Assembly (NCBI GenBank): GCA_902623585.1 | Contig: CACNUO010000001.1 | Location: 72,314-136,313 of the forward strand | Length of the DNA: 64,000 bases | Direction: 5' to 3' | DNA from: an uncultured Alphaproteobacteria bacterium | GTDB taxonomy: Bacteria > Pseudomonadota > Alphaproteobacteria > HIMB59 > GCA-002718135 | Part shown: positions 1-64,000 of the stretch, piece after piece | Layout: every line of letters starts with the position of its first letter | How positions within the stretch are numbered: position 1 is the first letter of the stretch | Made by a program: the position numbers and the translations under genes | Notes under the pieces: generated by a model | What the model saw: the letters and a program-made list of their open reading frames with translations, nothing else | What the model was told of the DNA's origin: nothing | Database searches by the model: none

Positions 1-1
1 T

Positions 2-892
2 AGATATAGACAATTTAATCAAATTAATTTTGAAATACTTGGTACTAGAGATTTTCTTGCTGATGTTGAGTTAATTTCTCTGTCAAATAATATTTTAAAC
101 GAACTGTTACCTAAATCTAATATAAAGCTTCATATTAATTCTTTAGGAGATAAAAAAACGTTAATTGATTTTAAAAAAAGTCTTACAAAGTATTTTAATA
201 TCCATAAAAAAAAACTATCAGAAGAAAGTATTAAAAAAATTGAAACTAACCCATTAAGAATATTAGATTCAAAAAACGAGGAAGATGTTGAAATTTCACT
301 ATCTTCACCTAAAATATATGAATTCTTAACTGACGAAGCTAAAAAGCACTACGAAGATCTTAAAAGATCGTTAAGTATACTAGAAATTGATTTTGAAGAA
401 AACGCTAATCTTGTTAGAGGTCTTGATTATTATTGTAATACAGTTTTCGAATACAAATCAGATAATTTAGGAAGCCAAGATACATTACTAGGTGGTGGAA
501 GATATGACGGTTTAATAAAAGTATTAGGCGGGCCTGATATACCCGGTATTGGATGGGCTGCAGGCATTGAAAGAATTGCATTATTAATGGATTCCGAAAA
601 ACAAATAAGCTCAACTATTCATATTGCAGTAACAAATGAAAAATTTACAGACTATTTTCTTTATCTACAAAAATATTTATATGAAAATAGAATTTCATAT
701 TACTGGAATTATAAATACAATTTAAAAAAATCATTTACAAAAGCAAATACATCATCAGCACCGTATATTATTATTATTGGAGAAAATGAGTTTAATGGTG
801 ATTTTTTTACTATTAAAAATTTAATGAATGGCGAACAAAAAGAATTAAAGCTGAATCAAATATTTAATCATTTGAATGATAAATCTAGATAA
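2..892 (+). CDS. hisS: Histidine--tRNA ligase, C-terminal ~296 aa (5' end lies outside the window)
   Basis: Frame 2 is open from the window edge. It translates to ...[13 protein letters not shown]...[11 protein letters not shown]...[11 protein letters not shown] (HisRS/class II motif 3) followed by an anticodon-binding domain. Track ORF 587..892 is only the Met-initiated tail of this frame. Confidence 0.9.
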
Positions 893-1952
893 ACAATTTT
901 CAATAATTTTAGAAAAATTTAAATTAATTGAAAATTCATTAAACAATATGAATGATATAGACTCAAATGAATTAATTAAATTAAACAGAGAATATTCAGA
1001 GCTCCGACCAATTGTAGAAAAGATTCAAGAATACAACAATTTACAAAAAGATATATTAAATCTTAATGAGTTAGTACAAGATAATGATTTAGAAATAAGC
1101 AAAATAGCTGAATTAGAACTTATTGAAAAAAAAAATCAAATCAAAGATCTTGAACAGGAATTATTGAAGTTACTAATACCAAAAGATGAAAATGACTCTA
1201 AAAATTCAATTTTAGAAATCAGAGCTGGTACTGGAGGTGATGAAGCATCTCTTTTTGCTTCTGATTTATTAAATATGTATCAGAGATATGCCGATTTAAA
1301 TTCATGGAAATTTGATATTTTATCAATATCAGAAACAGGTTTAAAAGGAGTAAAAGAGGCTATTTGTAGTATTTCAGGATTAAATGTTTTTTCAAAACTA
1401 AAATTCGAATCTGGTGTTCATAGAGTGCAAAGGGTTCCAACGACTGAAAGTAGTGGAAGAGTTCACACATCAGCTGCTACTGTGGCAGTTCTACCTGAAG
1501 CTGAAGAGGTTGATATTGAAGTTCTTGATAAAGATCTAAGAATTGATGTTTTTAGATCAAGTGGACCAGGAGGGCAATCTGTCAACACTACTGATAGTGC
1601 CGTAAGAATAACACACATTCCAACTGGTATAGTAGTTTCTCAACAAGATGAAAAATCTCAACATAAAAATAAAGCAAAAGCTTTAAAGATTTTACGATCA
1701 AGATTATTAGACAATCAAATACAAGAAAAAAACAAAGAAAGATCTGAGCAAAGAAAAAATCAAGTAGGTTCTGGAGATAGATCTGAAAGAATAAGAACCT
1801 ATAATTTTCCTCAAGGAAGGGTTTCTGATCATAGAATAAATCTTACATTGTATAATCTTTCAGAAATACTTGAGGGTAAAATAGATGAGTTGATAAATCC
1901 TTTAATTGCTGAAGAAGAGAGTACAAAGTTAGCAAATATGAAAAATGAATAA
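876..1952 (+). CDS. prfA: Peptide chain release factor 1
   Basis: 358 aa with the GGQ motif ([12 protein letters not shown]) and an RF1-type recognition region ([17 protein letters not shown]). The start overlaps the hisS end by 17 nt. Confidence 0.93.
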
Positions 1953-2775
1953 TTTAATTAAAGAGAGTTTAGCTAAATTAAAACAAAAAAATATAAGTAA
2001 TCCAGAACTAGATCTAAGAATTTTACTAAAGTATGCTTCAAAAAAAAATAATGAAATTATTTTAAGCAATCTTAATATAGATAATATTGATATTGTTAAA
2101 TTTAAATCTTATCTTCAAAAAAGAATTAATAGACAACCAATAGCTAAAATTATTAAAAATAAACCTTTTTGGAAAAATAATTTTTATGTAAATAATTTTG
2201 TTTTAGATCCACGTCCCGAAACAGAATTAATAATTGAAGAAGTTTTAAATATTTATAGAGACAAAAATCTTAAATTAAAAATATTAGATATTGGTACTGG
2301 ATCAGGTTGCATTGCAATATCACTAGCAAAGGAATTTAAAAATGCATCTATTATAGCAATAGATATATCTAAAAAAGCATTAGAAGTTGCAGAAAAAAAT
2401 TTAAAAATACATAATTGTTATAATCAAATTCAATTTAAGATGATTGATTTTAAAAATATTAATTCAAAGTTTGATTTGATTGTATCGAATCCACCATATC
2501 TAACAAACGAACAGTTTAATAATGCAGATCCAGAAGTTAAAAATTTTGAGCCTAAATTAGCTTTAGTTGGTGGAGATGATGGGTTGAAATTTTACAGAGA
2601 ATATTCAAATAATCTAAAAAATTTAATGAATAACAGCGCTCATTTTATATGTGAAATTGGTATTAATCAGAGACAAAATTGTGAAGAAATATTTGAAAAT
2701 TCTGGATTATATTTGAATAAAATAGTTAATGATCTTCAAGGAATCGAGAGAATCCTTAGTTTTTCTAAGATATGA
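1945..2775 (+). CDS. prmC: Release factor glutamine N5-methyltransferase (HemK/PrmC)
   Basis: 276 aa with SAM-binding [10 protein letters not shown] and the NPPY motif (VSNPPY). It sits immediately downstream of prfA and overlaps it. Confidence 0.9.
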
Positions 2776-2852
2776 GTTGAAATAAATCAAATGAACTGTA
2801 TAGGTAAGAAAAAAGATTAATAATTTAATTAAATTTTTAATTTCCTAACAAT

Positions 2853-3266
2853 ATGTATAAAAAAAACGGTAGAACCGCTTATAAGAGTAATAGAAGAACC
2901 AGTTTTAAGAAACCTGGTGGCTACAAAAATTTCAATAATAGAAATAGAGGAAATGTATCCCAGCAATATAACAAGTACTTAAAACTTGCTAAAGAAGCAT
3001 CCAGATCAGGTGATAGAATTCAATCTGAATACTATTATCAATTTACTGATCACTATTACAGAATAATGGTTGAGCTAGGTATTAATATTGAAGAAAATAC
3101 TAATTTTGATGACCAAAAACAAACTACTTCAAATGAACAATCTTCAGAAACAGATAATGAAACTATCGAAGAAAATGATAATAATAAAGTAGAAGACGAT
3201 TCCATTGAATCTATTCCATTTATAGCAGAACCATCTAAAGAAAAAAGAACAAGATCAACAAAGTAG
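2853..3266 (+). CDS. DUF4167-like conserved alphaproteobacterial protein (basic N-terminus, acidic C-terminus)
   Basis: 137 aa. The segment QQYNKYLKLAKEASRSGDRIQSEYYYQFTDHYYRIM resembles the DUF4167 core. Function unknown. Confidence 0.55.
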   Translation: MYKKNGRTAYKSNRRTSFKKPGGYKNFNNRNRGNVSQQYNKYLKLAKEASRSGDRIQSEYYYQFTDHYYRIMVELGINIEENTNFDDQKQTTSNEQSSETDNETIEENDNNKVEDDSIESIPFIAEPSKEKRTRSTK

Positions 3267-4559
3267 TTATTCGTATAACATACTTAAATGATCAGCATAT
3301 ATTATTTTATATTCTGCTTTAAATTTTTCTAATTCCTTGCCCTCAAGTATTTTTCCAGAAGGAAGTTTTAGTTTTAACGGATTTATATGTTTATTTTGAT
3401 AAATAATCTCATAATGAAGATGAGGCCCTGTAGAATTTCCTGTACTACCTACATAGCCTATAACTTCACCTTGGTTAACTCTTACACCTTTAGAAATACC
3501 TTTCTTATAATTTGACAAATGTGCATATGCCGTTTTATATCCATTATTATGCCTTATACGAATATATTTTCCATATCCTCCATTCCTTCCAACGTATTCA
3601 ACAATTCCATTTCCTCCTGCATAAATTGGTGTTCCTGTAGGTGCAGCAAAATCAACACCTTTATGCATTTTATTGAAACCTGAGATAGGATGTTTACGCA
3701 TACCAAAATTTGATGAAATTCTTGCACCGTCTAAAGGTGTCTTTAATATTGATTTTTTAACATTTTTACCTTCTCTGTTAAAATAATCAACATAACCATC
3801 ATCTGTAATAAACTTAAAGTATTCTAACTGTTTTCCATCTATTGTTATCGAAGCATATTTAATATCATTATATTCTATTCTACCTGTCTCAACTATTTCA
3901 TCAAATTCATAGGATATTGAAACAACTGTATTGACTCTAATATCTCTTTGAAAATCTAGATCAAAACTAAAAAGACTTATAATTTTAACTAAAATATCTG
4001 GTGATACACCATTTTTGATACCGTCTGAAAATAATGATTCTGCAATTGTATATTCTTTTGATTCAATAAACGAGTCCTTAATTAATTCTCTAATATTTAT
4101 ATTTATTTCTTTATCTAAATTAACTGAGATAATTGTCTCACTGTTCTTAAAAAATTCAATTTTTTTAATTTCTCCAAAACTATTTTCAAAAACACTTATA
4201 ATTTCTCCAGTTTTGATTTTCTTTAAATCAAAAAAGTTTTCTATCTCACTTATAATTTTGTAAATATTTTCTTGTTCAAAGTTTAAACTTTCTAAAATAG
4301 AAACAAAAGTATCACCTTGTAAAATTTTAATTTTATTCTCAACATATTGCACTTTATCAATACTTTTTTTTATTTTAGGTGAAGCCACTTCCTCTTTTTT
4401 TTCTTGAATAATTTCTTTTTTAGCTTCTACTTTTTCTTTTTTAACAATCACTGTCTCTAAAGAATCTTTTTTTGATAAGTGAAAAAATTCAGAAATAAAT
4501 AAATAATATCCTGATGATATTAAAGAAATTAAAATTAGATATCTTAAAATTCTAAACAC
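3267..4559 (-). CDS. Membrane-anchored M23 (LytM-type) peptidoglycan metalloendopeptidase
   Basis: 430 aa with an N-terminal TM helix. The C-terminus carries HKGVDFAAPTGTPIYA ... GSTGNSTGPHLHYEI (M23 zinc motifs HxxxD / HxH). Confidence 0.85.
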   Translation of the reverse strand: MFRILRYLILISLISSGYYLFISEFFHLSKKDSLETVIVKKEKVEAKKEIIQEKKEEVASPKIKKSIDKVQYVENKIKILQGDTFVSILESLNFEQENIYKIISEIENFFDLKKIKTGEIISVFENSFGEIKKIEFFKNSETIISVNLDKEININIRELIKDSFIESKEYTIAESLFSDGIKNGVSPDILVKIISLFSFDLDFQRDIRVNTVVSISYEFDEIVETGRIEYNDIKYASITIDGKQLEYFKFITDDGYVDYFNREGKNVKKSILKTPLDGARISSNFGMRKHPISGFNKMHKGVDFAAPTGTPIYAGGNGIVEYVGRNGGYGKYIRIRHNNGYKTAYAHLSNYKKGISKGVRVNQGEVIGYVGSTGNSTGPHLHYEIIYQNKHINPLKLKLPSGKILEGKELEKFKAEYKIIYADHLSMLYE

Positions 4560-5024
4560 CTAGAAATATTTTGAATTAAAATATACAAGCGGTTTCAATT
4601 TATCATTAGATTGTACTTCTAATATCTTACATATAAATATTATGTGATCACCTTTTTTGATTTTATCTATTAGTTTACATTCAAGATTTGCTATACAATT
4701 TGGTATAATTGCCGTTTTATAATTCCCTTCAATAAATTTTATATTTTCTAATTTAGGTGTTGTTGAGGCAAAATTATCAGATAATTTTTTTTGCTTACTA
4801 GATAAAATATTTATTGATAAGAAATTTGTTTTTGAAAACTGTTTTATTGAAGATGAGTAATTGCCTAAAGAAAACAAAACCATAGGAGGGTTTAGAGATA
4901 GAGAGTTAAATGAATTAACAGTTTTCCCGTATATTGAATTATTATTTTTAACACATACAACAGTAATACCTGTCGAAAACTTACTAAGTGTTTTTTTAAA
5001 ATTAATAGTGTTTACTTTTTTCAT
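4560..5024 (-). CDS. Flavin reductase-like FMN-binding domain protein
   Basis: 154 aa. The pattern FSTGITVV...NSFNSLSLNPPMVLFSL is typical of the flavin reductase split-barrel family. Confidence 0.65.
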   Translation of the reverse strand: MKKVNTINFKKTLSKFSTGITVVCVKNNNSIYGKTVNSFNSLSLNPPMVLFSLGNYSSSIKQFSKTNFLSINILSSKQKKLSDNFASTTPKLENIKFIEGNYKTAIIPNCIANLECKLIDKIKKGDHIIFICKILEVQSNDKLKPLVYFNSKYF

Positions 5025-5521
5025 AACCTTTTTTGCATATAAATCGAATCAACCCACTTATTTTTTTTAAAGCCAGCTTTCTTTATAGTTCCAATATATT
5101 GAAATCCATTATTTTTATGTATTTTTATAGAAGCAAAATTATTTTTTCCACCAATCACTGCTATCAAATTTTTAATCTTTGAAATTTTTTTACATATTTT
5201 AACAAGTTCTTTTAGTATTTTATTACCATAACCATTATTAATGAAATTTGGATCAACATAGATTGAATGTTCATATGAAAATCTATATCCACTTTTTTCT
5301 CTAAATTTATTTACAAAGGCTAATCCAATAACTTCATTTTCTTCAATTGCTAAAATAAAAGGTAATTTACTTTTTTTAATTTTTTTTAATAATAAATTAA
5401 ATTTTAATTTAGATAATTTTTTTTCTTCAAAATTAGAGAATGAATTTTCAATAAAATAATTATAAATTTTTAGAGCTTTAGAGATTTCATTTTCTGTAAA
5501 ATTGTTTTTTTTTACCTTCAT
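5021..5521 (-). CDS. GNAT family N-acetyltransferase
   Basis: 166 aa. It has an acetyl-CoA-binding-like segment (VDPNFINNGYGNKILKELV) and typical GNAT length and topology. It overlaps the downstream gene by 4 nt. Confidence 0.7.
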   Translation of the reverse strand: MKVKKNNFTENEISKALKIYNYFIENSFSNFEEKKLSKLKFNLLLKKIKKSKLPFILAIEENEVIGLAFVNKFREKSGYRFSYEHSIYVDPNFINNGYGNKILKELVKICKKISKIKNLIAVIGGKNNFASIKIHKNNGFQYIGTIKKAGFKKNKWVDSIYMQKRL

Positions 5522-5741
5522 TTATCTCCTAATATTAATATTGAATTGTATGAATAATTCTAAACTCTGAATATTATTTAATAAAAAATTGATCAATATG
5601 TTTATAATTAATTTACTTAATTAATGATTAAAAAAGGTTAAATTAAGTATAATTTAAAAATCTCATATGATCTTTCAATTATTGCTTTAGCTTTAAAAGT
5701 CATTATATTTCAAAATAATATATTTAGATAAAAAACTACTT

Positions 5742-5816
5742 GGGTGTGTAGCTCAGCGGTAGAGCACTGCCTCGACACGGCAGGGGTCACAGGTTCAATC
5801 CCTGTCACACCCACCA
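5742..5816 (+). tRNA. tRNA-Val (anticodon GAC at 5774-5776), CCA encoded
   Basis: Hand-folded cloverleaf: acceptor GGGTGTG/CACACCC, D stem GCTC/GAGC, anticodon stem CTGCC/GGCAG with loop TCGACAC, T arm ACAGG-TTCAATC-CCTGT, then A73-CCA. Confidence 0.88.
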
Positions 5817-5837
5817 TAGAAATTTTAATAAATATTC

Positions 5838-6281
5838 TTGAATTTTAATAATATGATATATTTATATTATATGTTCAAATGTTTACTAGTAGCCACTCTA
5901 ATCGCTTCATTGATTTTCTTAATAATAGATGTAATTTGGTTAAGTTTTGCTACAAAGTCTTTTTATAGACCTCTAATAGGTAATTTATTAACTGATAAGC
6001 CTGTAATGTGGGCTGCCGCTCTTTTTTACATATTGTATGTATTGGGTATGGCTTTGGTTGTAATTCAACCTTGTGTTGACTCTGGTAACTTAATGAAAAC
6101 ATTATACACTGGCTTCATATTCGGTTTGGTTGCATATGGCACATACAACTTAACAAATATGGCAGTACTTAAAGGCTGGTCACCAACCGTTACTTTTGTA
6201 GATATGATCTGGGGCGGTTCATTAACAGCTGTATCAGCTACATCTGGATTATATTTAGCAAAAAAAATAGTGTATTTTTAA
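5838..6281 (+). CDS. Small integral membrane protein (DUF2177-like); start uncertain (TTG 5838, ATG 5853 or ATG 5871)
   Basis: Four predicted TM helices and no recognisable catalytic motifs. Its stop overlaps the convergent ispA stop. Confidence 0.5.
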   Translation: MNFNNMIYLYYMFKCLLVATLIASLIFLIIDVIWLSFATKSFYRPLIGNLLTDKPVMWAAALFYILYVLGMALVVIQPCVDSGNLMKTLYTGFIFGLVAYGTYNLTNMAVLKGWSPTVTFVDMIWGGSLTAVSATSGLYLAKKIVYF

Positions 6282-7168
6282 TTTAGTCGACCCATTCCAA
6301 ATTCTAGCATTTTTATTAGTATAGGGTTTTGACTTATTCTATTTTTATATTTTTTTATAAAAGTATTAATTTTATTATTACATAAATCAGTAACTTGTTT
6401 TTCACCAATTAATTTTAGTAAAGTACTTTTGCCTTGCTCAACATCTTTACCTGGTGTTTTTCCAATTTTCTTAAAAGTTCCAATTTCATCGATTAAGTCA
6501 TCTATAATTTGAAATATTAAACCAAATAACATTCCATAATCTTTTGCAAATTGAATATCTATTTTACTTTTATCTTTTAATATAAAAGGTGCAGAAAACG
6601 AGAATTCAAATAACTTGCCAGTTTTTCTAGAATACATATCTAAAATTTTATTTGTAGATAACTTTTTATTTTCATATTCTAAATCTAAAGCTTGACCAAG
6701 AGCTAATCCTTTATGTCCAATACACAAAGAAAGATAATTTATTAAATTTAATCTAGAAATAACATTTTTGTTTTTAAAATTTCCTGAGATCAATTCAAAT
6801 GCTAAATCATGTAAAGCATCTCCTGCTAATATTGCAGTAGCTTCATTAAATTTTTTATGAGTACTTAATTTACCTCTTCTGTAATCATCATCATCCATTG
6901 ATGGTAAATCATCGTGAATTAAGGAGTACGAATGTATACATTCAATACATGAGGCTATGATAAAGGCATCATTTGATGAAATTTTAGCTATTTTTGCTGA
7001 CTCCATTACTAAAAATGGCCTTATTCTTTTTCCTCCATTCATAGAACCATAAAAGATTGCATTTGATAAACTTGATTTGTCTAGCTTATTTTTTAAAAGC
7101 TTTTTAAATTTAATATCAAACTTTCTTTTATTTGCATTTATTAACGTATTTAAGTTCATAGATAACAA
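6278..7168 (-). CDS. ispA: Farnesyl/geranyl diphosphate synthase (polyprenyl synthetase family)
   Basis: 296 aa with the first Asp-rich motif LIHDDLPSMDDDDYRRG and the second, QIIDDLID. Confidence 0.88.
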   Translation of the reverse strand: MLSMNLNTLINANKRKFDIKFKKLLKNKLDKSSLSNAIFYGSMNGGKRIRPFLVMESAKIAKISSNDAFIIASCIECIHSYSLIHDDLPSMDDDDYRRGKLSTHKKFNEATAILAGDALHDLAFELISGNFKNKNVISRLNLINYLSLCIGHKGLALGQALDLEYENKKLSTNKILDMYSRKTGKLFEFSFSAPFILKDKSKIDIQFAKDYGMLFGLIFQIIDDLIDEIGTFKKIGKTPGKDVEQGKSTLLKLIGEKQVTDLCNNKINTFIKKYKNRISQNPILIKMLEFGMGRLN

Positions 7169-7221
7169 TTTATATTTGTTTTAATTTCTAAATTATTTAA
7201 TACAAATATGCGAATGTATTT

Positions 7222-8259
7222 ATGAGAATCGAAGAAGAAATTAAACTTGACTACTCAGATGTCCTTTTTAGACCAAAGAGAAGTACTTTAAAAAGTAGGA
7301 AAGATGTTGATTTGAATAGAAAATATACTTTTAAACACTCAAGATTATCATGGAAAGGAATTCCAATAATAGCCTCTAATATGGATGGTGTTGGTGAAAT
7401 AGACGTTGCAAAAAAACTAAGTTCTCACAAACTAATGACCGCTTTAACAAAACAACATGACATTAATCAAATAGGAACTATTTATAAGAAAAATATTTTC
7501 TTTGATTCAATTGCTCTTAGTTGTGGCACAAGTAAAGACAGTTACAATAGGTTAAATTCAATTCTAAAAAAATATCCAAAATTTAAATTTATCTGTATTG
7601 ATGTTGCAAATGGTTATTCAGAAAATTTTAGTAATTTTGTTTCAGAAGTAAGAAAAAAATATCCAAAAAAAACTATTATTGCAGGTAATGTTGTTACTGC
7701 AGATATGACTCAGGAATTAGTATTAAGTGGAGCAGATATTGTTAAAGTTGGTATCGGTCCTGGAAGTGTGTGCACCACTAGAATACAAACAGGAGTAGGG
7801 TATCCACAACTAAGCGCTGTTATGGAATGTGCTGATGCAGCACATGGATTAGGAGCGCATATTATCGCTGATGGAGGCTGTACTTGTCCTGGTGATGTTG
7901 CAAAAGGTTTCGGAGCTGGTGCAGACTTTGTTATGCTTGGCGGAATGTTAGCAGGTCATAAGGAAGGTGGTGGTGATATAATTGAGGAAAATGAAACTAA
8001 ATTTATCGAGTTTTATGGATCAAGTTCTGAAGAAGCAAATGAGAAACATTATGGTGGTCTTGCAAACTATCGATCATCTGAAGGTAAAAAAGTTAAAATA
8101 CAAATGAAGAATTCGCTAGACAGTACAATTAGAGATATTCTTGGAGGTGTACGAAGTAGTTGTACATACGTAGGCGCTTCATCATTAAAGCAACTTAGCA
8201 AGTGTACTACATTTGTAAGAGTAAATAATCAGTATAATGACACTTTTGGGAAAGTGTAG
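7222..8259 (+). CDS. guaC: GMP reductase
   Basis: 345 aa. The N-terminus [29 protein letters not shown] is collinear with enterobacterial GuaC. It is an IMPDH/GMPR barrel with GPGSVCTTR. Confidence 0.9.
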
Positions 8260-8260
8260 G

Positions 8261-9847
8261 TTAGTAACCTATTGCCATACCATCCTTTCGTGGATCTGAA
8301 CCTCCTATAAGTACTCCATTTTTTCTATCTATTTTTATACATTGACCACCACCAATAGCATTTTTATTTATTTTAATTTTATGACCAATATTCTTTAATT
8401 TTTTTACAATTTTATTATCTAATGAATTTTCAACATTTAAGATGCCATTAAGAGCAAATGCTCTAGGTAAATCTAAGCCTTCTTGAACTGACAAATTGTA
8501 GTCAATTATATTTTGCATCAAATGAGTTTGACCAATTGGCTGATATTGTCCTCCCATAACTCCATAAGAATACAGTGTCTCATTATTCTTATTAGTTATT
8601 AACCCAGGGATTATTGTATGAAGTGGTCTTTTATGACTATCAATTGAGTTGGGGTGACCGTCTTCTAATCTGAAATTTACACCTCTATTTTGAAAAAGAA
8701 TTCCTGTTTTATCACTTGTAATTCCACTTCCAAAACCATGACATATTGAATTAATAAATGATACAGAATTCAAATCTCTATCTACAACACTTAAATATAT
8801 TGTTTCAGGGTGAGAAGTTACATAGCCTTTTTTGGAAGAATAAATTTTATTTTTATTTATTCTAGAACATAAAGAGCTAATGTATTCATTACTTAAATAA
8901 TATTTTATATTTATTTTGTTAAATTTAGGATCACCAAATATTGTTTCTTTAACCTCAAAACATATTTTTGAAATCTCAGCTTGAAGATGATATCTTTCAA
9001 AACTTGAAGGATGGTATTTTTTGATATTTAGTTTCTCAGTCATTGCCATCATCATCAAAACAACTAATCCAGGACTATTTAAGGGGCATTGATGTATTTT
9101 TAAATTTCTATATGAATTTGTTATTGTTTTTGAAAATAACGTTTTTTGATTATAGAAATCTTCTTCTGTATGCAGTCCTCCAAGTTTATTTAGTGTCTTA
9201 ACCATGTCCTTAGTTATATCACTTTGATAAAATCCTTTTATTTTATTTTTTGAGATGATTCTTAAAGTATTTGCTAAAGGAATATTCTTAAAAACCTCAC
9301 CATAACTATAACTTAGATTTTTATTTAAAAATAATCTTTTAGAATTAGAATTTTTTTTAAGTTTTTTTTCATTCTCCTTCCATGCAATAGCTTCAACTTC
9401 ATGAACAGGAAATCCTTTTCTAGCAAAATTTTCTGCACCATTTAAAACTTCATTAAAATCAATTCTTCCAAATTTTTCATGCATAGAACACCATGCATGA
9501 ACTGCTCCAGGAATAGTAACTGAATGTGGACTTGTTAAACCAATATTTTTTATTTTATTATCTTTATAAAACTGTAAATTTGCTCTTTTAGGAGCAATTC
9601 CAGACCCGTTCACAGCAATTGGTTTTTTTCCATTCATCGAAATAATTGCAAAACAATCCCCACCAATTCCAGTTGCGCTTGGACATACTACAGCTTGAAC
9701 AGCTGAAGCTGCGATAGCAGCATCAACAGCATTTCCACCTTTTTGAAGTACATTAATAGCCTCTATGGAACTTAATGGATTTGATGTTGCCACCATACCA
9801 TTTTGAGCTAAAACATTAGATCTTCCTGGGTAAGATAACTTTCTCAT
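8261..9847 (-). CDS. ggt: Gamma-glutamyltranspeptidase family protein
   Basis: 528 aa, collinear with the GGT family (GGDCFAI..., ...PLHTIIPG..., GGSDPRKDG near the C-terminus). Confidence 0.82.
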
Positions 9848-9904
9848 ATTAATTCAGACAATATATGTTTGACAAAACAAATCCCAGAATTTAAAGCGCT
9901 TTTT

Positions 9905-10030
9905 ATGAAAGTTAAATGTTCATTAAAAACTGCCAAAACTAGAGATAAGGATTGTAAAGTAGTTCGTAGAAAAGGTAGGATTTATGTAATTAATAAGAAA
10001 AATCCCAGAATGAAAGCAAGACAGGGATAA
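9905..10030 (+). CDS. rpmJ: 50S ribosomal protein L36 (alpha-type, zinc-less) - not in the supplied ORF track
   Basis: ATG at 9905. The 41-aa product [41 protein letters not shown] matches the alphaproteobacterial L36 pattern (...VRRKGR.Y.INKKNPR.KARQG). TAA at 10028-10030. Confidence 0.9.
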
Positions 10031-10972
10031 TTAATTTTCTGCTATATATTTTTCAGCCTCTAAAGCAGCCATACAGCCCATACCAGCAGCTGTAACAGCC
10101 TGCCTATAAATTTTATCTTTTACATCACCTGCTGCAAAGACTCCCTTAATACTTGTTTCAGTACTATCAGGTTTAGTAATTATATAATTTTCCTCGTCCA
10201 TTTTTAACTTATCTATAAAAAGTGAAGTAGCGGGATCATGTCCTATAGCTATAAAAGCACCATTTACATCTATAGTTGTTTTGATGCCGTCTAATGTGTT
10301 CTCTAAAATAATTTTTTTCAATGTATTTGGATTTTCTTCTCCAACGAACTCAGAAACCTTACTATTCCAAATTACTTCAATTTTTTTATTGTTAAATAGT
10401 CTTTCTTGTAAAATTTTTTCAGCTCGTAAACTATCTCTTCTATGAATTAACAAAACCTTTGAAGCAAATTTAGTCAAAAACATTGCTTCCTCTACTGCAC
10501 TATTACCTCCACCAATCACTGCTACTTGCTGATCTTTGAAGAAAAATCCATCGCAAGTTGCACAAGCTGATATACCAAATCCTTTAAATTTTTTTTCACT
10601 TTCCAAATTCAGCCATCTAGCCTGAGCGCCTGTTGCAATAATTATCGATTTGGAAACAAACTCTTTGCCTGACTCAGTTTTGGAAGTAAATGGATTCTTT
10701 TCAAAATCAACTGAAGTTATAATATCATTATGAAAGATAGTTCCAACTTTTACTGCTTGTTCTTTCATTTGTTCCATAAGCCAAGGACCCTGAATTACAT
10801 TTTCAAATCCTGGATAGTTTTCTACATCCGTAGTGATGGTTAGCTGACCTCCTGGTTCTAAACCTGAAACTAAATGCGGTTTTAAATTTGCTCTTGCCGC
10901 GTATATTGCAGCAGTATAGCCTGCTGGTCCAGAGCCAATAATTAAGACATCATTTTCTATTTTTTCAGTCAT
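10031..10972 (-). CDS. trxB: Thioredoxin-disulfide reductase
   Basis: 313 aa with FAD motif GSGPAGYTAA, redox-active CATCDG and NADPH motif GGGNSAVEEA. Confidence 0.93.
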   Translation of the reverse strand: MTEKIENDVLIIGSGPAGYTAAIYAARANLKPHLVSGLEPGGQLTITTDVENYPGFENVIQGPWLMEQMKEQAVKVGTIFHNDIITSVDFEKNPFTSKTESGKEFVSKSIIIATGAQARWLNLESEKKFKGFGISACATCDGFFFKDQQVAVIGGGNSAVEEAMFLTKFASKVLLIHRRDSLRAEKILQERLFNNKKIEVIWNSKVSEFVGEENPNTLKKIILENTLDGIKTTIDVNGAFIAIGHDPATSLFIDKLKMDEENYIITKPDSTETSIKGVFAAGDVKDKIYRQAVTAAGMGCMAALEAEKYIAEN

Positions 10973-10989
10973 ATAATTAAATTAATAAT

Positions 10990-11610
10990 TTAAGCACTTT
11001 TTTCAACTGGCCAATCTGTATTAAAAGTAACATAATTTATTTGAATACATCTTCTTTCTTTTTTGATTTCTTTTAATTCAAGTCCATGCCAAGTATCATC
11101 CCCTGAAGAAAAAAAATAACCACTATTATGAACATATTTAATTGTTTTAACTAATTTAAAATTTTTATCATATAGGTCGGTGCCCAAATTTGACTCTTCA
11201 TTATATGGGTTCGCCCAAACCATCATAGTCATTAATTTTTCTGAAATATCTTTGTGTGGTTTTAACCAAAATCCTTTTTTATCTCCAATTACTTCTAATC
11301 TGACGTATGAATTTGATAAATCTTTATCAATTATTTTTGATATTTTATTTACCATTTCTTTGCTTTGTAAAGATTGAATTAATCTTGTTAGATATGGAAA
11401 ATTTTGACAATTATTTTTCGTTATAAAAAGTCTTAATTTACCATCAACCCCCTGTCCTGTATGATCGGCAGCTCTTGTCCCATCGTACATTCTGTCTCCT
11501 GACGGAATATTACTATACGAAATTTCATCTAATGCTCCTACTTCTAGGCAATTACTAAATACCCAGTGATTAAAGGGAAAATCTGCATGAGTTAAGTTCT
11601 CAAGATTCAT
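10990..11610 (-). CDS. Hypothetical protein, possible 2OG-Fe(II) oxygenase fold
   Basis: 206 aa. It has a candidate HxD (LKPHKDIS) and a distal His (DTWHGL). No closer family is recognisable by eye. Confidence 0.35.
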   Translation of the reverse strand: MNLENLTHADFPFNHWVFSNCLEVGALDEISYSNIPSGDRMYDGTRAADHTGQGVDGKLRLFITKNNCQNFPYLTRLIQSLQSKEMVNKISKIIDKDLSNSYVRLEVIGDKKGFWLKPHKDISEKLMTMMVWANPYNEESNLGTDLYDKNFKLVKTIKYVHNSGYFFSSGDDTWHGLELKEIKKERRCIQINYVTFNTDWPVEKSA

Positions 11611-11611
11611 T

Positions 11612-12553
11612 TTACCTTTCTATAATTCTTTTTTTTATAATTCCAGCAATTCTTTTGCTTTCCTCTAGTTTCGTATATGTCCAATTTTCTAATTTATCTA
11701 AAGTATTAAAATCTCTTGTTATATTCATTTTTTTAAATTCTTCATGGAATCTTATAAATCTTTTACTTTTTCTCTTCATTGGTAATTGATAAACATAAAT
11801 TGGCTTACCAGATATACTTGCTTCAGAAATCATAGAGGTTGAGTCAGAAGTAATAATAAAATAACTGGAATTATAAATAGCAAATTCGTATGGATTCTTT
11901 CCTTCTCCAAGCCAAAGTGTAGATATAGTGCTCAATTCTTTTTTCAAAATATGTTTAATTTCTTTATTAGTTCTTCTCGAGGTAAGAACTAAAATTTCAT
12001 TATTATGAGACTTTAATTTTTTTATTCTTTTGCAAAGATCTAATGTATTTTCTTTTGAGAAATTATAGTGATTATTTTCACCCCCAATAATAAATGTAAC
12101 CAAATTTTTTGTATTAATTCCATAATGATTTTTCAAATTATTAAATTGTTTAAAATGATGTAATGCACCCGAAGAATTAATTATATTGTCTCCATATAAA
12201 CCATCATGATTTGGAGCTATAACATAAGAAAAGTTTTCTGAAGAAATTTTTGGGTTTTGAATATGAATATTAATAATTTTTGGATATTTTTTTTTAAGAT
12301 AGATTGATAGGTAAACACTTTTTCTTCCACAACTGATAACTAAATCAGGTATTTCATCTATTGGTAACTTATTTTTAAATATCCAATTAAAAATAGGAAG
12401 TATCCCAGGCTGTAATTTATTCCAAGGAAAAATTATTTCAGTTTTAATTTCCTTTATATTTACACTCAATTCATTAGCCAGACCTTTAGTCTGACTTATC
12501 ATTCCTTGTGAACCATCAGTTAATGACCAAATTTTAGGATTGTCTATATTCAA
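11612..12553 (-). CDS. ELM1/DUF1022-family protein (bacterial homologue of mitochondrial fission ELM1; glycosyltransferase-like)
   Basis: 313 aa. The N-terminal KIWSLTDGSQGMISQTKGLANEL pattern and the length fit PF06258-type proteins common in alphaproteobacteria. Confidence 0.55.
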   Translation of the reverse strand: MNIDNPKIWSLTDGSQGMISQTKGLANELSVNIKEIKTEIIFPWNKLQPGILPIFNWIFKNKLPIDEIPDLVISCGRKSVYLSIYLKKKYPKIINIHIQNPKISSENFSYVIAPNHDGLYGDNIINSSGALHHFKQFNNLKNHYGINTKNLVTFIIGGENNHYNFSKENTLDLCKRIKKLKSHNNEILVLTSRRTNKEIKHILKKELSTISTLWLGEGKNPYEFAIYNSSYFIITSDSTSMISEASISGKPIYVYQLPMKRKSKRFIRFHEEFKKMNITRDFNTLDKLENWTYTKLEESKRIAGIIKKRIIER

Positions 12554-13023
12554 ATGTATTTTATTGATAATATTGTATAACTTTTTAAACCTTTTGGACT
12601 ATTGATTTCAACATTGTCTTCTAATGTTTTACCAATCAAACCTCTTGCTAAAGGACTAGTAATTGAAAGTTTTTTATTTTCAATATCTGATTCATATTCC
12701 CCAACAATTTGATATTGTTGTTTTTCTCCACTTTCATCATCTTCTATTTCAACTGTTGCACCAAATTTTATATCATCACCTTGAACTGATTTAACATCAA
12801 TTACCTCTGCTTTACTAATAGCACTCTCTAAATCTATAATTCTTCCCTCAATTAAACTTTGTTGTTCTTTAGCATATTGATATTCTGCATTTTCAGATAA
12901 ATCACCGTGGCTTCTAGCTTCAGCAATTGCTTCAATAATATTTGGTCTATCCTCAGAGGTTAATTTTTTTAATTCATTTTGTAATTTTTTATAACCCTCA
13001 GCAGTCATAGGAATTTTATTCAT
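12550..13023 (-). CDS. greA: Transcription elongation factor GreA
   Basis: 157 aa. MTAEGYKKLQNELKKL...RSHGDLSENAEYQYAKEQQ is the canonical GreA coiled-coil signature. Confidence 0.93.
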   Translation of the reverse strand: MNKIPMTAEGYKKLQNELKKLTSEDRPNIIEAIAEARSHGDLSENAEYQYAKEQQSLIEGRIIDLESAISKAEVIDVKSVQGDDIKFGATVEIEDDESGEKQQYQIVGEYESDIENKKLSITSPLARGLIGKTLEDNVEINSPKGLKSYTILSIKYI

Positions 13024-13063
13024 AAACTCATGATGATTTATTTATTTTTTATAGTCAATAAAA

Positions 13064-16000
13064 TTAATTTATAGTTTGAAGACTTTTTATTGTGAATTCC
13101 TGAGTTTTCATATGTTCAATAGCATCTACAGCAACTTTTGCTCCAGCTATTGTCGTATAATATGGAATATTATACATTAATGATGTCCTTCTAATACTAT
13201 AGCTATCTCTAATAGATGATTGAGTTTTTGTTGTATTAATTACTAGCTGAATTTCATTATTAATTAATGAGTCAACTACATTAGGATTGCCTTCTTTTAC
13301 TTTATTTACTATTTTTGTCTTGATGTTATTAGAATTTAAGTGTTCAGCAGTCCCTTTAGTTGCAAGTAGATTAAAATCTAATTCTTTTAACTTTTGTGCT
13401 ATCTCAATAATGAACTTTTTATTATCATTATCTATTGAGATAAATACCGTACCTTTAGATGGAAGAATATTACCACAGGCTATTTGGCTTTTTATATAGG
13501 AAGATAAAAAGGTTTCATCTATTCCCATAACTTCTCCTGTAGATTTCATTTCAGGACCTAATATTAGATCAACTCCATCAAATTTATTGAAAGGAAAAAC
13601 AGATTCTTTCACATTAAAGTTTTTTAATTCATTAATTTTATAATCATTCAAAATTGAATTAAGATTTTCCCCAACCATTACTTTTGCTGCAATTTTTGCA
13701 ACTGGAATACCTTTTGATTTGGCCACAAATGGTACAGTCCTGCTGGCTCTTGGGTTTACTTCTAAAACATATATTTTTTTATCTTTAATTGCTAATTGAG
13801 TATTCATTAATCCAACAACATTAATTTCATTGGCAATTTTTGATACCCATTCAATTATTTTATTCTGGATTTCTTTACTAACTGAGTATGGAGGTAAGGA
13901 ACAAGCACTATCTCCAGAGTGAATTCCAGCTTCTTCGATGTGTTCCATAATCCCAGCTACATATATTTCTCCATTTTTATCTCTAATTATATCTACATCT
14001 ATTTCTTTGGCATTCTCAAGATATTCATCAATTAAAATTACATTATTTGAAGAAACTTCAAGAGCTTCATTAGAAAATGATTCTAAATTATCTTTATCAT
14101 ATGCAATTTGCATGGCTCTTCCACCAAGTACATATGAAGGTCTAACTAAAACAGGATATCCAATTTCTTCAGCTTTTTCTAAAGTTTGAGCTACCGTATT
14201 TGCAAAAGCATTTTTTGGTTGAGTAATTTTTAGCTTCAATAATATTTCACTAAATCTATCTCTATCTTCAGCTAAATCTATTGCTTCAGTTGAAGTTCCT
14301 ATAACTTTAATTCCAGCCTCTTCTAATTCTTTTGCAATTTTTAAAGGAGTCTGGCCTCCAAATTGAACTAACACACCAAGAACATTTCCATTACTTTTTT
14401 CTTTATTGTAAATTTCAATAACACTTTCAGCTGAAAGTGGTTCAAAATAAAGTCTATCAGCAGTATCATAGTCAGTTGAAACTGTTTCTGGGTTACAATT
14501 TATCATTATTGTTTCAATGTCCTTTTCTTTCAATGCGTAGACAGCATGTACACAGCAATAATCAAATTCAATGCCTTGACCTATTCTATTAGGACCACCT
14601 CCAAGAATTATTACTTTGTCTTTCGATGTAGGATTTGCTTCACAGAATTTAGTATTTTCAAAATCCCAATCGTAAGTAGAATAAAGATATGGAGTTTTAG
14701 AACTAAATTCACCTGCACAAGTATCTACAAGTCTGAAGACAGGATTAATATCGTTATTATTTCTAAAATTTCTTAATTCTTTTTCTCTAATACCTAATAT
14801 TGATGAGATTTTGCTATCTGAGAAGCCTATTTTCTTAGCATATAATATTATATCTTTGTTGAGGCCTTTTTCTTTTAATATTTTTTCAAAATCAATTATA
14901 GTTTTAATTTGGTATAAAAACCATTTATCATATTTTGTAGTTTGATTTATTTGATTAACTGTTAATCCAATCCTTAGGGCTTCTCCTACAACTAACAAGC
15001 GTTGAGAAGATTGTATTTTAAGTTCATTCAAAATTGTATTTTTATCATTTGAGCTAAGTTTTGGTTTATCAAAACCAGTCAGACCGTACTCAAGAGAATT
15101 AAACCCCTTTTGAATTGATTCATTAAAAGATCTACCTATACTCATTGCCTCACCAACTGATTTCATGGATGTTGTTAAGTCAGAATTAGCACCAACAAAT
15201 TTTTCAAAAGTAAATCTTGGAATTTTAGTTACAACATAATCAATTGTTGGTTCAAAACTTGCTGGTGTTGTCGTAGTAATATCATTTTCAAGTTCATCCA
15301 AAGTATAGCCTACGGCTAATTTTGCAGCAATTTTTGCTATTGGAAAACCTGTAGCTTTTGATGCTAATGCAGAAGATCTACTAACTCTTGGATTCATTTC
15401 AATTACATTAATTTCTCCATCTTCAGGATTTATTGCAAATTGAACATTTGAGCCGCCAGTATCTACACCTATTTTTCTGAGAACCTTAATGCTAGCATTC
15501 CTTAAAATTTGATATTCTTTATCAGTTAATGTTAAAGATGGAGCTACTGTAATGCTATCTCCAGTATGAACACCCATTGGATCAACATTTTCAATTGAGC
15601 AAACAATAATACAATTATCTTTATTGTCTCTAACAACTTCCATCTCAAATTCTTTCCAACCTGAAACAGATTTTTCAATAAGTATCTGATTTGTTGGGCT
15701 AGCATTTAAACCCCTATTACATAAATCAATAAAACCCTCATCATCATAGGCAACTCCACCTCCGGTGCCTCCAAGTGTAAAACTTGGTCTTATAACAAGA
15801 GGTAAATTTAATACATTTTTTACCCTTTTTGACTCTTCAATAGTATTAACTACGTAACTTTTAGGACAGCTTAGACCAATTTCTTTCATAGCATCTTTAA
15901 ATTTTTGCCTATCCTCAGCTAATTCTATTGCAGTTGGATTTGCTCCAATCATTTTCACCCCGTGTTTTTCAAGTATACGATTATTATAAAGTTCCATTGA

Positions 16001-16294
16001 AACATTTAAAGCAGTTTGCCCTCCCATAGTTGGGAGAAGAGCATCTGGTTTTTCGATTTCGATAATTTTTTCTACAAATTCTTTAGTTATAGGCTCAATA
16101 TAAGTTTGATCAGCTAATTCTGGATCAGTCATTATTGTTGCTGGATTTGAATTAATTAATACAATTTTATAACCTTCATCTTTGAGAGATTTACATGCCT
16201 GAGCACCTGAATAATCAAATTCACAAGCTTGACCAATTACTATAGGACCTGCACCTACAATTAATATTTTATTTATATCAGTTCTTTTTGGCAT
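13064..16294 (-). CDS. carB: Carbamoyl-phosphate synthase large subunit
   Basis: The homology-supported start is [30 protein letters not shown] (ATG at 16294). The first 28 codons of the track ORF (up to 16378) lie inside carA and are unlikely to be translated. It has two ATP-grasp halves and an MGS-like C-terminus. Confidence 0.95.
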
Positions 16295-17447
16295 TTTTCT
16301 CAATAACTTTATAAAATTCTTCAAACAAATAATGACTATCGTGTGGACCAGGTGATGCCTCTGGATGATATTGAACACTAAATACTGGCAAATGCTTATG
16401 TCTTAAACCTTCATTAGTTCCGTCAAATAATGAAACATGAGTTTCAATTATATCTTTGCTAAAACTATCTCTATCAACCTCAAAACCATGATTTTGTGAA
16501 GTAATTTCAACAATGCCAGTTGTAAGATTTTTGACTGGATGGTTTGAACCTCTGTGACCCTGAAACATTTTTTTAGTTTTTGCATTTAATGCCAATCCCA
16601 AAATTTGATGCCCTAAACATATTCCAAATATTGGAATATTATCGTCAATTAATTTTTTAATCACATCAACTATTTTACTACCTGTGGCGAAAGGATCACC
16701 AGGACCGTTTGATAAAAAAATTCCTGAGGGATTAGTTTTTATTATTTCTTCGTAGCTAGAGAACAAGTTTAATACAGTTGGGTTAAGATTAAATTCATTT
16801 AGGTTTCTTAAAATATTATTTTTGATTCCAAAGTCTAAACAAGTGACATTATATTTAAACTTACTTTTAATTGATTTATCACTTTTCCATATTCCTTTTT
16901 TCCAATTATAGTTTTGATCTGTCGATACTATTCCAGCTAAATCTAAATTTTGAAGACCTTTCCACTCATTTATTTGAGTTTTAAGTTTTTCAATTTTATT
17001 TTCACCTTCTCCAAAGTGAATAATTGCTGCCTTCCTAGCTCCCTCAACAGATAATTTCTTAGTTAAGTATCTAGTGTCAATTCCAAAAATACATGGAATA
17101 TTGTTTCTTAAAAAATATGAATTTAAGTCATTTTCAGCTCTCCAATTTGAATACTCTGATAAAGGCTGGTTTATTACACAACCATCAGCGTAGATTTTTT
17201 TTGACTCTTGATCTTCTTGATTTGTACCTACAATTCCAACATGTGGAAAAGTAAATGTAATTATTTGTTTTGTATATGAGGGATCCGATAATGCTTCTTG
17301 ATAGCCTGTTTGAGAAGTATTAAAACAAAGCTCACCTACGGCAGCCTTTTTCTCTCCCAGTCCATAACCCCATAAAATTTCACCATTTTCTAATACAAGA
17401 GCTGCAGTTTTATTATGTATATTTGGTATTTTTTTTAAAACTTCCAT
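16278..17447 (-). CDS. carA: Carbamoyl-phosphate synthase small (glutaminase) subunit
   Basis: Class I amidotransferase motifs GICLGHQ and HPE are present. The likely start is ATG 17447 (MEVLKK...), though the track uses TTG 17465. It overlaps carB by 17 nt. Confidence 0.92.
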
Positions 17448-17567
17448 TATATTTTGATGAAGCAAAATGATAGTTAGTAGGCATTTATAACAATGTAGTC
17501 AAGGATTAGTTGAAATAAAAAAGAAGAATTATATTATTACATTAAATATATTAGAAAGTGAAAAAAT

Positions 17568-18023
17568 ATGAGCTTAAAGGATAAAGTTGAAAGTAATTAC
17601 AACAATTCTATCAAAGAAAAAGATACAAATTCTATAAATACTCTGCGATTAATAAAGAGTGCAATTAAAGATAAGGAAATTTCTTTAAGAGGTAAGCAGG
17701 ACGCTTTGACCGATTCTGATATTTTAGGTTTACTTCAAAGTTTAGTAAAACAAAGAAAAGACTCAATAGAGGCTTTTGAAAAAGCGAATCGAAATGATCT
17801 TATTGAAAATGAACTAAATGAAATTAAAGTAATAGAAGCGTTTTTACCCAAGCAATTGAATGAAGATGAAACAACATTGATCATAAAGGATATAATTAAA
17901 GAGAATAATTTTACGTCTCTAAAAGATATGGGTGCACTTATGAAAATAGTTAAGGAAAAATATACTGGAAAAATAGATATGGGTTTAGTTGGAAAAATTT
18001 CTAAATCATCACTAGGGAACTAA
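17568..18023 (+). CDS. GatB/YqeY domain-containing protein
   Basis: 151 aa. ...LRLIKSAIKDKEI...QRKDSIEAFEKANRNDLIENELNEIKVIEAFLP is typical YqeY. It sits upstream of dnaG, as in many alphaproteobacteria. Confidence 0.8.
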   Translation: MSLKDKVESNYNNSIKEKDTNSINTLRLIKSAIKDKEISLRGKQDALTDSDILGLLQSLVKQRKDSIEAFEKANRNDLIENELNEIKVIEAFLPKQLNEDETTLIIKDIIKENNFTSLKDMGALMKIVKEKYTGKIDMGLVGKISKSSLGN

Positions 18024-19771
18024 TGTCATTTTCAAAAAATGATCTTGAATTAATAAAATCTAAAATTATTCTTTCACAAGAAATCGAAAAAAAAACAAAA
18101 GTTATAAAAAAAGGAAAAGATAGTTGGTGTTGTTGTCTTTTCCATGATGAAAAAACTCCATCTTGCAAAATAAATGATGATTTAGGTTCTTATTATTGTT
18201 TTGGCTGTGGAGCTAAAGGTGATATATTTACTATATATACTGAACTATATAATTTTTCATTCCCAGAGGCTGTAAAAGAATTAGCTCAAAGAACTGGAAT
18301 TACGATAGTAGACAATTTTGATTCAAATATAAATAAAAAAAATGATAAAATTTATAAGATTTTAGAAATTTCAGCAAAATGGTTTCAAGATAATCTTTTA
18401 AAAAGTAATCTTTGTAAACAATATTTAAGTAAAAGAAATTTAACAGATGAAACAATTAAATATTTTAAGTTAGGATTTTCTTCTAATCCAAAAATAACTC
18501 TTTACGATTTTCTAAAAGAACAAAATTTCAAAGATAAAGAAATACTAGAAAGTAATGTTGTAAAATTAGATAAAAATAACAAGATTCGTGATTTTTTTTA
18601 CAACAGGTTAATGTTTCCAATTTCAAATGAATTTGGAAAAATTGTTGGATTTGGAGGAAGGGTTTTAGATAATTCAAACCCGAAATACATTAATTCACCT
18701 GAGAGTGATTTTTTTAAAAAAAGAAATATTTTATATAATCTTTATAACGTTAAACAAAACATAAGATCAAAAAAAAATATGTTAATTTGTGAAGGATACA
18801 TGGATGTAATAAGTTTGTATGATAAAAATATTAAAACAGCTGTTGCACCACTTGGAACCTCTTTAACTGATAGCCATCTTCAACTATCATGGAAATATGT
18901 AAATAAACCAACATTGATGTTCGATGGAGACGCCTCAGGTTTAAAAGCTTCTTTTAAAAGTGCCATAATGTCTTTACCTCACTTAACTCCTTCAAAATTA
19001 TTACAATTTGTTATCCTTCCAAATGAATATGATCCAGATACTTATATCAACGAATTTTCTTTAAAGAAATTTGCAACATATTTAAAAAATCCACTTTCAA
19101 TTGTAGATTTTATCTTTCAGGAATCTTCAAAATCAATTGATCTTCAAAAATCGGATAATAAGGTTATTTTTGACAATTATATTGATGAATTAGTGAGCAA
19201 TATAAAAGATTCCAAAATAAGATATTTTTATAAAAATGAATTTAAGTCATTATTTTTTAAAAAATTAAAATCATTTTCTAATAAAATAAATACAATCAAT
19301 ATCATTCCTCAAAAAAACTCTTTGAAAGATAAACAGATATCTTCTTTTATAACTGCTTACTTAAATCACATAAAATTAAGAAAACAAATATATTCACTTT
19401 TATCAAAATCAGACTTACTGAATAAATATCAGACTGAATTTTTAAATTTTATTCACAAATCAGATCTTGTTGAGGTTAATATAGATGATATTAATACAAA
19501 TAATTTTTCTATAACATTCTCTGAAATTTATCAAAAATCAAGGGATAGCAGTATTTTCCAACTATTTCCTTATACTAACAAGGATTATGATAAAGAAGAT
19601 GCCCTGAGGGAAATTAATGAATCTATAAATAATTTAAATACAAGACTTTCAAATTTGAAAAAAATAAATAAAAGCCTAGATGATATAGATAATAATCCAT
19701 CATCAATGACTTGGGATGAATTAAAAAATATCAGTTTTAATCTTCATGATAATGAAGAGGTGTTAAAATAG
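18023..19771 (+). CDS. dnaG: DNA primase
   Basis: 582 aa with zinc finger CCCLFHDEKTPSCKI...CFGCGAKGD and TOPRIM region ICEGYMDVIS. Confidence 0.92.
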   Translation: MSFSKNDLELIKSKIILSQEIEKKTKVIKKGKDSWCCCLFHDEKTPSCKINDDLGSYYCFGCGAKGDIFTIYTELYNFSFPEAVKELAQRTGITIVDNFDSNINKKNDKIYKILEISAKWFQDNLLKSNLCKQYLSKRNLTDETIKYFKLGFSSNPKITLYDFLKEQNFKDKEILESNVVKLDKNNKIRDFFYNRLMFPISNEFGKIVGFGGRVLDNSNPKYINSPESDFFKKRNILYNLYNVKQNIRSKKNMLICEGYMDVISLYDKNIKTAVAPLGTSLTDSHLQLSWKYVNKPTLMFDGDASGLKASFKSAIMSLPHLTPSKLLQFVILPNEYDPDTYINEFSLKKFATYLKNPLSIVDFIFQESSKSIDLQKSDNKVIFDNYIDELVSNIKDSKIRYFYKNEFKSLFFKKLKSFSNKINTINIIPQKNSLKDKQISSFITAYLNHIKLRKQIYSLLSKSDLLNKYQTEFLNFIHKSDLVEVNIDDINTNNFSITFSEIYQKSRDSSIFQLFPYTNKDYDKEDALREINESINNLNTRLSNLKKINKSLDDIDNNPSSMTWDELKNISFNLHDNEEVLK

Positions 19772-19775
19772 AATT

Positions 19776-21935
19776 ATGGCAAAAAAGAAAAAAAAAGTAG
19801 TTAAGAAAAAAACTAAAGTATCTAAAAATAAAGTATTAGCTAAAAAGAATTTAAAAAAGAAAAACACTAAAGTAAAATCTAATAAAAATTCTAAACCTAA
19901 AATTCTTAAGAAGGCAAAAAAATCAGTTGCAAAAAAAGTCAGTAAAAAATCTGATTTTAAAAATTTAAAAGATCAAAAATTTAAAAAAATACCTAAAGCA
20001 ATTTCAGGTTTTGAAGATAAGATAAAAGAAATTTTTACAAAATTAATCAATAAACATAAAGTTGATGGAATTTACACCAAAAAAATAATTGAGAAAGCGA
20101 TTCCAAAAAAACTTAGACTTGAAGAAAATATATTAAAATTTGAAAATTTTGTTAAATCTAATGATATCAAAATCTATTCTGATGAAGAAGCTCAAGAATT
20201 AATTTCATTAGCTAAAGATCAAGCAAATAAATCTGAAGAAGGTTCTGAAGATCAAGAAAAAAAACAAACAGGAAAAACTGATGACCCTGTAAGATTATAT
20301 CTGAGAGATATGGGTGCAGTAGAGCTTCTTAGTCGTGAGGGTGAGATTGCAATTGCTAAAAGAATAGAAGCTGGAAGAGAAAAGATGATAGGAGCAATTT
20401 GTGAAAGTCCAATGACAATTAGATCAATAATAAATTGGAAAGATGCAATAAAAGATGGGACAATGTTATTAAGAGACATAGTTGATTTAGAAGCTACTTA
20501 CGACATGTCTGATATTTCTGACTCAAAACTTGATGATACATTTAAATTAATTGAAAGTGGGGCAGATGAAAAAAAAGATGATAAGAAAAAAAATCAAACT
20601 GAAGATAATAACGAGGAAAATAGCGATGGTGATCAGCAACAAGATGATGATGATGATGATAGTTTAAACGTTTCTTTAGCAGCAATGGAAGAGAAACTTA
20701 AGCCGAAAGTCTTAAACGACTTTAATGATATAACTAAACTATTCAAAAAACTTCAAAAACATAGTCAAGAGTTAATAAATGCAGATAAAAAAAATGAGAA
20801 AAACTACAATATCTTAGAAAAAAAATATCTAAAAATTCAAAAAGAAATGGTTGCTGCTATGAAAGCTGTTCATTTTAACTCAACAACAATTGAAGCACTT
20901 ATGGAAGCATTATATGAATTAAATAAAAAGCTCCTTTTACGTGAAGGTAAAATGCTTCGTATGGCAACAGGTGCTGGAGTGAAAAGATAAGATTTTGTTT
21001 CTCAATACTTAAATTTCAACTTTGAAAAAAATTGGATTCAAAGTCTTTTAGCTACTAAGGATAAAAATTGGGAGAAGTTTATTAATAGAAATCATATTGA
21101 AATTAATAAAAATATTGAAGAAATTCGAGAAATACAATCTGCTTCTGAGCTACCTTTGTCCGAATTTAGAAGAATAGTTGGTACTGTACAACAAGGGGAA
21201 AGATCTGCAAACAGAGCTAAAAAAGAGATGATTGAATCTAATTTAAGATTGGTTATTTCGATTGCAAAAAAATATACAAATAGAGGTCTTCAGTTTCTAG
21301 ATTTGATTCAAGAAGGCAATATCGGTCTTATGAAAGCAGTTGATAAATTTGAATATCGAAGAGGTTATAAATTTTCAACTTATGCAACTTGGTGGATTAG
21401 ACAAGCAATTACAAGATCTATTGCAGATCAAGCTAGAACAATAAGAATACCAGTGCACATGATAGAAACAATTAATAAAATTGTTAGAACTACAAGACAA
21501 ATAATGTCTGAGATTGGCAGAGAGCCTACCCCCAATGAGTTAGCAGATAGACTTCATATGCCATTAGATAAGGTTAAAAAAGTTCTAAAAATTGCTAAAG
21601 AACCAATAAGTTTAGAAACTCCAGTAGGTGACGAAGAGGATAGTTCTCTAGGTGATTTTATAGAAGATAAAAATGCTCTTATCCCAATAGATGCAGCTGT
21701 AAAAAGTTCCCTACGTGATACTACTACAAGAATACTGTCTTCTCTAACACCAAGGGAAGAAAGAGTTTTAAGAATGAGATTTGGTATTGGAATGAACAGC
21801 GATCATACTTTGGAAGAAGTTGGTCAACAATTTAGTGTTACAAGAGAGAGAATAAGACAAATTGAAGCTAAAGCATTAAGAAAATTAAAACATCCAACTA
21901 GAGCTAGAAAGTTAAAAACATTTCTTGATGAATAA
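19776..21935 (+). CDS. rpoD: RNA polymerase sigma-70 (RpoD), disrupted as written by one in-frame TAA at 20988-20990
   Basis: Track ORFs 19776..20990 and 21156..21935 share one frame. The 165 nt between them is stop-free and collinear with RpoD (..GVKR*DFVSQY...[10 protein letters not shown]..). Region 1.2 reads [11 protein letters not shown] and region 2 reads [59 protein letters not shown]. Regions 3 and 4 are intact. Confidence 0.92.
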
Positions 21936-22762
21936 TGAAGCTAACACTTCTTGGAACCGGATGCCCCTCAGTTGATTATAAAAGGTGTGGTGCTTCAAAC
22001 CTTGTAATAACAAAAAAAACTAAAATTTTAATCGATTGTGGTTCTGGAGTAACGCAAAGATTAAATCAAAGTAAAAACTCTTCAGCTGATATTGACGCTT
22101 TACTACTTACCCATTTACATTCCGATCATGTTATAGATTTGTATCAACTCATCATTTCTTCTTGGCACTCTGATAGAGATTCAGTATGGAAGATATATGG
22201 ACCAAAAGGAACAAAGAAATTTGTTGATAAAATATTTTCAGCCTGGAAAATTGAACGTGAATTAAGAATTTCTTATGAAAAAAGAAAATCAATAAATGCT
22301 CTTAAATATAAAGTTTATGAATTTAAAAAAAATGGCTCAATAAAAATAAATGATATAAAAATTAAATATTTTGAAGTTGATCATAAACCAGTTACATATG
22401 CATATGGTTTTTCATTTTTTAATAATAGTAAGAAATTAACAATTAGTGGAGATACAAGACCGTGTGAGAGTTTAATGCAAAATGCACAGAACTCAGATGT
22501 TTTACTGCATGAAGTTTTTATTGAATATGAAATGAATAAAACGTCAAAACTTAGAACTAAAAAAACATTACATAATGTTAAAGAGTATCACACCTCAAGT
22601 AATCTTGTGGGTAAAGTAGCTAAATTATCAAACTGTAAAAAACTTGTATTAACACATTTTGTTCCAACAAGATTTAATGTTTCAAGATTAAAGAAAATTG
22701 TAAAAAAAGATTTTGGTAAAGATCCTATAATTGGAGAAGATTTATTAACAATCAATATCTAG
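21935..22762 (+). CDS. MBL-fold metallo-hydrolase (RNase Z/BN-like)
   Basis: 275 aa with the HxHxDH motif (THLHSDHV). The start overlaps the rpoD stop (ATAATGA). Confidence 0.75.
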   Translation: MKLTLLGTGCPSVDYKRCGASNLVITKKTKILIDCGSGVTQRLNQSKNSSADIDALLLTHLHSDHVIDLYQLIISSWHSDRDSVWKIYGPKGTKKFVDKIFSAWKIERELRISYEKRKSINALKYKVYEFKKNGSIKINDIKIKYFEVDHKPVTYAYGFSFFNNSKKLTISGDTRPCESLMQNAQNSDVLLHEVFIEYEMNKTSKLRTKKTLHNVKEYHTSSNLVGKVAKLSNCKKLVLTHFVPTRFNVSRLKKIVKKDFGKDPIIGEDLLTINI

Positions 22763-23586
22763 CCAACTTTATTTAAAAATTTTTCAAACTCATCATCTTT
22801 TATTTTAACTATATTCGATGGAGTTGGAAATTTTTTAGTGTTTACGTCTTTAACAAAATTTTTAAGTCCTTCTATTGTATCATTTAATAGCTTCTCATAG
22901 GATTTATTTGTATCCTTAAATACTTTTGCGTGACGAGGCACTCTATCAGTATTAGTGCCTATAACATCTTGAATAAATAAAAACTCAACATCACATTTGG
23001 GACCACTTCCCATAGACAATGTTAATAAATTTACTTTTTTTGTAATAATTTCTGCAACTCTATCTGGAACACATTCTACTTCAAGACCAATTGCACCTGC
23101 TTGATCGTATGCCAAAGCATCTTGATAAACTTTGTAGGCAGAAATAGCATCTTTTCCTACTGCTTTGAAACCACCAGTCCATGTACTTTTATAAGGTATT
23201 AAGCCTATATGACTGACGGCTGGCAATCCTTCATTTCGAAGAGCTTCTATATATTTTGGACTATTACCGCAATAAACTGCATCAGCACCATTATCCCTTG
23301 CAATAAGAGCAGCATCAATTGCTTTATCTGGAGAAGACAATTGACCAAGGCCATAAATCATAAATGTATTTGGTGCTGCATCACGAATATCTTTAATATG
23401 CGCATCCCTAAACCATCTATTTGTTGGCACACCAGTTCTTAATGTATCTTTTTTAAATGAAACAATCTGGATATCTATTCCAGCTTGTTCAGCTGCATAC
23501 GCTTCTAAAGCATTAGTCACATAAAGTTCTGTTAATTTAACTTTTCCTTTTTTGTCAAATAAATCTTTAACTGTAAGTTTAGACAT
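22759..23586 (-). CDS. Divergent PanB-like protein (ketopantoate hydroxymethyltransferase / ICL-PEPM superfamily)
   Basis: 275 aa. The C-terminal two thirds are collinear with PanB (SHIGLIP...GGFKAVGK...AGAIGLEVECVP...SMGSGP...HAKVF). The canonical N-terminal GDSLGM metal-binding motif is not recognisable (reads IVSFKKDTL). Confidence 0.55.
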   Translation of the reverse strand: MSKLTVKDLFDKKGKVKLTELYVTNALEAYAAEQAGIDIQIVSFKKDTLRTGVPTNRWFRDAHIKDIRDAAPNTFMIYGLGQLSSPDKAIDAALIARDNGADAVYCGNSPKYIEALRNEGLPAVSHIGLIPYKSTWTGGFKAVGKDAISAYKVYQDALAYDQAGAIGLEVECVPDRVAEIITKKVNLLTLSMGSGPKCDVEFLFIQDVIGTNTDRVPRHAKVFKDTNKSYEKLLNDTIEGLKNFVKDVNTKKFPTPSNIVKIKDDEFEKFLNKVG

Positions 23587-24947
23587 TAATGATATTTGGG
23601 TAAGTAATTACCGTGAGATTCAATTAACTTATCAACCATAGAATATATTTCATCAATGGACAAATTTGCTCCAGTTAGTGGATCTAGCATCGCTGCGTGA
23701 TAAATATGCTCTTTTTTATTTGTTAATGCAGCTTCAGCAGTCAAAATTTGAACATTTATATTTGTTCTCATTAAAGCTGCTAAATGTTCTGGTAAGCGAC
23801 CAGTTTTTTGAGGTTGATTACCTTTTGAATTAATTAAGCAAGGAACTTCAACACAACAATTTGATGGTAAATTATCAATATATCCATCATTCATCACATT
23901 ACCATTAATTGTTACTTCATTGTTATTTGTTACGGCATCCATTATGTATGATGCATATTCTTTTCCTCTTTTTAGAGGTTGATTATGTATGGGTGTCATA
24001 TCTTTTTCCAAGTCATCCCAAAGCTTGATATTATTTTCACATCTATCAATGTATTCTTCTATGGGAATTTTATATTGATCAATTAAATCTTGTCTATTCT
24101 GCTTTATAAACCATGGAACGTATTCAGCAAAATGTTCGCTAGACTCTGTAACAAAATAACCAAATCGTCTTAAAATTTCGTATCTTACTTTTTCATGCAG
24201 GACTTTATCTGATTCACTATCTTTACCTACACTTCTAGTTGATGTTATTTTATCACTGACAATATCATCAGCTAATTTTTTTAATTTTGGATAAAGATCC
24301 TCTCCACCATTGCCATTCTTTTTTGTAAACTTTTTATAGAAAGCCATGTGATTAATTCCAGCACAGAGATAATCAATATCCTCAATTTTTTCATTTAAAT
24401 CTCTAGCAAGCATTTCTGCAGTTCCTTGTACAGAATGACAAAGTCCTATAGATTTAATTCCAGGGCAAGCATTATTTATTGCTATCATGTTTGAACACAT
24501 TGGGTTTACATATTGTAACCATAAAGAATTTGGACAAAGATCCATTATATCTTTACCAATATCTACTAAAACTGGAATTGTTCTTAGACCTCTCATAATT
24601 CCACCAATACCAAGGGTATCAGCTATTGTCTGTTTTAACCCAAATTGATTTGGAATATCAAAATCGATTACTGTTGATGGTTTGTAACCGCCAACTTGGA
24701 TAGTTGACTGCACAAAATCTGAACCAGCCAAGGCTTCTTTTCTATTAGTGTATGATTTTATATTAGGAGATGCATTTAACTTTTTTGCGATTACATCTAA
24801 TAATTCATGTGATATTTTCAATCTTTTTTCATCAATATCTACAAGTGCAATATCCATTTTTTTAAAATCATCAATGAACATTAAATCTGTAAAAATATTT
24901 TTGGTAAATACTGCGCTACCAGCACCAATGATTGTGAGTTTAGTCAA
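23586..24947 (-). CDS. Glycoside hydrolase family 4, MelA-like NAD+/Mn2+-dependent alpha-galactosidase/alpha-glucosidase
   Basis: 453 aa. It has an N-terminal Rossmann motif IIGAGSAVFTKN and QTIADTLGIGGIMRGLRTIP. GLCHSVQGTAEMLARDLN and CAGINHMAFY are almost identical to E. coli MelA motifs. Confidence 0.85.
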   Translation of the reverse strand: MTKLTIIGAGSAVFTKNIFTDLMFIDDFKKMDIALVDIDEKRLKISHELLDVIAKKLNASPNIKSYTNRKEALAGSDFVQSTIQVGGYKPSTVIDFDIPNQFGLKQTIADTLGIGGIMRGLRTIPVLVDIGKDIMDLCPNSLWLQYVNPMCSNMIAINNACPGIKSIGLCHSVQGTAEMLARDLNEKIEDIDYLCAGINHMAFYKKFTKKNGNGGEDLYPKLKKLADDIVSDKITSTRSVGKDSESDKVLHEKVRYEILRRFGYFVTESSEHFAEYVPWFIKQNRQDLIDQYKIPIEEYIDRCENNIKLWDDLEKDMTPIHNQPLKRGKEYASYIMDAVTNNNEVTINGNVMNDGYIDNLPSNCCVEVPCLINSKGNQPQKTGRLPEHLAALMRTNINVQILTAEAALTNKKEHIYHAAMLDPLTGANLSIDEIYSMVDKLIESHGNYLPKYH

Positions 24948-25722
24948 TTTGATACTCCATAATTGAATTATGATTTGCTACTTTTAACTGGTTATAAGAA
25001 GCATGTCCAATTTCTTTATAAGGATTATTGGATTTAGTATTAAAGCACACTATTAATGTCCTTCTAGAATTTTGTGATTTATTTGCATCAGAAGAGTGCA
25101 ATAGATTTGCATGAAAGAATAATGCATCTCCTGGTTCTGCTTCAATATAAACAGACTCATGTCTTTTTTCTAATTCTCTTATTCTTTCATTATCTGCCGT
25201 TTGTTCAGGTGTGTCTGATCGTTCATGGCTAATTCTTCCAACACGATGAGAACCCTTTAATACTTTAAGGCAACCATTTTCTTTATTTGCTTTATCTAAC
25301 ATTATAAAACATGATGCCATATCTGGATAAAGACAAGCATTGTGATACCAATAACCATAATCTTGATGCCAATCAAATCCACCATCACCTGGATTTTTCC
25401 AAATAATTTTAGAATGATAATGATAAACTTCATCATTTAAGAATATTTCCATTGGTTTGACTATTCTTTCATTAGTAGAGAATTTTCCAAATAAATCTTC
25501 TGAAGGATGATTCCACATTGTCATTGTTAATTTTCCAGTTGAAGTATTAGTCTCTCTTGCACTTTCTTCTTTATCTTTTCTAATGGCTATATATCGATTT
25601 AATTTATTGATTTCTTCATTAGAAAAGAGTTTTTTCTTTAAGACAAAGCCATTTGAGATGAATTCCTTTATGTCACTCATATAAATAAACTGTAATTTCT
25701 TTGATAAATTAAATATTGTCAA
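24940..25722 (-). CDS. Phytanoyl-CoA dioxygenase (PhyH) family Fe(II)/2OG oxygenase, canonical HxD
   Basis: It carries WHQDYGYW (HxD), LDKANKENGCLKVLKGSH and a distal His in FFHANLLHSSDAN. The probable true start is ATG 25680 (MSDIKEF...); the track start 25722 is TTG. It overlaps the GH4 start by 8 nt. Confidence 0.8.
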   Translation of the reverse strand: MTIFNLSKKLQFIYMSDIKEFISNGFVLKKKLFSNEEINKLNRYIAIRKDKEESARETNTSTGKLTMTMWNHPSEDLFGKFSTNERIVKPMEIFLNDEVYHYHSKIIWKNPGDGGFDWHQDYGYWYHNACLYPDMASCFIMLDKANKENGCLKVLKGSHRVGRISHERSDTPEQTADNERIRELEKRHESVYIEAEPGDALFFHANLLHSSDANKSQNSRRTLIVCFNTKSNNPYKEIGHASYNQLKVANHNSIMEYQID

Positions 25723-25752
25723 TAAATATTAGGGAGTATAGGATATATAAAT

Positions 25753-27237
25753 ATGAAAGTTAGTTTTATTGGAGCTGGGAGTATAGGATTTACTCAAACA
25801 TTAGTAAGAGATCTGCTAAAGGTTCCTGAATTTCATGATACAAATTTTTTTTTTCACGATATTTCTGAAAAAAATTTAGATTTTGTTTCAAAACTTATCC
25901 AAAAAGATATTGATGCTAATAATCTTCCTGCAACTATTGAACAATCAACCGATAGAAAAAAAGCATTAGAGGGAGCAAAATATATAATTAATTGTACACG
26001 CATTGGAGGACTAGAAGCATTTGAGCACGATATTAATATTCCTCTTCAATATGGTGTAGATCAGTGTGTAGGGGACACCATTTGCGCTGGAGGAATTCTA
26101 TATGGTCAAAGAAATATTCCCCAAACCTTAAATTTTTGTAAAGATATAAAATCTTATTCGGATTCAAATGCTTTGTTTTTGAATTATTCAAATCCAATGG
26201 CCATGAACACTTGGGCAGCAATATCAGAAGCAAAAGTAAATACAGTTGGGCTATGTCACGGTGTTCAAGGTGGCGCAAAACTAATCTCTAAAGCATTAGG
26301 ATCTGAAAACTCAAAAGATCTTGAATATATGTGTAGCGGAATTAATCATATGACCTGGTACATAGATCTAAAATTCAAAGGAAAAAAAGTATCAAAAGAA
26401 GAACTTATAGATGCATTGGAAAGACATCCAGAAATTTCTAAACAAGAAAAAGTAAGAATTGATATTTTAAAAAGATTTGGTTTATTTTCTACTGAAAGTA
26501 ATGGCCATTTAAGTGAGTATCTTCCATGGTATAGAAAAAGAGTTGAGGATATTCCTAAATGGATAGATTTGTCAAATTGGATACATGGCGAAACGGGAGG
26601 ATATTTAAGAGTTACATCAGAGAAAAGAAATTGGTTTGAAGAAGACTTTGAAAAATTTTTAAGTGAGTCGGGTATCGATTTAAATAATCATAAAAGATCT
26701 TCTGAGCATGGTAGTTATATAATTGAGTCAATTGAAACAAATAGACCTTATCGTGGTCATTTTAATGTAGTTAATAATGGTACTATAACAAATTTACCAG
26801 ATGACTGTGTTATTGAAAGTACTGGAACAGTTGATAAAGATGGAATTAAAATGATTAAAGGTGTTGAGCTTCCAATGGCCTGTGCATCACTCTGTAGAAC
26901 ATCGATAGATGTTCAGAGAATGGCAGTCAAAGCTGCAATAGACGGAGATTTAAATTTATTAAAATTAGCAGTTTTGCAAGATCCATTAGTTAGTGCAGTT
27001 TGTTCACCTGATGAAGTTTGGTCTATGGTAGATGAAATGATTGTAGCTCAATCTAAATGGCTTCCTCAATATCAAAACGAAATTGAACTAGCTCTAGAGA
27101 GAATTAAAAATTCTAATGTAAAAAAGAAAAATTTTAAAGGTGCTGCAAGAATGAAAACTAGATCTCCTGAAGAACTAAAAAATGATGAAGAATCTTCTTT
27201 ACTTGTGGAAGCACAGGCATTCGAATTTGATGCTTAA
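25753..27237 (+). CDS. Glycoside hydrolase family 4 paralogue (AglA/MelA-like) with a ~40-aa charged C-terminal extension
   Basis: 494 aa with FIGAGSIGFTQ, VGDTICAGGILYGQRNIP, GLCHGVQGGAKL and SGINHMTWY. Confidence 0.82.
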   Translation: MKVSFIGAGSIGFTQTLVRDLLKVPEFHDTNFFFHDISEKNLDFVSKLIQKDIDANNLPATIEQSTDRKKALEGAKYIINCTRIGGLEAFEHDINIPLQYGVDQCVGDTICAGGILYGQRNIPQTLNFCKDIKSYSDSNALFLNYSNPMAMNTWAAISEAKVNTVGLCHGVQGGAKLISKALGSENSKDLEYMCSGINHMTWYIDLKFKGKKVSKEELIDALERHPEISKQEKVRIDILKRFGLFSTESNGHLSEYLPWYRKRVEDIPKWIDLSNWIHGETGGYLRVTSEKRNWFEEDFEKFLSESGIDLNNHKRSSEHGSYIIESIETNRPYRGHFNVVNNGTITNLPDDCVIESTGTVDKDGIKMIKGVELPMACASLCRTSIDVQRMAVKAAIDGDLNLLKLAVLQDPLVSAVCSPDEVWSMVDEMIVAQSKWLPQYQNEIELALERIKNSNVKKKNFKGAARMKTRSPEELKNDEESSLLVEAQAFEFDA

Positions 27238-27240
27238 GCA

Positions 27241-28770
27241 ATGAAAGAAATAAAAAATGTCGTAATTTTAGGTGGAGGAACTGCTGGATGGCTAGCTGCA
27301 TATATATTAAGTGACTTTTTTTATTCTAACAAACTTAATACAAATGTTAAAATAATAGAGTCTTCTAAAATACCAACAATTGGTGTTGGAGAGGGGACTA
27401 CCAGCATATTTTATGAATTTTTAAAAAAATATAATTTAGATGAATCTGATTTTTTGAAAGAAACAAAAGCTACATTAAAATTTGGAATAGTACATAAAGA
27501 CTGGAAAGAATTAGGATATACTTATTATGGACCTATAGATGATCCGCAATTAATTGCTCCAAAAAATAAACCAGAAAATTTTGAATATTTAAAAGCATAT
27601 GCTGTCGCTGCTGGAAGACCAGTTTCTGAAATTCATTTGCATACAATGCTTATGCAAAATAAAAAAGTACCTTATACTTTTAAAAATAATAATTTAGAAC
27701 TAATAAGCCCATTTTATTATGCATATCATTTTGATAATTCTCAAGTAGCAAGCTATTTAAATAAAAGATCTAAAAATATTGAGATTATTGATGATATTTA
27801 CACATCTTCAACACAAAATGTAGATGGAACAATTAGATCTCTATGTTTTGAAAGTGGTTTGGAATTGGATGTTGATTTAGTTATTGATTGTAGTGGTTTT
27901 AAAAAATTGATTATTGGAGATGTGTTCAAAACCAAATGGATCTCTTATCAAGATAATCTTCCTGTAAATAGAGCGATGCCATTTTTTTTAGATATAAAAG
28001 AAGAAAACTACATTAATTATACATTAGCCTGGGCCCAAAAGTATGGATGGATGTGGCAAATTCCTACACAAGAAAGAATTGGTGCTGGTTATGTTTATTG
28101 TGATCAATTTATCTCACCTGATCAAGCACAAGAAGAAATAGAAAAAGTTCTTGGACACAAAATTGAACCAAGACGAGACATTAAGTTTAATAGTGGTAGG
28201 TTAGAAAAATATTGGGTTAAAAATTGTTTAGCTATCGGTTTATCATCTGGTTTCCTTGAACCCTTAGAAGCTACTTCTATTCATAGTACTTTGATTCAAA
28301 TCATTTTATTTGCAACTGAATATCTTAAGAAAGAAATGGACTTTAATAATGAAGAATTAATCTCTAATTTTAATAATCGAATTGGACGACAATTTGATGA
28401 TTTCAAAACCTTTTTAAATATGCACTATGTTTCCAAAAGAAGAGATTCAAAATTTTGGCAATACGTTGCAGATGAATGTATAAGCGAAGATACAAAAAAA
28501 TTTATTTCTTTATGGCAAGATGAACTTCCAAGTCTTGATCATTTTGATGATTATCTCTCTGGCCTTCCTCATGTACAATCACAGTTATACTACCCAGTTG
28601 TAGATGGTCTTGGTCTATTAAGTAAGGAATCCGCGAGAGAACAAATGAGCAAATATGATTTACGATCAACATCAAGAAAATATTACAATGATTTTTCTGA
28701 GAAATTTAACGAAATAATCAAGGATTCCCTTACTCACAGTCAATATATTAATCTTTCAGTGAATTCTTAG
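27241..28770 (+). CDS. Flavin-dependent halogenase family protein (tryptophan-halogenase-like)
   Basis: 509 aa with FAD motifs GGGTAGW and GVGEGT, the GWMWQIP (WxWxIP) signature, a Lys in KATLKF that aligns by eye with PrnA K79, and FLEPLEATS that aligns with PrnA E346. Confidence 0.78.
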   Translation: MKEIKNVVILGGGTAGWLAAYILSDFFYSNKLNTNVKIIESSKIPTIGVGEGTTSIFYEFLKKYNLDESDFLKETKATLKFGIVHKDWKELGYTYYGPIDDPQLIAPKNKPENFEYLKAYAVAAGRPVSEIHLHTMLMQNKKVPYTFKNNNLELISPFYYAYHFDNSQVASYLNKRSKNIEIIDDIYTSSTQNVDGTIRSLCFESGLELDVDLVIDCSGFKKLIIGDVFKTKWISYQDNLPVNRAMPFFLDIKEENYINYTLAWAQKYGWMWQIPTQERIGAGYVYCDQFISPDQAQEEIEKVLGHKIEPRRDIKFNSGRLEKYWVKNCLAIGLSSGFLEPLEATSIHSTLIQIILFATEYLKKEMDFNNEELISNFNNRIGRQFDDFKTFLNMHYVSKRRDSKFWQYVADECISEDTKKFISLWQDELPSLDHFDDYLSGLPHVQSQLYYPVVDGLGLLSKESAREQMSKYDLRSTSRKYYNDFSEKFNEIIKDSLTHSQYINLSVNS

Positions 28771-28843
28771 ATTAACTGAATAACATTTATAATTGTTATT
28801 GATTTTGAGTAAAAAAAACATTTTACTTTTAGTAAAATTATTC

Positions 28844-28853
28844 AAAGGGAGGA
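28844..28853 (+). promoter_or_regulatory. Strong Shine-Dalgarno block AAAGGGAGGA, 4 nt upstream of the SBP start
   Basis: The identical 10-mer precedes all three ABC substrate-binding genes in the window. Confidence 0.6.
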
Positions 28854-28857
28854 TAAA

Positions 28858-30885
28858 ATGGGTATTGAAACCAAATTTACTTTCAAGAGTAAAGCAGCAA
28901 GTTTACTTGTAGGTGTTAGCATGGTTGCTATGACTTCTGGTGCTAGTGCTCTTGAAACTCTACCACCTGATAAAAGTATGTCAGGTATAGAAGTTGAATT
29001 AGTTGGAAGAGATGATTTATATTCTTATAAAAGTTGTGATAGTTATAATGAAGCTCCTTTAACTGCAGCATATGTTGAAGCTGGAAAGCTACCACCAGTA
29101 GCTGAGAGACTTCCAAAAACACCAATGATGATGTCAAAAGCTCAAATGGTTGATGGAATTGGTGATTATGGCGGAACATTTCGTCATGTTATTGGAGGAA
29201 GACCTGAAGGTTGGAACTGGATGGCTGGACAACATCAAGGTTGGGGTGGCATTAGCATGCAGTTAATGCAATCATTAACAAGACTTGGTCCACTATGGCA
29301 AGTTAAACCTGAAGAAGCTTTACCTCTTCCAAACCTAGCAACTGACTGGGAGTTTAATAGCGATCGTACTACTTTAACTATGAATTTAGTTGAAGGTGTA
29401 AAATGGTCTGATGGAGATCCATTTGATACTGAAGATATTGATTTTTGGTGGAACGATAATGTTCAAAATGCAAATGTAAACTCGAGGCTTCCAAAGGATG
29501 CTCTTGGTGCAGGAACGACAGTTGATATTTTAGGACCATATTCGTTTAGGTTTAATTTTGACTCTCCAAAAGGTAATGCTGTTCTATCACAGCTTGCGCA
29601 TATGGGAGGTGCTCCTGGGCCTTCTCACATTTTAAAACCACATCACCCAGATTATAATAGTGATGCAACTTACGATACATATACTATGGCTTTACCACCT
29701 GATGAAGTGCCTATAGCAACACTTGGAGCTTATGTTCCAGTTGCTCATAAAATTGACGAACTGGTGGTGATGAAAAGAAATCCTTACTATTGGAAAGTTG
29801 ATGAAGAATGTAATCAACTTCCATATTACCATGAAACGATTTATAAATTAACCACATGGGATGATAGAACTACGCAAGCTCTAGCAGGAACTGGTGATTA
29901 TTCTAATATGGAAAATCCTGGTAACTACGTTGAAGCCTTAAAGCAAAATAAAGATCCTAACTCGCCTGTTAGATCAGTATTTGGTTCTAGATCTTTGACA
30001 TGGAAATTATATGTAAATCTTTCCTCTGAATTTGGAGCTCAAGATGATTATGATAGAGAGTTAAGAAAACTTTTCAGAAACTTGGAGTTTAGAAAAGCAC
30101 TTTCTCACGCAATGGATAGAGACACTATGGGTCAATCTGTTGCGAGAGGTCCTTTCTTCCATCCTCATGCTGGAGGATTTTCTGCAGGATCTCCTTTTCA
30201 TCGCTTTGAGGATTCTATTTATTATGGATACAATGTTGATGGTGCCAATTCAATCTTAGATGGTTTAGGTCTTATTGATAGTGATGGAAACGGTATTAGA
30301 AATTTTCCTAATGGAGGAGAAGATATAGCGTTGGACATCCTTTTCAGTAATGAAAGATCCACTGATATTAAAATTGGGGATAGTATAGTTCCAATGTTTG
30401 AAGCGGTAGGATTAAAACCTATATTAAAACCTTCAAACGATACGGCAGCAATTACTGATGCGGGAAATTGGAATTTATATATTAATAGACACAATTGGCT
30501 TGTTGTAACGAAAAACATGGCTGATGAGTTACCAATAACTCCTGAAAATCCTGTTCAACATAAAAGTAATGAAGGTGATTTACTTCCATTTGAAAAAACT
30601 TTAGCTAATTTAGGTAACGACATTCTTGCTACTAATGATTTGAAAGTTGTTGCAGAAAAAGCTTACGAAATTCAAAAGGTAAGTACTGAAAATGTATATT
30701 CAATAGGATTAATACAAACACCTGCTGCACTTTTAATTAACAAAAGGATAAAGAATAATCATCCAGGCACTCCAGTATATATGTACGAATGGGGTGAAGA
30801 TGCAATTTTTAGGGAAAGACTTTATACCCCTAAAGCTGATCAAATAGATGAGTTCTTACCTGGTGTTTTGGCTGAATATAAATAA
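28858..30885 (+). CDS. ABC transporter substrate-binding protein, family 5 (Opp/Dpp/AgpA-type), large 675-aa form with signal peptide
   Basis: It has a signal peptide (...MTSGASA/LE), SBP_bac_5-like length and order, and sits next to DppB/C/DF-type genes. Confidence 0.85.
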   Translation: MGIETKFTFKSKAASLLVGVSMVAMTSGASALETLPPDKSMSGIEVELVGRDDLYSYKSCDSYNEAPLTAAYVEAGKLPPVAERLPKTPMMMSKAQMVDGIGDYGGTFRHVIGGRPEGWNWMAGQHQGWGGISMQLMQSLTRLGPLWQVKPEEALPLPNLATDWEFNSDRTTLTMNLVEGVKWSDGDPFDTEDIDFWWNDNVQNANVNSRLPKDALGAGTTVDILGPYSFRFNFDSPKGNAVLSQLAHMGGAPGPSHILKPHHPDYNSDATYDTYTMALPPDEVPIATLGAYVPVAHKIDELVVMKRNPYYWKVDEECNQLPYYHETIYKLTTWDDRTTQALAGTGDYSNMENPGNYVEALKQNKDPNSPVRSVFGSRSLTWKLYVNLSSEFGAQDDYDRELRKLFRNLEFRKALSHAMDRDTMGQSVARGPFFHPHAGGFSAGSPFHRFEDSIYYGYNVDGANSILDGLGLIDSDGNGIRNFPNGGEDIALDILFSNERSTDIKIGDSIVPMFEAVGLKPILKPSNDTAAITDAGNWNLYINRHNWLVVTKNMADELPITPENPVQHKSNEGDLLPFEKTLANLGNDILATNDLKVVAEKAYEIQKVSTENVYSIGLIQTPAALLINKRIKNNHPGTPVYMYEWGEDAIFRERLYTPKADQIDEFLPGVLAEYK

Positions 30886-30900
30886 ATAAAATCAATACAA

Positions 30901-30927
30901 TGGCCCATTTTTCAATGGGCCAGTTTT
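30901..30927 (+). terminator. GC-cored hairpin after the SBP gene (TGGCCCATT-TTTC-AATGGGCCA, then GTTTT): intra-operon attenuator or mRNA stabiliser
   Basis: A perfect 9-bp stem 16 nt after the SBP stop and 8 nt before the permease start. Confidence 0.5.
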
Positions 30928-30934
30928 ACAATTT

Positions 30935-31960
30935 ATGGCTTTTTTATTTTTTTTATTAAAACGAATTATTGCAACTATTCCTCTGTTAATTGCTATAACT
31001 CTTGTTGCATTTCTTCTTGTTCAGGCAATGCCCGGTGATTATGCAACTCAATGGAAAGCTCAAACAATGTCAATGGGAGGTGTCAGTGAAGAGGATGCTG
31101 AGGCTCAAGCTGAAGCTTTAAGAGTTAGATTAGGTTTAGATAAACCACTTTACATTCAATATTTTAATTGGGTAAAAAATATCACTCTTTATTGGGATTT
31201 AGGAGAATCATTTATTCAACAGAGATCAGTTAATGAAGCAATAGGAGATAGAGTTCCACGAACATTATTATTAGCTTTTATATGTTACTTTAATGCCGTA
31301 ACTATTGGAATATTAGCTGGCGTCTATGCTGCTACACATCAATATCAACTAGGCGATCAACTTGCTACGGTCTTTACATTTTTAGCTTTTTCAATTCCTA
31401 AGTTTATTGTAGCGTTAGTTATATTATATTTCTGGGCTATTAAATTTCATTCACCATATTATGGTTCAATATTTTCACAAGAATATGTTTTACAAGAGGG
31501 ATGGTGGAGTCTTGCAAAAACATGGGATTTCTTGCTCCATACCTGGCCAATTATTGCAGTTGGAAGTTTTGTAGGAGCAGGATATCAAATGAGAATGATG
31601 CGAGGTAATTTATTAGATGTTTTAAAAATGCAATTTATAGAAACCGCAAGAGCTAAAGGGTTAAAGGAAAGTAAGATTATATGGAAACATGGTGTTCCAA
31701 ACGCTTTACATCCAATAATCATGAATCAAGGCAGAAGCGTTGGCTATTTAATTGAAGGAGAGATTGAAGTAGCAATTGTATTAGCAATACCAACTATTGG
31801 ACCATTGATTTTATCATCCGTTACCACAATGGATATATATGTTGCATCTTCAATATTTTTGATTTTGTCTCTCGTATTAGTAATTGGTAATTTTATTGCA
31901 GATATAATATTGGCATTACTTGATCCTCGTATTAGAGATATGTCCGGAGGCGAGGCTTAA
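30935..31960 (+). CDS. ABC transporter permease (DppB/OppB-type)
   Basis: 341 aa, multi-TM, with an EAA-like loop FIETARAKGLKESKIIWKHGVPNAL. Confidence 0.87.
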   Translation: MAFLFFLLKRIIATIPLLIAITLVAFLLVQAMPGDYATQWKAQTMSMGGVSEEDAEAQAEALRVRLGLDKPLYIQYFNWVKNITLYWDLGESFIQQRSVNEAIGDRVPRTLLLAFICYFNAVTIGILAGVYAATHQYQLGDQLATVFTFLAFSIPKFIVALVILYFWAIKFHSPYYGSIFSQEYVLQEGWWSLAKTWDFLLHTWPIIAVGSFVGAGYQMRMMRGNLLDVLKMQFIETARAKGLKESKIIWKHGVPNALHPIIMNQGRSVGYLIEGEIEVAIVLAIPTIGPLILSSVTTMDIYVASSIFLILSLVLVIGNFIADIILALLDPRIRDMSGGEA

Positions 31961-33087
31961 TGACTTCCAAAAATAAAAATGGATCTCTTAATGCTGAGGC
32001 ACAAAAATTTTCAAATATAAATTCCCATTGGCACCTTTCATATTTAAGATTAAAAAAAAATCGTTATGGAATGTTTGGTTTATATGGTGTGTTGTTTATT
32101 TTTTTTATTGCTATTTTTGCAGAATTTTTATCACCTCATAGTTATAAGAAGACTGTTCAGGATGAATTATATAATCCACCACAATTAATTCGATTTATAG
32201 ATTCTGAAGGTAATTTTCATTTAAGACCATTTGTATTTAAACTTATTGAAGAAATGGATATGGAAACTTTTGAATTCTCATACTCTAATTCAGATGAAAT
32301 GATACCTATTTATTTTTTTATTCAGGGTGATGAATATTCTATTTTTGGTTTTAAGACTAAGCTTCGGTTATTTGGCAATAACGAAGGTAATATTCACTTA
32401 TTGGGTACTGATAATATGGGTAGAGATATTCTTTCAAGAATGTTTGTCGGAACACAAATTACTATGCTCTTTGCTTTACTTGCAGTTTCAGCATCATTGG
32501 TTATTGGATTAATGGTAGGTATAAGCTCAGGATATTTTGGAGGAACGTATGATTTAATAGCGCAAAGAGTGACAGAATTTGCATTATCATTTCCATCCTA
32601 TCCATTATATTTTGCGTTGGTAGCTCTCTTGCCAAAAAGAGCCGATGAGACGACAGTGTTTGTACTATTTGCCGGAATAATTGTTTTATTAAATTGGGCA
32701 TCAATTGCTAGAGAGATTAGAGGTAAAACTTTTTTAGTAAGAAACCTAGAATTTGTTAGAGCAGCAAGAGCTTTAGGTGCATCTAGATCAAGAATTATGA
32801 TTCAACATATATTTCCAAATACTTTATCTCACGTAATTGTCTGGACATCATTTTGTATTCCTCTAATTATTTTAGTTGAAACTTTTTTAAGTTTCATCGG
32901 AGTAGGTGTTCAGCATCCTATGGTTTCATGGGGAGTAATGTTAAATCAGGCTTTAGATATACAGAGCTTTGCATATGCTCCCTGGATGATTGCTCCAGTT
33001 GGAATGATTATATTAACTGTTTTAGCTTTTAATGCTTTTGGAGATGGAATAAGGGACGCGGTAGATCCATATGCAGTCACAAAATAA
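31960..33087 (+). CDS. ABC transporter permease (DppC/OppC-type)
   Basis: 375 aa with EAA-like loop FVRAARALGASRSRIMIQHIFPN. The start overlaps the upstream stop. Confidence 0.87.
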   Translation: MTSKNKNGSLNAEAQKFSNINSHWHLSYLRLKKNRYGMFGLYGVLFIFFIAIFAEFLSPHSYKKTVQDELYNPPQLIRFIDSEGNFHLRPFVFKLIEEMDMETFEFSYSNSDEMIPIYFFIQGDEYSIFGFKTKLRLFGNNEGNIHLLGTDNMGRDILSRMFVGTQITMLFALLAVSASLVIGLMVGISSGYFGGTYDLIAQRVTEFALSFPSYPLYFALVALLPKRADETTVFVLFAGIIVLLNWASIAREIRGKTFLVRNLEFVRAARALGASRSRIMIQHIFPNTLSHVIVWTSFCIPLIILVETFLSFIGVGVQHPMVSWGVMLNQALDIQSFAYAPWMIAPVGMIILTVLAFNAFGDGIRDAVDPYAVTK

Positions 33088-34699
33088 TCAGAAATTATTA
33101 GATCTGAAAAATGCTGAAGTAAAATTCAGTGTAGAGGGAGGAATTGTCAATGCAGTAAATGATATATCTTTTGACATAATGAAAGGTGAAACCCTTGCTG
33201 TTGTTGGTGAGTCAGGTTCAGGAAAATCAGTCACTGCTAGAACTATAATGAAAATGCTACCTAAGAATTCATCAATTGGGTCAAATTTCAAGATTGAGTT
33301 TAAAGATGTAGATATTACAAATTTAACTCAGGAACAGATGAGACAAATCAGAGGTGATACTATTAGTATGATATTTCAAGAGCCTCTCACAAGTTTAAAT
33401 CCTCTCCATAGGATTGGAAGTCAATTGATAGAGGTATTACGAGAACACAATAAAATTGATAAAATTACTGCAAAAGAAAGAGCCCTTGAATTATTAAAAG
33501 AAGTACAAATTCCTCAGCCAGAAGAAAGATTAAATCAATATCCGCATCAGTTATCAGGGGGTCAAAGACAAAGAGTTATGATTGCAATGGCTATCGCAAA
33601 TAGACCTGATTTATTAATAGCTGATGAACCAACAACTGCTTTAGATGTTACAATACAATCACAAATATTAAAATTACTAAAGGATCTACAAAAAAAATAT
33701 GGAATGGCAATTATGCTTATTACACATGATTTAACTGTTGTAAGAAAAACTAGTGATAGAATATGTGTAATGCGATATGGAAAAATAGTTGAGAGAGGTA
33801 TTACAGAAGATGTATTTAATAATCCTCAACATGAATATACAAAACATTTAATTAATTCTGAACCTAGTGGTGAACCTGATCCTTATGATGCAAGCAATGA
33901 AGATTATATAATACAAGGACAGCAATGTACTGTTAAATTTACATTGAAAAAAGGGAATTTTTTTAATCAAAAGAAAACAGAATTAATTGCAGTAAATAAT
34001 GTTGATATTAAAGCGCGTTATGGTGAAACCATAGGCATTGTTGGAGAAAGTGGATCAGGTAAAAGCACACTTGGAATGTCACTTATAAAACTACAAGATA
34101 TAAATTCTGGAAAAATATTTTTTAAAGATGAAGAAATACAAGATTATAATACTAAGCAATTAAAAGATTTAAGAGAACATATGCAGATTGTTTTTCAAGA
34201 TCCTTTTTCCTCTTTAAATCCTAGACATACAATAAAACAAATAATAGGCGAGGGATTAGAAATAAATAGAAAAGATTTATCAAAAGAAGAAAAAGATGAT
34301 TTAATAAAAAAAACACTAAATGAAGTAAATCTTGATGAAGCTGTCCTTCATCGTTTCCCTCATGAATTTTCAGGTGGCCAAAGGCAAAGAATTGCGATTG
34401 CTAGAGCTATAATTTTAAATCCAGAATTTATTTTACTTGATGAACCAACTTCTGCATTGGATTTATCTATTCAGGCACAAATTATTGATTTGTTGAGATC
34501 TTTAAGAAGAAATCACAATTTGTCATATATTTTCATAAGTCATAATTTGAAAGTAATTCGATCGCTGTGTCATTATACTTTGGTTATGAAAGATGGAAAA
34601 GTAATTGAAGAAGGAATTACTAAAAATGTACTCGATAATCCAGTAAACGACTATACCAAACAATTAGTTCAATCAGCTTTTGAGGTTATAGGTGAATAG
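33071..34699 (+). CDS. Fused double ABC ATPase (DppD-DppF type)
   Basis: 542 aa with two complete cassettes: Walker A GESGSGKS twice, signature LSGGQRQR / FSGGQRQR, and Walker B LLIADEPT / ILLDEPT. Confidence 0.92.
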   Translation: MQSQNNQKLLDLKNAEVKFSVEGGIVNAVNDISFDIMKGETLAVVGESGSGKSVTARTIMKMLPKNSSIGSNFKIEFKDVDITNLTQEQMRQIRGDTISMIFQEPLTSLNPLHRIGSQLIEVLREHNKIDKITAKERALELLKEVQIPQPEERLNQYPHQLSGGQRQRVMIAMAIANRPDLLIADEPTTALDVTIQSQILKLLKDLQKKYGMAIMLITHDLTVVRKTSDRICVMRYGKIVERGITEDVFNNPQHEYTKHLINSEPSGEPDPYDASNEDYIIQGQQCTVKFTLKKGNFFNQKKTELIAVNNVDIKARYGETIGIVGESGSGKSTLGMSLIKLQDINSGKIFFKDEEIQDYNTKQLKDLREHMQIVFQDPFSSLNPRHTIKQIIGEGLEINRKDLSKEEKDDLIKKTLNEVNLDEAVLHRFPHEFSGGQRQRIAIARAIILNPEFILLDEPTSALDLSIQAQIIDLLRSLRRNHNLSYIFISHNLKVIRSLCHYTLVMKDGKVIEEGITKNVLDNPVNDYTKQLVQSAFEVIGE

Positions 34700-34892
34700 T
34701 AAAAACTATTTTGTAACAAGTGATGACGGAAGAAAATATAAAATCCCAGATATAAATAATTTTTTTAAGCATCTTACAGATTTTCATACTGAAAATGGTC
34801 ATGGAAATAATTCGTTACATGAGGAAAATGGCTTCTATTTTACTGTAACTGAAGATTTTTACAATGCAGTTAAAAAAATGTTTATTTCCTAA
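34692..34892 (+). CDS. Hypothetical 66-aa protein, GTG start overlapping the ATPase stop by 8 nt
   Basis: ORF only, with no recognisable family. Its position suggests translational coupling to the ABC operon. Confidence 0.3.
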   Translation: MNSKNYFVTSDDGRKYKIPDINNFFKHLTDFHTENGHGNNSLHEENGFYFTVTEDFYNAVKKMFIS

Positions 34893-34940
34893 AATAACTA
34901 TTATTAAAATATTTATAATAATCTATAAGGTAAAAAAAAA

Positions 34941-35017
34941 GGGCTCTTAGCTCAGTTGGTTAGAGCGCCCCGCTCATAACGGGGTGGTCCGGGGTTCAAG
35001 TCCCTGAGGGCCCACCA
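34941..35017 (+). tRNA. tRNA with anticodon CAT (34975-34977): elongator Met or lysidine-modified Ile2; CCA encoded
   Basis: Hand-folded: acceptor GGGCTCT/AGGGCCC (one G-U), D arm GCTC-AGTTGGTTA-GAGC, anticodon arm CCCCG-CTCATAA-CGGGG, T arm CGGGG-TTCAAGT-CCCTG. Met and Ile2 cannot be separated by eye. Confidence 0.88.
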
Positions 35018-35028
35018 TTTAAAGTATT

Positions 35029-36195
35029 TTATTCAAAATCTTTTTGAAAATTTGGAATTAATATTTTGCGACCACCATCCATTGCGGATTCATGTGCACA
35101 AATTCCTGCTGCCGTCCAATTAGCAGTAATTGATCCATTTGGCCATGGTTGCCGATTTTCATAAATACTTATAACAAATTCATTAACAAGATGTGGGTGA
35201 GATCCATGATGACCACCACCTTGAATGAAACTAAGATGCTCTTTATCTTTATTAAATATTTCTTCTTTAGTAAAACGAGCTATTTCTTTAGGTAGTAAAT
35301 CTTGGCGATCTGGTACATTGATATGCTCAAAAGTAATTTTATTACCTCTGCCCAAGCTTGGAATATGTGAAGATTTTTCATCTGGGTTCATTTCAAATAC
35401 TACAGGATTATCATTTTCAAGTTGCTGCCATTCAAACGTTCCCTTTTCTCCGTATATATTAAAACTTTCAGTATAATCTCTTGCCGTATGAAATAAACTT
35501 CGAGTTACTTCAGCTGCAAGAGGTGTATCATATTCTAATTCAAAAATTGCCGTTTCAACTGGGTAAGGATTATTGTATTGATTTATTAGTTCTTTACGCA
35601 TAACTCCTGAACCAAAACAATGTACAGATTTGGCATGTGTATTGGCTAAAGCAAGAACAGGAGAAATTGCGTGTGTAGCATAATGCATAGGTGGTAATCC
35701 CATCCAATAAGAAGGCCATTTTTCCATATCTTGATAATGAGCTCCTCTAAGCAATTGAATTCTACCAATTTTATCATTTTTTAACATTTCTTGTGCGTAT
35801 ATGAAATGACGTGTGTAAACTGCAGTTTCCATTCCCATATAAACTTTATTACTTTTTTTTTGGGCTTTTAATATTTCTAATAGATCTTTAATACTTGTCG
35901 CCATTGGAACAGTACAAGCACAATGTTTACCAGATTGAAAGACATCAATTGTTTGTTTAGCATGTAGAGGTATTGGTGTTACTAAATGTACTGCATCAAT
36001 ACTTTTATCATCAAGTATTTCTTCAAAGCTTCTAGCTTTATTTGCCAATTCAAATCGATTTCCAACCTCTTCTAAAACTTGAATATTTGTATCAAAAATT
36101 GTTAATTTTCTAACTAATGGATGATTAAGATAGATCGGAATAAAATCAGCTCCAAAACCTAAGCCTATGAGAGCTATACTTAAATTTTTTTCCAT
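35029..36195 (-). CDS. Gfo/Idh/MocA family NAD(P)-dependent oxidoreductase
   Basis: 388 aa with N-terminal Rossmann IALIGLGFGADF and a C-terminal alpha/beta domain typical of sugar/cyclitol dehydrogenases. Confidence 0.8.
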   Translation of the reverse strand: MEKNLSIALIGLGFGADFIPIYLNHPLVRKLTIFDTNIQVLEEVGNRFELANKARSFEEILDDKSIDAVHLVTPIPLHAKQTIDVFQSGKHCACTVPMATSIKDLLEILKAQKKSNKVYMGMETAVYTRHFIYAQEMLKNDKIGRIQLLRGAHYQDMEKWPSYWMGLPPMHYATHAISPVLALANTHAKSVHCFGSGVMRKELINQYNNPYPVETAIFELEYDTPLAAEVTRSLFHTARDYTESFNIYGEKGTFEWQQLENDNPVVFEMNPDEKSSHIPSLGRGNKITFEHINVPDRQDLLPKEIARFTKEEIFNKDKEHLSFIQGGGHHGSHPHLVNEFVISIYENRQPWPNGSITANWTAAGICAHESAMDGGRKILIPNFQKDFE

Positions 36196-36206
36196 AGTTT
36201 ATTATT

Positions 36207-37325
36207 TTATATTCTTTTAAAATTATTAAAATTAAATAATCCTATAATTAAAATATAGATAACAAAAAAAACTAAAAAGAAATAATTTATATTTATATTA
36301 ATAATATTTCCAATAAGATTAGGTCCAAGAAAACTCCCGATATTCTCACTTATATAGTGTCCTGCTATTCCAAAAACTATAACTCCTCCTTCAAGTTTTT
36401 TTCCAACAATATTAAATGTAATTAAAAAAACTGTCCCAATTGTATAATAGTAAAAAGCTACACAAATTACATAGATATAAAAATCACTAATTGAATAAAG
36501 TACTAATAAGTTAATTAAGTTAATGAAGCAAAATGAATTAAAAATTATAGTTTTATTATAATTGTCAACTAGCTTACCCATAAATGGATAAAAAAATAAT
36601 GCTATTGCTCCTGCTAAAAAATTAATTCTTCCAATTTGCTTATCACTATAATTTTCTTCTAATAAGTAAGATGGAAATAAAGAACTGAATCCAGCATCAC
36701 ATACACCAAATAATATTACACAAAAAAGTAAATATTTAATTTTACTTAAAACGTTTTTAGATAATCTAAGACTAAGGTTTTCAATGGCAATTTTACTAAT
36801 AGATAAACGAAATAAATAGATTGGAATAAAATGCATAAGAAAAAATAAAACAGCTAAATAATATGTAAAATTATTTATACCATTAATTGCAATAAATAGA
36901 CTTCCAGTAATTGCGCCTAATCCAGCAGATGACCAAAATAAAGATATGTAGAAACCAGATGATTTTTTAAATTTAGAGCTGATGTATGATTCAAGCGTTA
37001 ATGAATTAATTGTGCTTGTTATACCCATAACAAATTGCATTAAAGCCACAAGGAAAGTATTTTGATCAAATAAAAAAATTAATGAGAATGTAAATTGAAT
37101 CAATGAACCATACAAAATTGTTGAAATCAAATTTAATTTTTTTCTTATTAAATTATGTAATAATGCTCCTAAAATAACTCCAATACCCCATAATGATAAC
37201 GATAGACCTATGTAACGTTCTTCATAACCTTTTATTTTTAAATCAATAGCAAAACATGTTGCTAAATAACTATGTGACAATGCATATAAAAAAATTAGGC
37301 AAGAATATTTTAAAATTTCTTTCAC
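36207..37325 (-). CDS. MFS-type transporter
   Basis: 372 aa, about 11-12 hydrophobic helices. Co-directional with the downstream oxidoreductase, 11 nt away. Confidence 0.65.
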   Translation of the reverse strand: MKEILKYSCLIFLYALSHSYLATCFAIDLKIKGYEERYIGLSLSLWGIGVILGALLHNLIRKKLNLISTILYGSLIQFTFSLIFLFDQNTFLVALMQFVMGITSTINSLTLESYISSKFKKSSGFYISLFWSSAGLGAITGSLFIAINGINNFTYYLAVLFFLMHFIPIYLFRLSISKIAIENLSLRLSKNVLSKIKYLLFCVILFGVCDAGFSSLFPSYLLEENYSDKQIGRINFLAGAIALFFYPFMGKLVDNYNKTIIFNSFCFINLINLLVLYSISDFYIYVICVAFYYYTIGTVFLITFNIVGKKLEGGVIVFGIAGHYISENIGSFLGPNLIGNIINININYFFLVFFVIYILIIGLFNFNNFKRI

Positions 37326-37369
37326 TGTTTAGTTGAATTAATTATTATTATGTTTATTAGAGTTGACAT

Positions 37370-38434
37370 ATGTCATTAATTTCGCTTCGACAACTATTAG
37401 ATCATGCTGCTGAAAATAATTATGGTGTACCAGCATTTAATGTAAATAACCTGGAAGCGATTAGGGCTATAATGGAAGGGGCTAAAGAGTTAAATAGCCC
37501 AGTTATTTTGCAAGCTTCTGGAGCAGCAAGAAAATACGCTGGCCCCATTTTTGTTAAAAAATTAGTAGAAGCCGCAATGGACGAATTTTCAGACATTCCA
37601 ACTGTTTTACATCAAGATCATGGTGGATCTCCATCAGATTGCAAAAATTGTATCGAACTTGGATTTACTTCTGTCATGATGGATGGCTCCTTAATGGATG
37701 ACCAAAAAACACCTTCAGACTTTGATTATAACGTTAGAGTTACCAAAGAAACAACTGATATGGCGCATGCCTTAGGTGTTTCCGTTGAAGGAGAAATTGG
37801 ATGCTTAGGTTCTTTGGAAACTGGAACTGGGGAAAAAGAAGATGGTGTTGGTGCAGAAGGCAAACTTGATCATGATCAACTTTTAACAGATCCAGATGAG
37901 GCATCAGATTTTGTTAAGGCAACTAATGTAGATGCATTAGCTATTGCTATTGGAACGAGTCATGGAGCTTATAAATTTTCTCGACCACCTACAGGTGATA
38001 TTTTAGCAATTGATAGAATTAAAGAAATACATTCAAGACTTCCAAATACTCATTTAGTAATGCATGGATCATCCTCTGTTCCTCAAGATTTAATAAAAAC
38101 TATTAACGAATATGGCGGAAAAATAAAAGAAACATACGGTGTACCTGTGTCTGAAATCCAAGAAGGAATTAAACATGGTGTTCGAAAAGTAAATGTTGAT
38201 ACAGACTTAAGACTAGCAGCTACAGCTGCAGTAAGAAAATATTTCCATGAAAACCCTTCTCAATTTGATCCTAGAAAATATTTATTACTTTCAAAAGACG
38301 CTATGAAAGAAGTTGTAAAAAGTAGACTTCAAGAATTTGGAACTGCAGGAAATGCTTCATCTATAAACTCAATTTCTTTAGGTGAAATGTCAAAAAAATA
38401 TAAATCTGGTGAGTTTAAAGCTATTATCAATTAG
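37370..38434 (+). CDS. fba: Fructose-bisphosphate aldolase, class II
   Basis: 354 aa with N-terminal [22 protein letters not shown], then HQDHG and MHGSSSVP motifs. Confidence 0.92.
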
Positions 38435-38479
38435 CTTTTTATTATTGATAAAAATTATTTTTTAATCCAAAATATAAAT

Positions 38480-39307
38480 ATGAAAAAAGTTTCACAGCTT
38501 GATGAATATTTATTTGATTTAAATGGATATTTAATAATTGAAAATGCTTTAAGTAAAAAAGAATTAAAAGATCTTAATAATATTCTAGATAAATTAAAAA
38601 GTTTAAAACATAAAGAATGGGCAGGCTATGTTCATGGACACAATTACGGTGGTAAGGAAGGTTTAAATCTTCAACAAATTTATGAAGCCGGAAAACCCTT
38701 TGAAAAATTAATTGATCATCCTTCATGGATAAATCATATGCTTCATTTTGTTGGAGGAAAAGATACATTTGATCAACATCATGGACCATTATTTATCGAT
38801 GAAAATTTTGCGAATATTAGAGGGCAAGGAGAAGCTATTGGCATTCATTCTGGTGCTCACGAAGGAACTCAAAGAGGTCATTATAGATTTGAAAATGGAA
38901 AATTTCACTGCGGACAAATTAATATTTTGCTAGCTCTCAATGATATAGGCCCTGGTGATGGTGGTACAGTCATTATTCCTTCATCACATAAATCAAATTT
39001 ACGTCATCCAGAGTTTGATAAACATGTTATGAAAAAGGGTAAAGTTACATCAGCTGATAATATGACAGCTTCAAAAGAAATTTATTTAAAAGCTGGAGAC
39101 GGACTATTATTTGTAGATTCACTTTGTCATGGTTCTGCAAAAAGAACAAATAAAGGAGAAAGAAGAATTGTTGTTTACAGATATGGGCCATCTTGGGGTT
39201 TTTTTAGACACCCTTATCGACCTTCAAAAAAACTACTTTCAAATCTCACTGAATTTCAAAAAAAAATAGTAATGCCTCACGAGCAAGTACTTTCACCAAA
39301 TAACTAA
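38480..39307 (+). CDS. PhyH-family Fe(II)/2OG oxygenase paralogue with a non-canonical H-S-G at the expected HxD position
   Basis: 275 aa. It has the PhyH N-terminal pattern (FDLNGYLIIENALS), ILLALNDIGPGDGGTVIIPSSH and a distal His in FVDSLCHGSAKR. The first metal motif reads GIHSGAHEG (codons at 38846-38866). Confidence 0.7.
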   Translation: MKKVSQLDEYLFDLNGYLIIENALSKKELKDLNNILDKLKSLKHKEWAGYVHGHNYGGKEGLNLQQIYEAGKPFEKLIDHPSWINHMLHFVGGKDTFDQHHGPLFIDENFANIRGQGEAIGIHSGAHEGTQRGHYRFENGKFHCGQINILLALNDIGPGDGGTVIIPSSHKSNLRHPEFDKHVMKKGKVTSADNMTASKEIYLKAGDGLLFVDSLCHGSAKRTNKGERRIVVYRYGPSWGFFRHPYRPSKKLLSNLTEFQKKIVMPHEQVLSPNN

Positions 39308-39386
39308 AAAAACAAGGTTATTTACTAGTTAAATACATTTTTTTTATCTTGATTTTTCGATCAATTTAACTTTTAAAAGATATATT

Positions 39387-39396
39387 AAAGGGAGGA
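39387..39396 (+). promoter_or_regulatory. Strong Shine-Dalgarno block AAAGGGAGGA, 4 nt upstream of the SBP start
   Basis: Same 10-mer as at 28844 and 45656. Confidence 0.6.
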
Positions 39397-39400
39397 ATAG

Positions 39401-40654
39401 ATGAAATTAATTAAATCCTTAATTTTGTCTCTTGCAGTTTTAGTTGGGTTTTCATCAACTACAAATGCTAGAGATATTACACTTTCAATGTGGACGCATA
39501 ACCAGCTCTATGTTGATTACTTCAATACTTATCTTGAAGAAGTGCAAGCTGCATTTCCAGATGATAATATTACTTTTGATTTTCAAGTTACGCCTGATAT
39601 GGCTACAAACAGTTTAACGGCGATTGCTTCAGGTTCTGAACATACTGATCTTTTAGGAATTGAGATAAGCGGTTTTGGCTTATTTATGGTTGATGATATT
39701 ATTTCAGACAACTTTGTACCACTAACAGATATGTACGGTGACATGTCTCAATGGAATCCAGGAAAAGTAGCTGCTTGGACTCATACTAATGGTGAGATAT
39801 ATGGAATTGAAAGTGAAGGCTGTTATATGGTCTATTACTACAACCCAAGCATTCTTGAAAGTTATGGTAAGTCAGTGCCGAAAACTTGGGATGAGTTTAT
39901 GGAAACTGGAAAAATTTTAGCTAAAGATGGTATTTCAATGATGCTTTCTGAATTGAGATTTATTGGTATGTACCAGCAAGCTGGTGGTAAATTCTTCAAT
40001 GAAGATGGTGAATTTGAAATGGATGAAGATCTTTTCATGGAAGTTTTAAAATTCCAAGAAGAAGCTTTTGCATCTGGAGTAATTAATTATACTACTGACT
40101 ATTGGGGTCAAACACCTGGTGTTCTTTACAATTCAAAGCAAACTGTAGGAACTATGGCGCCTGACTGGTATAACAACTGTTGTTTACAACCTACAGTTAA
40201 GGATACTCAATCTGGTGAGTGGAGAGTTGCTCCTCTTCCTACTTGGGGAGATGAAGGATATAAAACTTTTCACTGGGGTGGAACTGGTTTTGCCATTCAT
40301 AAATCTTCAGAAGCTGTAGACGTTGCTAAAAAGTTACTTGAACTCGCTTACTTCTCATATGAAGGTCAAATTGCAAAATATGATTTCTTTGGAGGAATGC
40401 CTACTTTATTGGCTGCTCTTGAAGATCCAAGAATTGCAGATAAAAAATTTGATTTTTATGGAGGTCAAAAATTTGCAGAGCCGTTTATTTCTGTAGCAGG
40501 GTCAAGTGCTGATGACTATCAGCATGTTGGTCGAGCTATTATTGATAGTGTTTCTCGTGATTTGACAACATTATTAGCAAATGGTGAAATAACTGCTGAG
40601 GAAGCTCATGAAAGGTTCATTTCACAAGTTCAGGATGAACTTGACTTTTTATAG
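39401..40654 (+). CDS. CUT1-type sugar ABC transporter substrate-binding protein
   Basis: 417 aa with a signal peptide (...SSTTNA/RD) and SBP_bac_1-like composition. Followed by sugar permease domains. Confidence 0.8.
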   Translation: MKLIKSLILSLAVLVGFSSTTNARDITLSMWTHNQLYVDYFNTYLEEVQAAFPDDNITFDFQVTPDMATNSLTAIASGSEHTDLLGIEISGFGLFMVDDIISDNFVPLTDMYGDMSQWNPGKVAAWTHTNGEIYGIESEGCYMVYYYNPSILESYGKSVPKTWDEFMETGKILAKDGISMMLSELRFIGMYQQAGGKFFNEDGEFEMDEDLFMEVLKFQEEAFASGVINYTTDYWGQTPGVLYNSKQTVGTMAPDWYNNCCLQPTVKDTQSGEWRVAPLPTWGDEGYKTFHWGGTGFAIHKSSEAVDVAKKLLELAYFSYEGQIAKYDFFGGMPTLLAALEDPRIADKKFDFYGGQKFAEPFISVAGSSADDYQHVGRAIIDSVSRDLTTLLANGEITAEEAHERFISQVQDELDFL

Positions 40655-40667
40655 ACGATAATTTTTT

Positions 40668-40693
40668 AAAGCAGGGTTTTTACCCTGCTTTTT
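40668..40693 (+). terminator. Hairpin AAAGCAGGGT-TTTT-ACCCTGCTTT plus T tail after the SBP gene
   Basis: A perfect 10-bp stem 14 nt after the SBP stop, located inside the operon. Confidence 0.55.
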
Positions 40694-40716
40694 AAAAATC
40701 AAATCAAAATAATAAT

Positions 40717-42543
40717 ATGTCAGTTGTGAGTAATAGTAGAAGATTTAGACCCGAAAAGGTTGCGCCGTATTTTTTTATATCGCCATTTTATATTATTTTT
40801 ACAATTTTTTTTCTTTTACCTACCATAGCTTCTTTTATTTTAGCTTTTTACAAATGGAAAGGTGTAAAAGCTCCTAAACCTAGGGGGTGGGGAAATTTTG
40901 AATATTTATTCTTTAAAGACCAAAACTTTTGGGAAACTTTCCAAAATACAGTATTTTATTCTGCTGGCAGTGTATTTATTACTATTCCTCTAGCTCTTTT
41001 ATTAGCTCTTGCTCTAAATAGTCATAGCTTAAAACTAAAACCTTTTTGGCGTTTAGTATTTTTCTCACCGATTGTTACTTCTGTTGTTGCGGCTGCATTA
41101 ACTTTCAAGATGATATTAAATAGTGAATTTGGATTACTTAATTATGTAATTGGATTTATTGGAATTGAACCAATCAATTGGGTTGAGTCTTCAGCAACAT
41201 CAAAGTGGTCTGTCATGATGTTAGTAATATGGAGATGGACTGGCTTGACCTGTATTTATTTTTTAGCTGGTTTGCAATTTATAGACAGAACTTTGTATGA
41301 AGCTGCAAAAATAGATGGTGCAACGGCTTGGCATCAATTTTGGTATGTTACTCTTCCTCAACTAGCACCAGTAACACTATTTGTTTGTATAATTGTTTCT
41401 ATTGGCTCATTCCAGATATTCGAGGATGTATTTGTTATGTATAGTGGAAACGATGTTCCAACTCATGCTAAATCAATGGTTGTTTACATGATGGAAAGAG
41501 GTTTCAATCAACTTAAATTAGGATTTGGTTCTTCTATTGGTGTATTTATGTTCATCTGTATTTTAGCTATATCATTATTTCAATTTAGATCATTTGCATC
41601 CAATTTAGACCAGGACGCTAAAAAAAGTTTTATTGAGAGAATTTTATCTCCTATTATAGATTTTATTGCTAATATTTTTCCAATAGAGTCTTCTAGTTCT
41701 AGTAAAAAATCTTTATCTCCAAAAATTGGTAAATATTCATTAAATTTTATAATTACAATTATAGGTTTGATAACACTTATACCTTATGCTTTCATGCTTA
41801 CCTCCTCAGTAAAATCAACAGCAGAAATAATGGCATGGCCTCCAATAATGTGGTCAAAAAGTCCTAATTGGGAAAATGTAACAAAACTGTTTACTGAGTT
41901 TCCAGCAAGTTTATGGATATTCAATTCCTTCTTTGTTGCTATTGCTGTTACTATTTTAACAATTTTTTTATGTACTTTAGCCGGGTACGCATTTGCAAAA
42001 TATAACTTTAAGGGAAAAAACAGGCTTTTCATATTTATGGTAGCAACAGCAATGATACCTTTTCCAATTATAATGATACCTCTTTATGTTTTAGTGGGTA
42101 GAATGGGAATGAATGATACTTTATCGGGACTAATCATTCCTTTTGTTGCTCCTGCTATAGGAATTTTTATGATGAGACAATTCATAACGTCTGTTCCTGA
42201 TGAATTAATTCAAGCAGCAAGATCAGATGGGGCTGGTGAGTTTAGAATTTTTTGGCAAATAGTTGTCCCTCTTGTTTGGCCTGGTATTGCCACTCTTGCA
42301 ATAATTACATTTGTTAATTCATGGAATAGTTTCTTATGGCCTCTTATAATATTACGGGATGACCTTAATTACACTATCCCTCTCGGCATGACGGAAGTAT
42401 TTGCGCTTAGTGTTGGACAAGAGCCGCAGTATGGACAAGCTATGGCTTTTGCAACCTTAACGACAATTCCAATTATAGTTATTTTTTCTTTTGTTCAAAA
42501 ATATTACATTGCAGGCTTATCAGCTGGAGCTGTTAAAGGTTAA
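40717..42543 (+). CDS. Fused two-domain sugar ABC permease (UgpA/MalF-like N-half plus UgpE/MalG-like C-half)
   Basis: 608 aa with two EAA loops (EAAKIDGATAWHQFWYVTLPQL and QAARSDGAGEFRIFWQIVVPL) joined by a Ser-rich linker (PIESSSSSKKSLSP). Confidence 0.8.
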   Translation: MSVVSNSRRFRPEKVAPYFFISPFYIIFTIFFLLPTIASFILAFYKWKGVKAPKPRGWGNFEYLFFKDQNFWETFQNTVFYSAGSVFITIPLALLLALALNSHSLKLKPFWRLVFFSPIVTSVVAAALTFKMILNSEFGLLNYVIGFIGIEPINWVESSATSKWSVMMLVIWRWTGLTCIYFLAGLQFIDRTLYEAAKIDGATAWHQFWYVTLPQLAPVTLFVCIIVSIGSFQIFEDVFVMYSGNDVPTHAKSMVVYMMERGFNQLKLGFGSSIGVFMFICILAISLFQFRSFASNLDQDAKKSFIERILSPIIDFIANIFPIESSSSSKKSLSPKIGKYSLNFIITIIGLITLIPYAFMLTSSVKSTAEIMAWPPIMWSKSPNWENVTKLFTEFPASLWIFNSFFVAIAVTILTIFLCTLAGYAFAKYNFKGKNRLFIFMVATAMIPFPIIMIPLYVLVGRMGMNDTLSGLIIPFVAPAIGIFMMRQFITSVPDELIQAARSDGAGEFRIFWQIVVPLVWPGIATLAIITFVNSWNSFLWPLIILRDDLNYTIPLGMTEVFALSVGQEPQYGQAMAFATLTTIPIIVIFSFVQKYYIAGLSAGAVKG

Positions 42544-42544
42544 T

Positions 42545-43588
42545 ATGGAAAAAATTAAATGGGGAATTATCGGACCAGGAAGCATAGCAAATAATTTTGC
42601 AGACGGACTAAAAGGTTCTTACTCTGGGCAGTTGGTTAGTATAGCAAGTAAAAATGATGATCGCCGAAAAAACTTTGGCGATAAATACGATATTCATCCA
42701 GATTTTAGATTTGATAATTATGATGATATTATAAACTCAGAACATATCGATGCTATTTATATTTCCACACCACATACTTTGCACGCTGAATGGACAATAA
42801 AAGCTGCAGGTAAAGGAAAACATGTTCTTTGTGAAAAACCAGGTGCTGTTAATTTAATCGAAGGTAAAAAAATTATAGAGGCAGTAAAAGAAGCTGGAGT
42901 ATTCTATATGGAAGGCTTTATGTATCGTTGTCATCCTCAAATTCCAAAACTTTTAGAGGTAATAAAAAATAAAACGATAGGAGATATCACATCAATTGAA
43001 TCCTCTTTTGGTTTTGATATGGGTAAAACTATACCAGATCACAGATTATTTAATAAAAATTTAGCAGGTGGAGGTATTCTTGATGTTGGTCTTTATCCTA
43101 TTTCTTTTTCTAGATTAATTGCTGGTGTAGCAACTGGTGAAAAATTTTTAGAACCTAAATTTATAGATGCTAAAGCGATAATAGGGGAAACAGGTGTTGA
43201 TGAAGTTGCGCATGCAAATTTAGAATTTAAAAATAATATCAAGGCTAAAGTTTCTACAGCAGTTATGGAAAGTATGAAAAATAATGCAGTTATTACTGGG
43301 TCGGAAGGTACAATTGAGTTGCCAGATCCATGGATGCCTGGAAGAGAAGGTGGGCCTTACCATGCTAAAATAATTATTACAAAAAATGGTAACGAAGATA
43401 TTATAGACGTTAAAGGACCAGAGCATTTGTTTTTCTTCGAAGGAGAACTTGCAAGTCAGTGTATTGCAAAAGAAAAAACACAGCCACCTCATCCAGCAAT
43501 GACTTGGGAAGATACATTAGGAAATCTTCAAGCTCTTGATAGATGGAGAGAGAAAGTAAATTATAAACTACCACAGGATGAAATATGA
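42545..43588 (+). CDS. Gfo/Idh/MocA family oxidoreductase
   Basis: The start is MEKIKWGIIGPGSIANNF (ATG 42545). The track's TTG 42491 extension lies inside the permease gene. EKP motif present (LCEKPGA). Confidence 0.85.
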   Translation: MEKIKWGIIGPGSIANNFADGLKGSYSGQLVSIASKNDDRRKNFGDKYDIHPDFRFDNYDDIINSEHIDAIYISTPHTLHAEWTIKAAGKGKHVLCEKPGAVNLIEGKKIIEAVKEAGVFYMEGFMYRCHPQIPKLLEVIKNKTIGDITSIESSFGFDMGKTIPDHRLFNKNLAGGGILDVGLYPISFSRLIAGVATGEKFLEPKFIDAKAIIGETGVDEVAHANLEFKNNIKAKVSTAVMESMKNNAVITGSEGTIELPDPWMPGREGGPYHAKIIITKNGNEDIIDVKGPEHLFFFEGELASQCIAKEKTQPPHPAMTWEDTLGNLQALDRWREKVNYKLPQDEI

Positions 43589-44541
43589 AATATGATAGAA
43601 TAGAAGGAATAGATAAAGACATTTCCAAACTTGTTATGGGATGTGATAACCAAGATGATGTTAACGAAGCTTCAAAGTTGTGGGATCATTGGATTGAAGT
43701 TGGTGGTAATATGTTTGATACAGCATTCATCTATGGTGGCGGTAATCACGAAAAAGTTTTAGGACAATGGTTAAAAAACAATAACAACAGAAAAGATGTT
43801 TTAATACTTGGAAAAGGTGCACACACACCTGATTGCAATCCTGAAGCAATTTCAAAACAATTAACAATCTCTCTTGAAAGAATGAATACTGATTATGTTG
43901 ATATTTATATTATGCACCGAGATAATACTGATTATCCTGTTGAAGAATTTATGGATGTTTTAAATCAAGAGAAAGAAAGAGGCAGAATTAAAATATTTGG
44001 TGGTTCAAACTGGACCATTGAAAGATTTAAAGAAGGAAATGAATGGGCACAAAAAAATAACAAACAAGAAATGTCTATTCTTAACAATAATTTAGCTCTT
44101 GCTAAAATGATTAATCCACTTTGGAATGGTTGCTTGTCATCTAATGTAAATGAAACATTAGAGTATCTAAATTCTACTCAAAAATCTCATATGTCTTGGT
44201 CTAGTCAGGCAAGAGGTTATTTTTTACCTGATGCTATTACAAAAGAAATTGAAGACAAAATTACTAAAGCAGAAACTTATAGAGCACCAGGTGAGAACTC
44301 AAGTGGCCCTATTAGTTGCTATGACAGTGAAGATAATAGAGAAAGAAAAAAAAGAGCTATGGAACTAGCTGAAAAAAAAGGATGTACTGCACACAATATT
44401 GCAGCAAGTTGGACCATCAATCAATCTTTTCCCTCATTTGCATTAATTGGGCCAAGAACAATTGATGAGCTTGACACTACACTACCTTGCTTAGATATAG
44501 AATTAACAAAAGAAGAAATTAATTGGTTAAATTTAACTTAA
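43585..44541 (+). CDS. Aldo/keto reductase
   Basis: 318 aa. The pattern FDTAFIYGGGNHEKVLGQW...YVDIYIMHRDN is typical of AKRs. The start overlaps the upstream stop. Confidence 0.85.
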   Translation: MKYDRIEGIDKDISKLVMGCDNQDDVNEASKLWDHWIEVGGNMFDTAFIYGGGNHEKVLGQWLKNNNNRKDVLILGKGAHTPDCNPEAISKQLTISLERMNTDYVDIYIMHRDNTDYPVEEFMDVLNQEKERGRIKIFGGSNWTIERFKEGNEWAQKNNKQEMSILNNNLALAKMINPLWNGCLSSNVNETLEYLNSTQKSHMSWSSQARGYFLPDAITKEIEDKITKAETYRAPGENSSGPISCYDSEDNRERKKRAMELAEKKGCTAHNIAASWTINQSFPSFALIGPRTIDELDTTLPCLDIELTKEEINWLNLT

Positions 44542-45570
44542 TTTAGTTTTTTTAATTTTGTGACTTGTTCCTTCATTTAATATTGGCTCAATTAAAGTAG
44601 ATATTTTTTTTATTGATATATCTTGTTCTAGGTTTTGTAAAATTTTTACAGATTGTCTCCCCATTTCCATTAATGGGTGTGAAATATATGTAAGATTTTG
44701 AGAGCTTAAATAACTGTCCTGGTCATTAAATCCTACCACAGAAATATCTTTTCCAATTTCTAATTTCATATCCTGACATTTTAACAAACAGCCTGTAAAA
44801 AAACGAAGATGAGAACAAATTATTGCAGTAGGAGGTTTTTTTAAACTTAATAAATACTTTGTTATGGCAGATCCTGATTCAACAGTTTCAATTAAACTAT
44901 CTTGATAATATTCATTTGAATATTGTAGTTGTAAGTTTTTTATTGAACTTTCATAAGCAGCTTTTCGTTGTGCTCCATAATTAAAACTTCGATGAACATT
45001 GATAAAAGCAATTCTTTTATGGCCATTATTTGAAAGCTTATCCATTAACAGTTCAATACTTTTCTTATTATCCAGATCAATCCAAGCATGCTCTGTTTGT
45101 TTGTTAGTTCTACCCCAAGTCACAAATTTGATTCCTCTTTGGTTTAAGAATTGAACTCTTTCATCATTTTTTTTAATTTTATAAAAAATAAATTTATCTG
45201 CTTGACCTGTATTAATGAGTTTTTTGAAATAGTTCATTTCTTCATCTTCATTTAAGCAAAATTTTGTTATTAATTCAGTATTTGTATTTTTTATCCCAAG
45301 AGTAATTCCTGCAAGAAACTGTAAAACAACGTGATCTGGTGCGTCAGGATCTATGGATGATATAAAAGCAATTGTATCCGTTTTCTTGGAAGCTAATCTT
45401 TTGGCATTTAAGTCAGGAAAGTAGTTATATTTTTTAGCTGTTTTAAAAATTTTATCTTTTGTTTTCTGTGATATATTGTCATATCCATTCAATGCTCTTG
45501 ATACTGAACTCACTGATAAACCTAATTTTTGAGATAAACCAACAATATTTATTTTCTTGTTTTTCTTCAT
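44533..45570 (-). CDS. LacI family transcriptional regulator
   Basis: 345 aa with N-terminal HTH INIVGLSQKLGLSVSSVSRALNG and a periplasmic-binding-protein-like effector domain. Divergent from the downstream ABC operon. Confidence 0.9.
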   Translation of the reverse strand: MKKNKKINIVGLSQKLGLSVSSVSRALNGYDNISQKTKDKIFKTAKKYNYFPDLNAKRLASKKTDTIAFISSIDPDAPDHVVLQFLAGITLGIKNTNTELITKFCLNEDEEMNYFKKLINTGQADKFIFYKIKKNDERVQFLNQRGIKFVTWGRTNKQTEHAWIDLDNKKSIELLMDKLSNNGHKRIAFINVHRSFNYGAQRKAAYESSIKNLQLQYSNEYYQDSLIETVESGSAITKYLLSLKKPPTAIICSHLRFFTGCLLKCQDMKLEIGKDISVVGFNDQDSYLSSQNLTYISHPLMEMGRQSVKILQNLEQDISIKKISTLIEPILNEGTSHKIKKTKLS

Positions 45571-45619
45571 AATACTTAAAATCTATTAATTAAATTAAAT
45601 AATACTATTTGGCTTGACA

Positions 45620-45635
45620 AGTAAAACGTTTTACT
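45620..45635. promoter_or_regulatory. Perfect 16-bp palindrome AGTAAAACGTTTTACT: LacI-family operator, abutting a TTGACA -35-like hexamer (45614-45619)
   Basis: It has the central CG and dyad symmetry typical of LacI/GalR operators. It lies in the 100-bp divergent region between the LacI gene and the SBP gene. Confidence 0.65.
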
Positions 45636-45655
45636 AAATTGTCAAATTATTAAAA

Positions 45656-45665
45656 AAAGGGAGGA
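45656..45665 (+). promoter_or_regulatory. Strong Shine-Dalgarno block AAAGGGAGGA, 5 nt upstream of the SBP start
   Basis: Same 10-mer as at 28844 and 39387. Confidence 0.6.
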
Positions 45666-45670
45666 AAATA

Positions 45671-46915
45671 ATGAAAAAATTTTTTTCAATATTATTAACT
45701 ATATTCGTACCCCTATCTTTTACTAACGTTTCCAAGGCTTCTGGTCACATGGAAGCTGAAGTTATTCACTGGTGGACTTCTGGTGGAGAGCAAGCTGCAA
45801 TTTCAGAATTTGCTAAAGCTTGGGAAGAAATGGGTAATACTTGGATTGACACTGCAATTACTGGTGGTGATAATGCAAGAGGTACAACTGTAAACAGAAT
45901 TATTGGTGGAAATCCGCCAACTGCAGCACAGTTCAACGTATCAAAACAATTTGTAGATTTAGTTGAGCAAGGTTTACTTCAATCACTTGAAGAAGTTGCT
46001 TCAGCAGAGGGTTGGAGAGATTTTATTTACCCACCTGAATTAATTGAAACTTGTGAATTTGAAGGTGAATTTTATTGTGTACCTGTAAATATTCACAGCT
46101 GGCAATGGATGTGGATCAACAATGACGTTTACAAACAAGTTGGTTTACCAGTGCCTCAAACTTTTGAGGAATTTTTAGCTGGAGCTCCAAAAATTCAAGA
46201 AGCTGGAATCATTCCATTGGCACTAGGTGGTCAGGGATGGCAAGAATCTGGTATGTTTGATGTTGTTGCGTCTTCAATAATGGGCTTTCCTCTAATGCAA
46301 TCAATTTATAGAGATAAGGATCTAGATGCATTTAGAGATGGAAGATTTGAGTCAGTTCTAAATACTTACAGAGAATTAAATCAATTCACAGATGAAGGTT
46401 CTCCTGGAAGATTATGGAATGATACTACAGCTATGGTTATCGAAGGAAAAGCTGCAATGCAAGTTATGGGAGATTGGGCAAGAGGTGAATTTGCTGTTGC
46501 TGGACAAGAAGCAATGGTTGATTATTCTTGTGTAATTCCTGGTAAAGAAAAATATGTTGCTCTTGGTGGTGATGTATTTGTTTTTCCTAAAAATGATGAT
46601 CCAAAAGTGAAAGATGCTCAGCTAGCAATGGCAAGTATGATGGTTAATCCAACTGTACAGGCTAAATTTAACAATGCTAAAGGTTCTCTTCCTATGAGAC
46701 TTGACGTTGATACTTCTGCAGCTGATGCTTGTATGCAAATGGGTTTAGATTTAATTCAAAATCCAGATGCAATTATGAGAGAAAGTGACGATTGGAATAC
46801 TCCTGCGTTCACTGCAGCATGGGGTGATATTATTTCTGAATTTAGAAATGATCCTAATTACACTGTTGCTCAAGTAATGGACGACTTAGAAGGCGTTTTA
46901 ACTAGCGGACTTTAA
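45671..46915 (+). CDS. CUT1 sugar ABC substrate-binding protein, GtsA-like (glucose/mannose type)
   Basis: 414 aa with a signal peptide. The motif EVIHWWTSGGEQAA...GGNPPTAAQ closely matches the Pseudomonas GtsA-type glucose-binding protein pattern (VHWWTSGGE). Confidence 0.78.
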   Translation: MKKFFSILLTIFVPLSFTNVSKASGHMEAEVIHWWTSGGEQAAISEFAKAWEEMGNTWIDTAITGGDNARGTTVNRIIGGNPPTAAQFNVSKQFVDLVEQGLLQSLEEVASAEGWRDFIYPPELIETCEFEGEFYCVPVNIHSWQWMWINNDVYKQVGLPVPQTFEEFLAGAPKIQEAGIIPLALGGQGWQESGMFDVVASSIMGFPLMQSIYRDKDLDAFRDGRFESVLNTYRELNQFTDEGSPGRLWNDTTAMVIEGKAAMQVMGDWARGEFAVAGQEAMVDYSCVIPGKEKYVALGGDVFVFPKNDDPKVKDAQLAMASMMVNPTVQAKFNNAKGSLPMRLDVDTSAADACMQMGLDLIQNPDAIMRESDDWNTPAFTAAWGDIISEFRNDPNYTVAQVMDDLEGVLTSGL

Positions 46916-46924
46916 ATATATACG

Positions 46925-46954
46925 AAATGGCAGGATTAATTTATCCTGCCATTT
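46925..46954 (+). terminator. Hairpin AAATGGCAGGAT-TAATTT-ATCCTGCCATTT after the SBP gene
   Basis: A perfect 12-bp stem 10 nt after the SBP stop and 9 nt before the permease start. Confidence 0.5.
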
Positions 46955-46962
46955 AACATTTT

Positions 46963-47844
46963 ATGCCTTTTTATAGAAACATAGCTGCAAAAATAGCACT
47001 GTTACCGATGATAGTTATATCTTTAACTGTCTTTGTTGGATGCATTATTTATTCTTTTGTATATTCTTTAACAAACTCAAAATTAGTTCCAGTAATGAAC
47101 TATGTTGGTTTTGATCAATACGAAAGATTATTTAAACAAAGAAAATGGGATGTAGCTGTAGAAAATATTTTTATTTATGGTTTTGTATTTACAATTGGTT
47201 GTCTGATTATTGGTTTTTTATTAGCAGTTTTGATTGATCAAAAAATAAGAGGTGAGAGTTTATTTAGAACAATTTTTTTATATCCTTATGCCATGTCTTT
47301 TGTTGTTACTGGTTTAGTCTGGAAATGGGTTTTAAACCCAACATTTGGTCTAGAGAATTCAATGCATATGTGGGGTATGACATGGTTTGAATTAGACTGG
47401 TTGGTAAATAGAGATCTTGCAATCTATGCTGTATGTATAGCTGCTGTTTGGCAAGGCGCAGGTTTTGTAATGGTATTAATGTTAGCAGGACTCAGAGGAA
47501 TTGATGAAGATATTTGGAAATCACTTAGTATTGAAGGTGTAGCTAAATGGAAATCTTATATTTTTGTAATTTTGCCGATGTTAAGACCAATGGTAGTAAC
47601 CGCAATTGTCTTGATTGCAGCAGGTGTAGTAAAAGTCTATGATTTAATTTTAGCTCTTACATCTGGTGGACCAGGATATGCCACTACAACACCTGCAATG
47701 TATGTAATGGAGAATTTTTTTAGTAGAGCAAATTTAGGACAAGCTTTTGCAGCTTCTATAATAATGTTTATTTCAGTTGTATGTATTCTTGCTCCCTGGG
47801 CTTTTTATGAATTTTATCTAAGAAACAAATACGCAAATAACTAA
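46963..47844 (+). CDS. Sugar ABC permease (GtsB/UgpA-like)
   Basis: 293 aa, 6 TM, with EAA loop region SLSIEGVAKWKSYIFVILPML. Confidence 0.87.
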   Translation: MPFYRNIAAKIALLPMIVISLTVFVGCIIYSFVYSLTNSKLVPVMNYVGFDQYERLFKQRKWDVAVENIFIYGFVFTIGCLIIGFLLAVLIDQKIRGESLFRTIFLYPYAMSFVVTGLVWKWVLNPTFGLENSMHMWGMTWFELDWLVNRDLAIYAVCIAAVWQGAGFVMVLMLAGLRGIDEDIWKSLSIEGVAKWKSYIFVILPMLRPMVVTAIVLIAAGVVKVYDLILALTSGGPGYATTTPAMYVMENFFSRANLGQAFAASIIMFISVVCILAPWAFYEFYLRNKYANN

Positions 47845-48725
47845 TGTCTACTATTCCTAAAGGACCTCGACCAAAACACCTTACAGTTGGAAGAATAGGT
47901 TTGTATTGTTTTATAATTATGTGCGCATTATTTTTTTTAATGCCCTTATACGTAATGATCATAACTTCTCTTAAAGATATGGATGAAATAAGAGCTGCTA
48001 ATATTTTAAACCTCCCGAAAGAACTTAGTTTTTATGCTTGGCCAAAAGCTTGGTCTCAAGCATGTACAGGATTTGTATGTGAGGGATTGAAGCCAGGTTT
48101 TGTTAACTCCGTGAAGATAACTGTACCTAGTGTAATTGTATCCGTAGCTTTAAGTGCACTTAATGGATATGCATTAGCCTTTTGGCGTTTTAGGGGAGCA
48201 TACTTCTTTTTTGGCCTATGTATGTTTGGTGCATTCATTCCTTATCAAGTAATGGTGTACCCACTTTTAAAAATAGAAGATTTCTTAGGTATTTATTCTT
48301 CTTTACCAGGCATCATACTTGTTCATACTATTTTTGGTATGCCAATACTAACACTTATCTTCAGAAATTTTTACGCGAGTCTTCCAATAGATCTATTTAA
48401 AGCTGCCAGAATAGATGGTGGTAATTTTATAAAAATATTTTTTTATGTAATAATTCCAATGTCTACTCCTATAACTATCGTAGCTGTCATTCTTCAAGTT
48501 ACAGGAATTTGGAATGATTTTCTTCTAGGATTAGTTTTTGCAGGAAGAGACAACCAACCAATGACAGTTCAATTAAATAATATTGTGCAAGTAGATTATG
48601 GTGTTGCCGAGTACAACGTAGATATGTCAGCAACAATATTAACTTCTCTAGTTCCTCTTTTTGTATACTTTATTTCTGGAAGATGGTTTGTGCGTGGAAT
48701 AGCAGCTGGGGCAATAAAGGGGTGA
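47844..48725 (+). CDS. Sugar ABC permease (GtsC/UgpE-like)
   Basis: 293 aa with EAA loop KAARIDGGNFIKIFFYVIIPM. The start overlaps the upstream stop. Confidence 0.87.
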   Translation: MSTIPKGPRPKHLTVGRIGLYCFIIMCALFFLMPLYVMIITSLKDMDEIRAANILNLPKELSFYAWPKAWSQACTGFVCEGLKPGFVNSVKITVPSVIVSVALSALNGYALAFWRFRGAYFFFGLCMFGAFIPYQVMVYPLLKIEDFLGIYSSLPGIILVHTIFGMPILTLIFRNFYASLPIDLFKAARIDGGNFIKIFFYVIIPMSTPITIVAVILQVTGIWNDFLLGLVFAGRDNQPMTVQLNNIVQVDYGVAEYNVDMSATILTSLVPLFVYFISGRWFVRGIAAGAIKG

Positions 48726-48727
48726 GT

Positions 48728-49801
48728 ATGAAAAATAGTGTTGAAGTAAAAAATATATCGTTCAGTTATGGAAAAACTGAAATATTAAATGATTTAAGTC
48801 TAGATATTAAAGAGGGAGAATTCATGGTTTTGCTTGGCCCTTCAGGTTGTGGAAAGACTACTTTATTAAACTGTATAGCCGGTCTTTTGGATTTAACGGA
48901 TGGACAGATTTGGATTGAAGAAGATAACGTTACATGGAAAGAACCAAAAGATAGACATATAGGAATGGTATTCCAATCTTACGCATTGTACCCAAGTATG
49001 ACTGTTGAGAAAAATTTATCATTTGGGTTAAGAATGATGGGTACGGCAAAAGATTTAATTAATGAAAAAATTAAAAATGCTGCAACTCTACTACAAATAA
49101 ATGAATTACTTAAAAGAAAACCCTCTCAACTCTCTGGAGGCCAAAGACAGCGTGTAGCCATTGGTAGAGCTTTGGTTAGAGATGCAAAAGTTTTTTTATT
49201 TGACGAACCTTTAAGTAATCTTGATGCAAAATTAAGAGCTGAACTACGCTATGAAATTAAAAAACTTCATAGAGATTTATCAAATACTATGATTTACGTT
49301 ACTCATGATCAAATAGAAGCTATGACGCTTGCGGACCGTATATCTGTTATGAAAGATGGATTAATACAGCAATTAGATACACCTAAACAAATTTATAACA
49401 AACCAGCTAATTTATTTGTGGCTGGTTTTATTGGATCTCCAAGCATGAATTTTTTAAATGCCAAATTTGAAAAATCAAATCAAAATATAATTGTTGGGAA
49501 TAAACAAATTGATATTTCTAAATATGAAAACATAAATAAATTGATTAATGATCAAGAGGTTGTTTTTGGAATAAGACCTGAAAATATAAACATAGAAAAA
49601 AATGAAAATTCTATTCAATGTAAAGTTGAATTAGTGGAACCTATGGGGGCAGATACTCTTGTGTGGACTAGTGTTGAAAGTAACCCGATATCTATTAGGC
49701 TAGAAGGAAGTTCAAATTTTAATTTAAATGATGAAATAAACATTTCATTTGATATAAATAAATCTTCAATATTTGATAGCAAAACTGAGGAGAGAATTTA
49801 A
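48728..49801 (+). CDS. Sugar ABC ATPase (MalK/UgpC/GtsD type)
   Basis: The start is MKNSVEVKNISFSYG (ATG 48728); the track's TTG 48683 extension lies inside the permease. It has Walker A GPSGCGKTT, LSGGQRQRVAIGRAL, Walker B FLFDEPLSNLD and a MalK-like C-terminal domain. Confidence 0.92.
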   Translation: MKNSVEVKNISFSYGKTEILNDLSLDIKEGEFMVLLGPSGCGKTTLLNCIAGLLDLTDGQIWIEEDNVTWKEPKDRHIGMVFQSYALYPSMTVEKNLSFGLRMMGTAKDLINEKIKNAATLLQINELLKRKPSQLSGGQRQRVAIGRALVRDAKVFLFDEPLSNLDAKLRAELRYEIKKLHRDLSNTMIYVTHDQIEAMTLADRISVMKDGLIQQLDTPKQIYNKPANLFVAGFIGSPSMNFLNAKFEKSNQNIIVGNKQIDISKYENINKLINDQEVVFGIRPENINIEKNENSIQCKVELVEPMGADTLVWTSVESNPISIRLEGSSNFNLNDEINISFDINKSSIFDSKTEERI

Positions 49802-50574
49802 TGAACAGAAATCAAGTAACAATGCAGTTGTACACAACAAGAAAATTTCAACCTTACGAGCCAATATTTAAATTCCTATCTGAGTCTGGAATTAAAAATA
49901 TTGAATTATTTGATTTAGATAAAATTGATTTAGATAATTTTAAATCAATGATGGAAGAAAATAGTATTTCTATAAAATCTTCTCACATAAGTTTTCAAGC
50001 AATTACAAATACAGAAGAAACAATTAGTAGGATGAAATATCTAAATATTAAGCATGCGATAGTACCTTCTGTGCCTGAAAAATTTAGTAAAGATTTTGCT
50101 TCAAATTTTGATCTTGATGAAGACACTTGGAATAACTTTGGTAAAGATCTCTCATCATATGTACAAACGTATGAAGATAATGGTCTAACTCTTGGTTATC
50201 ATAATCATTCATTTGAATTCAGACCTCTTCCTAGCGGTAAGCTTCCAATAGAATGTATGATGGATCACAATGAAAATCTAAAAATGGAACTTGATCTTGG
50301 ATGGGCAGTTGCTGGAAAAGCAGATCCACTTGATTGGATAGAAAAATATAAAAATAAAATTATTGGCTGTCACTTGAAAGATTTTTTTGATGAAACAAAA
50401 AATCTTTTAGACCATAGTGAACAATCTGCTGTAGGAGAAGGTTTCATAGATTGGCCAAAGCTTCTTGCAGAAGTTAAAAAAACACCATGTGAAGTTTTTG
50501 TACTAGAACACGATGATCCAAAAGATTATAAAGAATACACAACAAAGTCTTTAGAATATTTAGAGACAATTTAA
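49801..50574 (+). CDS. Sugar phosphate isomerase/epimerase (xylose-isomerase-like TIM barrel)
   Basis: 257 aa with the pattern ...LGYHNHSFEF...MELDLGWAV...VFVLEHDDP typical of AP-endonuclease-2/XI-like TIM barrels. Confidence 0.75.
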   Translation: MNRNQVTMQLYTTRKFQPYEPIFKFLSESGIKNIELFDLDKIDLDNFKSMMEENSISIKSSHISFQAITNTEETISRMKYLNIKHAIVPSVPEKFSKDFASNFDLDEDTWNNFGKDLSSYVQTYEDNGLTLGYHNHSFEFRPLPSGKLPIECMMDHNENLKMELDLGWAVAGKADPLDWIEKYKNKIIGCHLKDFFDETKNLLDHSEQSAVGEGFIDWPKLLAEVKKTPCEVFVLEHDDPKDYKEYTTKSLEYLETI

Positions 50575-51698
50575 TGAATATTGGAATTGTTGGCTGTGGG
50601 AATATTTCTGAGACATATTTTGAATGTCAAAAAATATTTAATAATTTCAAAATAGTTGCTTGCGCTGATATTAATAAGGAAGCTGCTTCTAATGCTGCAT
50701 CTAAATATAATGTTAAATCTCTATCAGTTGAAGAAATTGTAGAAAGTAATGAAATTGATTTAATCATTAATTTAACAATACCTGCAGCCCATAAAGAAAT
50801 TATTACAAAATCACTACAAAATGGCAAACATTGTTTTAGTGAAAAGCCTTTAGCAATGAACTTTCAAGAAGGTTTAGAAATACGAAAATTAGCAGATGAA
50901 AAAGATTTATATGTTGGATGTGCACCGGATACTTTTCTAGGAGCTGCAGGTCAAAAAGCTAGAAAATTAATTGAAGACAATAAGATAGGTAAAGTTGTTC
51001 TTGGTACATTTAATTTAATGTCTCATGGTATGGAGCATTGGCATCCTAATCCAGATTTTTTCTTTAAACCTGGAGCTGGACCAGTTTTTGATGTTGGTGT
51101 TTATTATATTACGCAATTAGTTAACTTAATTGGACCAGTTAAAAAAATAAATGCAATCAGTGGAACTGCTACGAATGAAAGAACAATAACTAGCCAACCA
51201 AGATACGGAGATAAAATAAAAGTCGAAACACCAACAACCCTTATGGGTTCCTTAGAGTTTCAAAACAGTGCAAAAATACAGTTTTTTTGTACTTGGGATG
51301 TTTGGAAAAACAATCATTCAACAATTGAACTTTATGGACTTGATGGCTCGATGATTGTCCCTGATCCAAATTTTTTTAGTGGTGATTTATTAATTTCCCA
51401 AAAAGATAGTGATTGGGAAACTATTAATAATGATAACATGTTATTAGGTATCCCTAATAAAAGTGATGGAGAAGGTAACAAAAAAGCTAATTATAGAGGA
51501 ATAGGTCTCTCAGAAATGATTGATTCTATATCTAAAAATCGAAAAGCAAGATGTTCTCTCGAATTATCTCTTCATGTTTTAGAGATTATGGATGGTATTA
51601 TAAAATCAGCTGAGGAAAACAAACCTTATCAACTATCTACTTCTCCAAATCAACCTAAAATATTAACTGAAGAAGATATAAAAAATTTAAAAAATTAA
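50574..51698 (+). CDS. Gfo/Idh/MocA family oxidoreductase
   Basis: 374 aa with MNIGIVGCGNISETYF Rossmann and an EKP motif (FSEKPLA). Confidence 0.85.
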   Translation: MNIGIVGCGNISETYFECQKIFNNFKIVACADINKEAASNAASKYNVKSLSVEEIVESNEIDLIINLTIPAAHKEIITKSLQNGKHCFSEKPLAMNFQEGLEIRKLADEKDLYVGCAPDTFLGAAGQKARKLIEDNKIGKVVLGTFNLMSHGMEHWHPNPDFFFKPGAGPVFDVGVYYITQLVNLIGPVKKINAISGTATNERTITSQPRYGDKIKVETPTTLMGSLEFQNSAKIQFFCTWDVWKNNHSTIELYGLDGSMIVPDPNFFSGDLLISQKDSDWETINNDNMLLGIPNKSDGEGNKKANYRGIGLSEMIDSISKNRKARCSLELSLHVLEIMDGIIKSAEENKPYQLSTSPNQPKILTEEDIKNLKN

Positions 51699-51720
51699 TT
51701 ATTTAGAAATTTATAAAATA

Positions 51721-52323
51721 TTACTCAGTAATTTTTTGATAACTTTCTTGGTTTTGATCAAATAAAACTTCGTTAAATTTTGAAAGATCATTATCAACTT
51801 TTTTTAACATTGAATTAAACTCTGATCTTTTTGTTACTACTAAAGAAATGTCAGCAACAATTAAATCAATAACATATAATCGATCTTTTGATTCTTTTAC
51901 TCGCCATGTTACAATAACTGATCCAGTATCTGAAAAAATCTCCATATCAATCAAAGTGACTTGATTTTTGCTGTCATATTTTGATTTTGTTAATTCATAA
52001 GTTTGGTCTGAATAACCTTGCATCATTGAGGCTATATTTAGAGCCAAATGTCGTTTAAAATTATCAATGTAAATTTTTTTTGTATTTTTATCTGATTTTT
52101 TCCACGCTTCTCCTGCAACAAATTTAGCAATGCCAGTTCCAGCAAAATTATTATTTATTGTTTTTTCGATAAGAAGAAATCTGTTTTCATTAGAGAGATT
52201 TTCATTTTTATAAGCTTCAAGAATAATGTCTATTTCTCTTTTGAGCCAATCTGATGTCTCATCAGCAAATAAATTTTTGGAAATAAAAATTATAAAAAAA
52301 AATATTATTAAATAAAACTTCAT
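51721..52323 (-). CDS. mlaC: MlaC/Ttg2D-family periplasmic phospholipid-binding protein
   Basis: 200 aa with a signal peptide. The length and pattern (…FAGTGIAKFVAGEAWKK…YIDNFKRHL…) fit the family, and the gene overlaps mlaA. Confidence 0.7.
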   Translation of the reverse strand: MKFYLIIFFFIIFISKNLFADETSDWLKREIDIILEAYKNENLSNENRFLLIEKTINNNFAGTGIAKFVAGEAWKKSDKNTKKIYIDNFKRHLALNIASMMQGYSDQTYELTKSKYDSKNQVTLIDMEIFSDTGSVIVTWRVKESKDRLYVIDLIVADISLVVTKRSEFNSMLKKVDNDLSKFNEVLFDQNQESYQKITE

Positions 52324-53108
52324 TATTCAAACTCAATACTAATTAAAGGCAGAGGTGTTAATTCTGAATCATCGATATTATTAATTGCTGCCTTTCGATT
52401 TTGATAGTAAGAACTTCTTACTGCAGCATAATAATCTACTGAATTATCTCTTAATGCATTAACTTCATCAATTATTTGTGATCTAGTATCAACTGCATTA
52501 ACCGCTGTTCTCATTGGTACCAACCAAGCCTCACCTTCGCTTACTGCATATGCATTAATTGGATCTGTTAACATGGTTAATACCATACCCGATGTATCTC
52601 TTAGATTTGAGGGTCCAAATAAAGGAAGCACTATATAAAAACCATCTCCAACACCCCAAGTTGCAAGGGTTTGACCATAATCCTCTTCTTTTTCTTCAAG
52701 TCCAATTTTTTCGGCTACATCAAATAATCCAAATACACCTATAGTACTATTAACAATAAATCGTCCTGATGATTGAACAGCGTTTTCACCCTGGCCCTGT
52801 AATAATTGATTAACAACAACTAAAGGAGCTCTTAAATTGCTCAAAAAATTATTTATTCCACTTTGTAGCGGAGAAGGTAGTTTTTTGTAGCCTTTTGCTA
52901 ATGGTTCTAAAACAATTCTATCAGCTACATTATTAAAACTAAATATGGCTCTATTTACAGGTTCAAAAGGATCATATATTTCATCCTCTATCGTGGTTGT
53001 TTCAAAATCCTCTGAGTCAGTATTTACTTGATCAGCTTCACTAGCAGTTACATTCTGGGAAATGAAACTAAAAAAGATAAAAAACAGAATTATAATTTTT
53101 TTAATCAT
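52323..53108 (-). CDS. mlaA: MlaA/VacJ family outer-membrane lipoprotein
   Basis: 261 aa. DPFEPVNRAIFSFNNVADRIVLEPLAKGYKKLP is the VacJ signature region. Confidence 0.85.
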   Translation of the reverse strand: MIKKIIILFFIFFSFISQNVTASEADQVNTDSEDFETTTIEDEIYDPFEPVNRAIFSFNNVADRIVLEPLAKGYKKLPSPLQSGINNFLSNLRAPLVVVNQLLQGQGENAVQSSGRFIVNSTIGVFGLFDVAEKIGLEEKEEDYGQTLATWGVGDGFYIVLPLFGPSNLRDTSGMVLTMLTDPINAYAVSEGEAWLVPMRTAVNAVDTRSQIIDEVNALRDNSVDYYAAVRSSYYQNRKAAINNIDDSELTPLPLISIEFE

Positions 53109-53187
53109 AGACTAATCACTAATACCTAAACTATTATTTAATATAGTTTATAAATTACATTATATATATCTCTATTATAGCAAAAAA

Positions 53188-55407
53188 ATGACAGAAAATT
53201 CGCAAAATTATCTTGATTTATTAAATAAAGAGCAAAGAAATGCTGTCCAGCAAACTGATGGTTCATTACTTGTTTTGGCTGGGGCTGGGAGTGGAAAAAC
53301 TAGGGTATTAACCTTTAGAATCTTAAATATATTAATTAAAAAACTTGCAACTCCTAGACAAATTTTAGCAGTCACTTTTACTAATAAAGCCGCAAGTGAA
53401 ATGAAGTCACGAATCGGAGATGCATTGAATTTTCCAATAGATAATATGTGGGTAGGAACATTTCACTCTTTATCACTAAGAATACTAAGACAACATTACG
53501 AGGAAGTTGGATTAAGAAAAAATTTTTTAATTATTGATACAGATGATCAATTAAAATTAGTTAAAAATATTTGTGATGTAGAAAAAATAGATACAAAAGA
53601 AACTTCGCCTAAATATTATTTATCAGCAATAGATAATTTAAAAAACAAAGGAATAGGCCCTAATGAATTGAGTGAAAATAAATATAGGAAGAATGACAAA
53701 GAAATTAGAAAAATCTATAGTATTTACCAGTCAGAACTTCTTCGATTAAATAGTGTTGATTTTGGTGATTTAATTTTATTTTGTATTAAAATTTTTCAAA
53801 AAAATAATAATATATTATTGAAATATCAAAATATTTTTAAATATATTCATGTAGATGAATATCAAGATATAAATCCAATACAACAAGAATGGATTCATTT
53901 TTTATATAAAGGAAATAAAAATATATGTTGTGTTGGTGATGATGATCAATCAATATACTCTTGGAGAGGAGCTGATGTTAATAATTTATTAAATTTTGAA
54001 AAAAATTTTGAGAATGTAACAATTGTTAGACTAGAACAAAATTATAGATCAACAAGAAATATATTAAGTTGTGCATCAACTCTTATATCTAAAAATAAAG
54101 GAAGATATGGAAAAGAATTATGGAGTAAAAATCAGATTGGTGAAAAAATTACAATTAATGGATTTTGGGAAACAAAAGAAGAGTCTGTTTTTGTAACAGA
54201 CAAAATAGAAAATATCATAAAAGATAAAATAAATTTAAGCGAGATCTCAATCTTATTTAGAGTTGCTGCACATACGAGATCGTTTGAAGAAAGATTAATA
54301 AATCTTGGACTTCCTTATAAAATAATTGGAGGTTTACGATTTTATGAAAGAAAAGAAATCAAAGATATTATTGCGTATTTAAGATTAACAAATAATTTAT
54401 CTGATGATTTAGCTTTTGAAAGAATAATTAATGTACCTAAAAGAGGAATAGGAAAATCAACAGTTAGTAAGATCAGTAGCTATGCTAGAATGAATAATAT
54501 TTCTTTATTTGAATCTGCACAACAACTGACATTTAAAAGTAATTCTAAAGCTAAGGGTGAATTATATAATTTTACTGATAACATTCTGAAATGGCAAAAG
54601 GTTAAAAAGAAATTTGACCATATTGAATTAGCTAAAGTAATAATAGAAGACTCGGGTTATTTAGATTATTTAAAAAAAGAGGAAGAGAACTCAAATAAAC
54701 CTGACAGCCTATCAAGAATAGACAATTTAAATGAATTTATTGAAAGTTTAAAAGAATTTGAAAACATAGAAGGTTTTTTGGAACATGTATCTTTGGTTAT
54801 GGAAAACATAACAAATACTTCAGAAGAAACACTTACTCTTATGACAATGCATGCCGCTAAAGGGTTAGAGTTCGATTATGTATTTCTTGCTGGTTGGGAG
54901 GAAGGGGTTTTTCCAAGTCAAAGATCAATAGAGGAGTCAGGTAATCAGGGATTAGAAGAAGAAAGAAGATTGGCATATGTCGCATTAACGAGAGCAAGAA
55001 AAAAAATTTATATTACTTATGTAAATCAAAATAGATACTCCTTTGCATCACATGATTATAATTTACCTTCGAGATTTATAAGCGAGCTTCCAGAAGATAA
55101 AGTAGAAATAAATGATTCTAAATATATTCAGGATAATAACTTTTTAGATAATTTTTTAGAAACTGATTCATTTAGTGAAGAAATTATTACTCCAGGAAGA
55201 AAAAGATTATTAGAAAACTCAAAAAAAAAATAATATTGACTGGGATTTTAATCAAGATTTTGAATATGAAGTTGATATTTCAAAGGGAAAAAATGTTTAT
55301 CATCAAAAATTTGGTAATGGAAAAAATTATCAAATTAGATGGTGATAAAGCTTTAATTGATTTTGAGAATTTTTCTTCAAAAAAAATATATTTAAAGTTC
55401 TTGAAAA

Positions 55408-55418
<11 letters not shown>
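53188..55418 (+). CDS. uvrD: UvrD/PcrA-type ATP-dependent DNA helicase II; the 3' end is disrupted as written by two +1 frameshifts (A10 at 55221-55230, A6 at 55321-55326)
   Basis: GAGSGKT, DEYQD and the remaining helicase motifs sit in the 681-aa ORF. The conserved C-terminal tail continues in frame +1 (NNIDWDFNQDFEYEVDISKGKNVYHQKFGNGK) and then frame +2 (IIKLDGDKALIDFENFSSKKIYLKFLKIID*). Confidence 0.85.
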
Positions 55419-58221
<2,803 letters not shown>

Positions 58222-58254
58222 AATTTAATTATATATTTTAATTTAAAAATTTGA

Positions 58255-58999
58255 ATGAAATATATTACAAAATATAAATCGCCCAATTATAATTCAAGAC
58301 AGAATTCAAAAATTAAGCTAATTATAATTCATTATACAGCTTTAAAAAATATTGAAGATGCCATTTCTTATTTGTGTAATAAAGAAAAGAAAGTTAGTTC
58401 ACACTATCTTATTTCACAAAATGGGACTGCGTATAATTTAGTTGATGATAAATTTAGAGCATGGCATGCAGGGAAAAGCTTTTGGCAAGGGATTACAGAT
58501 ATAAACTCAGTTTCAATTGGAATAGAGCTAGATTTTAGCCCTTATGGAACTAACAACAATTTTTCTTTTAAAATGATGTTTTCATTAAAACTGCTACTTA
58601 ATAAAATTCAAAAAAAATATAAGATTAGTAAAAAGAATGTTTTGGCCCATTCAGATATTGCACCTTTTAGAAAGAAAGACCCTGGAAAATACTTTCCATG
58701 GAAATCACTTTCTAAATCAAATATTGTACAGAATTTTCAAAGTTTAAGTTATAGCGATAAGGAAATAATTGAAAAATGGTTTAATATTAATAATATTAAT
58801 TCAAAAAAAAGAGAAAATAATTTTTGCATTATCATTAATTGGATACGATACTCGTCAAGTATATAAGAAGCCTAGACTTTATAATAAACTGATAAGTGCT
58901 TACAATCTTAGATATCTAAATCATGTAGATAAAAAAAATAATTTAATTTATGACGCTGTAATTAAACATCTATTCAATTTTATATTGACGAAAAATTAA
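58255..58999 (+). CDS. N-acetylmuramoyl-L-alanine amidase (AmpD/amidase_2 family); disrupted as written by a +1 frameshift in A8 at 58803-58810
   Basis: The amidase_2 core (IIIHYTA..., SSHYLISQNG..., AWHAGKSFW, IGIELD, AHSDIAP.RKKDPG) lies in ORF 58255..58866. The conserved C-terminal part (..LIGYD...ISAYNLRYLNH...) continues in ORF 58769..58999, one frame over. Confidence 0.75.
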
Positions 59000-59018
59000 A
59001 TAGATCTATTAGTTGATT

Positions 59019-59354
59019 AGATGGTGTGATGATCGCTTGAGTAATCAAGAGGAAAGTCCGGGCTCCACTGGAAAAGAAACCAGGTAACACCTGGCAAGTG
59101 AAAGCTTAGGGAAAGTGCAACAGAAAATATACCGCCTGCAAAGGTAAGGGTGAAATGGTGGGGTAAGAGCTCACCGCTTTTTTGGCAACAAAAGAGGCTT
59201 TGCAAACCCTTTTTGGAGCAAGGTCAAATAGGAAAGGCAATCAGTTCCAGCTGAGTCTTTCGGGTAGACTGCTTGAAACAGATGGTGACATTTGTTCTAG
59301 ATTAATGATCATCAATTTTTTATAAAATTACAGAACCCGGCTTATGCACCATCT
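59019..59354 (+). ncRNA. rnpB: RNase P RNA, bacterial type A
   Basis: The universally conserved P4 strands GAGGAAAGTCCGGGCTCC (5') and ACAGAACCCGGCTTA (3') are present. Terminal P1 pairing is AGATGGTG / CACCATCT. Length about 336 nt. Confidence 0.9.
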
Positions 59355-59402
59355 TTATATTTATTGAGAACATAAATAGAACATTTATCGTAATTTCATA
59401 TA

Positions 59403-59437
59403 CCCATTGACGCCCATATAATCCCATGATAACCCAT
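59403..59437 (+). promoter_or_regulatory. Four direct CCCAT repeats (ATGGG on the other strand) with exact 10-bp phasing: candidate MraZ operator of the dcw promoter
   Basis: CCCAT occurs at 59403, 59413, 59423 and 59433, ending 6 nt before the mraZ ATG. E. coli MraZ binds TGGGN direct repeats with 10-bp periodicity. Confidence 0.6.
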
Positions 59438-59442
59438 ACTTA

Positions 59443-59904
59443 ATGGATTTATTTGTATCCAAATATATTAACAAAATAGATAAGAAGGGAAGAGTTTCTC
59501 TACCTTCTAGCTTTAGAAATGTACTTCCAAAAGCTAATAGAAATGAAATTATTTTATACAAATCCATAAAAACACCTTCTATTGAGGGTTGTGGTGTTGG
59601 AAGATTAAAAGAAATCGCAAAAAGAATTAATAATTTAGATTTTTTTTCTGAAGATTATGATGATTTTTCAACATCAATATTTTCAGAAATAATTACTACT
59701 AATATTGATAAAGAAGGAAGATTTTTAATTCCCGAAGAATTAAAATTATACGCAGGCATTAAAAATGAAGCTGCTTTTTTTGGTCAAGGCCATTACTTTC
59801 AAATCTGGGAGCCAAAAAAAGGTCTTAAAAATACTGAAGATTCAAGAAGACGTCTTTTAAAAGAAAAAAAATCATTACGAATGATGTTAACACAACATAA
59901 ATAA
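59443..59904 (+). CDS. mraZ: Transcriptional regulator MraZ
   Basis: 153 aa with duplicated DxxxR motifs, DKKGRVSLP and DKEGRFLIP. It is the first gene of the dcw cluster. Confidence 0.92.
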   Translation: MDLFVSKYINKIDKKGRVSLPSSFRNVLPKANRNEIILYKSIKTPSIEGCGVGRLKEIAKRINNLDFFSEDYDDFSTSIFSEIITTNIDKEGRFLIPEELKLYAGIKNEAAFFGQGHYFQIWEPKKGLKNTEDSRRRLLKEKKSLRMMLTQHK

Positions 59905-59905
59905 T

Positions 59906-60844
59906 ATGGAAAATTTACATAAGTCAGTAATGATCAATGAAATAATATCCTTTCTACCATTAACAAAATCAATAAATGTAATAGATGCAACTTTTGGTGG
60001 CGGTGGCTATTCAAAAACTATCCTTGAAAAATTTAATGTAAATCAATTGTTAGCAATAGATAGGGATCCAATTTCAAAAATATTTGCAAAAGAAATAGAG
60101 TACAAATTTTCAAATTTTTCTTTAATAAACGATAAATTTAGTAAAATTGAAGAAATAGTAAATAATACAAAGTTTCAAGATAAAAAATTTGACATAATTC
60201 TTTTTGATATAGGTACAAGCTCAAATCAAATAGATAATGCGCAAAGAGGTTTTTCATTCAACAAATCTGGACCACTTGACATGCGAATGGGTCCATCTGA
60301 TAAAAATGCTTATGATATAATTAATAAGTATGAAGAAAAAAATTTAGCTGACATAATTTATCAATATGGAGAAGAACGTTATTCAAGAGTTATTGCAAAA
60401 GAAATAGTAAAAACTCGAAAAATAAAATTCATAAGTGATACAATAGAATTATCAAACATTATTAAAAAATGTTTACCAAAAAAGAATCAATTAAAAAACA
60501 AGATTCATCCAGCTACAAAAACATTTCAGGCAATTAGAATTTATGTAAATGATGAGTTAAGTGAACTAAAGACGAGTCTAGAAAAAACTTTAAAAATTAT
60601 AAATAAAGATGGTTTAATTTTAGTAGTTTCTTTCCAAAGTCTAGAAGATAGAATTGTGAAAGATTTTTTTAACCACAATAGTGGTAAACGATGGCGTTCC
60701 TCCCGCCACTACCCGGAGTTACCTGATAAACTGGCAACTCAACTTAAAATAATCACCAAAAAACCAATATTGCCATCAGCTTCTGAGATTTTAGAAAATC
60801 CCAGATCTAGATCAGCAAAACTTCGGGTAGCTCAGAAAATTTAA
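59906..60844 (+). CDS. rsmH: 16S rRNA (cytosine1402-N4)-methyltransferase RsmH/MraW
   Basis: 312 aa with HKSVMINEI, DATFGGGGYS, DIGTSSNQID and HPATKTFQAIRIYVNDEL. Confidence 0.93.
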   Translation: MENLHKSVMINEIISFLPLTKSINVIDATFGGGGYSKTILEKFNVNQLLAIDRDPISKIFAKEIEYKFSNFSLINDKFSKIEEIVNNTKFQDKKFDIILFDIGTSSNQIDNAQRGFSFNKSGPLDMRMGPSDKNAYDIINKYEEKNLADIIYQYGEERYSRVIAKEIVKTRKIKFISDTIELSNIIKKCLPKKNQLKNKIHPATKTFQAIRIYVNDELSELKTSLEKTLKIINKDGLILVVSFQSLEDRIVKDFFNHNSGKRWRSSRHYPELPDKLATQLKIITKKPILPSASEILENPRSRSAKLRVAQKI

Positions 60845-60846
60845 TA

Positions 60847-61161
60847 ATGAAGTATACAAAATCGATAATCTTTTTTTTAATTTTTAATTTAATACTTGTT
60901 TTTTCAATGATTGTTATTGCCAATAATACAAGAGAAATCGAAAAAAATAATCAAAATCTAAAAATGAAAATATCTAAAATTTCAGAAAATTTAAAAATTA
61001 ATAAGATAGAATTAGCTGCTCATCAAAGTAGCTCATATTTAAAAACACTATATGAGTTGTATTTTAATGAAACTCAAAACAATAATATTCCTCTTATTGT
61101 AAAAATTAAAGAACTTTCAGATCACGATAAAAATATCAAGCTTGTTAGTTCAAATAATTAA
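60847..61161 (+). CDS. ftsL: Cell division protein FtsL-like (single TM plus coiled coil)
   Basis: 104 aa. Called from its position between rsmH and ftsI, an N-terminal TM helix and a heptad-rich region. Confidence 0.5.
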   Translation: MKYTKSIIFFLIFNLILVFSMIVIANNTREIEKNNQNLKMKISKISENLKINKIELAAHQSSSYLKTLYELYFNETQNNNIPLIVKIKELSDHDKNIKLVSSNN

Positions 61162-61164
61162 TTA

Positions 61165-62814
61165 ATGTTAAGTAAACTAAAATTATTTGATAGTGACTCT
61201 TTAAAATTACTTCATAGAAGAGTTTTTTTTGCAATTACAATTTTTATATTTGTCTATTTTATTTCTATTTATAGAATTTCGTCAATTATGCTCTTTCCTG
61301 ATCTAATTAATGATACTACTAATTATGCAAACAAAGATATTAGGGGCAGTATTTATGATAGGAATGGAAATATAATTGCTACCTCAATTGAAAGTATTTC
61401 TTTATCAATTAATCCTAATAAGATAAAAAATAAAAAAAAACTTGCCAATAAATTGGGATTAATTCTTGATTTAGATATAAAAAAAATTGAAAAAAAATTA
61501 TTATCAACAAGTAAATTTATTTGGATAAAAAGAAATATATCTCCAATTGAATATCAAGAAATAATTAATCTTGGTGAAATAAATATCAAAGCTCATAAAG
61601 AATTTAAAAGAATATATCCTTATAAGAATACGTTATCACATATTCTTGGATATGTAGATATTGATCAAATTGGTCAAAGTGGAATTGAAAGGTATTTTGA
61701 AAATGATCTCGCAAAATCACAAGATATAATTATTAGTATTGATACTAATTTACAGCAGTTGGTTAGAGAAAATCTCTTAAAAACAATAAATAATTATAAA
61801 GCTGAATCCGGTTTAGCTATAGTTATGGATATTACTAATGGTCAAATTTTATCATCAGTAAGCTTACCTGATTATAATCCCGAGGACAAATCCTCATATA
61901 ATAATAATAATTTAATAAATAGAGTTTTTCAGTCTAATTATGAAATGGGATCAACTTTCAAACCAATAACTGCCACTATTGGATTTGATTTAGATATTAT
62001 AGATCCTCAAATGACTTTTGATGTTACAAAAAAATATTTAAATATAAGTGATCATGATAAATACAAAGATAGTGGTATTTATGATGTTGAAAAAATAATT
62101 GTTGAATCATCAAATATTGGTACAGCTCAGATTGCTACTTTGATTGGAAAAAAAAACCAAATAGAATTTTTTGAAAAAATAGGTTTCAATAAAAAAATAA
62201 ATATAGAAAATAAAGAAAGCTCAGCTCCTTTAGGAAATAAATATAATTGGGGTAAACTAGAAACAGCAACGATAGGATTTGGTCATGGATTTGCAATTAC
62301 ACCTCTTCATTTAGTTAAAGCTTATGCTTCATTAGCGAATAATGGGAATGAAGTTTTTCCTACACTTCAATTAAACAAACAATTTGAACAAAATCAAATT
62401 TTTAATAATAAAGAATCATCTAAATTCTTTATCAATTTATTAAATTCTGTTGTTCTCAAGACCGAATACACTGGTCCTAGAGTAAAAGTAGATGGTTATT
62501 CTGTAGGAGGTAAAACGGGAACATCAGAATTACTAAATCCAAATGGTGGATATTATAAGGATAGAAACTTAACGTCCTTTATTGGGATATTCCCAACAAA
62601 TAATCCAAAATATGTAGTTTACACTGCTATTGAGTATCCAAAAAAGGAAACAGGCACTAAACAAAGAATGACTGGAGCAAGAGTAAATGCACCCTTGGTA
62701 AAAGATATTATTATTAATATTATAAGCCTCTTTAATATTTCAAAAGATAAAAATGATGATCTTCTAAAAGTAGACACAAATTTTTTATATAGAAAATTAA
62801 ATGCTACTGTCTAA
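61165..62814 (+). CDS. ftsI: Peptidoglycan D,D-transpeptidase FtsI (class B PBP)
   Basis: 549 aa with an N-terminal TM anchor and the SxxK (GSTFKP), SSN and KTGT (GGKTGTSE) motifs. Confidence 0.87.
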   Translation: MLSKLKLFDSDSLKLLHRRVFFAITIFIFVYFISIYRISSIMLFPDLINDTTNYANKDIRGSIYDRNGNIIATSIESISLSINPNKIKNKKKLANKLGLILDLDIKKIEKKLLSTSKFIWIKRNISPIEYQEIINLGEINIKAHKEFKRIYPYKNTLSHILGYVDIDQIGQSGIERYFENDLAKSQDIIISIDTNLQQLVRENLLKTINNYKAESGLAIVMDITNGQILSSVSLPDYNPEDKSSYNNNNLINRVFQSNYEMGSTFKPITATIGFDLDIIDPQMTFDVTKKYLNISDHDKYKDSGIYDVEKIIVESSNIGTAQIATLIGKKNQIEFFEKIGFNKKINIENKESSAPLGNKYNWGKLETATIGFGHGFAITPLHLVKAYASLANNGNEVFPTLQLNKQFEQNQIFNNKESSKFFINLLNSVVLKTEYTGPRVKVDGYSVGGKTGTSELLNPNGGYYKDRNLTSFIGIFPTNNPKYVVYTAIEYPKKETGTKQRMTGARVNAPLVKDIIINIISLFNISKDKNDDLLKVDTNFLYRKLNATV

Positions 62815-64000
62815 TTTATCAAAAGTTATAAGAGTAAATAAAACGTACAACTTTAATAAAAATAAATATTTCTCTGCAATTACCTCTAACTCAAAATTTA
62901 CTAATAACAAAACGTTGTTTGTTTATGACAAAAATACAAAGGTAAAAAAGATTTATTTAGATGAAGTACTTAAGAATAAAACTCCTGCTATAATTTCAAA
63001 TAAATATATTAAAAACTTAAAAATTCCTCAATTTGTTGTATCTAATATTAATTTTGAGATACATTATTTATTAACTAAGCTTCATAGTAATCTTCCCTTT
63101 AAAACACTAGCAGTTACAGGTACCAATGGAAAGACATCAGTTGTTTGGTATATTTCAAAAATTCTTAATTCACTAAAATATAATAATACAATGGTTGGTA
63201 CTTTAGGCCATTTTGTAAACGGAAAAAAAATAAATGATATAAATTTAACAACACCTGCCTATGAAGAATTATTTAGATATGGATCTTCGAATAAAAAAGA
63301 AAAAAATATTTTCATTTTTGAAGCTTCAAGTCACGCTCTAGAACAAAACAGGTTAAGAAATTATCCAATAAATATTGCAGCTATTACAAACATTTCAAAA
63401 GATCATCTTGATTACCATAAAACATTCTCAAATTATAAAAAATCTAAAATTAAACTTTTCTCTAATCATTTAGTAGATTCTGGATTTGCTATAATTAATT
63501 CAAGATTAAACATCTTGTCTGAATTAAAAAAAACATTGATAAAAAAAAACATAAAATTTAAATATTTCGGAAATAAAAATATAAAATTAATAAAAATCAA
63601 TGATTTTGTATATTTGAATATTAACAATACAAAATATAAACTAGAAAATATAAAACTTAAAACAAATATAGAATTAGAAAATTTAGAATGCGCAATTACT
63701 TGTTGCTTAGCACTTAATATTAGTCAAAGTAAAATTATAAGAGTATTATCAAAAGTTACAAATCCATCAGGTCGTTTGCAAACAATTGAGTATAAGAAAA
63801 AAAAATCAAAAATTATTATTGACTATGCACATACACCAGATGCTATGAAAAAAATTCTACTTGCTTACAAAATCAAAAAAATGAAACCATCAATTTTATT
63901 TGGTTGTGGCGGTGATAGAGATAAAAGTAAGCGAAAATCTATGGCCTTAATTGCAAATAAATATGCTGATAAAATTTACATAACGGATGACAATCCTAGA
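62801..64000 (+). CDS. murE: UDP-N-acetylmuramoyl-L-alanyl-D-glutamate--2,6-diaminopimelate ligase, N-terminal 400 codons (3' end outside the window)
   Basis: Not in the ORF track because there is no stop in the window. ATG at 62801, overlapping ftsI by 14 nt. It has the P-loop AVTGTNGKTS, YAHTPDA, and ends ...YITDDNPR (the MurE DNPR motif). Confidence 0.9.
   Translation, partial: MLLSNLSKVIRVNKTYNFNKNKYFSAITSNSKFTNNKTLFVYDKNTKVKKIYLDEVLKNKTPAIISNKYIKNLKIPQFVVSNINFEIHYLLTKLHSNLPFKTLAVTGTNGKTSVVWYISKILNSLKYNNTMVGTLGHFVNGKKINDINLTTPAYEELFRYGSSNKKEKNIFIFEASSHALEQNRLRNYPINIAAITNISKDHLDYHKTFSNYKKSKIKLFSNHLVDSGFAIINSRLNILSELKKTLIKKNIKFKYFGNKNIKLIKINDFVYLNINNTKYKLENIKLKTNIELENLECAITCCLALNISQSKIIRVLSKVTNPSGRLQTIEYKKKKSKIIIDYAHTPDAMKKILLAYKIKKMKPSILFGCGGDRDKSKRKSMALIANKYADKIYITDDNPR

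Follow-up and report, generated by a model that had tools for sequence, protein, structure and literature searches.

The DNA analysed here is a single window of 64 kb from a marine bacterium of SAR11 type, with 29% G+C and a very compact organization (~93% coding), whose plus strand carries at positions 19776-21935 the gene rpoD for the primary sigma-70 factor, as a frame of 720 codons with one interruption. An earlier note on this DNA had reported a single in-frame TAA at 20988-20990, and translation of the frame bears this out: the TAA, which occupies codon 405, is the only internal stop between 19776 and 21935. The two open reading frames given for the gene in the mechanical ORF list, 19776-20990 (404 aa, starting with ATG) and 21156-21935 (259 aa, starting with TTG), share the identical frame, and the 165 nt between them are free of any extra stop, as had also been stated, with a translation that ends in ...PLSEFRR. 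The N-terminal 404 codons (19776-20987), all of them 5' of the stop, open with a lysine-rich tail. The Pfam assignments place region 1.2 here at aa 170-202 (Sigma70_r1_2), while aa 212-404 match Sigma70_ner over profile positions 2-161 of 210, or roughly three quarters of the non-conserved region. The TAA is followed by 55 sense codons (20991-21155) that encode the remainder of the non-conserved region, are colinear with intact homologues and contain zero ATG, GTG or TTG start codons. The first possible restart is a TTG leucine codon at 21156, and from there to the end of the gene (21156-21935) the Sigma70_r2, Sigma70_r3 and Sigma70_r4 domains are found. The same assignments agree with the claim that the break sets regions 1.1 and 1.2 and the non-conserved region apart from regions 2-4.

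With the order 1.2, non-conserved region, 2, 3 and 4, the gene has the complete domain set of a group 1 (primary) sigma-70 factor, and departs from that group only in lacking an uninterrupted open reading frame, on account of the TAA at codon 405. The product joined across the stop could be aligned over its entire length with RpoD chains of solved structure (7ye1_F, E = 6.6e-201); this alignment places the stop column within the non-conserved region, ~70 residues N-terminal to region 2.1, at a position occupied by Gly in 7ye1_F and by Ala in 7xya_F, the two chains with the best match. The location of the gene is also orthologous, since it lies next to dnaG in the order yqeY-dnaG-rpoD-MBL, which is identical to that of relatives. 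No exact record of the 404-aa N-terminal product as a called protein was found. A separate observation concerns the amino terminus: the first ~70 residues (19776-19990, plus strand) are extremely rich in lysine, and the Sigma70_r1_1 domain was undetected in the RpoD of the window, region 1.1 being acidic in well-studied sigma-70 proteins. Judged from their similar lengths, this basic N-terminal tail appears to be common to the Pelagibacteraceae homologues.

The residue replaced by the stop was established by comparison with relatives. The 120 closest RpoD proteins, labelled "Pelagibacteraceae bacterium" where a source is given, are 89-99% identical to the joined product and are all full length (707-736 aa). 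In their alignment the stretch between the two open reading frames is collinear with RpoD, as the earlier note had proposed, and the stop column is occupied by E in 110 sequences, D in 6, Q in 2, N in 1 and K in 1. At the DNA level the four closest relatives were compared, namely L001, a Tara Oceans contig with 97.3% identity across 6.1 kb; L002 and L003, NCBI assemblies with WGS-style CAC... contig accessions, which we take to resemble those of marine single-cell genomes; and L004, another Tara contig. All four have GAA at the site, so the lesion amounts to one G-to-T transversion at 20988, and the orthologues, together with the predominance of Glu in the protein alignment, confirm that TAA stands in place of GAA by a one-base change.

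Searches for the stop allele in larger collections returned no second instance. A degenerate DNA pattern, in which TAA or TAG (TAR) was required at the codon and synonymous variation was allowed in the flanks, matched the window itself and gave 0 matches in 185,579 species-representative genomes (genome_contigs) and 0 matches in the JGI metagenome contigs (metagenome_contigs). The window's own haplotype was sought separately with a 33-mer that left the first base of the stop free (N) and included the lineage-specific TAC found six codons further 3'; it gave 0 matches in both collections, an uninformative outcome. Likewise, no split rpoD was detected among relatives, either in the 120 homologues or in the two contig collections. 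As far as these sequence comparisons reach, the rpoD stop is a G-to-T change private to this sequence record; as a verified discrete lesion, it is not a matter to which a test of chance occurrence applies.

The substitution pattern of the gene was assessed on both sides of the stop. The comparison of rpoD with L001 yields 36 codons with synonymous and 5 with non-synonymous differences, one in-frame codon indel and the stop. When changes were polarised by means of the four relatives, 11 synonymous and 3 non-synonymous ones, plus the stop, were specific to the window; all 3 non-synonymous changes fall in the variable N-terminal third of the gene, and the region 3' of the stop accumulated 7 synonymous and 0 non-synonymous changes. 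The RpoD of the window has 1 residue unseen in the 120 homologues and 0 at invariant columns, which is below the median of the relatives, and UvrD, encoded elsewhere in the window, also has 1 residue unseen in its 120 homologues and 0 at invariant columns, at or below the relatives' median. Since private amino-acid changes are not raised in either protein, substitution errors are not common in the record. None of the signs of a decaying pseudogene (extra stops, frameshifts or an excess of non-synonymous changes) was found in rpoD. Judging by these codon changes, the gene is under strong purifying selection on either side of the stop and shows no decay, which would make the stop either extremely recent or not real.

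Both rpoD and ligA, a second gene of the window discussed below, are essential in model bacteria. A passage in PMC13198564, citing Giovannoni 2005, gives sigma-70 and sigma-32 as the only sigma factors in SAR11, and no second sigma-70 or rpoD-like sequence was found within the 64-kb window. A true rpoD null allele would be lethal, so that the TAA, if real, would need to represent a private dead-end mutation or else be rescued; no rescue signal for the stop was found in the window.

The most general form of rescue, a genome-wide reassignment of TAA to a sense codon, has a negligible probability and was excluded, as 36 of the 52 genes of the window, rpoD included, end in TAA where their homologues end, which also upholds the remark that neighbouring genes use TAA as a normal stop. 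Furthermore, the release factor RF1 and its methyltransferase PrmC are intact (876-2775), and no other compared gene of the window has an in-frame TAA. Frameshifting and hopping were rejected as well, the former together with the latter being unneeded in a gene whose frame is the same before and after the stop, and hopping also lacking a matching take-off and landing codon around AGA-TAA-GAT.

A real TAA could otherwise be tolerated through local readthrough, in which near-cognate tRNAs, or a suppressor tRNA with its gene elsewhere in the genome, would allow enough full-length sigma-70 to be made. The site lies inside the sigma non-conserved region, and its column accepts E, D, Q, N and K in homologues; because Q and K are tolerated, the product of near-cognate readthrough would probably work. 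The signal in question is, however, UAA followed by G, which is an efficient terminator. In genes of Salmonella (Typhi, Paratyphi A) disrupted by an in-frame stop or a frameshift, low-level synthesis of full-length protein has been documented, with readthrough occurring mainly at UAG followed by C (PMC9122581), a context unlike that of rpoD. These pseudo-pseudogenes resemble the present case in having an in-frame stop with the rest of the gene intact, whereas they concern non-essential genes of low expression (PMC9122581) and the gene affected here encodes the sole housekeeping sigma factor, necessarily abundant, which low-level readthrough is unlikely to supply. In addition to the frequent use of TAA as a terminator in the window, the RF1 gene (prfA, 876-1952) is intact. 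No stimulatory RNA structure was detected in the 141 nt around and after the stop (z = 0.40, with 128 of 200 shuffles folding at least equally well), and the stop is not a conserved one, as it would be in programmed readthrough, but a sense codon in 120/120 homologues. The only tRNAs encoded in the window are Val-GAC and Met-CAT. Altogether, we consider readthrough very unlikely, and the proposal of the earlier note in this regard is unsupported.

The same note had also envisaged a functional split sigma with reinitiation at TTG 21156. Such a two-piece factor would consist of an N-terminal chain (regions 1.1 and 1.2 and most of the non-conserved region) and a C-terminal chain (regions 2-4) produced by restart at TTG 21156 or at ATG 21228, and the two chains would join non-covalently on the core polymerase, or the C-terminal one would act alone. 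The break does lie in a poorly conserved sigma region (Sigma70_ner profile position 161 of 210), and complete regions 2, 3 and 4 are retained 3' of the stop, under purifying selection. However, the first in-frame start, TTG 21156, is preceded by ...tctgagctacct, in which there is no Shine-Dalgarno sequence, and the next one, ATG 21228, is directly abutted by AAAGAG, again with no Shine-Dalgarno sequence; moreover, TTG 21156 is an ordinary Leu codon common to L001 and L004, whose genes are intact. Compared with the four relatives, no window-specific substitution creates a start codon or a ribosome-binding site, and no promoter-like site or terminator was found on the plus strand at the junction. 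Region 1.2 and region 2 would be on separate chains; according to a review (PMC2613000), region 1.2 interacts with the non-template strand immediately downstream of the -10 element and has a stabilising effect on the open complex. Naturally split genes are expected to have an own start with a ribosome-binding site for the second piece and a split that is conserved in the clade; rpoD has neither, and no relative was seen with a split gene. We therefore regard a functional split sigma as scarcely credible, and find the proposed restart unsupported.

A sigma gene in two coding pieces is known from Bacillus subtilis, in which sigK is divided into spoIVCB and spoIIIC by the 48-kb skin element and is rejoined by site-specific DNA recombination. 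In contrast to sigK, the rpoD of the window contains no inserted DNA and follows the gene of its intact relatives base by base, with one base differing, and an intervening element of the sigK/skin type was accordingly rejected. In sum, the existence of a real TAA in a living cell, by way of either efficient UAA readthrough or two cooperating polypeptides, is highly improbable; if the TAA were real and tolerated, this would be, as far as known, the first case in nature of a primary sigma factor made in two pieces or dependent on readthrough, and it would bear on the amount of sigma-70 required by a slow-growing streamlined cell.

The rpoD stop is accompanied in the same window by further gene-breaking lesions, which were located by comparing frame switches with L005, a syntenic NCBI contig. 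The true uvrD gene spans 53188-55418 (plus strand), and its open reading frame in the window has 681 aa, whereas nearly all of the 120 homologues have 742 aa; the missing C-terminus is encoded in two other frames and exactly matches the sequence of the relatives. The responsible +1 frameshifts are located at an A10 run at 55221-55230 (A9 in L005) and at an A6 run at 55321-55326 (A5 in L005). The NAD-dependent DNA ligase gene ligA, on the minus strand at ~55408-57422, has an open reading frame of 568 aa vs 670 aa in the relative, and is broken at two plus-strand A9 runs, 55629-55637 and 55720-55728 (each A8 in L005). An Amidase_2 gene at 58255-58999 (plus strand), with 203 aa vs 248 aa in the relative, carries a frameshift at or beside an A8 run at 58803-58810 (A7 in L005), although at ~70% identity to the relative the placement is less certain in this gene. 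The ~30 codons between the two ligA frameshifts were also unusually divergent (56% identity). The earlier note mentions none of these homopolymer frameshifts.

All five frameshifts are +1, occur at or beside plus-strand A-runs and are contained in 3.6 kb (55.2-58.8 kb). Of the 80 homopolymer runs in the window that reach the census cut-off, most lie outside this cluster and are unaffected. The 33 genes compared with L002 and L005 are full length outside the lesions, bar one that ends ~6 codons early, and the genes elsewhere in the window are full length wherever NCBIfam has an end-to-end model. The breaks of ligA and uvrD, clustered and confined to a single strand, have the appearance of a technical artefact in a stretch of poor support rather than of biology. 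As these five A-run frameshifts belong to the same window as rpoD, the record holds uncorrected lesions of error type in addition to the stop. The cluster does not directly explain the latter, which is a substitution and lies 34 kb away.

Biological frameshifts of a comparable kind are known in the AT-rich endosymbionts Buchnera and Blochmannia, where frameshifts in poly(A) tracts are rescued by transcriptional slippage, and are scattered and conserved between populations or species (PMC3017870). The lesions of uvrD, ligA and the amidase gene are similar to these in being single-base indels of A-runs in otherwise intact genes, essential ones among them, in DNA of low G+C content, and differ from them in being clustered, in being absent from the nearest relative and in affecting two genes with two frameshifts each. 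In any event, slippage cannot rescue the stop of rpoD.

Two minor features may be added to this survey of gene ends and homopolymers. The RNase P RNA gene (class A, 307 bits, 59017-59360, plus strand) has a T6 run at ~59316 vs T5 in L005, which may be a further homopolymer length difference, in this case non-coding, just past the frameshift cluster. The Elm1-like gene at 11612-12553 (minus strand) ends ~6 codons before its L002 counterpart, which overlaps the next gene; this early end probably reflects normal variability of the C-terminus rather than a lesion.

The stop could also be a genuine nonsense allele with no rescue and no adaptive value, very recent and private to the sampled cell, clone or sub-population; the cell could have been dead or dying, or the consensus could have picked up a minority allele. 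The record does show T at 20988, and the absence of decay 3' of the stop fits a mutation that is only generations old equally well as an error; uvrD, which encodes a repair helicase, is broken too, which might in principle be the sign of a damaged or mutator cell. Conversely, six lesions in 64 kb, with rpoD and ligA among them, are far above the expectation for a living streamlined cell, and the five frameshifts, with their common sign, their link to A-runs and their confinement to one strand and a short interval, look technical. Moreover, the TAA allele was unseen in other assemblies in the scans of genome and metagenome contigs. A captured nonsense allele, another of the four possibilities listed in the earlier note, is one that we rate as unlikely.

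The remaining one of those possibilities, an error in the record, is the one we favour: with a probability of roughly 0.7, the rpoD TAA is a private single-base artefact of this record. This reading follows from a lesion that is one base in size and unique, from strong purifying selection on both of its sides, from the absence of accommodating signals and from the presence in the window of five more lesions of a type that sequencing or amplification generates. The real rpoD of the lineage would then have GAA at this codon and would yield a normal full-length sigma-70. The wrong base could have originated from the amplification of a damaged single template, from a base-call or consensus error, or from a poorly covered position. 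G-to-T changes are the signature of 8-oxoguanine damage, and amplification from a single template fixes such damage in all copies. In the coding DNA of the window, 5.6% of all possible substitutions create a stop, and this fraction rises to 14% for G-to-T or C-to-A changes. A benchmark of a marine single-cell workflow on cultures found 5.0 mismatches and 3.0 indels per 100 kb (PMC6122165); at this rate, ~0.17 nonsense codons are expected per 64-kb window and ~3.5 per 1.3-Mb genome, and hence a stop in some essential gene of an assembly of this sort is unremarkable. Two considerations speak against an error: the rpoD substitution belongs to a different error class from the frameshifts and lies outside their patch, and substitution errors are not pervasive in the record, given that private changes are not elevated in rpoD and uvrD. 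From the balance of these observations we infer that it is the record, and not the cell, that carries the wrong base.

Considered in this way, the rpoD stop is not a new system. Its closest counterparts are the error-made pseudogenes of draft, single-cell or metagenome-assembled genomes, which it resembles in affecting a single, isolated base of an essential gene whose conservation is otherwise perfect, in being unique to one record and in having homopolymer frameshifts elsewhere on the contig, at a lesion density for the window that is of the order of single-cell benchmarks (PMC6122165). It differs from them in that the rpoD lesion, for which error is a deduction, is a substitution while the other lesions of the window are homopolymer insertions. 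The practical value of the finding is one of quality control, as at least six lesions break genes within the 64 kb of this record (one in rpoD, two in uvrD, two in ligA and one in the amidase gene), and its apparent pseudogenes should not be read as SAR11 gene loss unless the reads are checked.

Two further features of the window are reported here in their own right. In the segment 9782-31936, protein identity to L002 ranges from 87% (DnaG, YqeY) to 99-100%, the latter in the interval 25753-30885, which encodes a glycoside hydrolase of family 4, a Trp-halogenase-like protein and a substrate-binding protein; this mosaic of identities suggests recent recombination. On the plus strand at 40717-42543, an open reading frame of 608 aa is GlcT/UgpA-like over aa 5-294 and GlcU/UgpE-like over aa 343-608, and appears to be a fused gene for two sugar ABC permease subunits in tandem.

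Follow-up and report, generated by a model that had tools for sequence, protein, structure and literature searches.

In S. meliloti, melibiose and raffinose are used through the agpT-melA-agp genes of pSymB (PMC4254191), and raffinose-family sugars are taken up by MelB and its ABC transporter (PMC10100860). Halogenase-family genes have been described in other settings: BrvH and Xcc4156 are proteobacterial members of this family without a known halogenated product or native substrate (PMC5945002, PMC7754283), and Iyer et al. (2010) reported tryptophan-halogenase-family genes in carbohydrate loci with TonB-dependent receptors, predicting that tryptophan-halogenase and 2OG-dioxygenase genes found together in Proteobacteria have roles in biosynthesis (PMC2938197).

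The window analysed here, the whole stretch of 64,000 nucleotides from an uncultured marine alphaproteobacterium of the SAR11 type, carries at 22759-34892 a transporter and two family-4 glycosidase (GH4) genes together with a flavin-dependent-halogenase-family gene (Hal). It is the last of these that is new, the transporter and GH4 part being already known. An earlier note on this DNA knew of no described pathway in which an Fe/2OG oxygenase, a halogenase-family flavoenzyme and a PanB-like enzyme are joined to such a unit, and our literature search turned up no paper on a halogenase-family gene within an agp/mel-type alpha-galactoside system.

Results

All nine ORFs were found at the coordinates given by the earlier note, and the profile searches that it had proposed (Pfam, NCBIfam) upheld each of its domain assignments. 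The genes lie in two divergent operons, as had been described; the coding overlaps are real (8 nt at 24940-24947, 1 nt at 23586) and no regulator gene is found within 22759-34892. The features of the locus and its right-hand side are:

22759-23586, minus strand: PanB-fold protein, 275 aa (full-length Pfam PF02548 match, 131 bits)
23586-24947, minus strand: GH4a, NAD+/Mn2+-type family-4 glycosidase of the 453-457-aa alpha-galactosidase type (both Pfam GH4 domains)
24940-25680, minus strand: PhyH1, Fe(II)/2-oxoglutarate dioxygenase
25681-25752, no strand: divergent intergenic region of 72 nt between the PhyH1-GH4a-PanB-like operon and the operon running from GH4b to the ATPase (read from the sequence)
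25753-27237, plus strand: GH4b, MelA-type family-4 alpha-galactosidase, 494 aa
27241-28770, plus strand: Hal, flavin-dependent-halogenase-family protein (Trp_halogenase family; Pfam PF04820, 353 bits), 3 nt after GH4b
28858-30885, plus strand: periplasmic alpha-galactoside-binding protein of the AgpA/MelB type, SBP_bac_5, 675 aa
30901-30922, no strand: GC-rich palindromic hairpin between the binding-protein and first permease genes (terminator-like scan; 9-bp stem, 5 GC pairs)
30935-31960, plus strand: ABC permease, DppB/OppB type (Pfam BPD_transp_1 and its N-terminal domain)
31960-33087, plus strand: ABC permease, DppC/OppC type (Pfam OppC_N and BPD_transp_1)
33071-34699, plus strand: fused double ATP-binding protein (two ABC_tran domains; YejF-like, 642 bits)
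34692-34892, plus strand: 66-aa ORF, unsupported as a gene
34941-35017, plus strand: tRNA-Met(CAT), right-hand border of the cargo (Rfam, 68.6 bits; ARAGORN call)
35029-36195, minus strand: GFO/IDH/MocA NAD-dependent sugar oxidoreductase (Pfam)
36207-37325, minus strand: MFS transporter (Pfam MFS_1)
38480-39307, plus strand: PhyH2, HygX-like Fe/2OG oxygenase, here outside the island

The PhyH1 frame is open to a TTG at 25722, but since its orthologues are 242-246 aa long the most likely start is the ATG at 25680, which gives the two operons a shared gap of 72 nt. A scan for sigma-70 patterns returned 81 hits against 83 expected and is uninformative in such AT-rich DNA. Across all cargo genes pN/pS was 0.01-0.17. 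The 66-aa ORF, which the earlier note had counted as a coupled gene, did not hold up: it overlaps the end of the ATPase gene, matches no family in Pfam or NCBIfam, bears no similarity to Hal and is seen only in the two nearest genomes (L006 and L022), with 1-2 synonymous and 0 non-synonymous differences, a comparison of nil statistical power.

Judged from their sequences, the transporter and both GH4 genes are orthologous to the agp/mel alpha-galactoside locus that has been characterised in rhizobia. The Ensifer locus used for comparison (AraC-GH4-SBP-permease-permease-ATPase-GH4) is 84% identical in its DNA to one single place on S. meliloti pSymB, that of agpT-melA-agp, and its gene-by-gene identity with the window is 43-59%: 59% between GH4b and the 490-aa GH4 at the melA position, 48% between GH4a and the 457-aa GH4 that ends the locus, 43% for the binding protein, 45 and 43% for the DppB/OppB- and DppC/OppC-type permeases, and 54% for the fused ATPase. 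Both glycosidases exceed the curated cut-off of 486 bits for the alpha-galactosidase subfamily PRK15076 (GH4a 595 bits, GH4b 553 bits), and residues 24-659 of the binding protein match 6EPY, the "periplasmic alpha-galactoside-binding protein" of Agrobacterium, with an E-value of 1.3e-167. The likeness to the rhizobial agp-melA system drawn by the earlier note is therefore borne out in a stronger form than claimed, as orthology, and its "undescribed utilisation system" was an overstatement, the uptake and hydrolysis core being that of the described rhizobial system. Hairpins of the kind found at 30901-30922 commonly fix the binding-protein:permease ratio, and this one may do the same.

All 25 informative genomes or loci, which belong to Pelagibacterales-type genomes, Rhodobacterales and Hyphomicrobiales, have the Hal orthologue next to GH4 and a family-5 ABC importer, whereas none of the 54 loci with more distant members of the halogenase family shows this linkage (Fisher p = 4e-21); because of this contrast, the arrangement goes beyond chance. 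The halogenase-family gene is wired into the unit and conserved far beyond the present genome. The usual gene order is SBP-permease-permease-ATPase-GH4a-Hal-GH4b, with a GH4a-type gene in every informative Hal-linked locus and usually directly upstream of Hal, as in Sulfitobacter, whose GH4 at that place is 47% identical to GH4a of the window and on whose plasmid GH4a, Hal and GH4b overlap by 4 nt each. The place of Hal varies nonetheless: it follows GH4b in the window and the ATPase gene in L001, and lies between the GH4 genes elsewhere. Its pN/pS is 0.05-0.06, and Hal belongs to a clade specific to alpha-galactoside operons. Other Hal-linked loci also carry a GH36 melibiase (inside the operon), DgoK, GH2, GH32 and AraC regulators, neighbours that point towards ordinary alpha-galactosides and galactose. 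The oxidatively tailored heteroside proposed as substrate by the earlier note found neither support nor contradiction here; the actual sugar of the present locus, which we infer, could differ from melibiose or raffinose.

In the Hal clade K80, E343, GxGxxG and WxWxIP are invariant (29/29 sequences), the last of these motifs being the one that keeps substrates off the flavin. The pocket motif G97-P-I-D-D101 is found in the same 29 sequences, while 96 of 98 other family members have H-P-F-G, of which we take H-P-F to correspond to His101/Phe103 of PrnA. All top PDB matches of the AF2 model (pLDDT 82.5) are tryptophan halogenases (TM 0.80-0.85). The N-terminus also matches the LodB maturase model, weakly and in its FAD-binding part only. 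The GH4a, GH4b and binding proteins of Hal-linked loci are no closer to those of the window than are the Hal-free Ensifer ones, and there is therefore no sign that partner specificity changes where Hal is present.

The span 22759-34892 coincides with the cargo of a variable island. This island is bounded on one side by an MBL-fold gene and on the other by the tRNA-Met(CAT) gene, a border absent from the earlier note that adjoins the cargo in all seven loci reaching that side of the island, i.e., in every checkable configuration. Synteny across loci shows cargo sets nested within one another at a single site that has this tRNA as its border, and the window shares with L022 and L006 a tract of 95-99% identity, against 73-92% in the flanks. 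The GFO/IDH/MocA gene lies beyond the tRNA and inside this tract, is found only in the present island variant and encodes a protein with weak NCBIfam matches to inositol, levoglucosan and glycoside 3-dehydrogenases; sugar-oxidising members of this family abound in the surrounding genome. According to synteny and the identity profile, the tRNA is flanked, whatever the configuration, by the MFS transporter gene, with which the high-identity tract ends.

PhyH1 has the canonical triad H119-x-D121...H209 together with R220/R221 (Pfam PhyH, 114 bits; best solved relatives 7DT0/7DZZ, GriE (5NCH) and EctD) and is confined to the Pelagibacterales-type site, where it is the sole cargo gene in L091 and accompanies GH4a in L095/L096, loci without importer, GH4b or halogenase gene. 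The PanB-like protein is divergent, as the earlier note had it: in alignment to solved PanBs (positions in what we take to be the E. coli numbering) D45 is replaced by F, S46 by K, D84 by G, K112 by Y and E114 by G, so that the metal ligands of PanB are lost, H136 and E181 being kept. A canonical ketopantoate hydroxymethyltransferase was rejected for this protein, given the lost metal ligands and scores (106-115 bits) about half the NCBIfam panB equivalog cut-offs (207-272). Its gene (pN/pS 0.07) is limited to those Pelagibacterales-type islands in which GH4b and the ABC genes are present too, is not found in L091 or L096, and is variable cargo, not a core gene. PhyH2 has the invariant motif H123-x-G125...(D/E)213-x3-H217...R228, and its best solved relative is HygX (C-terminal half only, E 8e-12), whose motif has been described (PMC13374393); its subfamily is found inside the Hal operon in L026 and beside the module in L007, L017 and L092-L096. 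Overall, PhyH-family oxygenases of three different, unrelated subfamilies recur beside Hal (L003, L007, L017, L026).

Discussion

We read the orthology to agp/mel, the linkage, the motif conservation, the island structure and the purifying selection observed here as the marks of a composite of three layers, an explanation that we hold to be probable. The plus-strand operon with GH4a would constitute an agp/mel-type alpha-galactoside utilisation system, in which the AgpA/MelB-like periplasmic protein would bind alpha-galactosides of the melibiose, raffinose, galactinol or galactosylglycerol kind, the two permeases and the fused ATPase would import them, and the two paralogous NAD+/Mn2+-dependent GH4 alpha-galactosidases would free galactose. 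Within a single alphaproteobacterial lineage, a dedicated Hal would then have become a fixed member of this system's operon. With the FAD site, WxWxIP, Lys80 and Glu343, it would retain the full hypohalous-acid machinery, its indole-binding H-P-F residues apparently having given way to G-P-I-D-D. The substrate and the reaction of Hal are in full what we infer, and the best candidate is FADH2/O2/halide-dependent chemistry not on tryptophan but on a polar ligand from the alpha-galactoside route, possibly a glycoside, its aglycone or a GH4-derived product. In Pelagibacterales-type genomes the module would have become cargo between the MBL-fold gene and tRNA-Met(CAT), where lineage-specific accessory genes, all of them outside the conserved module, probably joined it: those for PhyH1 and the PanB-fold protein and, in related genomes, those for a desaturase and for oxygenases resembling HygX. 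Several points count against this explanation: we know of no precedent for a catabolic role of halogenation, a Pfam search of the island gave no flavin reductase, fresh water, which is poor in halide, is the source of several Hal-linked genomes, and the rhizobial operon functions without a Hal gene.

That all nine genes serve one pathway for an oxidatively tailored glycoside, with PhyH1, Hal and the PanB-like protein acting in sequence on one imported substrate, is in our view unlikely. The two tightly packed divergent operons with overlapping codons, the shared island and single recent recombination tract, the occurrence of the PanB-like gene only where GH4b and the ABC genes are found, and the recurrence of the three PhyH subfamilies beside Hal would agree with the single unit seen by the earlier note. 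However, none of the ~20 module versions outside the Pelagibacterales has PhyH1 or the PanB-like gene, L091 has PhyH1 and nothing else as cargo, L095/L096 have it with GH4a but lack importer, GH4b and Hal, and the recurring PhyH genes are of unrelated subfamilies. Alternatively, Hal could have come to serve as a flavin monooxygenase or oxidase that does not halogenate and acts on a sugar or a GH4 intermediate, e.g., a 3-keto/enone species, as the remodelling of its pocket towards polar residues with two invariant Asp, the low-halide fresh water of some hosts and the many sugar-oxidising GFO/IDH/MocA enzymes of the surrounding genome might suggest; nevertheless, a plain monooxygenase would not need the halogenation-specific Lys80, Glu343 and WxWxIP that are invariant in 29/29 sequences, and we regard this as distinctly unlikely.

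A functionally unrelated Hal merely travelling with the alpha-galactoside operon is very unlikely: its variable place and the working of the rhizobial operon in its absence may speak for such a passenger, but the linkage across three orders (25/25 vs. 0/54 loci), the start/stop codon overlaps on both sides in the Sulfitobacter plasmid, the strong purifying selection and the invariant clade-specific pocket motif speak against it. Peptide-directed tryptophan halogenases exist, and Hal might be a maturase modifying an aromatic residue of the neighbouring GH4a, as the flavoprotein LodB matures LodA, in line with GH4a being the one partner in every linked locus, usually immediately upstream, and with the weak N-terminal match to the LodB model. 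This match is, though, limited to the FAD-binding N-terminus, the Hal-linked Sulfitobacter GH4a (47%) is no nearer to that of the window than the Hal-free Ensifer one (48%), and with H-P-F, the residues that bind aromatics, gone, an aromatic target is less plausible; we hold the maturase to be highly improbable. We give next to no credence to the synthesis of a halogenated secondary metabolite or siderophore-like compound, which would follow the 2010 proposal on halogenase, dioxygenase and TonB genes and the biosynthetic roles it predicted (PMC2938197): a Pfam search gave neither NRPS nor PKS and no carrier protein, amino-acid ligase or exporter, the transport genes encode an importer that depends on a binding protein and has a sugar importer as its orthologue, and the neighbours are glycosidases and galactose-catabolic genes. 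In many water-dwelling bacteria, an intact halogenase-type enzyme is a constant of this alpha-galactoside system.

Comparison with known systems

The rhizobial and agrobacterial locus (S. meliloti agpT-melA-agpABCD and second GH4; A. fabrum mel operon with MelB, 6EPY) corresponds to the window gene for gene, both having a family-5 alpha-galactoside-binding protein (675-695 aa), two Dpp/Opp-type permeases, a fused double ATPase, a MelA-type GH4 of ~490 aa and a second GH4 of ~455 aa. AraC-type regulators are found in rhizobia and in most non-Pelagibacterales Hal-linked loci, whereas the island in the window has no regulator gene, splits its genes into two divergent operons and adds the Pelagibacterales-specific PhyH1 and PanB-fold genes; the rhizobial loci, for their part, are without a halogenase-family gene.

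Among the accessory proteins, the PanB-like one shares with PanB a full-length fold-family match and the equivalents of His136 and Glu181, but those of Asp45, Asp84, Lys112 and Glu114 are replaced, and PanB is a core biosynthetic gene while its relative here is island cargo. PhyH2-type proteins have the H-x-G...(D/E)-x3-H motif, with relocated carboxylate, of HygX and the EvdO/AviO orthosomycin oxygenases; the substrates of HygX are sugar units and its setting is antibiotic biosynthesis, in contrast to the catabolic context of the PhyH2 type.

Hal has the fold of PrnA, RebH, PyrH, Thal and the orphans BrvH and Xcc4156 (TM 0.80-0.85) and shares with them GxGxxG, WxWxIP, the catalytic Lys and the catalytic Glu, although identity is only 23-35%. 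Like BrvH and Xcc4156, it belongs to proteobacterial hosts with no known halogenated product. It differs from these enzymes in the replacement of the H-P-F pocket motif by G-P-I-D-D, invariant in the clade, and in the setting of its gene, a cytoplasmic sugar-catabolic ABC operon instead of a biosynthetic cluster. Gammaproteobacteria, Caulobacterales and Sphingomonadales have TonB-receptor loci in which, as here, glycan uptake is associated with a halogenase-family gene, often with Fe/2OG dioxygenase-like genes and with no function assigned; those loci differ, however, in their outer-membrane TonB receptors, in the often 2-5 tandem halogenase copies that retain H-P-F-G, and in never containing GH4 or a family-5 ABC importer, the two partners that Hal has in the window and in its relatives.

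Gene content of the locus

The earlier note had proposed nine ORFs between 22759 and 34892 as one undescribed modified-glycoside utilisation system. Our ORF map agrees with it exactly, and each of its domain assignments was borne out by Pfam and NCBIfam, the 66-aa ORF having no family match.

Main coding features of the locus (coordinates in the window, strand, product; Pfam/NCBIfam)
22759-23586, minus, PanB-fold protein
23586-24947, minus, first GH4 enzyme (GH4a)
24940-25722, minus, ORF of a PhyH-family dioxygenase (PhyH1)
25753-27237, plus, second GH4 enzyme (GH4b)
27241-28770, plus, Trp_halogenase-family protein (Hal)
downstream of Hal, 675-aa family-5 binding protein, two permeases and fused double ATPase

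Both GH4 enzymes carry PF02056 and PF11975 over their full length, and scored 595 (GH4a) and 553 bits (GH4b) against the alpha-galactosidase subfamily model PRK15076, whose curated cut-off is 486. In PhyH1, the residues W-H119-Q-D121, H209 and R220/R221, corresponding to the facial triad and the 2OG-binding Arg, are invariant among orthologues. Since these orthologues are 242-246 aa long, the PhyH1 start is likely the ATG at 25680, and with this start the 72-nt divergent promoter gap described in the earlier note is obtained; matches in a promoter scan were no more numerous than in shuffled sequence. In the gap separating the genes of the binding protein and the first permease is a perfect GC-rich palindromic hairpin (30901-30922, TGGCCCATT...AATGGGCCA). 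The 66-aa ORF was considered as the leftover of a relocated halogenase gene, which was ruled out by its zero similarity to Hal. The window has a G+C content of about 30%, the region is about 99% identical to two "uncultured Alphaproteobacteria" single-cell genomes (AG-891-E17 and AG-913-M07), and close homologues bear the NCBI name Pelagibacteraceae.

Linkage of the halogenase-family gene to the GH4/ABC module

An alignment of Hal and its relatives, used as query against a single genome of each species, yielded 80 loci separated by a clear identity break, and neighbourhoods were compared by tblastn of 15 window proteins against 85 loci. A GH4a-type gene was found in every locus with a Hal at least 40% identical and sufficient flanking DNA, with family-5 ABC genes in nearly all of these loci and GH4b in most, whereas GH4 and family-5 ABC genes were absent from all 54 loci whose family members are at most 36% identical (25/25 vs. 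0/54; Fisher's exact p = 4e-21). The linkage of GH4, ABC and Hal genes, whose conservation the earlier note had put forward as a check, thus recurs in Pelagibacterales-type and other alphaproteobacterial genomes, the hosts being Pelagibacterales-type bacteria, Devosia, Kaistia, Bauldia, Aestuariivirga, Tabrizicola, Histidinibacterium, Marivivens, Rhodobacter and other Paracoccaceae.

The commonest module order is binding protein, permease, permease, ATPase, GH4a, Hal and GH4b; the GH4a, Hal and GH4b genes of a Sulfitobacter mediterraneus plasmid are joined by 4-nt overlaps. This record was the only one with a Hal orthologue among annotated plasmids, and rhizobial megaplasmids had none. Inside or beside the Hal-linked modules we observed a GH36 melibiase (between the ATPase and GH4a genes), DgoK, GH2, GH32 and AraC-type regulators, neighbours that fit alpha-galactoside and galactose metabolism. 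These neighbourhoods show a clade-specific halogenase-family gene, catalytically intact as judged by its motifs, to be fixed in an agp/mel-type module across three alphaproteobacterial orders. Literature searches found no paper linking the halogenase family with GH4 or alpha-galactoside operons, and "tryptophan halogenase" combined with GH4, polysaccharide utilization or alpha-galactosidase retrieved no relevant paper.

Properties of Hal and of the wider halogenase family

Hal matched solved tryptophan halogenases with E-values from 1e-64 to 1e-40, and its AlphaFold model (pLDDT 82.5) superposed on Thal, PyrH, PrnA, RebH, BorH and Xcc4156 with TM scores of 0.80-0.85 at 23-29% identity. Motifs were aligned over 127 family members from the loci, 29 GH4-linked and 98 others. 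The FAD-binding GxGxxG motif (GGGTAGW in Hal, residues 11-17) and the WxWxIP motif (GWMWQIP, residues 269-275) are invariant in all 29 GH4-linked members as well as in the 98 others, the fixed positions of WxWxIP being W270, W272, I274 and P275. The catalytic Lys and Glu, which we take to be K79 in PrnA and RebH and E346 in PrnA, correspond in the alignment to K80 and E343 of Hal, and these two residues are invariant in all 29 GH4-linked members and in 97-98 of the 98 others. With a pN/pS of 0.05-0.06, Hal is under strong purifying selection; domain searches revealed no flavin reductase domain in the island.

The segment following Lys80 separates the two groups, as it reads G97-P-I99-D100-D101 in 29/29 GH4-linked members and H-P-F-G in 96/98 others. 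In PrnA, the His and Phe of this H-P-F segment presumably sandwich the indole ring. If they do, the GH4-linked clade would have lost the ability to bind indole and acquired two acidic residues, which suggest a polar ligand. Because GPIDD stands in place of H-P-F-G, Hal should not bear the name tryptophan halogenase. We infer that the substrate of Hal may be a polar compound from the alpha-galactoside route. The more specific proposal that the GH4-linked clade is a catabolic halogenase directed at a glycoside or a glycoside pathway, for instance in a cryptic halogenation step, seems to us rather unlikely.

Among the proteobacterial relatives, BrvH and Xcc4156 weakly brominate indole, and their native substrates are unknown according to the authors (PMC5945002; PMC7754283). 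Distant family members in the scanned loci adjoin TonB-dependent receptors, GH67, porphyranase and LacI/IclR regulators, in agreement with the halogenase neighbourhoods that Iyer et al. (2010) reported and interpreted as biosynthetic (PMC2938197). In Paraglaciecola aquimarina (locus L065), a TonB receptor, a LacI regulator and five halogenase-family genes in tandem surround a DUF6445 protein (14998-15696), a candidate for the dioxygenase-like partner reported by the same authors.

A tRNA-flanked variable island

Contigs with close homologues of PhyH1 or of the PanB-like gene all represent one chromosomal site, bordered by carAB-yqeY-dnaG-rpoD and an MBL-fold gene on one side, and by tRNA-Met, an MFS gene, a class II FBP aldolase gene (FBA) and a sugar ABC system on the other. 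In the window the tRNA-Met(CAT) gene (34941-35017) lies between the 66-aa ORF and a GFO/IDH/MocA gene and, as it borders the cargo in every configuration examined, the interval of the earlier note coincides with the cargo between the MBL-fold gene and the tRNA. A single minus-strand operon of MFS, GFO1, PhyH1, GH4a and PanB-like genes, split by a plus-strand insertion, was rejected because the tRNA-Met gene stands between its parts in every configuration.

Cargo sets at this site are nested. The smallest is PhyH1 alone (L091), followed by a HygX-like PhyH2-type gene with PhyH1 and GH4a (L095 and L096), and by PhyH2-type, PhyH1 and GH4a genes together with a fatty-acid-desaturase-family gene, PanB-like, GH4b and ABC genes (L092-L094). 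The desaturase-family gene is located between PhyH1 and GH4a (7742-8734 in L092; also in L093 and L094). In the full variants, Hal stands either after the ATPase gene (L001 and L007) or after GH4b (the window and its two nearest genomes, L006 and L022), and L088-L090 share the gene order of L001 and L007 on contigs that end before the Hal position.

DNA identity of the window to L022 and L006 was 73-92% in the left flank, 95-99% over about 22.8-37.4 kb and 87-88% from FBA onward, with a synonymous divergence of 0.03-0.23 within the tract vs. 0.41-0.44 in the flanks, while L001 showed the reverse pattern (67-84% in the island, 97-98% from FBA onward). These opposite profiles argue for mosaic recombination at the site, the island being, as read from them, a recombining mosaic. 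The binding protein and permeases of the window (28858-33087) are 51-56% identical to those of some Rhodobacterales (L015, L017 and L026) vs. 42-50% to those of the other Pelagibacterales variant (L001 and L007), to which Hal and GH4b of the window are closest (64-66%), suggesting that the transporter block of the window was replaced.

Two observations concern the surroundings of the island. The rpoD gene (19776-21935) is cut into two ORFs by one in-frame TAA at 20988-20990 (GTG AAA AGA TAA GAT), whereas the rpoD of relatives is intact (718-743 aa); the stop could be a single-cell sequencing or amplification error, or a real nonsense codon. Downstream, a larger sugar island (37370-51698) encodes a class II FBP aldolase, two CUT1-type ABC systems (one with a 608-aa fused permease), three GFO/IDH/MocA oxidoreductases, an aldo-keto reductase, a LacI regulator and an AP_endonuc_2 (xylose-isomerase-like) TIM barrel, a gene set reminiscent of oxidative glycoside-cleavage pathways.

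Oxygenase and PanB-fold genes

The PhyH and PanB-like genes, which the earlier note had wired into the unit, accompany it in Pelagibacterales-type islands only: by tblastn over the loci, PhyH1 and the PanB-like gene were absent from all non-Pelagibacterales modules. Both are best regarded as lineage-specific accessories on this distribution, and the comparison of islands shows the module as the cargo of a tRNA-flanked variable island that also carries lineage-specific oxygenase and PanB-fold genes. Occurring alone in L091 and without the importer in L095 and L096, PhyH1 is independent of the importer, the GH4 enzymes and Hal, and the PanB-like gene occurs in the larger islands only.

Two other readings of these genes were weighed. 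A conservation of 91-97% had made the PanB-like gene a candidate core housekeeping gene of the flank, a reading rejected since the gene is missing at the same site in L091 and L096. MAG labels (Flavobacteriaceae, Gammaproteobacteria) had likewise suggested that PhyH1 is conserved across phyla, which was discarded because the one such contig inspected, labelled Flavobacteriaceae, has Pelagibacterales-type synteny. This 7.6-kb MAG contig (L095; GCA_018700355.1, JABITG010000047.1), with the order SBP1-FBA-MFS-tRNA-PhyH-PhyH1-GH4a, is probably misbinned, and the taxon labels on PhyH1 homologues are therefore not to be trusted.

In comparison with 1M3U, 3VAV and 1OY0, the PanB-like protein has Phe for Asp45, Gly for Asp84, Gly for Glu114 and Tyr for Lys112, residues that we take to be the Mg2+ ligands and substrate-binding residues of PanB (E. 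coli numbering); the Ser46 equivalent is also lost, and His136 and Glu181 are kept. Its scores fall under the NCBIfam panB equivalog cut-offs, and on these residue and score comparisons the name PanB should not be used for it, while a pN/pS of 0.07 indicates purifying selection.

PhyH2-type genes, represented in the window at 38480-39307, recur beside or inside halogenase/GH4 modules and in island variants, being located inside the operon in L026 (6841-7668), and also found in L007 (11533-12363), L092 (6152-6988) and L095 (5855-6685). The H-x-D of PhyH1 is in them an invariant H-x-G, accompanied by a conserved (D/E)-x3-H...R; the PhyH1-PhyH2 profile-profile alignment was ambiguous at this H-x-G/H-x-D motif. 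The H-x-G was suggestive of Fe/2OG halogenases, but this reading was rejected because the (D/E)-x3-H is kept as in the oxygenase HygX, the best solved relative of PhyH2, and the two features together indicate a HygX-like oxygenase. HygX itself has H-x-G...E-x3-H with a relocated carboxylate and acts on sugar units (2026 review, PMC13374393).

Implications

Halogenase-family genes have been noted persistently at carbohydrate-uptake loci since 2010. Among the systems in which this could be tested so far, the GH4-linked clade is the simplest, being a cytoplasmic enzyme in a small operon whose transporter and glycosidases have orthologues in a genetically and structurally characterised system, and the locus is an experimentally tractable entry to the association of this family with sugar uptake. 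Sulfitobacter mediterraneus, Devosia, Tabrizicola and Marivivens are cultivable hosts of Hal, with orthologues such as WP_259956315 of S. mediterraneus and the gene of Devosia rhodophyticola, and Rhizobiaceae, which are devoid of the gene, are natural controls. Should a sugar-linked compound prove to be halogenated, Hal would be the first halogenase of its class with a carbohydrate-linked native substrate, broadening halogenase chemistry and giving a first handle on the family genes at glycan-uptake loci throughout Proteobacteria. Very abundant ocean bacteria would then be implicated in halogen cycling, and the abundant marine Pelagibacterales-type and roseobacter genomes could add to oceanic organohalogen formation. 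Pelagibacterales-type genomes are usually regarded as glycoside-hydrolase-poor; the locus documents in them a predicted capacity for alpha-galactoside use that is flexible and subject to recombination, carried on an island beside a tRNA gene.

Comparison with the agp/mel alpha-galactoside system

Over residues 24-659, the binding protein matched 6EPY, the Agrobacterium "periplasmic alpha-galactoside-binding protein", with an E-value of 1.3e-167. An Ensifer canadensis plasmid presents the order AraC, GH4 (490 aa), binding protein (694 aa), permease, permease, fused ATPase and GH4 (457 aa), to which the window genes are 59% (GH4b), 43% (binding protein), 45% and 43% (permeases), 54% (ATPase) and 48% (GH4a) identical, the counterpart of GH4b occupying the melA position. 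This stretch has 84% DNA identity to one site on S. meliloti pSymB, that of agpT-melA-agp, required for melibiose and raffinose use (PMC4254191), and in A. fabrum raffinose-family sugars are imported by MelB and its ABC transporter (PMC10100860). The 6EPY match, the gene-by-gene identity to Ensifer and the pSymB literature together argue that the uptake and hydrolysis core of the window is, at the level of sequence, an orthologue of the agp/mel system, both GH4 paralogues included. The likeness to rhizobial agp-melA pointed out in the earlier note thus amounts to orthology (43-59% gene by gene), and its "undescribed" system is, for the transporter and the GH4 enzymes, a described one, the term keeping its meaning for the halogenase-family member, whose link was not found in the literature. 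In the text of the AEGEAN-169 paper, raffinose/melibiose ABC transporters are "not found in SAR11", and the family-5/GH4 system is not described.

Regulation distinguishes the window from agp/mel, as the AraC-type activator (AgpT) is absent beside its operon; domain searches gave no regulator gene between 22.7 and 37.4 kb, and at least 10 other Hal-linked loci carry AraC-type genes. In common with agp/mel, the window has a full-length AgpA/MelB-type family-5 protein, two Dpp/Opp-type permeases, a fused two-domain ATPase and an adjacent MelA-type GH4 (GH4b), the second GH4 paralogue being also present.

What the first reader, a model, noticed from the sequence alone, without database searches (positions are those of the whole stretch)
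27241..28770. Flavin-dependent halogenase homologue with all catalytic signatures retained, embedded in a sugar-uptake operon of a streamlined genome
The 509-aa protein keeps GGGTAGW and GVGEGT (FAD binding) and the WxWxIP signature (GWMWQIP). A Lys in ETKATLKF aligns by eye with the chloramine/HOCl-guiding Lys79 of PrnA/RebH. FLEPLEATS aligns with PrnA Glu346. It starts 3 nt after a GH4 glycosidase and precedes an ABC importer. Homologues annotated as tryptophan halogenase recur in polysaccharide-utilisation loci of other marine and plant-associated proteobacteria, and no function has been demonstrated for them. Retention of such a gene in a minimal genome argues for a real, selected activity, either halogenation or another flavin chemistry on a glycoside or aglycone.
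Basis: partly seen in the sequence, partly recalled or inferred. Interest (0 to 1): 0.68.

Follow-up and report, generated by a model that had tools for sequence, protein, structure and literature searches.

The report
Halogenase gene inside alpha-galactoside sugar operon
A SAR11-type marine bacterium carries an apparently intact flavin-dependent halogenase gene inside an operon for importing and splitting alpha-galactoside sugars; it belongs to an uncharacterised branch that always sits in this operon, has lost the usual indole-binding residues, and is closest to halogenase genes of marine phages.

Summary
ORF 27241-28770 encodes a 509-aa Trp_halogenase-family protein (Pfam 353 bits). It has GGGTAGW, GVGEGT, WMWQIP, K80 (matches BrvH K83) and E343 (matches PrnA E346). 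The AlphaFold model (pLDDT 95.7) matches halogenase crystal structures at TM 0.85-0.90.

The interpretation needs three corrections.
- The "sugar operon" is specifically the Agp/Mel alpha-galactoside system: a MelB-type binding protein (E 1e-167 to PDB 6EPY), two GH4 alpha-galactosidases and an Opp-type ABC importer.
- The protein is not in the TonB-receptor/PUL-linked BrvH/Xcc4156 group. It belongs to a separate clade (at least 40% identity) in Pelagibacterales, Hyphomicrobiales and Rhodobacterales. In 25 of 27 loci this clade lies next to GH4 genes; none of 55 more distant loci does.
- Its nearest relatives outside the clade are halogenases of T4-like marine phages.

The indole-stacking HxF motif is replaced by an invariant GPIDD, so it is unlikely to be a tryptophan or indole halogenase. 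FDH-less operons with near-identical transport and GH4 genes exist, so the gene is an accessory. It is nevertheless under strong purifying selection (dN/dS 0.05).

I judge halide chemistry on a polar, non-indole substrate during alpha-galactoside use the most likely function. This is untested and the substrate is unknown.

The parts
27241..28770 (+). Flavin-dependent halogenase homologue (FDH), 509 aa. It belongs to the clade linked to GH4 / alpha-galactoside operons.
   Evidence: Pfam PF04820 353 bits. PDB phmmer E to 7.8e-64. PHROG 2928 367 bits. AF2 pLDDT 95.7. Foldseek TM 0.85-0.90 to Thal/PrnA/PyrH/AbeH. dN/dS 0.05.
27271..27291 (+). GGGTAGW, the GxGxxG FAD-binding motif (G11-W17).
   Evidence: Invariant in alignment A1 and across all groups.
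27382..27405 (+). GVGEGT followed by T54-S55. This is the second flavin motif plus the 'Trp1/gate' position. In other halogenases that position is I/V/F followed by P/S.
   Evidence: Gate residues are defined in PMC11840605 and the Trp1 motif in PMC8269204.
27478..27480 (+). K80, the catalytic lysine (equivalent to PrnA/RebH K79 and BrvH K83).
   Evidence: Alignments. BrvH primer sequence and the inactive K83A mutant. 100% conserved in the clade.
27529..27543 (+). GPIDD (G97-D101), a clade-invariant replacement of the indole-stacking HxF 'Trp2' motif (PrnA 101-105).
   Evidence: Column profile: H is 97-100% and F 96-100% in BrvH-like and Trp halogenases; G, I, D and D are each 100% in the clade. 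Motif definition in PMC8269204.
28048..28065 (+). WMWQIP, the WxWxIP motif (W270-P275).
28258..28278 (+). EPLEATS. E343 is equivalent to PrnA E346. The following Ser is Ala here (A344). T345-S346 occupy the halide-site backbone positions.
   Evidence: Ungapped offset to PrnA 317-407. Column profile. Halide contacts Thr357/Gly358 in AbeH, PMC11840605.
25753..27237 (+). GH4 glycosidase B (494 aa), alpha-galactosidase type, immediately upstream of the FDH with a 3-nt spacer.
   Evidence: Pfam GH4 N and C domains. NCBIfam NF011657 553 bits, cut-off 486. 56-64% identical across orders.
23586..24947 (-). GH4 glycosidase A (453 aa), MelA-like alpha-galactosidase, on the divergent arm.
   Evidence: NF011657 595 bits. 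Present in 25 of 27 clade loci.
24940..25722 (-). PhyH-family Fe/2OG dioxygenase with an HxD triad (WHQDY). It occurs only in the SAR11 versions of the locus.
   Evidence: Pfam PF05721 114 bits. Sequence. Best PDB matches are free-amino-acid hydroxylases. Absent from Devosia and Rhodobacterales loci.
22759..23586 (-). PanB-like (ketopantoate hydroxymethyltransferase family) paralogue, the last gene of the minus-strand arm.
   Evidence: Pfam PF02548 131 bits, but below the NCBIfam PanB cut-offs. 90-97% identical in the other SAR11 loci.
28858..30885 (+). Periplasmic binding protein, MelB/AgpA alpha-galactoside type (675 aa).
   Evidence: PDB 6EPY 'periplasmic alpha-galactoside-binding protein', 562 bits, E 1.3e-167, residues 24-659. 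Strong Shine-Dalgarno sequence GGGAGG upstream.
30901..30922 (.). GC-rich hairpin (9 bp stem) between the binding-protein and permease genes.
   Evidence: Its function is inferred only.
30935..33087 (+). Two Opp/Dpp-type permease genes (30935-31960 and 31960-33087).
   Evidence: Pfam BPD_transp_1 and OppC_N.
33071..34699 (+). Fused double ABC ATPase.
   Evidence: Pfam ABC_tran x2. YejF-like, 642 bits.
34941..35017 (+). tRNA-Met (CAT). It marks the right-hand boundary of the variable module.
   Evidence: ARAGORN and Rfam. It is 100% identical in L003/L005. In those loci the DNA to the right is 93-94% identical to the window and the DNA to the left only about 76%.

Best explanation
The gene encodes a catalytically intact, cytoplasmic, two-component flavin-dependent halogenase from a previously uncharacterised clade. 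It is co-expressed, probably by translational coupling, with an Agp/Mel-type alpha-galactoside uptake and hydrolysis system.

Proposed mechanism. Steps 1-3 are inferred from family chemistry; none was assayed here.
1. Free FADH2 from a general reductase binds at the GxGxxG/GVGE site and reacts with O2 to give flavin hydroperoxide.
2. A halide held near T345-S346 and the WxWxIP tryptophans is oxidised to hypohalous acid. In seawater this is most plausibly bromide or chloride.
3. The hypohalous acid is passed to K80/E343 and delivered to an electron-rich carbon of the substrate.

What is shown here is that the substrate pocket differs from every characterised relative. The indole-stacking HxF motif is replaced by an invariant GPIDD. 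F is replaced by H85, the gate I/V/F-P/S by T54-S/A, and L by T276. This points to a polar, non-indole substrate.

The gene is an optional seventh member of an otherwise complete operon and never occurs elsewhere in this clade. Its substrate or its usefulness must therefore be tied to growth on alpha-galactosides. Candidates are an imported galactoside, its aglycone or a hydrolysis product.

The clade shares ancestry with the halogenase genes of T4-like marine phages.
For: Family and catalytic residues:
- Pfam 353 bits; PDB hits E to 1e-64.
- K80 and E343 equivalences.
- All motifs are invariant in 26 clade members.
- AF2 pLDDT 95.7; TM 0.85-0.90 to halogenase crystal structures.

Operon link:
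- 25 of 27 clade loci have adjacent GH4 genes and 22 of 27 have the MelB-type binding protein, against 0 of 55 distant loci.
- Gene order differs among SAR11, Devosia and Rhodobacterales.
- On a Sulfitobacter plasmid the seven genes overlap by 4 nt and are flanked by IS elements.
- In the window there is a 3-nt spacer and no Shine-Dalgarno sequence.
- The binding protein matches Agrobacterium MelB at E 1e-167. Both GH4 proteins pass the NCBIfam alpha-galactosidase cut-off.

Selection: dN/dS 0.05, the same as the transporter genes.

Pocket remodelling: column profile, read against the published Trp1, Trp2 and Trp4 motif definitions (PMC8269204).

No other recurrent partner gene was found apart from an AraC regulator.

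Phage affinity.
Against: - No activity data exist for any member of this clade or of the phage sister group.
- No flavin reductase is encoded in any of the loci.
- FDH-less operons have binding proteins and GH4 enzymes that are as similar or more similar. For example, the Sulfitobacter FDH+ binding protein is 74% identical to that of FDH-less Qingshengfaniella, against 62-67% to other FDH+ loci. The halogenase is therefore not needed for alpha-galactoside use as such and does not mark a distinct transported substrate.
- Classical alpha-galactosides (melibiose, raffinose, galactinol) have no electron-rich aromatic carbon for electrophilic halogenation.
- S347 of PrnA is Ala in 88% of the clade. 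The consequence is unknown.
Confidence: 0.5

Rival explanations
1. The scaffold has been recruited for halide-independent flavin chemistry. It would act as an oxidase or monooxygenase on a sugar or sugar-derived intermediate of alpha-galactoside catabolism, with K80/E343 serving other roles.
For: - The setting is catabolic, not a biosynthetic gene cluster.
- The polar pocket (H85, D100, D101, T54, T276) looks better suited to polyols than to arenes.
- S347 of PrnA is replaced by Ala.
- Classical alpha-galactosides offer no site for electrophilic halogenation.
Against: - WxWxIP is invariant. This motif has been suggested to keep the enzyme from acting as a monooxygenase (PMC5945002).
- K80 and E343 are also invariant. 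Both are needed only for hypohalous-acid chemistry in characterised members.
- No member of this Pfam family with these residues is known, to my knowledge, to be a plain monooxygenase.
Confidence: 0.17
2. It is a phage-derived passenger gene that became lodged in a mobile sugar-utilisation cassette. It is maintained for a role unrelated to the sugar, such as a defensive or signalling halometabolite, or interference with phage. Its operon position merely provides expression.
For: - The nearest relatives outside the clade are phage genes. The grouping has 181 of 200 bootstrap support.
- The cassette is flanked by IS elements on a plasmid.
- In SAR11 the module sits next to tRNA-Met and is far more divergent between lineages than its flank.
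- FDH-less operons work without it.
Against: - The gene is found only in this operon across three orders, despite rearranged gene order.
- It is translationally coupled to its neighbours.
- Purifying selection equals that of the transporter genes.
- Its GC content matches the host genome, 0.29.
- None of 79 viral loci carries GH4 or ABC genes, so the operon association arose and persisted in cells.
Confidence: 0.2
3. It is a member of the TonB-receptor/PUL-associated BrvH/Xcc4156-type indole brominases.
For: It has the same Pfam family and a similar length. The halide-site residues T-S resemble the BrvH-like EPLESTS.
Against: - Identity is only 30-34%.
- The clade is monophyletic in 100 of 100 bootstraps, apart from BrvH-like sequences.
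- A bipartition places it with phage enzymes and away from BrvH-like plus Trp halogenases in 181 of 200 bootstraps.
- No TonB receptor occurs in any clade locus, against 41 of 56 for the others.
- The HxF motif, kept in 96-97% of BrvH-like sequences, is lost.
Confidence: 0.03
4. It is a tryptophan 7-halogenase, as database annotations of close relatives say.
For: Source names for relatives include 'tryptophan 7-halogenase [Pelagibacteraceae bacterium]'. The best PDB sequence hits are the Trp halogenases Tar14, AbeH and Th-Hal. A GLP-containing stretch (YLSGLPHVQ) resembles the group-B Trp4 motif YYHGLPPYS.
Against: - The Trp2 HxF stacking motif is replaced by GPI in 100% of the clade.
- The Trp1 gate residues differ (T-S/A).
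- No NCBIfam halogenase equivalog is matched beyond the N-terminal flavin motif.
- There is no biosynthetic cluster around it.
Confidence: 0.03

Closest known systems
Tryptophan halogenases PrnA, RebH, Thal, PyrH, AbeH, Tar14, Th-Hal (two-component flavin-dependent halogenases, Pfam PF04820)
   Same: Fold (TM 0.85-0.90); GxGxxG, GVGE and WxWxIP motifs; catalytic Lys and Glu at equivalent positions. A GLP-containing C-terminal stretch is reminiscent of the group-B Trp4 motif.
   Different: Only 26-29% identity over the Foldseek structural alignment and 33-34% over conserved alignment columns. The indole-stacking HxF is replaced by GPIDD, and the gate residues are T-S/A. The gene lies in a catabolic sugar operon rather than a natural-product cluster.
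BrvH, Xcc4156 and Pseudoalteromonas 9LUQ-type 'indole' halogenases, the group usually found beside TonB-dependent receptors
   Same: Not tryptophan-specific, native substrate unknown, found outside biosynthetic clusters in marine and plant-associated Proteobacteria. T-S after the catalytic Glu.
   Different: A separate clade at 30-34% identity. Those genes lie within 3 kb of a TonB receptor in 41 of 56 loci, against 0 of 29 here. They keep HxF and lack the Trp4-like stretch. BrvH has shown in vitro bromination; nothing has been shown for this clade.
Halogenase genes of T4-like marine phages (Pelagibacter phage HTVC008M gp079, Prochlorococcus phage P-SSM2 PSSM2_217, S-PM2, and many IMG/VR contigs; PHROG 2928)
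   Same: They are the closest relatives outside the clade: 35-42% identity over the full length. Many share the T54/H85/[GAS]-P-[IL]-D signature. They group with the clade in 181 of 200 bootstraps. They are also uncharacterised.
   Different: Phage copies sit among structural genes and small 2OG-Fe(II) oxygenases, often as 2-4 tandem paralogues. None lies next to GH4 or ABC genes. The cultured-phage versions (HTVC008M, P-SSM2) still have F-H-x-F/V at the Trp2 position.
VirX1, the characterised cyanophage iodinase (PDB 6QGM)
   Same: A viral or virus-related flavin-dependent halogenase with Lys and WxWxIP.
   Different: It is a distant lineage. It scores 155 bits against the window protein, and 132-153 bits against the phage relatives P-SSM2 and P0272. 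All of these score lower than the Trp halogenases do.
Agp/Mel alpha-galactoside utilisation operon of Rhizobiaceae (Agrobacterium MelB binding protein, PDB 6EPY; rhizobial two-GH4 plus ABC loci)
   Same: Same gene set: a MelB-type binding protein (562 bits), two Opp-type permeases, a fused ATPase and two GH4 alpha-galactosidases.
   Different: The rhizobial and Qingshengfaniella operons have no halogenase. Only 1 of 248 plasmids carrying the binding protein has the clade FDH. The SAR11 version lacks the AraC regulator and adds PhyH and PanB-like genes.

Membership tests
Flavin-dependent halogenase, tryptophan-halogenase superfamily (Pfam PF04820, 'variant A') | Profile match above the curated threshold over the full domain | tested here: met
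   353.3 bits against a cut-off of 21, residues 6-433.
Flavin-dependent halogenase, tryptophan-halogenase superfamily (Pfam PF04820, 'variant A') | GxGxxG FAD-binding motif and GxGEAT-type second motif | tested here: met
   GGGTAGW at residues 11-17 and GVGEGT at 48-53. Invariant in the clade.
Flavin-dependent halogenase, tryptophan-halogenase superfamily (Pfam PF04820, 'variant A') | WxWxIP motif | tested here: met
   W270-M-W272-Q-I-P275; 100% conserved in the clade.
Flavin-dependent halogenase, tryptophan-halogenase superfamily (Pfam PF04820, 'variant A') | Catalytic Lys (PrnA K79) and Glu (PrnA E346) at equivalent positions | tested here: met
   K80 aligns with the ATxK lysine of Tar14, AbeH, Th-Hal, 9LUQ and BrvH K83. 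E343 corresponds to PrnA 346 by an ungapped offset.
Flavin-dependent halogenase, tryptophan-halogenase superfamily (Pfam PF04820, 'variant A') | Halogenase fold (flavin box plus helical pyramid) | tested here: met
   AF2 pLDDT 95.7, pTM 0.93. Foldseek probability 1.0, TM 0.85-0.90 to Thal, PrnA, PyrH and AbeH.
Flavin-dependent halogenase, tryptophan-halogenase superfamily (Pfam PF04820, 'variant A') | A tunnel of about 10 A between flavin and Lys; halide- and FADH2-dependent halogenation | not testable with these tools
Tryptophan / indole-specific halogenases | Trp2 'HxF' motif (PrnA 101-105) that stacks on the indole ring | tested here: not met
   G97-P98-I99-D100-D101, 100% in the clade. H is 97-100% and F 96-100% in BrvH-like and Trp halogenases. 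Motif definition in PMC8269204.
Tryptophan / indole-specific halogenases | Trp1 gate residues (I/V/F followed by P/S after GVGEAT) | tested here: not met
   T54 (100%) followed by A/S/G in the clade. Definitions.
Tryptophan / indole-specific halogenases | Trp4 motif binding the amino-acid moiety | tested here: inconclusive
   YLSGLPHVQ aligns with the group-B YYHGLPPYS, but only G-L-P is shared.
TonB-receptor/PUL-associated BrvH-Xcc4156 group | Phylogenetic placement with BrvH, Xcc4156 and 9LUQ | tested here: not met
   It forms a separate clade in 100 of 100 bootstraps. It groups with phage enzymes and against BrvH-like plus Trp halogenases in 181 of 200.
TonB-receptor/PUL-associated BrvH-Xcc4156 group | Adjacent TonB-dependent receptor gene | tested here: not met
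   0 of 29 clade loci against 41 of 56 distant loci. None in the window.
Agp/Mel alpha-galactoside uptake operon (applies to the surrounding genes) | MelB/AgpA-type cluster-C binding protein | tested here: met
   PDB 6EPY, E 1.3e-167, 562 bits, full length.
Agp/Mel alpha-galactoside uptake operon (applies to the surrounding genes) | GH4 alpha-galactosidase(s) in the operon | tested here: met
   NF011657 scores 595 and 553 bits against a cut-off of 486. The same two-GH4 layout occurs in R. etli p42e.
Agp/Mel alpha-galactoside uptake operon (applies to the surrounding genes) | Actual ligand (melibiose, raffinose, galactinol) and AraC-type regulator | tested here: inconclusive
   Ligand residues were not compared. 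The AraC gene is present in 12 of 22 related loci but absent from the window.
VirX1-type viral halogenases | Close sequence relationship to VirX1 (6QGM) | tested here: not met
   155 bits. It ranks 27th of 30 PDB hits.

The most novel reading that the evidence does not exclude
This would be the first halogenase dedicated to nutrient catabolism rather than natural-product biosynthesis. Its pocket would bind a galactoside, or a GH4-generated enol or aglycone, and halogenate it, possibly cryptically, during alpha-galactoside use. The same chemistry would be carried by T4-like cyanophages and pelagiphages. In that case SAR11-type bacteria and their viruses would be an unrecognised, abundant source of organohalogens, or of halide-dependent sugar chemistry, in the surface ocean.
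Probability: 0.15. Interest if true: 0.85.

Novelty: new variant of a known kind. Interest (0 to 1): 0.62.

Why it matters
'Tryptophan halogenase' genes outside biosynthetic clusters are very common in marine bacteria and in cyanophage and pelagiphage genomes. Nobody knows what they do in vivo.

This locus gives that puzzle a concrete handle.
- It defines an orthologous clade with a fixed genomic partner, the alpha-galactoside uptake and GH4 hydrolysis operon.
- FDH-plus and FDH-less versions of that operon exist, which makes a natural comparison.
- Culturable carriers are available (Sulfitobacter mediterraneus, Devosia rhodophyticola, Pelagibacterium limicola).
- The enzyme has a remodelled, polar substrate pocket.
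- It is evolutionarily linked to phage genes.

If the enzyme halogenates, it would connect sugar scavenging by some of the most abundant ocean bacteria to natural organohalogen formation. If it does not, it would show a new chemistry on the halogenase scaffold. Either result would also re-annotate thousands of metagenomic 'tryptophan 7-halogenase' entries.

Tried and rejected
1. Second halogenase in the locus. I asked whether the neighbouring PhyH gene is an Fe/2OG halogenase, because it gives a weak hit to the 'chlorinating enzyme' model. Rejected: it has an HxD triad (WHQDY), and its best PDB matches are amino-acid hydroxylases.
2. Conserved partner gene. I looked for a flavin reductase, dehalogenase or exporter in 22 FDH+ loci. 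None was found; only an AraC regulator (12 loci) and an SDR (6 loci) recur. My ORF calling in high-GC loci was crude, so those counts are minima.
3. Distinct transporter or GH4 subtype. I tested whether FDH+ operons have their own subtype. They do not: the FDH-less Qingshengfaniella proteins are the closest to the FDH+ Sulfitobacter proteins.
4. Promoter and terminator scan of 22.5-35.2 kb. Uninformative in this AT-rich DNA: 66 promoter-like sites against 67 expected.
5. Literature searches. I combined halogenase with polysaccharide utilisation, TonB, SAR11/Pelagibacter, and alpha-galactosidase/raffinose/melibiose/GH4. No paper among those listed links a halogenase to an alpha-galactoside operon. 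The Agrobacterium MelB paper could not be fetched. No paper for the 9LUQ/9LU2/9LTB structures was among the 10 of 20 hits listed, and none of those listed contained the PDB codes.
6. First AF2 model. With 16 sequences it was poor at the key motifs (pLDDT 78), so I replaced it with an 81-sequence model.
7. Exact bipartitions with all 50%-cluster representatives. These gave only about 10% bootstrap support, probably because of fragmentary or rogue sequences. The reduced taxon set supports only the deeper grouping with phage enzymes (181 of 200). The order within that group is unresolved; the GH4 clade alone was recovered in 112 of 200.
8. VirX1 kinship. Rejected on score.
Full report
**1. The observation.** The ORF at 27241..28770 (+) starts with ATG and encodes 509 aa.
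- GGGTAGW at 27271-27291
- GVGEGT at 27382-27399
- K80 at 27478-27480
- WMWQIP at 28048-28065
- EPLEATS at 28258-28278

The match to the Trp_halogenase family is overwhelming. Pfam PF04820 scores 353 bits, E 2.8e-105, over residues 6-433. Thirty PDB halogenase sequences match at E 1e-40 to 8e-64. The by-eye residue equivalences are correct. A fragment starting at D313 aligns without gaps to PrnA 317-407, so E343 corresponds to PrnA E346. It also aligns to RebH chain residue 377; assuming that chain carries a 20-residue tag (from memory, not checked here), this is E357. K80 lies in TKATLKFGIVH, the counterpart of BrvH TQATCKLGIRF, where K83A kills activity (PMC5945002). A first AlphaFold model from 16 sequences was weak (pLDDT 78). 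A second model from 81 sequences reached pLDDT 95.7 and pTM 0.93. It superposes on Thal, PrnA, PyrH, AbeH, RebH, 9LUQ and Xcc4156 with TM 0.85-0.90. I could not inspect coordinates, so the tunnel and the Lys-flavin distance remain unmeasured.

**2. The surroundings.** The upstream gene (25753-27237) is a GH4 glycosidase that ends three bases before the halogenase ATG. There is no Shine-Dalgarno sequence in between, which suggests translational coupling. Downstream lie:
- a 675-aa family-5 binding protein with a strong GGGAGG ribosome site
- two Opp-type permeases
- a fused double ATPase

The binding protein matches the Agrobacterium alpha-galactoside-binding protein MelB (PDB 6EPY) over its full length, at 562 bits and E 1.3e-167. 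Both GH4 proteins, this one and a second at 23586-24947 on the other strand, exceed the NCBIfam alpha-galactosidase cut-off: 553 and 595 bits against 486. The 'sugar-uptake operon' is therefore specifically the Agp/Mel alpha-galactoside system. The same set (AraC, GH4, binding protein, two permeases, ATPase, GH4) occurs without any halogenase on Rhizobium etli p42e and on a Qingshengfaniella plasmid. Of 248 plasmids with this binding protein, only one carries the clade halogenase.

The window is SAR11-like. GC is 0.29. The locus is 94% identical at the nucleotide level to marine single-cell genomes AG-891-E17 and AG-913-M07. Relatives are named Pelagibacteraceae.

The module 22759-34699 lies between rpoD plus a metallo-beta-lactamase-fold gene and a tRNA-Met gene at 34941-35017. 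In two other SAR11-type genomes (L003, L005) the DNA to the right of that tRNA is 93-94% identical to the window. The GH4 region to the left is only about 76% identical, the halogenase is 65% identical at the protein level, and the gene order differs, with the halogenase after the ABC genes. The module is thus part of the flexible genome, not the core.

**3. A distinct clade tied to this operon.** Homologues fall into two sharply separated sets.
- Sequences at 40% identity or more come from Pelagibacterales, from Hyphomicrobiales (Devosia, Pelagibacterium, Kaistia, Bauldia, Aestuariivirga) and from Rhodobacterales (Sulfitobacter, Tabrizicola, Marivivens, Histidinibacterium, Rhodobacter, Cypionkella).
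- In 25 of 27 such loci a GH4 gene is adjacent. The two exceptions are contigs shorter than 5 kb. In 22 of 27 the MelB-type binding protein and its ABC partners lie within the fetched stretch.
- None of 55 loci with a halogenase at 36% identity or less has these genes.

Gene order differs between lineages:
- SAR11 window: GH4B-FDH-ABC
- SAR11 L003: GH4B-ABC-FDH
- Rhodobacterales: ABC-GH4A-FDH-GH4B
- Devosia: GH4B-FDH facing GH4A-ABC

The association is therefore maintained by function rather than by inherited synteny. On a Sulfitobacter mediterraneus plasmid the seven genes overlap by 4 nt and are bracketed by IS6 and IS3 transposases. Clustering all neighbours in 22 loci found no further recurrent partner except an AraC regulator (12 loci) and an SDR (6 loci). 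No flavin reductase, dehalogenase or exporter recurs. Against the two 94%-identical genomes, the halogenase has dN/dS 0.05, indistinguishable from the binding-protein, permease C, ATPase and GH4 genes.

**4. Not the PUL/TonB group.** The distant cellular homologues come from Gammaproteobacteria, Caulobacterales and Sphingomonadales, often as 2-4 tandem copies. They have a TonB-dependent receptor within 3 kb in 41 of 56 loci. The clade has none in 29 loci. A representative, Brevundimonas alba, scores 455, 440 and 399 bits against 9LUQ, Xcc4156 and BrvH. For it, in vitro bromination of indoles is published, although native substrates are unknown. In a neighbour-joining tree the GH4-linked clade is monophyletic in 100 of 100 bootstraps. 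No sequence outside it exceeds 34% identity to the window protein.

**5. Phage relatives.** Scanning 1.84 billion cluster representatives gave 1358 hits at E 1e-30 or better. Only about 4-8 representatives lie at 42% identity or more, followed by a long tier at 35-40%. Many in that tier share the clade's unusual residues. I looked up six members of that tier.
- Five of them (P0272, P0290, P0298, P0308 and P0127) are on phage-like contigs. The evidence is T4 gp13, gp15 and rIIB, Phage_tail_APC, tandem halogenase copies, and TauD or 2OG oxygenases.
- The sixth (P0134) sits among radical-SAM and methyltransferase genes, and I could not assign it.

The annotated phage collection has 70 records with a homologue, mostly Synechococcus and Prochlorococcus myophages. 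It also includes Pelagibacter phage HTVC008M, where gp079 lies between a 2OG oxygenase and the large terminase gene. IMG/VR holds at least 576 matching stretches, the best at 35-42% identity over the full length. None has GH4 or ABC genes; 48 of 79 have a gp078-like oxygenase and 33 of 79 have 2-4 copies. The window protein scores 367 bits against PHROG 2928.

A reduced neighbour-joining analysis supports the grouping {GH4 clade + phage-context + cultured-phage enzymes} against {BrvH-like + Trp halogenases} in 181 of 200 bootstraps. The order inside that group is unresolved: the GH4 clade alone was recovered in 112 of 200, and exact bipartitions with all representatives in only about 10%. These phage enzymes are not VirX1-like (132-153 bits to 6QGM). 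The whole super-group therefore has no solved or characterised member.

Caveats on the trees: they are distance trees, and the six PDB sequences in them were copied from HMMER alignment output and are partial.

**6. Catalytic core kept, substrate pocket rebuilt.** A column-by-column comparison of 26 clade members, 94 other cellular homologues and 3 Trp halogenases shows two things.

The flavin motifs, K80, WxWxIP and EPLE are invariant everywhere.

Positions that published work assigns to substrate binding carry a different, clade-invariant set. The definitions used are Trp1 = PrnA 50-55, Trp2 = PrnA 101-105 (the 'HxF' motif that stacks on the indole) and Trp4 (PMC8269204), plus the 'gate' residues (PMC11840605). 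The changes are:
- HxF (H 97-100%, F 96-100% elsewhere) becomes G97-P-I99, followed by D100-D101, all at 100%.
- The gate I/V/F-P/S becomes T54-A/S.
- F five residues after the Lys becomes H85 (100%).
- L after WxWxIP becomes T276 (96%).
- Ser after the catalytic Glu becomes Ala (88%).
- H444, L449, P452 and D455 are fixed in the C-terminal region.
- A YLSGLPHVQ stretch faintly recalls the group-B Trp4 motif, which explains why Tar14, AbeH and Th-Hal top the PDB list.

I infer a polar, non-indole substrate. This is inference from sequence, not a docking result.

**7. How it most likely works.**

Shown:
- The family, fold and catalytic residues.
- The strict operon linkage and the purifying selection.
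- The remodelled pocket.

Inferred:
- FADH2 from a housekeeping reductase, together with O2 and a halide, gives enzyme-guided hypohalous acid at K80/E343.
- That species halogenates, or oxidises through a halogenated intermediate, a polar compound available when alpha-galactosides are being used.

Not explained:
- Classical alpha-galactosides lack an electron-rich carbon for this chemistry.
- FDH-less operons have transport and GH4 proteins as close as or closer than those of FDH+ operons to each other. For example, the binding protein is 74% and GH4-B 81% identical between FDH+ Sulfitobacter and FDH-less Qingshengfaniella.

The halogenase is therefore an add-on that does not define what is imported. 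I put about 0.5 on the halogenase-linked-to-galactoside-use reading, 0.17 on halide-independent flavin chemistry, and 0.2 on a phage-derived passenger with an unrelated role. The BrvH-type and tryptophan-halogenase readings are essentially excluded.

**8. Novelty and verdict.** I found no paper in the searchable library that connects a halogenase with an alpha-galactoside operon or with SAR11. The protein is a new variant of a known kind. It has a known scaffold and a presumably known chemistry. It differs in having an unreported obligate genomic partner, a rebuilt substrate site and an unexpected kinship with phage genes. It is worth experimental follow-up because culturable carriers and natural FDH-less controls exist.

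Noticed in passing
window 19776-21935 (stop codon at 20988-20990): The rpoD gene (sigma-70) is split by a single in-frame TAA (…GVKR*DFVSQ…). The two 94%-identical single-cell genomes have Asp or Glu at this codon and an uninterrupted gene. It may be a sequencing or assembly error, or a real nonsense mutation in an essential gene. The rpoD region is also only 82-83% identical to those genomes, against 94% for the locus overall.
   Followed up: partly
window 34941-35017, with L003 11576-11658 and L005 12440-12524: The tRNA-Met (CAT) gene is 100% identical between SAR11 lineages. It marks a sharp change in divergence: 93-94% nucleotide identity to its right and about 76% to its left, with different gene order. 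This looks like a recombination or island boundary.
   Followed up: partly
window 24940-25722 (-) and 38480-39307 (+): There are two PhyH-family Fe/2OG dioxygenases. The first sits between the two GH4 genes only in the SAR11 versions of the locus, has an HxD triad, and resembles free-amino-acid hydroxylases (PDB 7DT0, GriE 5NCH). Phage halogenase genes are also typically next to small 2OG oxygenases, but those did not match these two proteins by tblastn (0 of 79 viral loci).
   Followed up: partly
window 22759-23586 (-): A PanB-like protein scores below the NCBIfam PanB cut-offs and closes the minus-strand GH4-A/PhyH arm. It is 90-97% identical across SAR11 lineages, whose halogenases are as little as 65% identical. 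It is possibly an aldolase-type enzyme of sugar-acid metabolism rather than of pantothenate synthesis.
   Followed up: no
window 35029-51698: A second, larger carbohydrate cluster lies here. It has three GFO/IDH/MocA oxidoreductases, an aldo-keto reductase, a xylose-isomerase-like TIM barrel, a class II aldolase, an MFS transporter, a LacI regulator and two CUT1-type ABC systems, one with a fused 608-aa double permease. The gene mix resembles inositol or 3-keto-glycoside type pathways.
   Followed up: no
window 30901-30922: A 9-bp GC-rich hairpin (TGGCCCATT…AATGGGCCA) lies between the binding-protein gene and the first permease gene. It may raise the ratio of binding protein to permease.
   Followed up: no
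L084 (Sulfitobacter mediterraneus plasmid NZ_CP081110) 177-14568: The complete cassette (AraC, ABC, GH4, FDH, GH4) is bracketed by IS6 and IS3 transposase genes on a 136-kb plasmid. This suggests that the seven-gene module moves as a unit.
   Followed up: partly
L091 (Pelagibacter phage HTVC008M) 4421-7995; L089 5015-9533; L090 8001-13202: Phage halogenase genes sit inside structural or packaging modules. In HTVC008M the gene lies between the small and large terminase genes and overlaps a 2OG oxygenase. On large viral contigs they occur as three tandem paralogues. Their role in phages is unknown.
   Followed up: partly
L013, L015, L016, L024, L027: A subset of Rhodobacterales loci has the halogenase and GH4-A but no GH4-B in the fetched stretch. 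In most of them (L013, L015, L024, L027; L016 is the exception) the binding protein is noticeably closer to the SAR11 one (48-52% against 41-43%). This may be a second operon subtype.
   Followed up: no
window 59017-59360: RNase P RNA (bacterial class A, 307 bits). There is also a tRNA-Val at 5742-5816. Both are ordinary housekeeping RNAs.
   Followed up: no

What the first reader, a model, noticed from the sequence alone, without database searches (positions are those of the whole stretch)
35029..51698. Oxidoreductase-rich sugar island with no kinase and no classical hydrolase: signature of oxidative (keto-sugar) glycoside or cyclitol catabolism
This 16.7-kb span holds two CUT1 ABC systems and an MFS transporter. 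It also holds three Gfo/Idh/MocA dehydrogenases (35029-36195, 42545-43588, 50574-51698), an aldo/keto reductase, a xylose-isomerase-like TIM barrel, a PhyH oxygenase, class II FBA and a LacI regulator. No sugar kinase, PTS component, phosphorylase or retaining/inverting GH is present. The pairing of a Gfo/Idh/MocA dehydrogenase with an XI-like TIM barrel is the core of inositol catabolism (IolG/IolE), levoglucosan catabolism, C-glycoside cleavage and the 3-keto-glycoside elimination routes. Together with the NAD-dependent GH4 enzymes upstream, the whole island seems built around NAD-dependent oxidation-elimination chemistry. That would be a cofactor-recycling, ATP-sparing strategy suited to an oligotroph.
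Basis: partly seen in the sequence, partly recalled or inferred. Interest (0 to 1): 0.6.

Follow-up and report, generated by a model that had tools for sequence, protein, structure and literature searches.

The report
SAR11 non-hydrolytic beta-glucoside cleavage operon
This stretch of a SAR11 (Pelagibacterales) genome carries a repressor-controlled operon that most likely imports small beta-glucosides and splits them by oxidising the sugar and eliminating the partner, not by hydrolysis; that would give the ocean's most abundant bacteria an unrecognised way to use sugar fragments.

Summary
The gene inventory is correct at the stated coordinates, and no kinase, PTS, phosphorylase or classical glycosidase domain occurs anywhere in the 64-kb window.

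The core is one LacI-controlled operon (44533-51698): SBP, two permeases, MalK, a TIM barrel and a Gfo/Idh/MocA dehydrogenase (GFO3).
- The TIM barrel is a full-length homologue of A. tumefaciens O-glycoside beta-eliminase (8BVK, E 1.6e-28). It keeps that enzyme's whole active-site signature, and its model best matches the three solved 3-keto-beta-glucoside lyases.
- TIM and GFO3 are adjacent in 70 of 70 SAR11 loci. The cassette is orthologous to rhizobial ones, including one whose SBP matches the description of SMc04259, which binds cellobiose and gentiobiose but not glucose.
- The window's SBP lacks the His loop of true glucose binders. Those, such as SAR11_0769, sit next to a ROK kinase instead.

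Not supported:
- cyclitol catabolism;
- a single coherent 16.7-kb island, since this is a tRNA-Met-anchored mosaic;
- a kinase-free, ATP-sparing strategy, since import is ATP-driven and a HIMB59-like relative has a ROK kinase in the same operon.

No enzyme activity or ligand has been measured. I rate it a new variant of a known pathway kind.

The parts
44533..45570 (-). LacI-family repressor, transcribed divergently from the transporter-enzyme operon
   Evidence: Pfam LacI and Peripla_BP_3. Below all NCBIfam equivalog cutoffs. Its presence or absence in other loci tracks the operator.
45620..45635 (.). Perfect 16-bp palindrome AGTAAAACGTTTTACT, the predicted LacI operator next to a TTGACA hexamer
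   Evidence: Read directly from the sequence. It is the only exact copy in the window. The core is conserved at the same position in 29 related loci, all of which have lacI or end before the lacI position, and it is absent where lacI is absent.
45671..46915 (+). SBP1b, a periplasmic CUT1 binding protein of the glucose / beta-diglucoside family; predicted to bind a beta-glucoside
   Evidence: Matches 5XPJ, 5DVF, 4R2B and 8HQQ at E 1e-72 to 1e-64. It is 34-39% identical both to glucose binders and to the cassette-type SBPs. It shares the indel pattern of the latter and lacks the His-bearing loop. It has a Sec-type signal peptide.
46925..46954 (+). Hairpin with a 12-bp stem directly after the SBP1b stop codon; likely an intra-operon attenuator or stabiliser
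   Evidence: Terminator-like scan.
46963..48725 (+). Two CUT1 permease genes (46963-47844 and 47844-48725)
   Evidence: Pfam BPD_transp_1. 50-53% identical to the Hyphomicrobiales cassette L074.
48683..49801 (+). MalK/UgpC-type ATPase; the only CUT1 ATPase in the island, so probably shared with CUT1 system 1
   Evidence: Pfam ABC_tran, OB_MalK and TOBE_2. NF008653 at 455 bits against a 432-bit cutoff. 51-58% identical to the S. meliloti and Thioclava cassette ATPases.
49801..50574 (+). Short XI-like TIM barrel (257 aa, cytoplasmic); predicted Mn2+-dependent 3-keto-beta-glucoside 1,2-lyase (beta-eliminase)
   Evidence: Matches 8BVK AtOGE at E 1.6e-28 over the full length. The AtOGE signature is identical. 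The AF2 model has pLDDT 95.8. The best fold matches are AL1, BT1 and AtOGE. It overlaps malK and GFO3 by 1 nt each.
50574..51698 (+). GFO3, a cytoplasmic Gfo/Idh/MocA NAD(P) oxidoreductase; predicted glycoside 3-dehydrogenase that may also reduce 3-keto-glucose
   Evidence: Pfam. The best solved relative is DgpA1 (9M3D, E 2.6e-15, full length), followed by levoglucosan dehydrogenase 6A3F. 39-48% identical to the GFO next to the short TIM barrel in five alphaproteobacterial cassettes. Adjacent to TIM in 70 of 70 loci. No TAT or Sec signal.
42545..43588 (+). GFO2, a conserved backbone oxidoreductase; candidate keto-sugar reductase or aldose 1-dehydrogenase
   Evidence: Best solved relatives are dimeric dihydrodiol/xylose dehydrogenase, KijD10 sugar 3-ketoreductase, aldose-aldose oxidoreductase and GFOR (E 1e-30 to 1e-24), and 1,5-anhydrofructose reductase. 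It overlaps AKR by 4 nt. Conserved across SAR11.
43585..44541 (+). Aldo/keto reductase, translationally coupled to GFO2; candidate keto-sugar reductase
   Evidence: Pfam. PDB relatives are IolS, the DepB/AKR6D1 3-keto reductases and 2,5-diketogluconate reductases. It lies directly upstream of TIM in the 18 loci that lack the transporter.
38480..39307 (+). PhyH-family Fe(II)/2-oxoglutarate oxygenase (PhyH2); part of the ancestral PhyH2-GFO2-AKR-TIM-GFO3 run; role unknown
   Evidence: Pfam. Weak match to 4XC9, 4XCA and 4XCB. Contiguous with GFO2 in L046.
39401..42543 (+). CUT1 system 1: SBP1a (39401-40654) plus a single fused MalF-MalG-type permease of 608 aa (40717-42543); a variable insert with no ATPase
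   Evidence: Pfam. The two halves of the permease match different permease subunit models. SBP1a resembles di- and oligosaccharide binders only weakly. It is present in about half of the close relatives.
37370..38434 (+). Class II fructose-1,6-bisphosphate aldolase; a housekeeping central-metabolism enzyme that is always adjacent
   Evidence: TIGR01521 equivalog at 592 bits against 496. A class I FBA occupies the same slot in L062.
35029..37325 (-). GFO1 (35029-36195) and an MFS transporter (36207-37325); a variable pair just after the tRNA-Met; function unassigned
   Evidence: Pfam. GFO1 matches known enzymes only over its N-terminal Rossmann domain. MFS is seen in only three other loci and GFO1 in none; most loci with the transporter insert do not reach this far upstream.
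34941..35017 (+). tRNA-Met (CAT), a conserved landmark with variable cassettes on both sides
   Evidence: Rfam and ARAGORN. The same tRNA follows GH4a in L037, L046, L047 and L062.
23586..27237 (.). Upstream NAD+/Mn2+ GH4 genes: GH4a (23586-24947, -) and GH4b (25753-27237, +), with PhyH1 (24940-25722, -) between them
   Evidence: Pfam. Both GH4 proteins pass NF011657, the MelA-type alpha-galactosidase model, at 595 and 553 bits against 486. GH4a is conserved in other SAR11 loci; GH4b was not seen in the 11 related loci that extend back to GH4a.

Best explanation
The functional core is a LacI-repressed operon, lacI / operator / SBP1b-permF-permG-malK-TIM-GFO3 (44533-51698). It imports a small beta-glucoside and cleaves it in the cytoplasm without hydrolysis. 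The substrate is most plausibly a beta-linked glucose disaccharide such as laminaribiose, gentiobiose or cellobiose; its identity is inferred, not shown. Proposed steps follow. (1) SBP1b binds the non-reducing glucosyl unit, leaving the anomeric side open for the aglycone, and the ABC importer takes the glycoside up. (2) GFO3 oxidises C3-OH of that glucosyl unit with NAD(P)+ (inferred). (3) The TIM barrel, a Mn2+ enzyme of the AtOGE/AL1/BT1 type, removes H2 and eliminates the C1 substituent. This releases the aglycone (a glucose) and 2-hydroxy-3-keto-glucal. The homology, active site and fold are shown; the activity is inferred. (4) The glucal is hydrated to 3-keto-glucose, either slowly by the same lyase, as reported for AL1 and BT1, or spontaneously. 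SAR11 has no AtHYD-type or DUF1080-type hydratase here. (5) 3-keto-glucose is reduced back to glucose by GFO3 using the NADH made in step 2, or by the neighbouring GFO2 or AKR (inferred). In genomes without the transporter insert, GFO2 and AKR sit directly upstream of TIM-GFO3, in one same-strand run with PhyH2. Free glucose is then handled by enzymes encoded outside this window. The rest of the 16.7-kb span is a tRNA-Met-anchored mosaic of optional transporters (SBP1a with a fused permease, and GFO1-MFS) placed around this enzyme backbone. It is not a single pathway.
For: TIM barrel: full-length match to AtOGE 8BVK (E 1.6e-28), then to AL1-type and BT1-type lyases. All AtOGE metal ligands, catalytic His134 and the flanking residues are identical in every SAR11 allele. 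The AtHYD-like TIML, TIM2 and E. coli YcjR proteins differ at 4-8 of the 12 signature positions. H134A and H189A abolish AtOGE activity (PMC10628242). The AF2 model has pLDDT 95.8. Of its top seven fold matches, six are chains of the three solved 3-keto-beta-glucoside lyases and one is an uncharacterised homologue (3OBE); all rank ahead of AtHYD, IolE, the epimerases and YcjR. Operon: malK/TIM and TIM/GFO3 each overlap by 1 nt. TIM-GFO3 are adjacent in 70 of 70 loci. There is a single perfect palindromic operator, conserved in 29 loci and co-varying with lacI. Orthologous cassettes (SBP 34-39%, MalK 51-58%, TIM 28-33%, GFO 39-48% identical) occur in S. meliloti, Agrobacterium T29, P. gei, Thioclava and a Hyphomicrobiales MAG. 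The Agrobacterium T29 and Thioclava loci add an AtHYD/AtGfo-like pair, and no glycoside hydrolase is annotated in either cluster. That gives a complete four-enzyme set. The S. meliloti cassette matches the description of SMc04256-59, whose SBP binds cellobiose (33 nM) and gentiobiose (53 nM) but not glucose, mannose, xylose, maltose or lactose (PMC3454389). SBP1b shares the indels of these cassette SBPs. It lacks the 5-residue His loop found in ppGBP and in five SAR11_0769-type glucose binders. SAR11_0769 binds glucose at or below 27 pM (PMC11485210). Genes of SAR11_0769-type SBPs sit next to a ROK kinase rather than a TIM-GFO pair. AL1 and BT1 lyases also hydrate the glucal slowly (preprint 10.1101/2024.03.25.586180). 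TIM and GFO3 have no signal peptides, whereas true AtOGE orthologues do.
Against: No activity or ligand has been measured for any protein of this cassette clade. TIM is only 28% identical to AtOGE. GFO3 is far below every NCBIfam equivalog cutoff: levoglucosan dehydrogenase 74 bits against 650, and BT_2159 42 bits against 650. Its best solved relative scores only 59 bits, so C3 regiochemistry is an assumption. SBP1b is as similar overall to glucose binders (37-39%) as to the cassette SBPs (34-39%), so the substrate call rests on indels and one loop. No dedicated hydratase is present. The S. meliloti and Hyphomicrobiales cassettes also carry a GH2 beta-mannosidase-like gene, so TIM-GFO may do something other than primary glycoside cleavage there. 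Equating L078 with SMc04253-60 rests on matching gene content, not on locus tags. The GFO3 structure model was too poor to use.
Confidence: 0.6

Rival explanations
1. The cassette imports free glucose or another hexose, as SAR11_0769 and Pseudomonas GtsA do. TIM-GFO3 then convert the monosaccharide through a keto intermediate (isomerisation, epimerisation, or oxidation to a sugar acid). This would be the 'variant glycolysis' once proposed for SAR11.
For: The strongest solved relatives of SBP1b are glucose-bound monosaccharide binders (E 1e-72 to 1e-64), and it keeps the HWWTSGGE and MGDWA[KR]GE motifs. Some SAR11 are known to take up glucose (PMC11485210). GFO2 resembles aldose 1-dehydrogenases.
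Against: SBP1b lacks the His loop present in ppGBP and in all five full-length SAR11_0769-type proteins aligned, and it shares its indels with the cassette SBPs, whose S. meliloti member matches the beta-diglucoside-specific SMc04259. SAR11-type glucose SBP genes are paired with a ROK kinase, not with TIM-GFO. The TIM barrel carries the complete lyase signature rather than that of hydratases or epimerases, and lyases are its best fold matches.
Confidence: 0.15
2. The chemistry is the same, but the substrate is an anhydro-sugar or other glucose-sized intramolecular or small glycoside, for example levoglucosan from biomass-burning aerosol, or methyl or glyceryl glucosides. This would be analogous to LgdA/LgdB.
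For: Levoglucosan dehydrogenase is among the nearest solved or curated relatives of GFO3 and GFO1. A pocket that is open at O1 would also fit a 1,6-anhydro bridge or a small aglycone. The LgdA/LgdB1 logic is the same dehydrogenase plus TIM-barrel eliminase pairing (PMC10628242).
Against: The LevoglcsnDh equivalog scores are 57-82 bits against a 650-bit cutoff. The only ligand measured for an SBP of this kind of cassette (SMc04259, matched to L078 by description) is a beta-diglucoside. No ligand data exist for the SAR11 SBP.
Confidence: 0.1
3. Cyclitol (myo-, scyllo- or chiro-inositol) catabolism through an IolG-like dehydrogenase and an IolE-like dehydratase.
For: The generic family pairing is Gfo/Idh/MocA plus an XI-like TIM barrel. 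There are weak hits to the IolG and IolE models. IolE structures appear at ranks 16-19 of the fold search.
Against: IolG scores are 59-90 bits against 355, and IolE is 46 bits against 290. The window has no iolB, iolC, iolD, iolJ or iolA. The SBP is of the glucose/glucoside CUT1 type.
Confidence: 0.03
4. The whole 16.7-kb island is one kinase-free, ATP-sparing oxidative sugar strategy.
For: No kinase, PTS or phosphorylase domain occurs anywhere in the window. There are many NAD-dependent enzymes, including two GH4 genes.
Against: The structure is a mosaic with independently variable inserts around a tRNA. LacI has one operator, at one promoter. Uptake is ATP-driven. An FBP aldolase is in the cluster. 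A ROK kinase is co-operonic with TIM-GFO3 in L064.
Confidence: 0.05

Closest known systems
Agrobacterium tumefaciens GlycDH-OGE-HYD-Gfo pathway (Bitter et al. 2023, PMC10628242; AtOGE 8BVK, AtHYD 8RO4)
   Same: The logic is oxidation at C3, Mn2+-dependent beta-elimination by a short lid-less XI-like TIM barrel, then hydration and reduction to glucose. The window's TIM barrel is a full-length homologue with an identical active-site signature.
   Different: In Agrobacterium the oxidant is a periplasmic GMC flavoprotein with a small subunit, and close AtOGE orthologues (55-57% identical, in Paracoccus and Palleronia) carry signal peptides. In SAR11 both enzymes are cytoplasmic and the oxidant is a Gfo/Idh/MocA enzyme. 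There is no AtHYD-type or AtGfo-type pair and no DUF1080. TIM is only 28% identical to AtOGE and belongs to a separate cassette clade.
Bacteroides/Alistipes AL1-4 and BT1-4 'alternative glycan breakdown' cluster (Nasseri et al., preprint 10.1101/2024.03.25.586180; 8TCD, 8TCR, 8TCT)
   Same: A GFO-family 3-dehydrogenase works with a 'sugar phosphate isomerase' that is really a 3-keto-beta-glucoside 1,2-lyase. These lyases are the best fold matches of the SAR11 TIM barrel. The lyase can also hydrate the glucal.
   Different: AL and BT enzymes 1-3 are periplasmic, with Sec, lipoprotein or TAT signals, and they use tightly bound NAD. They include a DUF1080 alpha-lyase/hydratase. Sequence identity to the SAR11 TIM barrel is about 20%. 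The SAR11 system is fed by an ABC importer.
Sinorhizobium meliloti SMc04253-SMc04260 cassette (SBP SMc04259; PMC3454389)
   Same: The gene order is the same: LacI-SBP-permease-permease-MalK-...-short TIM-GFO. GFO3 is 48%, MalK 58%, SBP 36% and TIM 28% identical. The SBP shares the indel pattern and lacks the O1-capping His.
   Different: S. meliloti has an extra GH2 beta-mannosidase-like gene and an AKR of a different lineage. Only its SBP has been characterised, not TIM or GFO. The match between L078 and these locus tags is inferred from gene content.
SAR11_0769 glucose transporter of Ca. P. ubique HTCC1062 (Clifton et al. 2024, PMC11485210; 8HQQ) and the SAR11 'glycolysis operon' (Schwalbach et al. 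2010; composition known to me only from memory)
   Same: Same SBP superfamily (37-38% identical) and a CUT1 importer found variably in SAR11 genomes.
   Different: SAR11_0769-type SBPs have the His loop and sit beside a ROK kinase. SBP1b lacks the loop and is fused to a lyase-dehydrogenase pair. At the 40% identity filter used in that study, SBP1b would not be counted as a SAR11_0769 homologue.
Levoglucosan LgdA/LgdB, C-glycoside DgpA/DgpBC, and E. coli YcjQRS
   Same: Each is a cytoplasmic Gfo/Idh/MocA 3-dehydrogenase paired with an XI-like TIM barrel that acts on the 3-keto sugar, often with an ABC importer.
   Different: The equivalog thresholds are not met. There is no DgpB-type second subunit or lid. 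YcjR shows no detectable similarity to the SAR11 TIM barrel and has a different active-site pattern.

Membership tests
3-keto-beta-glucoside 1,2-lyase / O-glycoside beta-eliminase (AtOGE, AL1, BT1) | Significant full-length sequence similarity to a characterised member | tested here: met
   8BVK at E 1.6e-28, query residues 6-254 of 257 against chain residues 10-251 of 259, 28% identity. 8TCS and 8TCD at about 4e-12.
3-keto-beta-glucoside 1,2-lyase / O-glycoside beta-eliminase (AtOGE, AL1, BT1) | Mn2+ ligands (H132, D163, H189, E233) and catalytic His134, AtOGE numbering | tested here: met
   All are identical, as are E39, H66, N133, E161, K191, H234 and D235, in every SAR11 allele. The AtHYD-like, TIM2 and YcjR proteins differ.
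3-keto-beta-glucoside 1,2-lyase / O-glycoside beta-eliminase (AtOGE, AL1, BT1) | Short single-subunit TIM barrel whose closest folds are the known lyases | tested here: met
   AF2 pLDDT 95.8. Foldseek ranks 1-4 are AL1 and BT1, and ranks 6-7 are AtOGE with a target-normalised TM of 0.84.
3-keto-beta-glucoside 1,2-lyase / O-glycoside beta-eliminase (AtOGE, AL1, BT1) | Genetic coupling to a sugar C3-oxidising enzyme | tested here: inconclusive
   A GFO oxidoreductase is adjacent in 70 of 70 loci and overlaps TIM by 1 nt. Its C3 regiochemistry is not established.
3-keto-beta-glucoside 1,2-lyase / O-glycoside beta-eliminase (AtOGE, AL1, BT1) | Catalytic release of aglycone from 3-keto-beta-glucosides | not testable with these tools
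   Needs an enzyme assay.
Gfo/Idh/MocA glycoside 3-dehydrogenases (DgpA, LgdA, BT_2158/2159, YcjS) | Gfo/Idh/MocA N-terminal and C-terminal domains with the EKP motif | tested here: met
   PF01408, PF22725 and PF02894. S89-E90-K91-P92 are invariant in the alignment.
Gfo/Idh/MocA glycoside 3-dehydrogenases (DgpA, LgdA, BT_2158/2159, YcjS) | Reaches a curated equivalog threshold of a characterised 3-dehydrogenase | tested here: not met
   LevoglcsnDh 74 bits against 650 and BT_2159_fam 42 against 650. BT_2158_fam was not hit by GFO3. DgpA1 scores only 59 bits. YcjS is 23% identical.
myo-Inositol catabolism (IolG and IolE) | IolG and IolE equivalog scores, and presence of iolB, iolC, iolD and iolJ | tested here: not met
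   TIGR04380 gives 59-90 bits against 355. TIGR04379 gives 46 bits against 290. No other iol gene is in the window.
Monosaccharide glucose-binding SBPs (ppGBP/GtsA, SAR11_0769) | Loop with the conserved His (PS[FMY]AH[GN]MA), the GGGG motif and the YN[VI]DS motif | tested here: not met
   SBP1b has a 5-residue deletion where the His loop lies, a 2-residue deletion at GGGG, and GGDVFVFP in place of YNVDSF. Overall homology is nonetheless strong.
beta-Diglucoside SBPs of the SMc04259 type | Shared indel pattern, loss of the O1-capping His, and the same operon context | tested here: met
   Alignments and orthologous cassette context. Identity is only 36-39%, and ligand binding is not testable here.
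   PF02056 and PF11975. NF011657 alpha-galactosidase at 595 and 553 bits against 486.

The most novel reading that the evidence does not exclude
A large fraction of oceanic SAR11, which are regarded as users of small metabolites with almost no glycosidases, would take up laminarin- or cellulose-derived beta-glucose disaccharides. They would cleave them with a minimal two-enzyme cytoplasmic pair, one dehydrogenase plus one lyase that doubles as hydratase. This would make SAR11 direct scavengers of the ocean's largest polysaccharide pool. It would also mean that metagenomic 'glucose transporter' counts miss or mislabel this system. The two TIM allele classes (about 65% identical within otherwise about 90% identical neighbourhoods) would then mark different linkage or aglycone specificities.
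Probability: 0.3. Interest if true: 0.8.

Novelty: new variant of a known kind. Interest (0 to 1): 0.6.

Why it matters
SAR11 cells respire a large share of marine dissolved organic carbon. Their known sugar use is limited to glucose in some strains, and their genomes are nearly devoid of glycoside hydrolases.

A conserved, regulated and very abundant operon for non-hydrolytic beta-glucoside cleavage would add a new substrate class to the SAR11 carbon budget, possibly laminarin breakdown products released by other bacteria.

It would extend the recently discovered oxidation-elimination route from gut and soil bacteria to the open ocean. It would also define a minimal cytoplasmic form of that pathway.

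There is a practical warning too. SBPs of this family are annotated as 'glucose/mannose' binders, yet one loop appears to separate the glucose binders from the glycoside binders.

The hypothesis is directly testable with three recombinant proteins and existing SAR11 isolates.

Tried and rejected
1. Inositol, levoglucosan and C-glycoside family membership: all NCBIfam equivalog scores are far below the cutoffs.
2. E. coli YcjR/YcjS-type 3-keto-glucoside epimerisation: YcjR has no BLAST similarity to the TIM barrel and a different active-site pattern.
3. Looking for a SAR11_0769 orthologue in the same genomic slot: every SBP in the 76 loci is only about 37% identical to it, so it is a different lineage.
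4. Looking for further LacI operators, to test whether the island is one regulon: there is only one exact site. The single 3-mismatch hit at 28812 is within the chance expectation.
5. AF2 model of GFO3: pLDDT 62, with the substrate domain below 50, because the alignment was shallow (75-96% identical sequences). I ran no fold search on it.
6. Finding the gene content of the published SAR11 'glycolysis operon': Schwalbach 2010 is not held, and the citing papers give no gene list. Its relation to this locus is therefore unresolved.
7. PhyH as a conserved partner: PhyH1, PhyH2 and the L064 PhyH are not orthologues of one another, so I assign no common role.
8. The Rfam scan of the island found only the tRNA.
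9. Literature check: no paper in the held library links SAR11 with 3-keto sugars. The library is incomplete, so this is weak evidence of novelty.

Full report
**Source and setting.** The window has about 30% GC. Its TIM-barrel protein is 100% identical over the tblastn match to those of the GORG-type single-cell genomes AG-899-B06 and AG-893-E11, and relatives occur in 73 Pelagibacterales-type loci. The organism is therefore SAR11. The sugar genes lie between rpoD (19776-21935) and mlaC/mlaA/uvrD (51721-55233).

**Observation.** They are three Gfo/Idh/MocA oxidoreductases (GFO1-3), an MFS transporter, a class II FBP aldolase, a PhyH oxygenase, two CUT1 systems, an aldo/keto reductase, a LacI regulator and a xylose-isomerase-like TIM barrel. 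The aldolase passes the TIGR01521 equivalog cutoff. The first CUT1 system is a binding protein plus a single fused 608-aa permease, with no ATPase. Two GH4 genes lie upstream, and both pass the MelA-type alpha-galactosidase cutoff. Pfam scans of all ORFs of about 90-100 aa or more across the 64 kb found no kinase, PTS, phosphorylase or classical GH domain. A tRNA-Met gene at 34941-35017 abuts the left edge of the span.

**Architecture.** Comparison with 76 related loci shows a mosaic, not one island.
- The conserved backbone is FBA-(PhyH2)-GFO2-AKR-TIM-GFO3-mlaC-mlaA-uvrD.
- In genomes such as L046, PhyH2, GFO2, AKR, TIM and GFO3 run consecutively on one strand with gaps of at most 15 nt.
- lacI plus SBP1b-permF-permG-malK is inserted between AKR and TIM. 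MalK is directly upstream of TIM in 44 of 69 loci, AKR in 18, and something else in 7.
- SBP1a and the fused permease form a second optional insert, between PhyH2 and GFO2.
- The tRNA-Met is a conserved landmark after GH4a. In this window the block PhyH1-GH4b-halogenase-like-Opp-type ABC lies before it and GFO1-MFS after it. L046-type genomes instead have another CUT1 system after the tRNA.
- TIM and GFO3 are adjacent in 70 of 70 loci, and malK/TIM/GFO3 overlap by 1 nt each.
- One perfect palindrome, AGTAAAACGTTTTACT (45620-45635), lies between lacI and SBP1b. It is unique in the window. It is conserved at the same place in 29 loci, all of which have lacI or end before the lacI position.

**The TIM barrel.**
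- Its best solved relative is 8BVK (E 1.6e-28, full length). That entry is the A. tumefaciens O-glycoside beta-eliminase, which converts 3-keto-beta-glucosides into aglycone and 2-hydroxy-3-keto-glucal (PMC10628242).
- The AtOGE metal ligands H132, D163, H189 and E233 and the catalytic H134 are identical in every SAR11 allele and in the related cassette TIM barrels. So are E39, H66, N133, E161, K191, H234 and D235.
- The AtHYD-like 350-aa barrels, a second barrel type and E. coli YcjR differ at 4-8 of these 12 signature positions.
- A high-confidence model (pLDDT 95.8) finds AL1, BT1 and AtOGE as best folds. They rank ahead of Art22, AsbF, the AtHYD hydratase, IolE, psicose epimerases and YcjR.

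**The partner dehydrogenase.** GFO3 is a cytoplasmic Gfo/Idh/MocA enzyme whose N-terminus starts directly with the Rossmann motif. Its nearest solved relatives are the C-glycoside 3-dehydrogenase DgpA1 (full length, E 2.6e-15) and, further down the list, levoglucosan dehydrogenase. It reaches no curated equivalog cutoff. A structure model was too poor to use. C3 regiochemistry is therefore inferred from context, not shown.

**Orthologous cassettes.**
- The order LacI-SBP-permease-permease-MalK-short TIM-GFO recurs in S. meliloti, Agrobacterium sp. T29, Pararhizobium gei, Thioclava and a Hyphomicrobiales MAG.
- Identities to the window proteins are GFO 39-48%, MalK 51-58%, SBP 34-39% and TIM 28-33%.
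- True AtOGE orthologues (55-62% identical; the two examined in detail, 55-57%) are a different, signal-peptide-bearing clade. In the two loci examined they sit with the periplasmic GMC glycoside 3-dehydrogenase, DUF1080 and a CUT2 importer. In Palleronia they also sit with a 350-aa TIM plus GFO pair that corresponds to AtHYD plus AtGfo.
- Thioclava and T29 hold both the short TIM-GFO pair and the AtHYD/AtGfo-like pair beside one CUT1 importer, and no glycoside hydrolase is annotated in either cluster. That is a complete cytoplasmic four-enzyme set.
- SAR11 has only the first pair.

**Substrate clue.**
- SBP1b strongly resembles glucose-bound monosaccharide binders: ppGBP 5DVF, 4R2B and SAR11_0769 8HQQ, at E 1e-72 to 1e-64. 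This at first pointed to free glucose.
- Three observations shift that reading.
  - The S. meliloti cassette matches the description of SMc04256-59, an ABC operon contiguous with the putative beta-mannosidase ManB. Its SBP binds cellobiose (33 nM) and gentiobiose (53 nM), but not glucose, mannose, xylose, maltose or lactose. It has lost the His that caps the anomeric OH (PMC3454389).
  - In alignments with full-length sequences, ppGBP and five SAR11_0769-type proteins share a 5-residue loop with a conserved His, a GGGG motif and a YN[VI]DS motif. SBP1b and all the cassette SBPs lack the loop and share the alternative indels.
  - Genes for SAR11_0769-type SBPs (82-98% identical, loci with 31-34% GC) lie directly beside a ROK sugar kinase. 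SBP1b is instead fused to the lyase-dehydrogenase pair. SAR11_0769 itself binds glucose at or below 27 pM (PMC11485210).

**Mechanism proposed.**
1. A beta-glucoside is imported. The specific candidates (laminaribiose, gentiobiose, cellobiose) are my inference.
2. GFO3 oxidises it at C3.
3. The Mn2+ lyase cleaves it.
4. The glucal is hydrated, either slowly by the same lyase, as AL1 and BT1 do, or spontaneously.
5. GFO3, or the adjacent GFO2 or AKR, reduces the product to glucose. The nearest solved relatives of GFO2 and AKR include sugar 3-ketoreductases, anhydrofructose reductase and keto-sugar reductases.

**What is not supported.**
- The cyclitol reading fails the IolG and IolE thresholds, and no other iol genes are present.
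- The 'ATP-sparing, kinase-free' idea is contradicted by ABC uptake, by the FBP aldolase, and by the overlapping ROK-PhyH-TIM-GFO3 operon in the HIMB59-like locus L064.

**Remaining uncertainty.**
- No protein of this cassette clade has been assayed.
- Whether this locus overlaps the published SAR11 'glycolysis operon' could not be settled. That paper is not held, and the citing papers give no gene list.
- No paper in the held library links SAR11 to 3-keto-sugar chemistry.

**Verdict.** The best explanation is a cytoplasmic, minimal variant of the known oxidation-elimination glycoside cleavage pathway, with confidence about 0.6. It is moderately to highly interesting because of the organism and its abundance.

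Noticed in passing
window 20988-20990: rpoD is interrupted by an in-frame TAA (…GVKR*DFVSQY…). The homologous codon in L068 is Glu (…GVKREEFISQY…), so this is a single GAA-to-TAA change in an essential gene. It is probably a single-cell amplification or assembly error rather than biology.
   Followed up: partly
window 49801-50574, compared with L030-L049: The TIM-barrel gene has two allele classes, at least 89% and 63-69% amino-acid identity to the window copy. They occur in neighbourhoods where GFO3, MlaA and UvrD mostly stay about 88-98% identical. This suggests allele replacement or diversifying selection on the lyase, possibly for different substrates.
   Followed up: partly
L062 6964-7980, compared with window 37370-38434: A MarineAlpha5-type relative has a class I FBP aldolase in exactly the slot where other SAR11 have the class II enzyme, just upstream of GFO2-AKR-TIM-GFO3. 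This is a non-orthologous displacement at a conserved position.
   Followed up: no
L064 8288-11894: The HIMB59-like SAG AG-426-I04 has an overlapping ROK kinase-PhyH-TIM-GFO3 operon next to a GH38-like gene and another CUT1 system.
   Followed up: partly
window 27241-28770 and 28858-34699: A tryptophan-halogenase-like flavoprotein (353 bits to PF04820) lies between GH4b and an Opp/Dpp-type ABC system that has an unusually long 675-aa SBP_5 protein. This block was not seen in the related loci that extend this far upstream. Its function is unknown.
   Followed up: no
window 40717-42543: Both CUT1 permease subunits (MalF/UgpA-like and MalG/UgpE-like) are fused into one 608-aa polypeptide, and this system has no ATPase gene of its own.
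   Followed up: partly
window 34941-35017; L037, L046, L047, L062: A tRNA-Met (CAT) is a conserved landmark directly after GH4a. Gene content differs on both sides of it between SAR11 genomes, so this is a tRNA-anchored hypervariable sugar locus.
   Followed up: yes
window 22759-23586: A PanB-like protein (115 bits against the 272-bit cutoff, so not a true ketopantoate hydroxymethyltransferase) is conserved next to GH4a and an MBL-fold hydrolase in many SAR11 loci. Its role is unknown.
   Followed up: no
L084 and L085: Some AT-rich marine contigs place the SAR11_0769-type glucose SBP and ROK kinase next to what looks like an inositol-type cluster: two GFOs, a 299-aa TIM barrel, a TPP enzyme, an aldehyde dehydrogenase and HpcH.
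   Followed up: no
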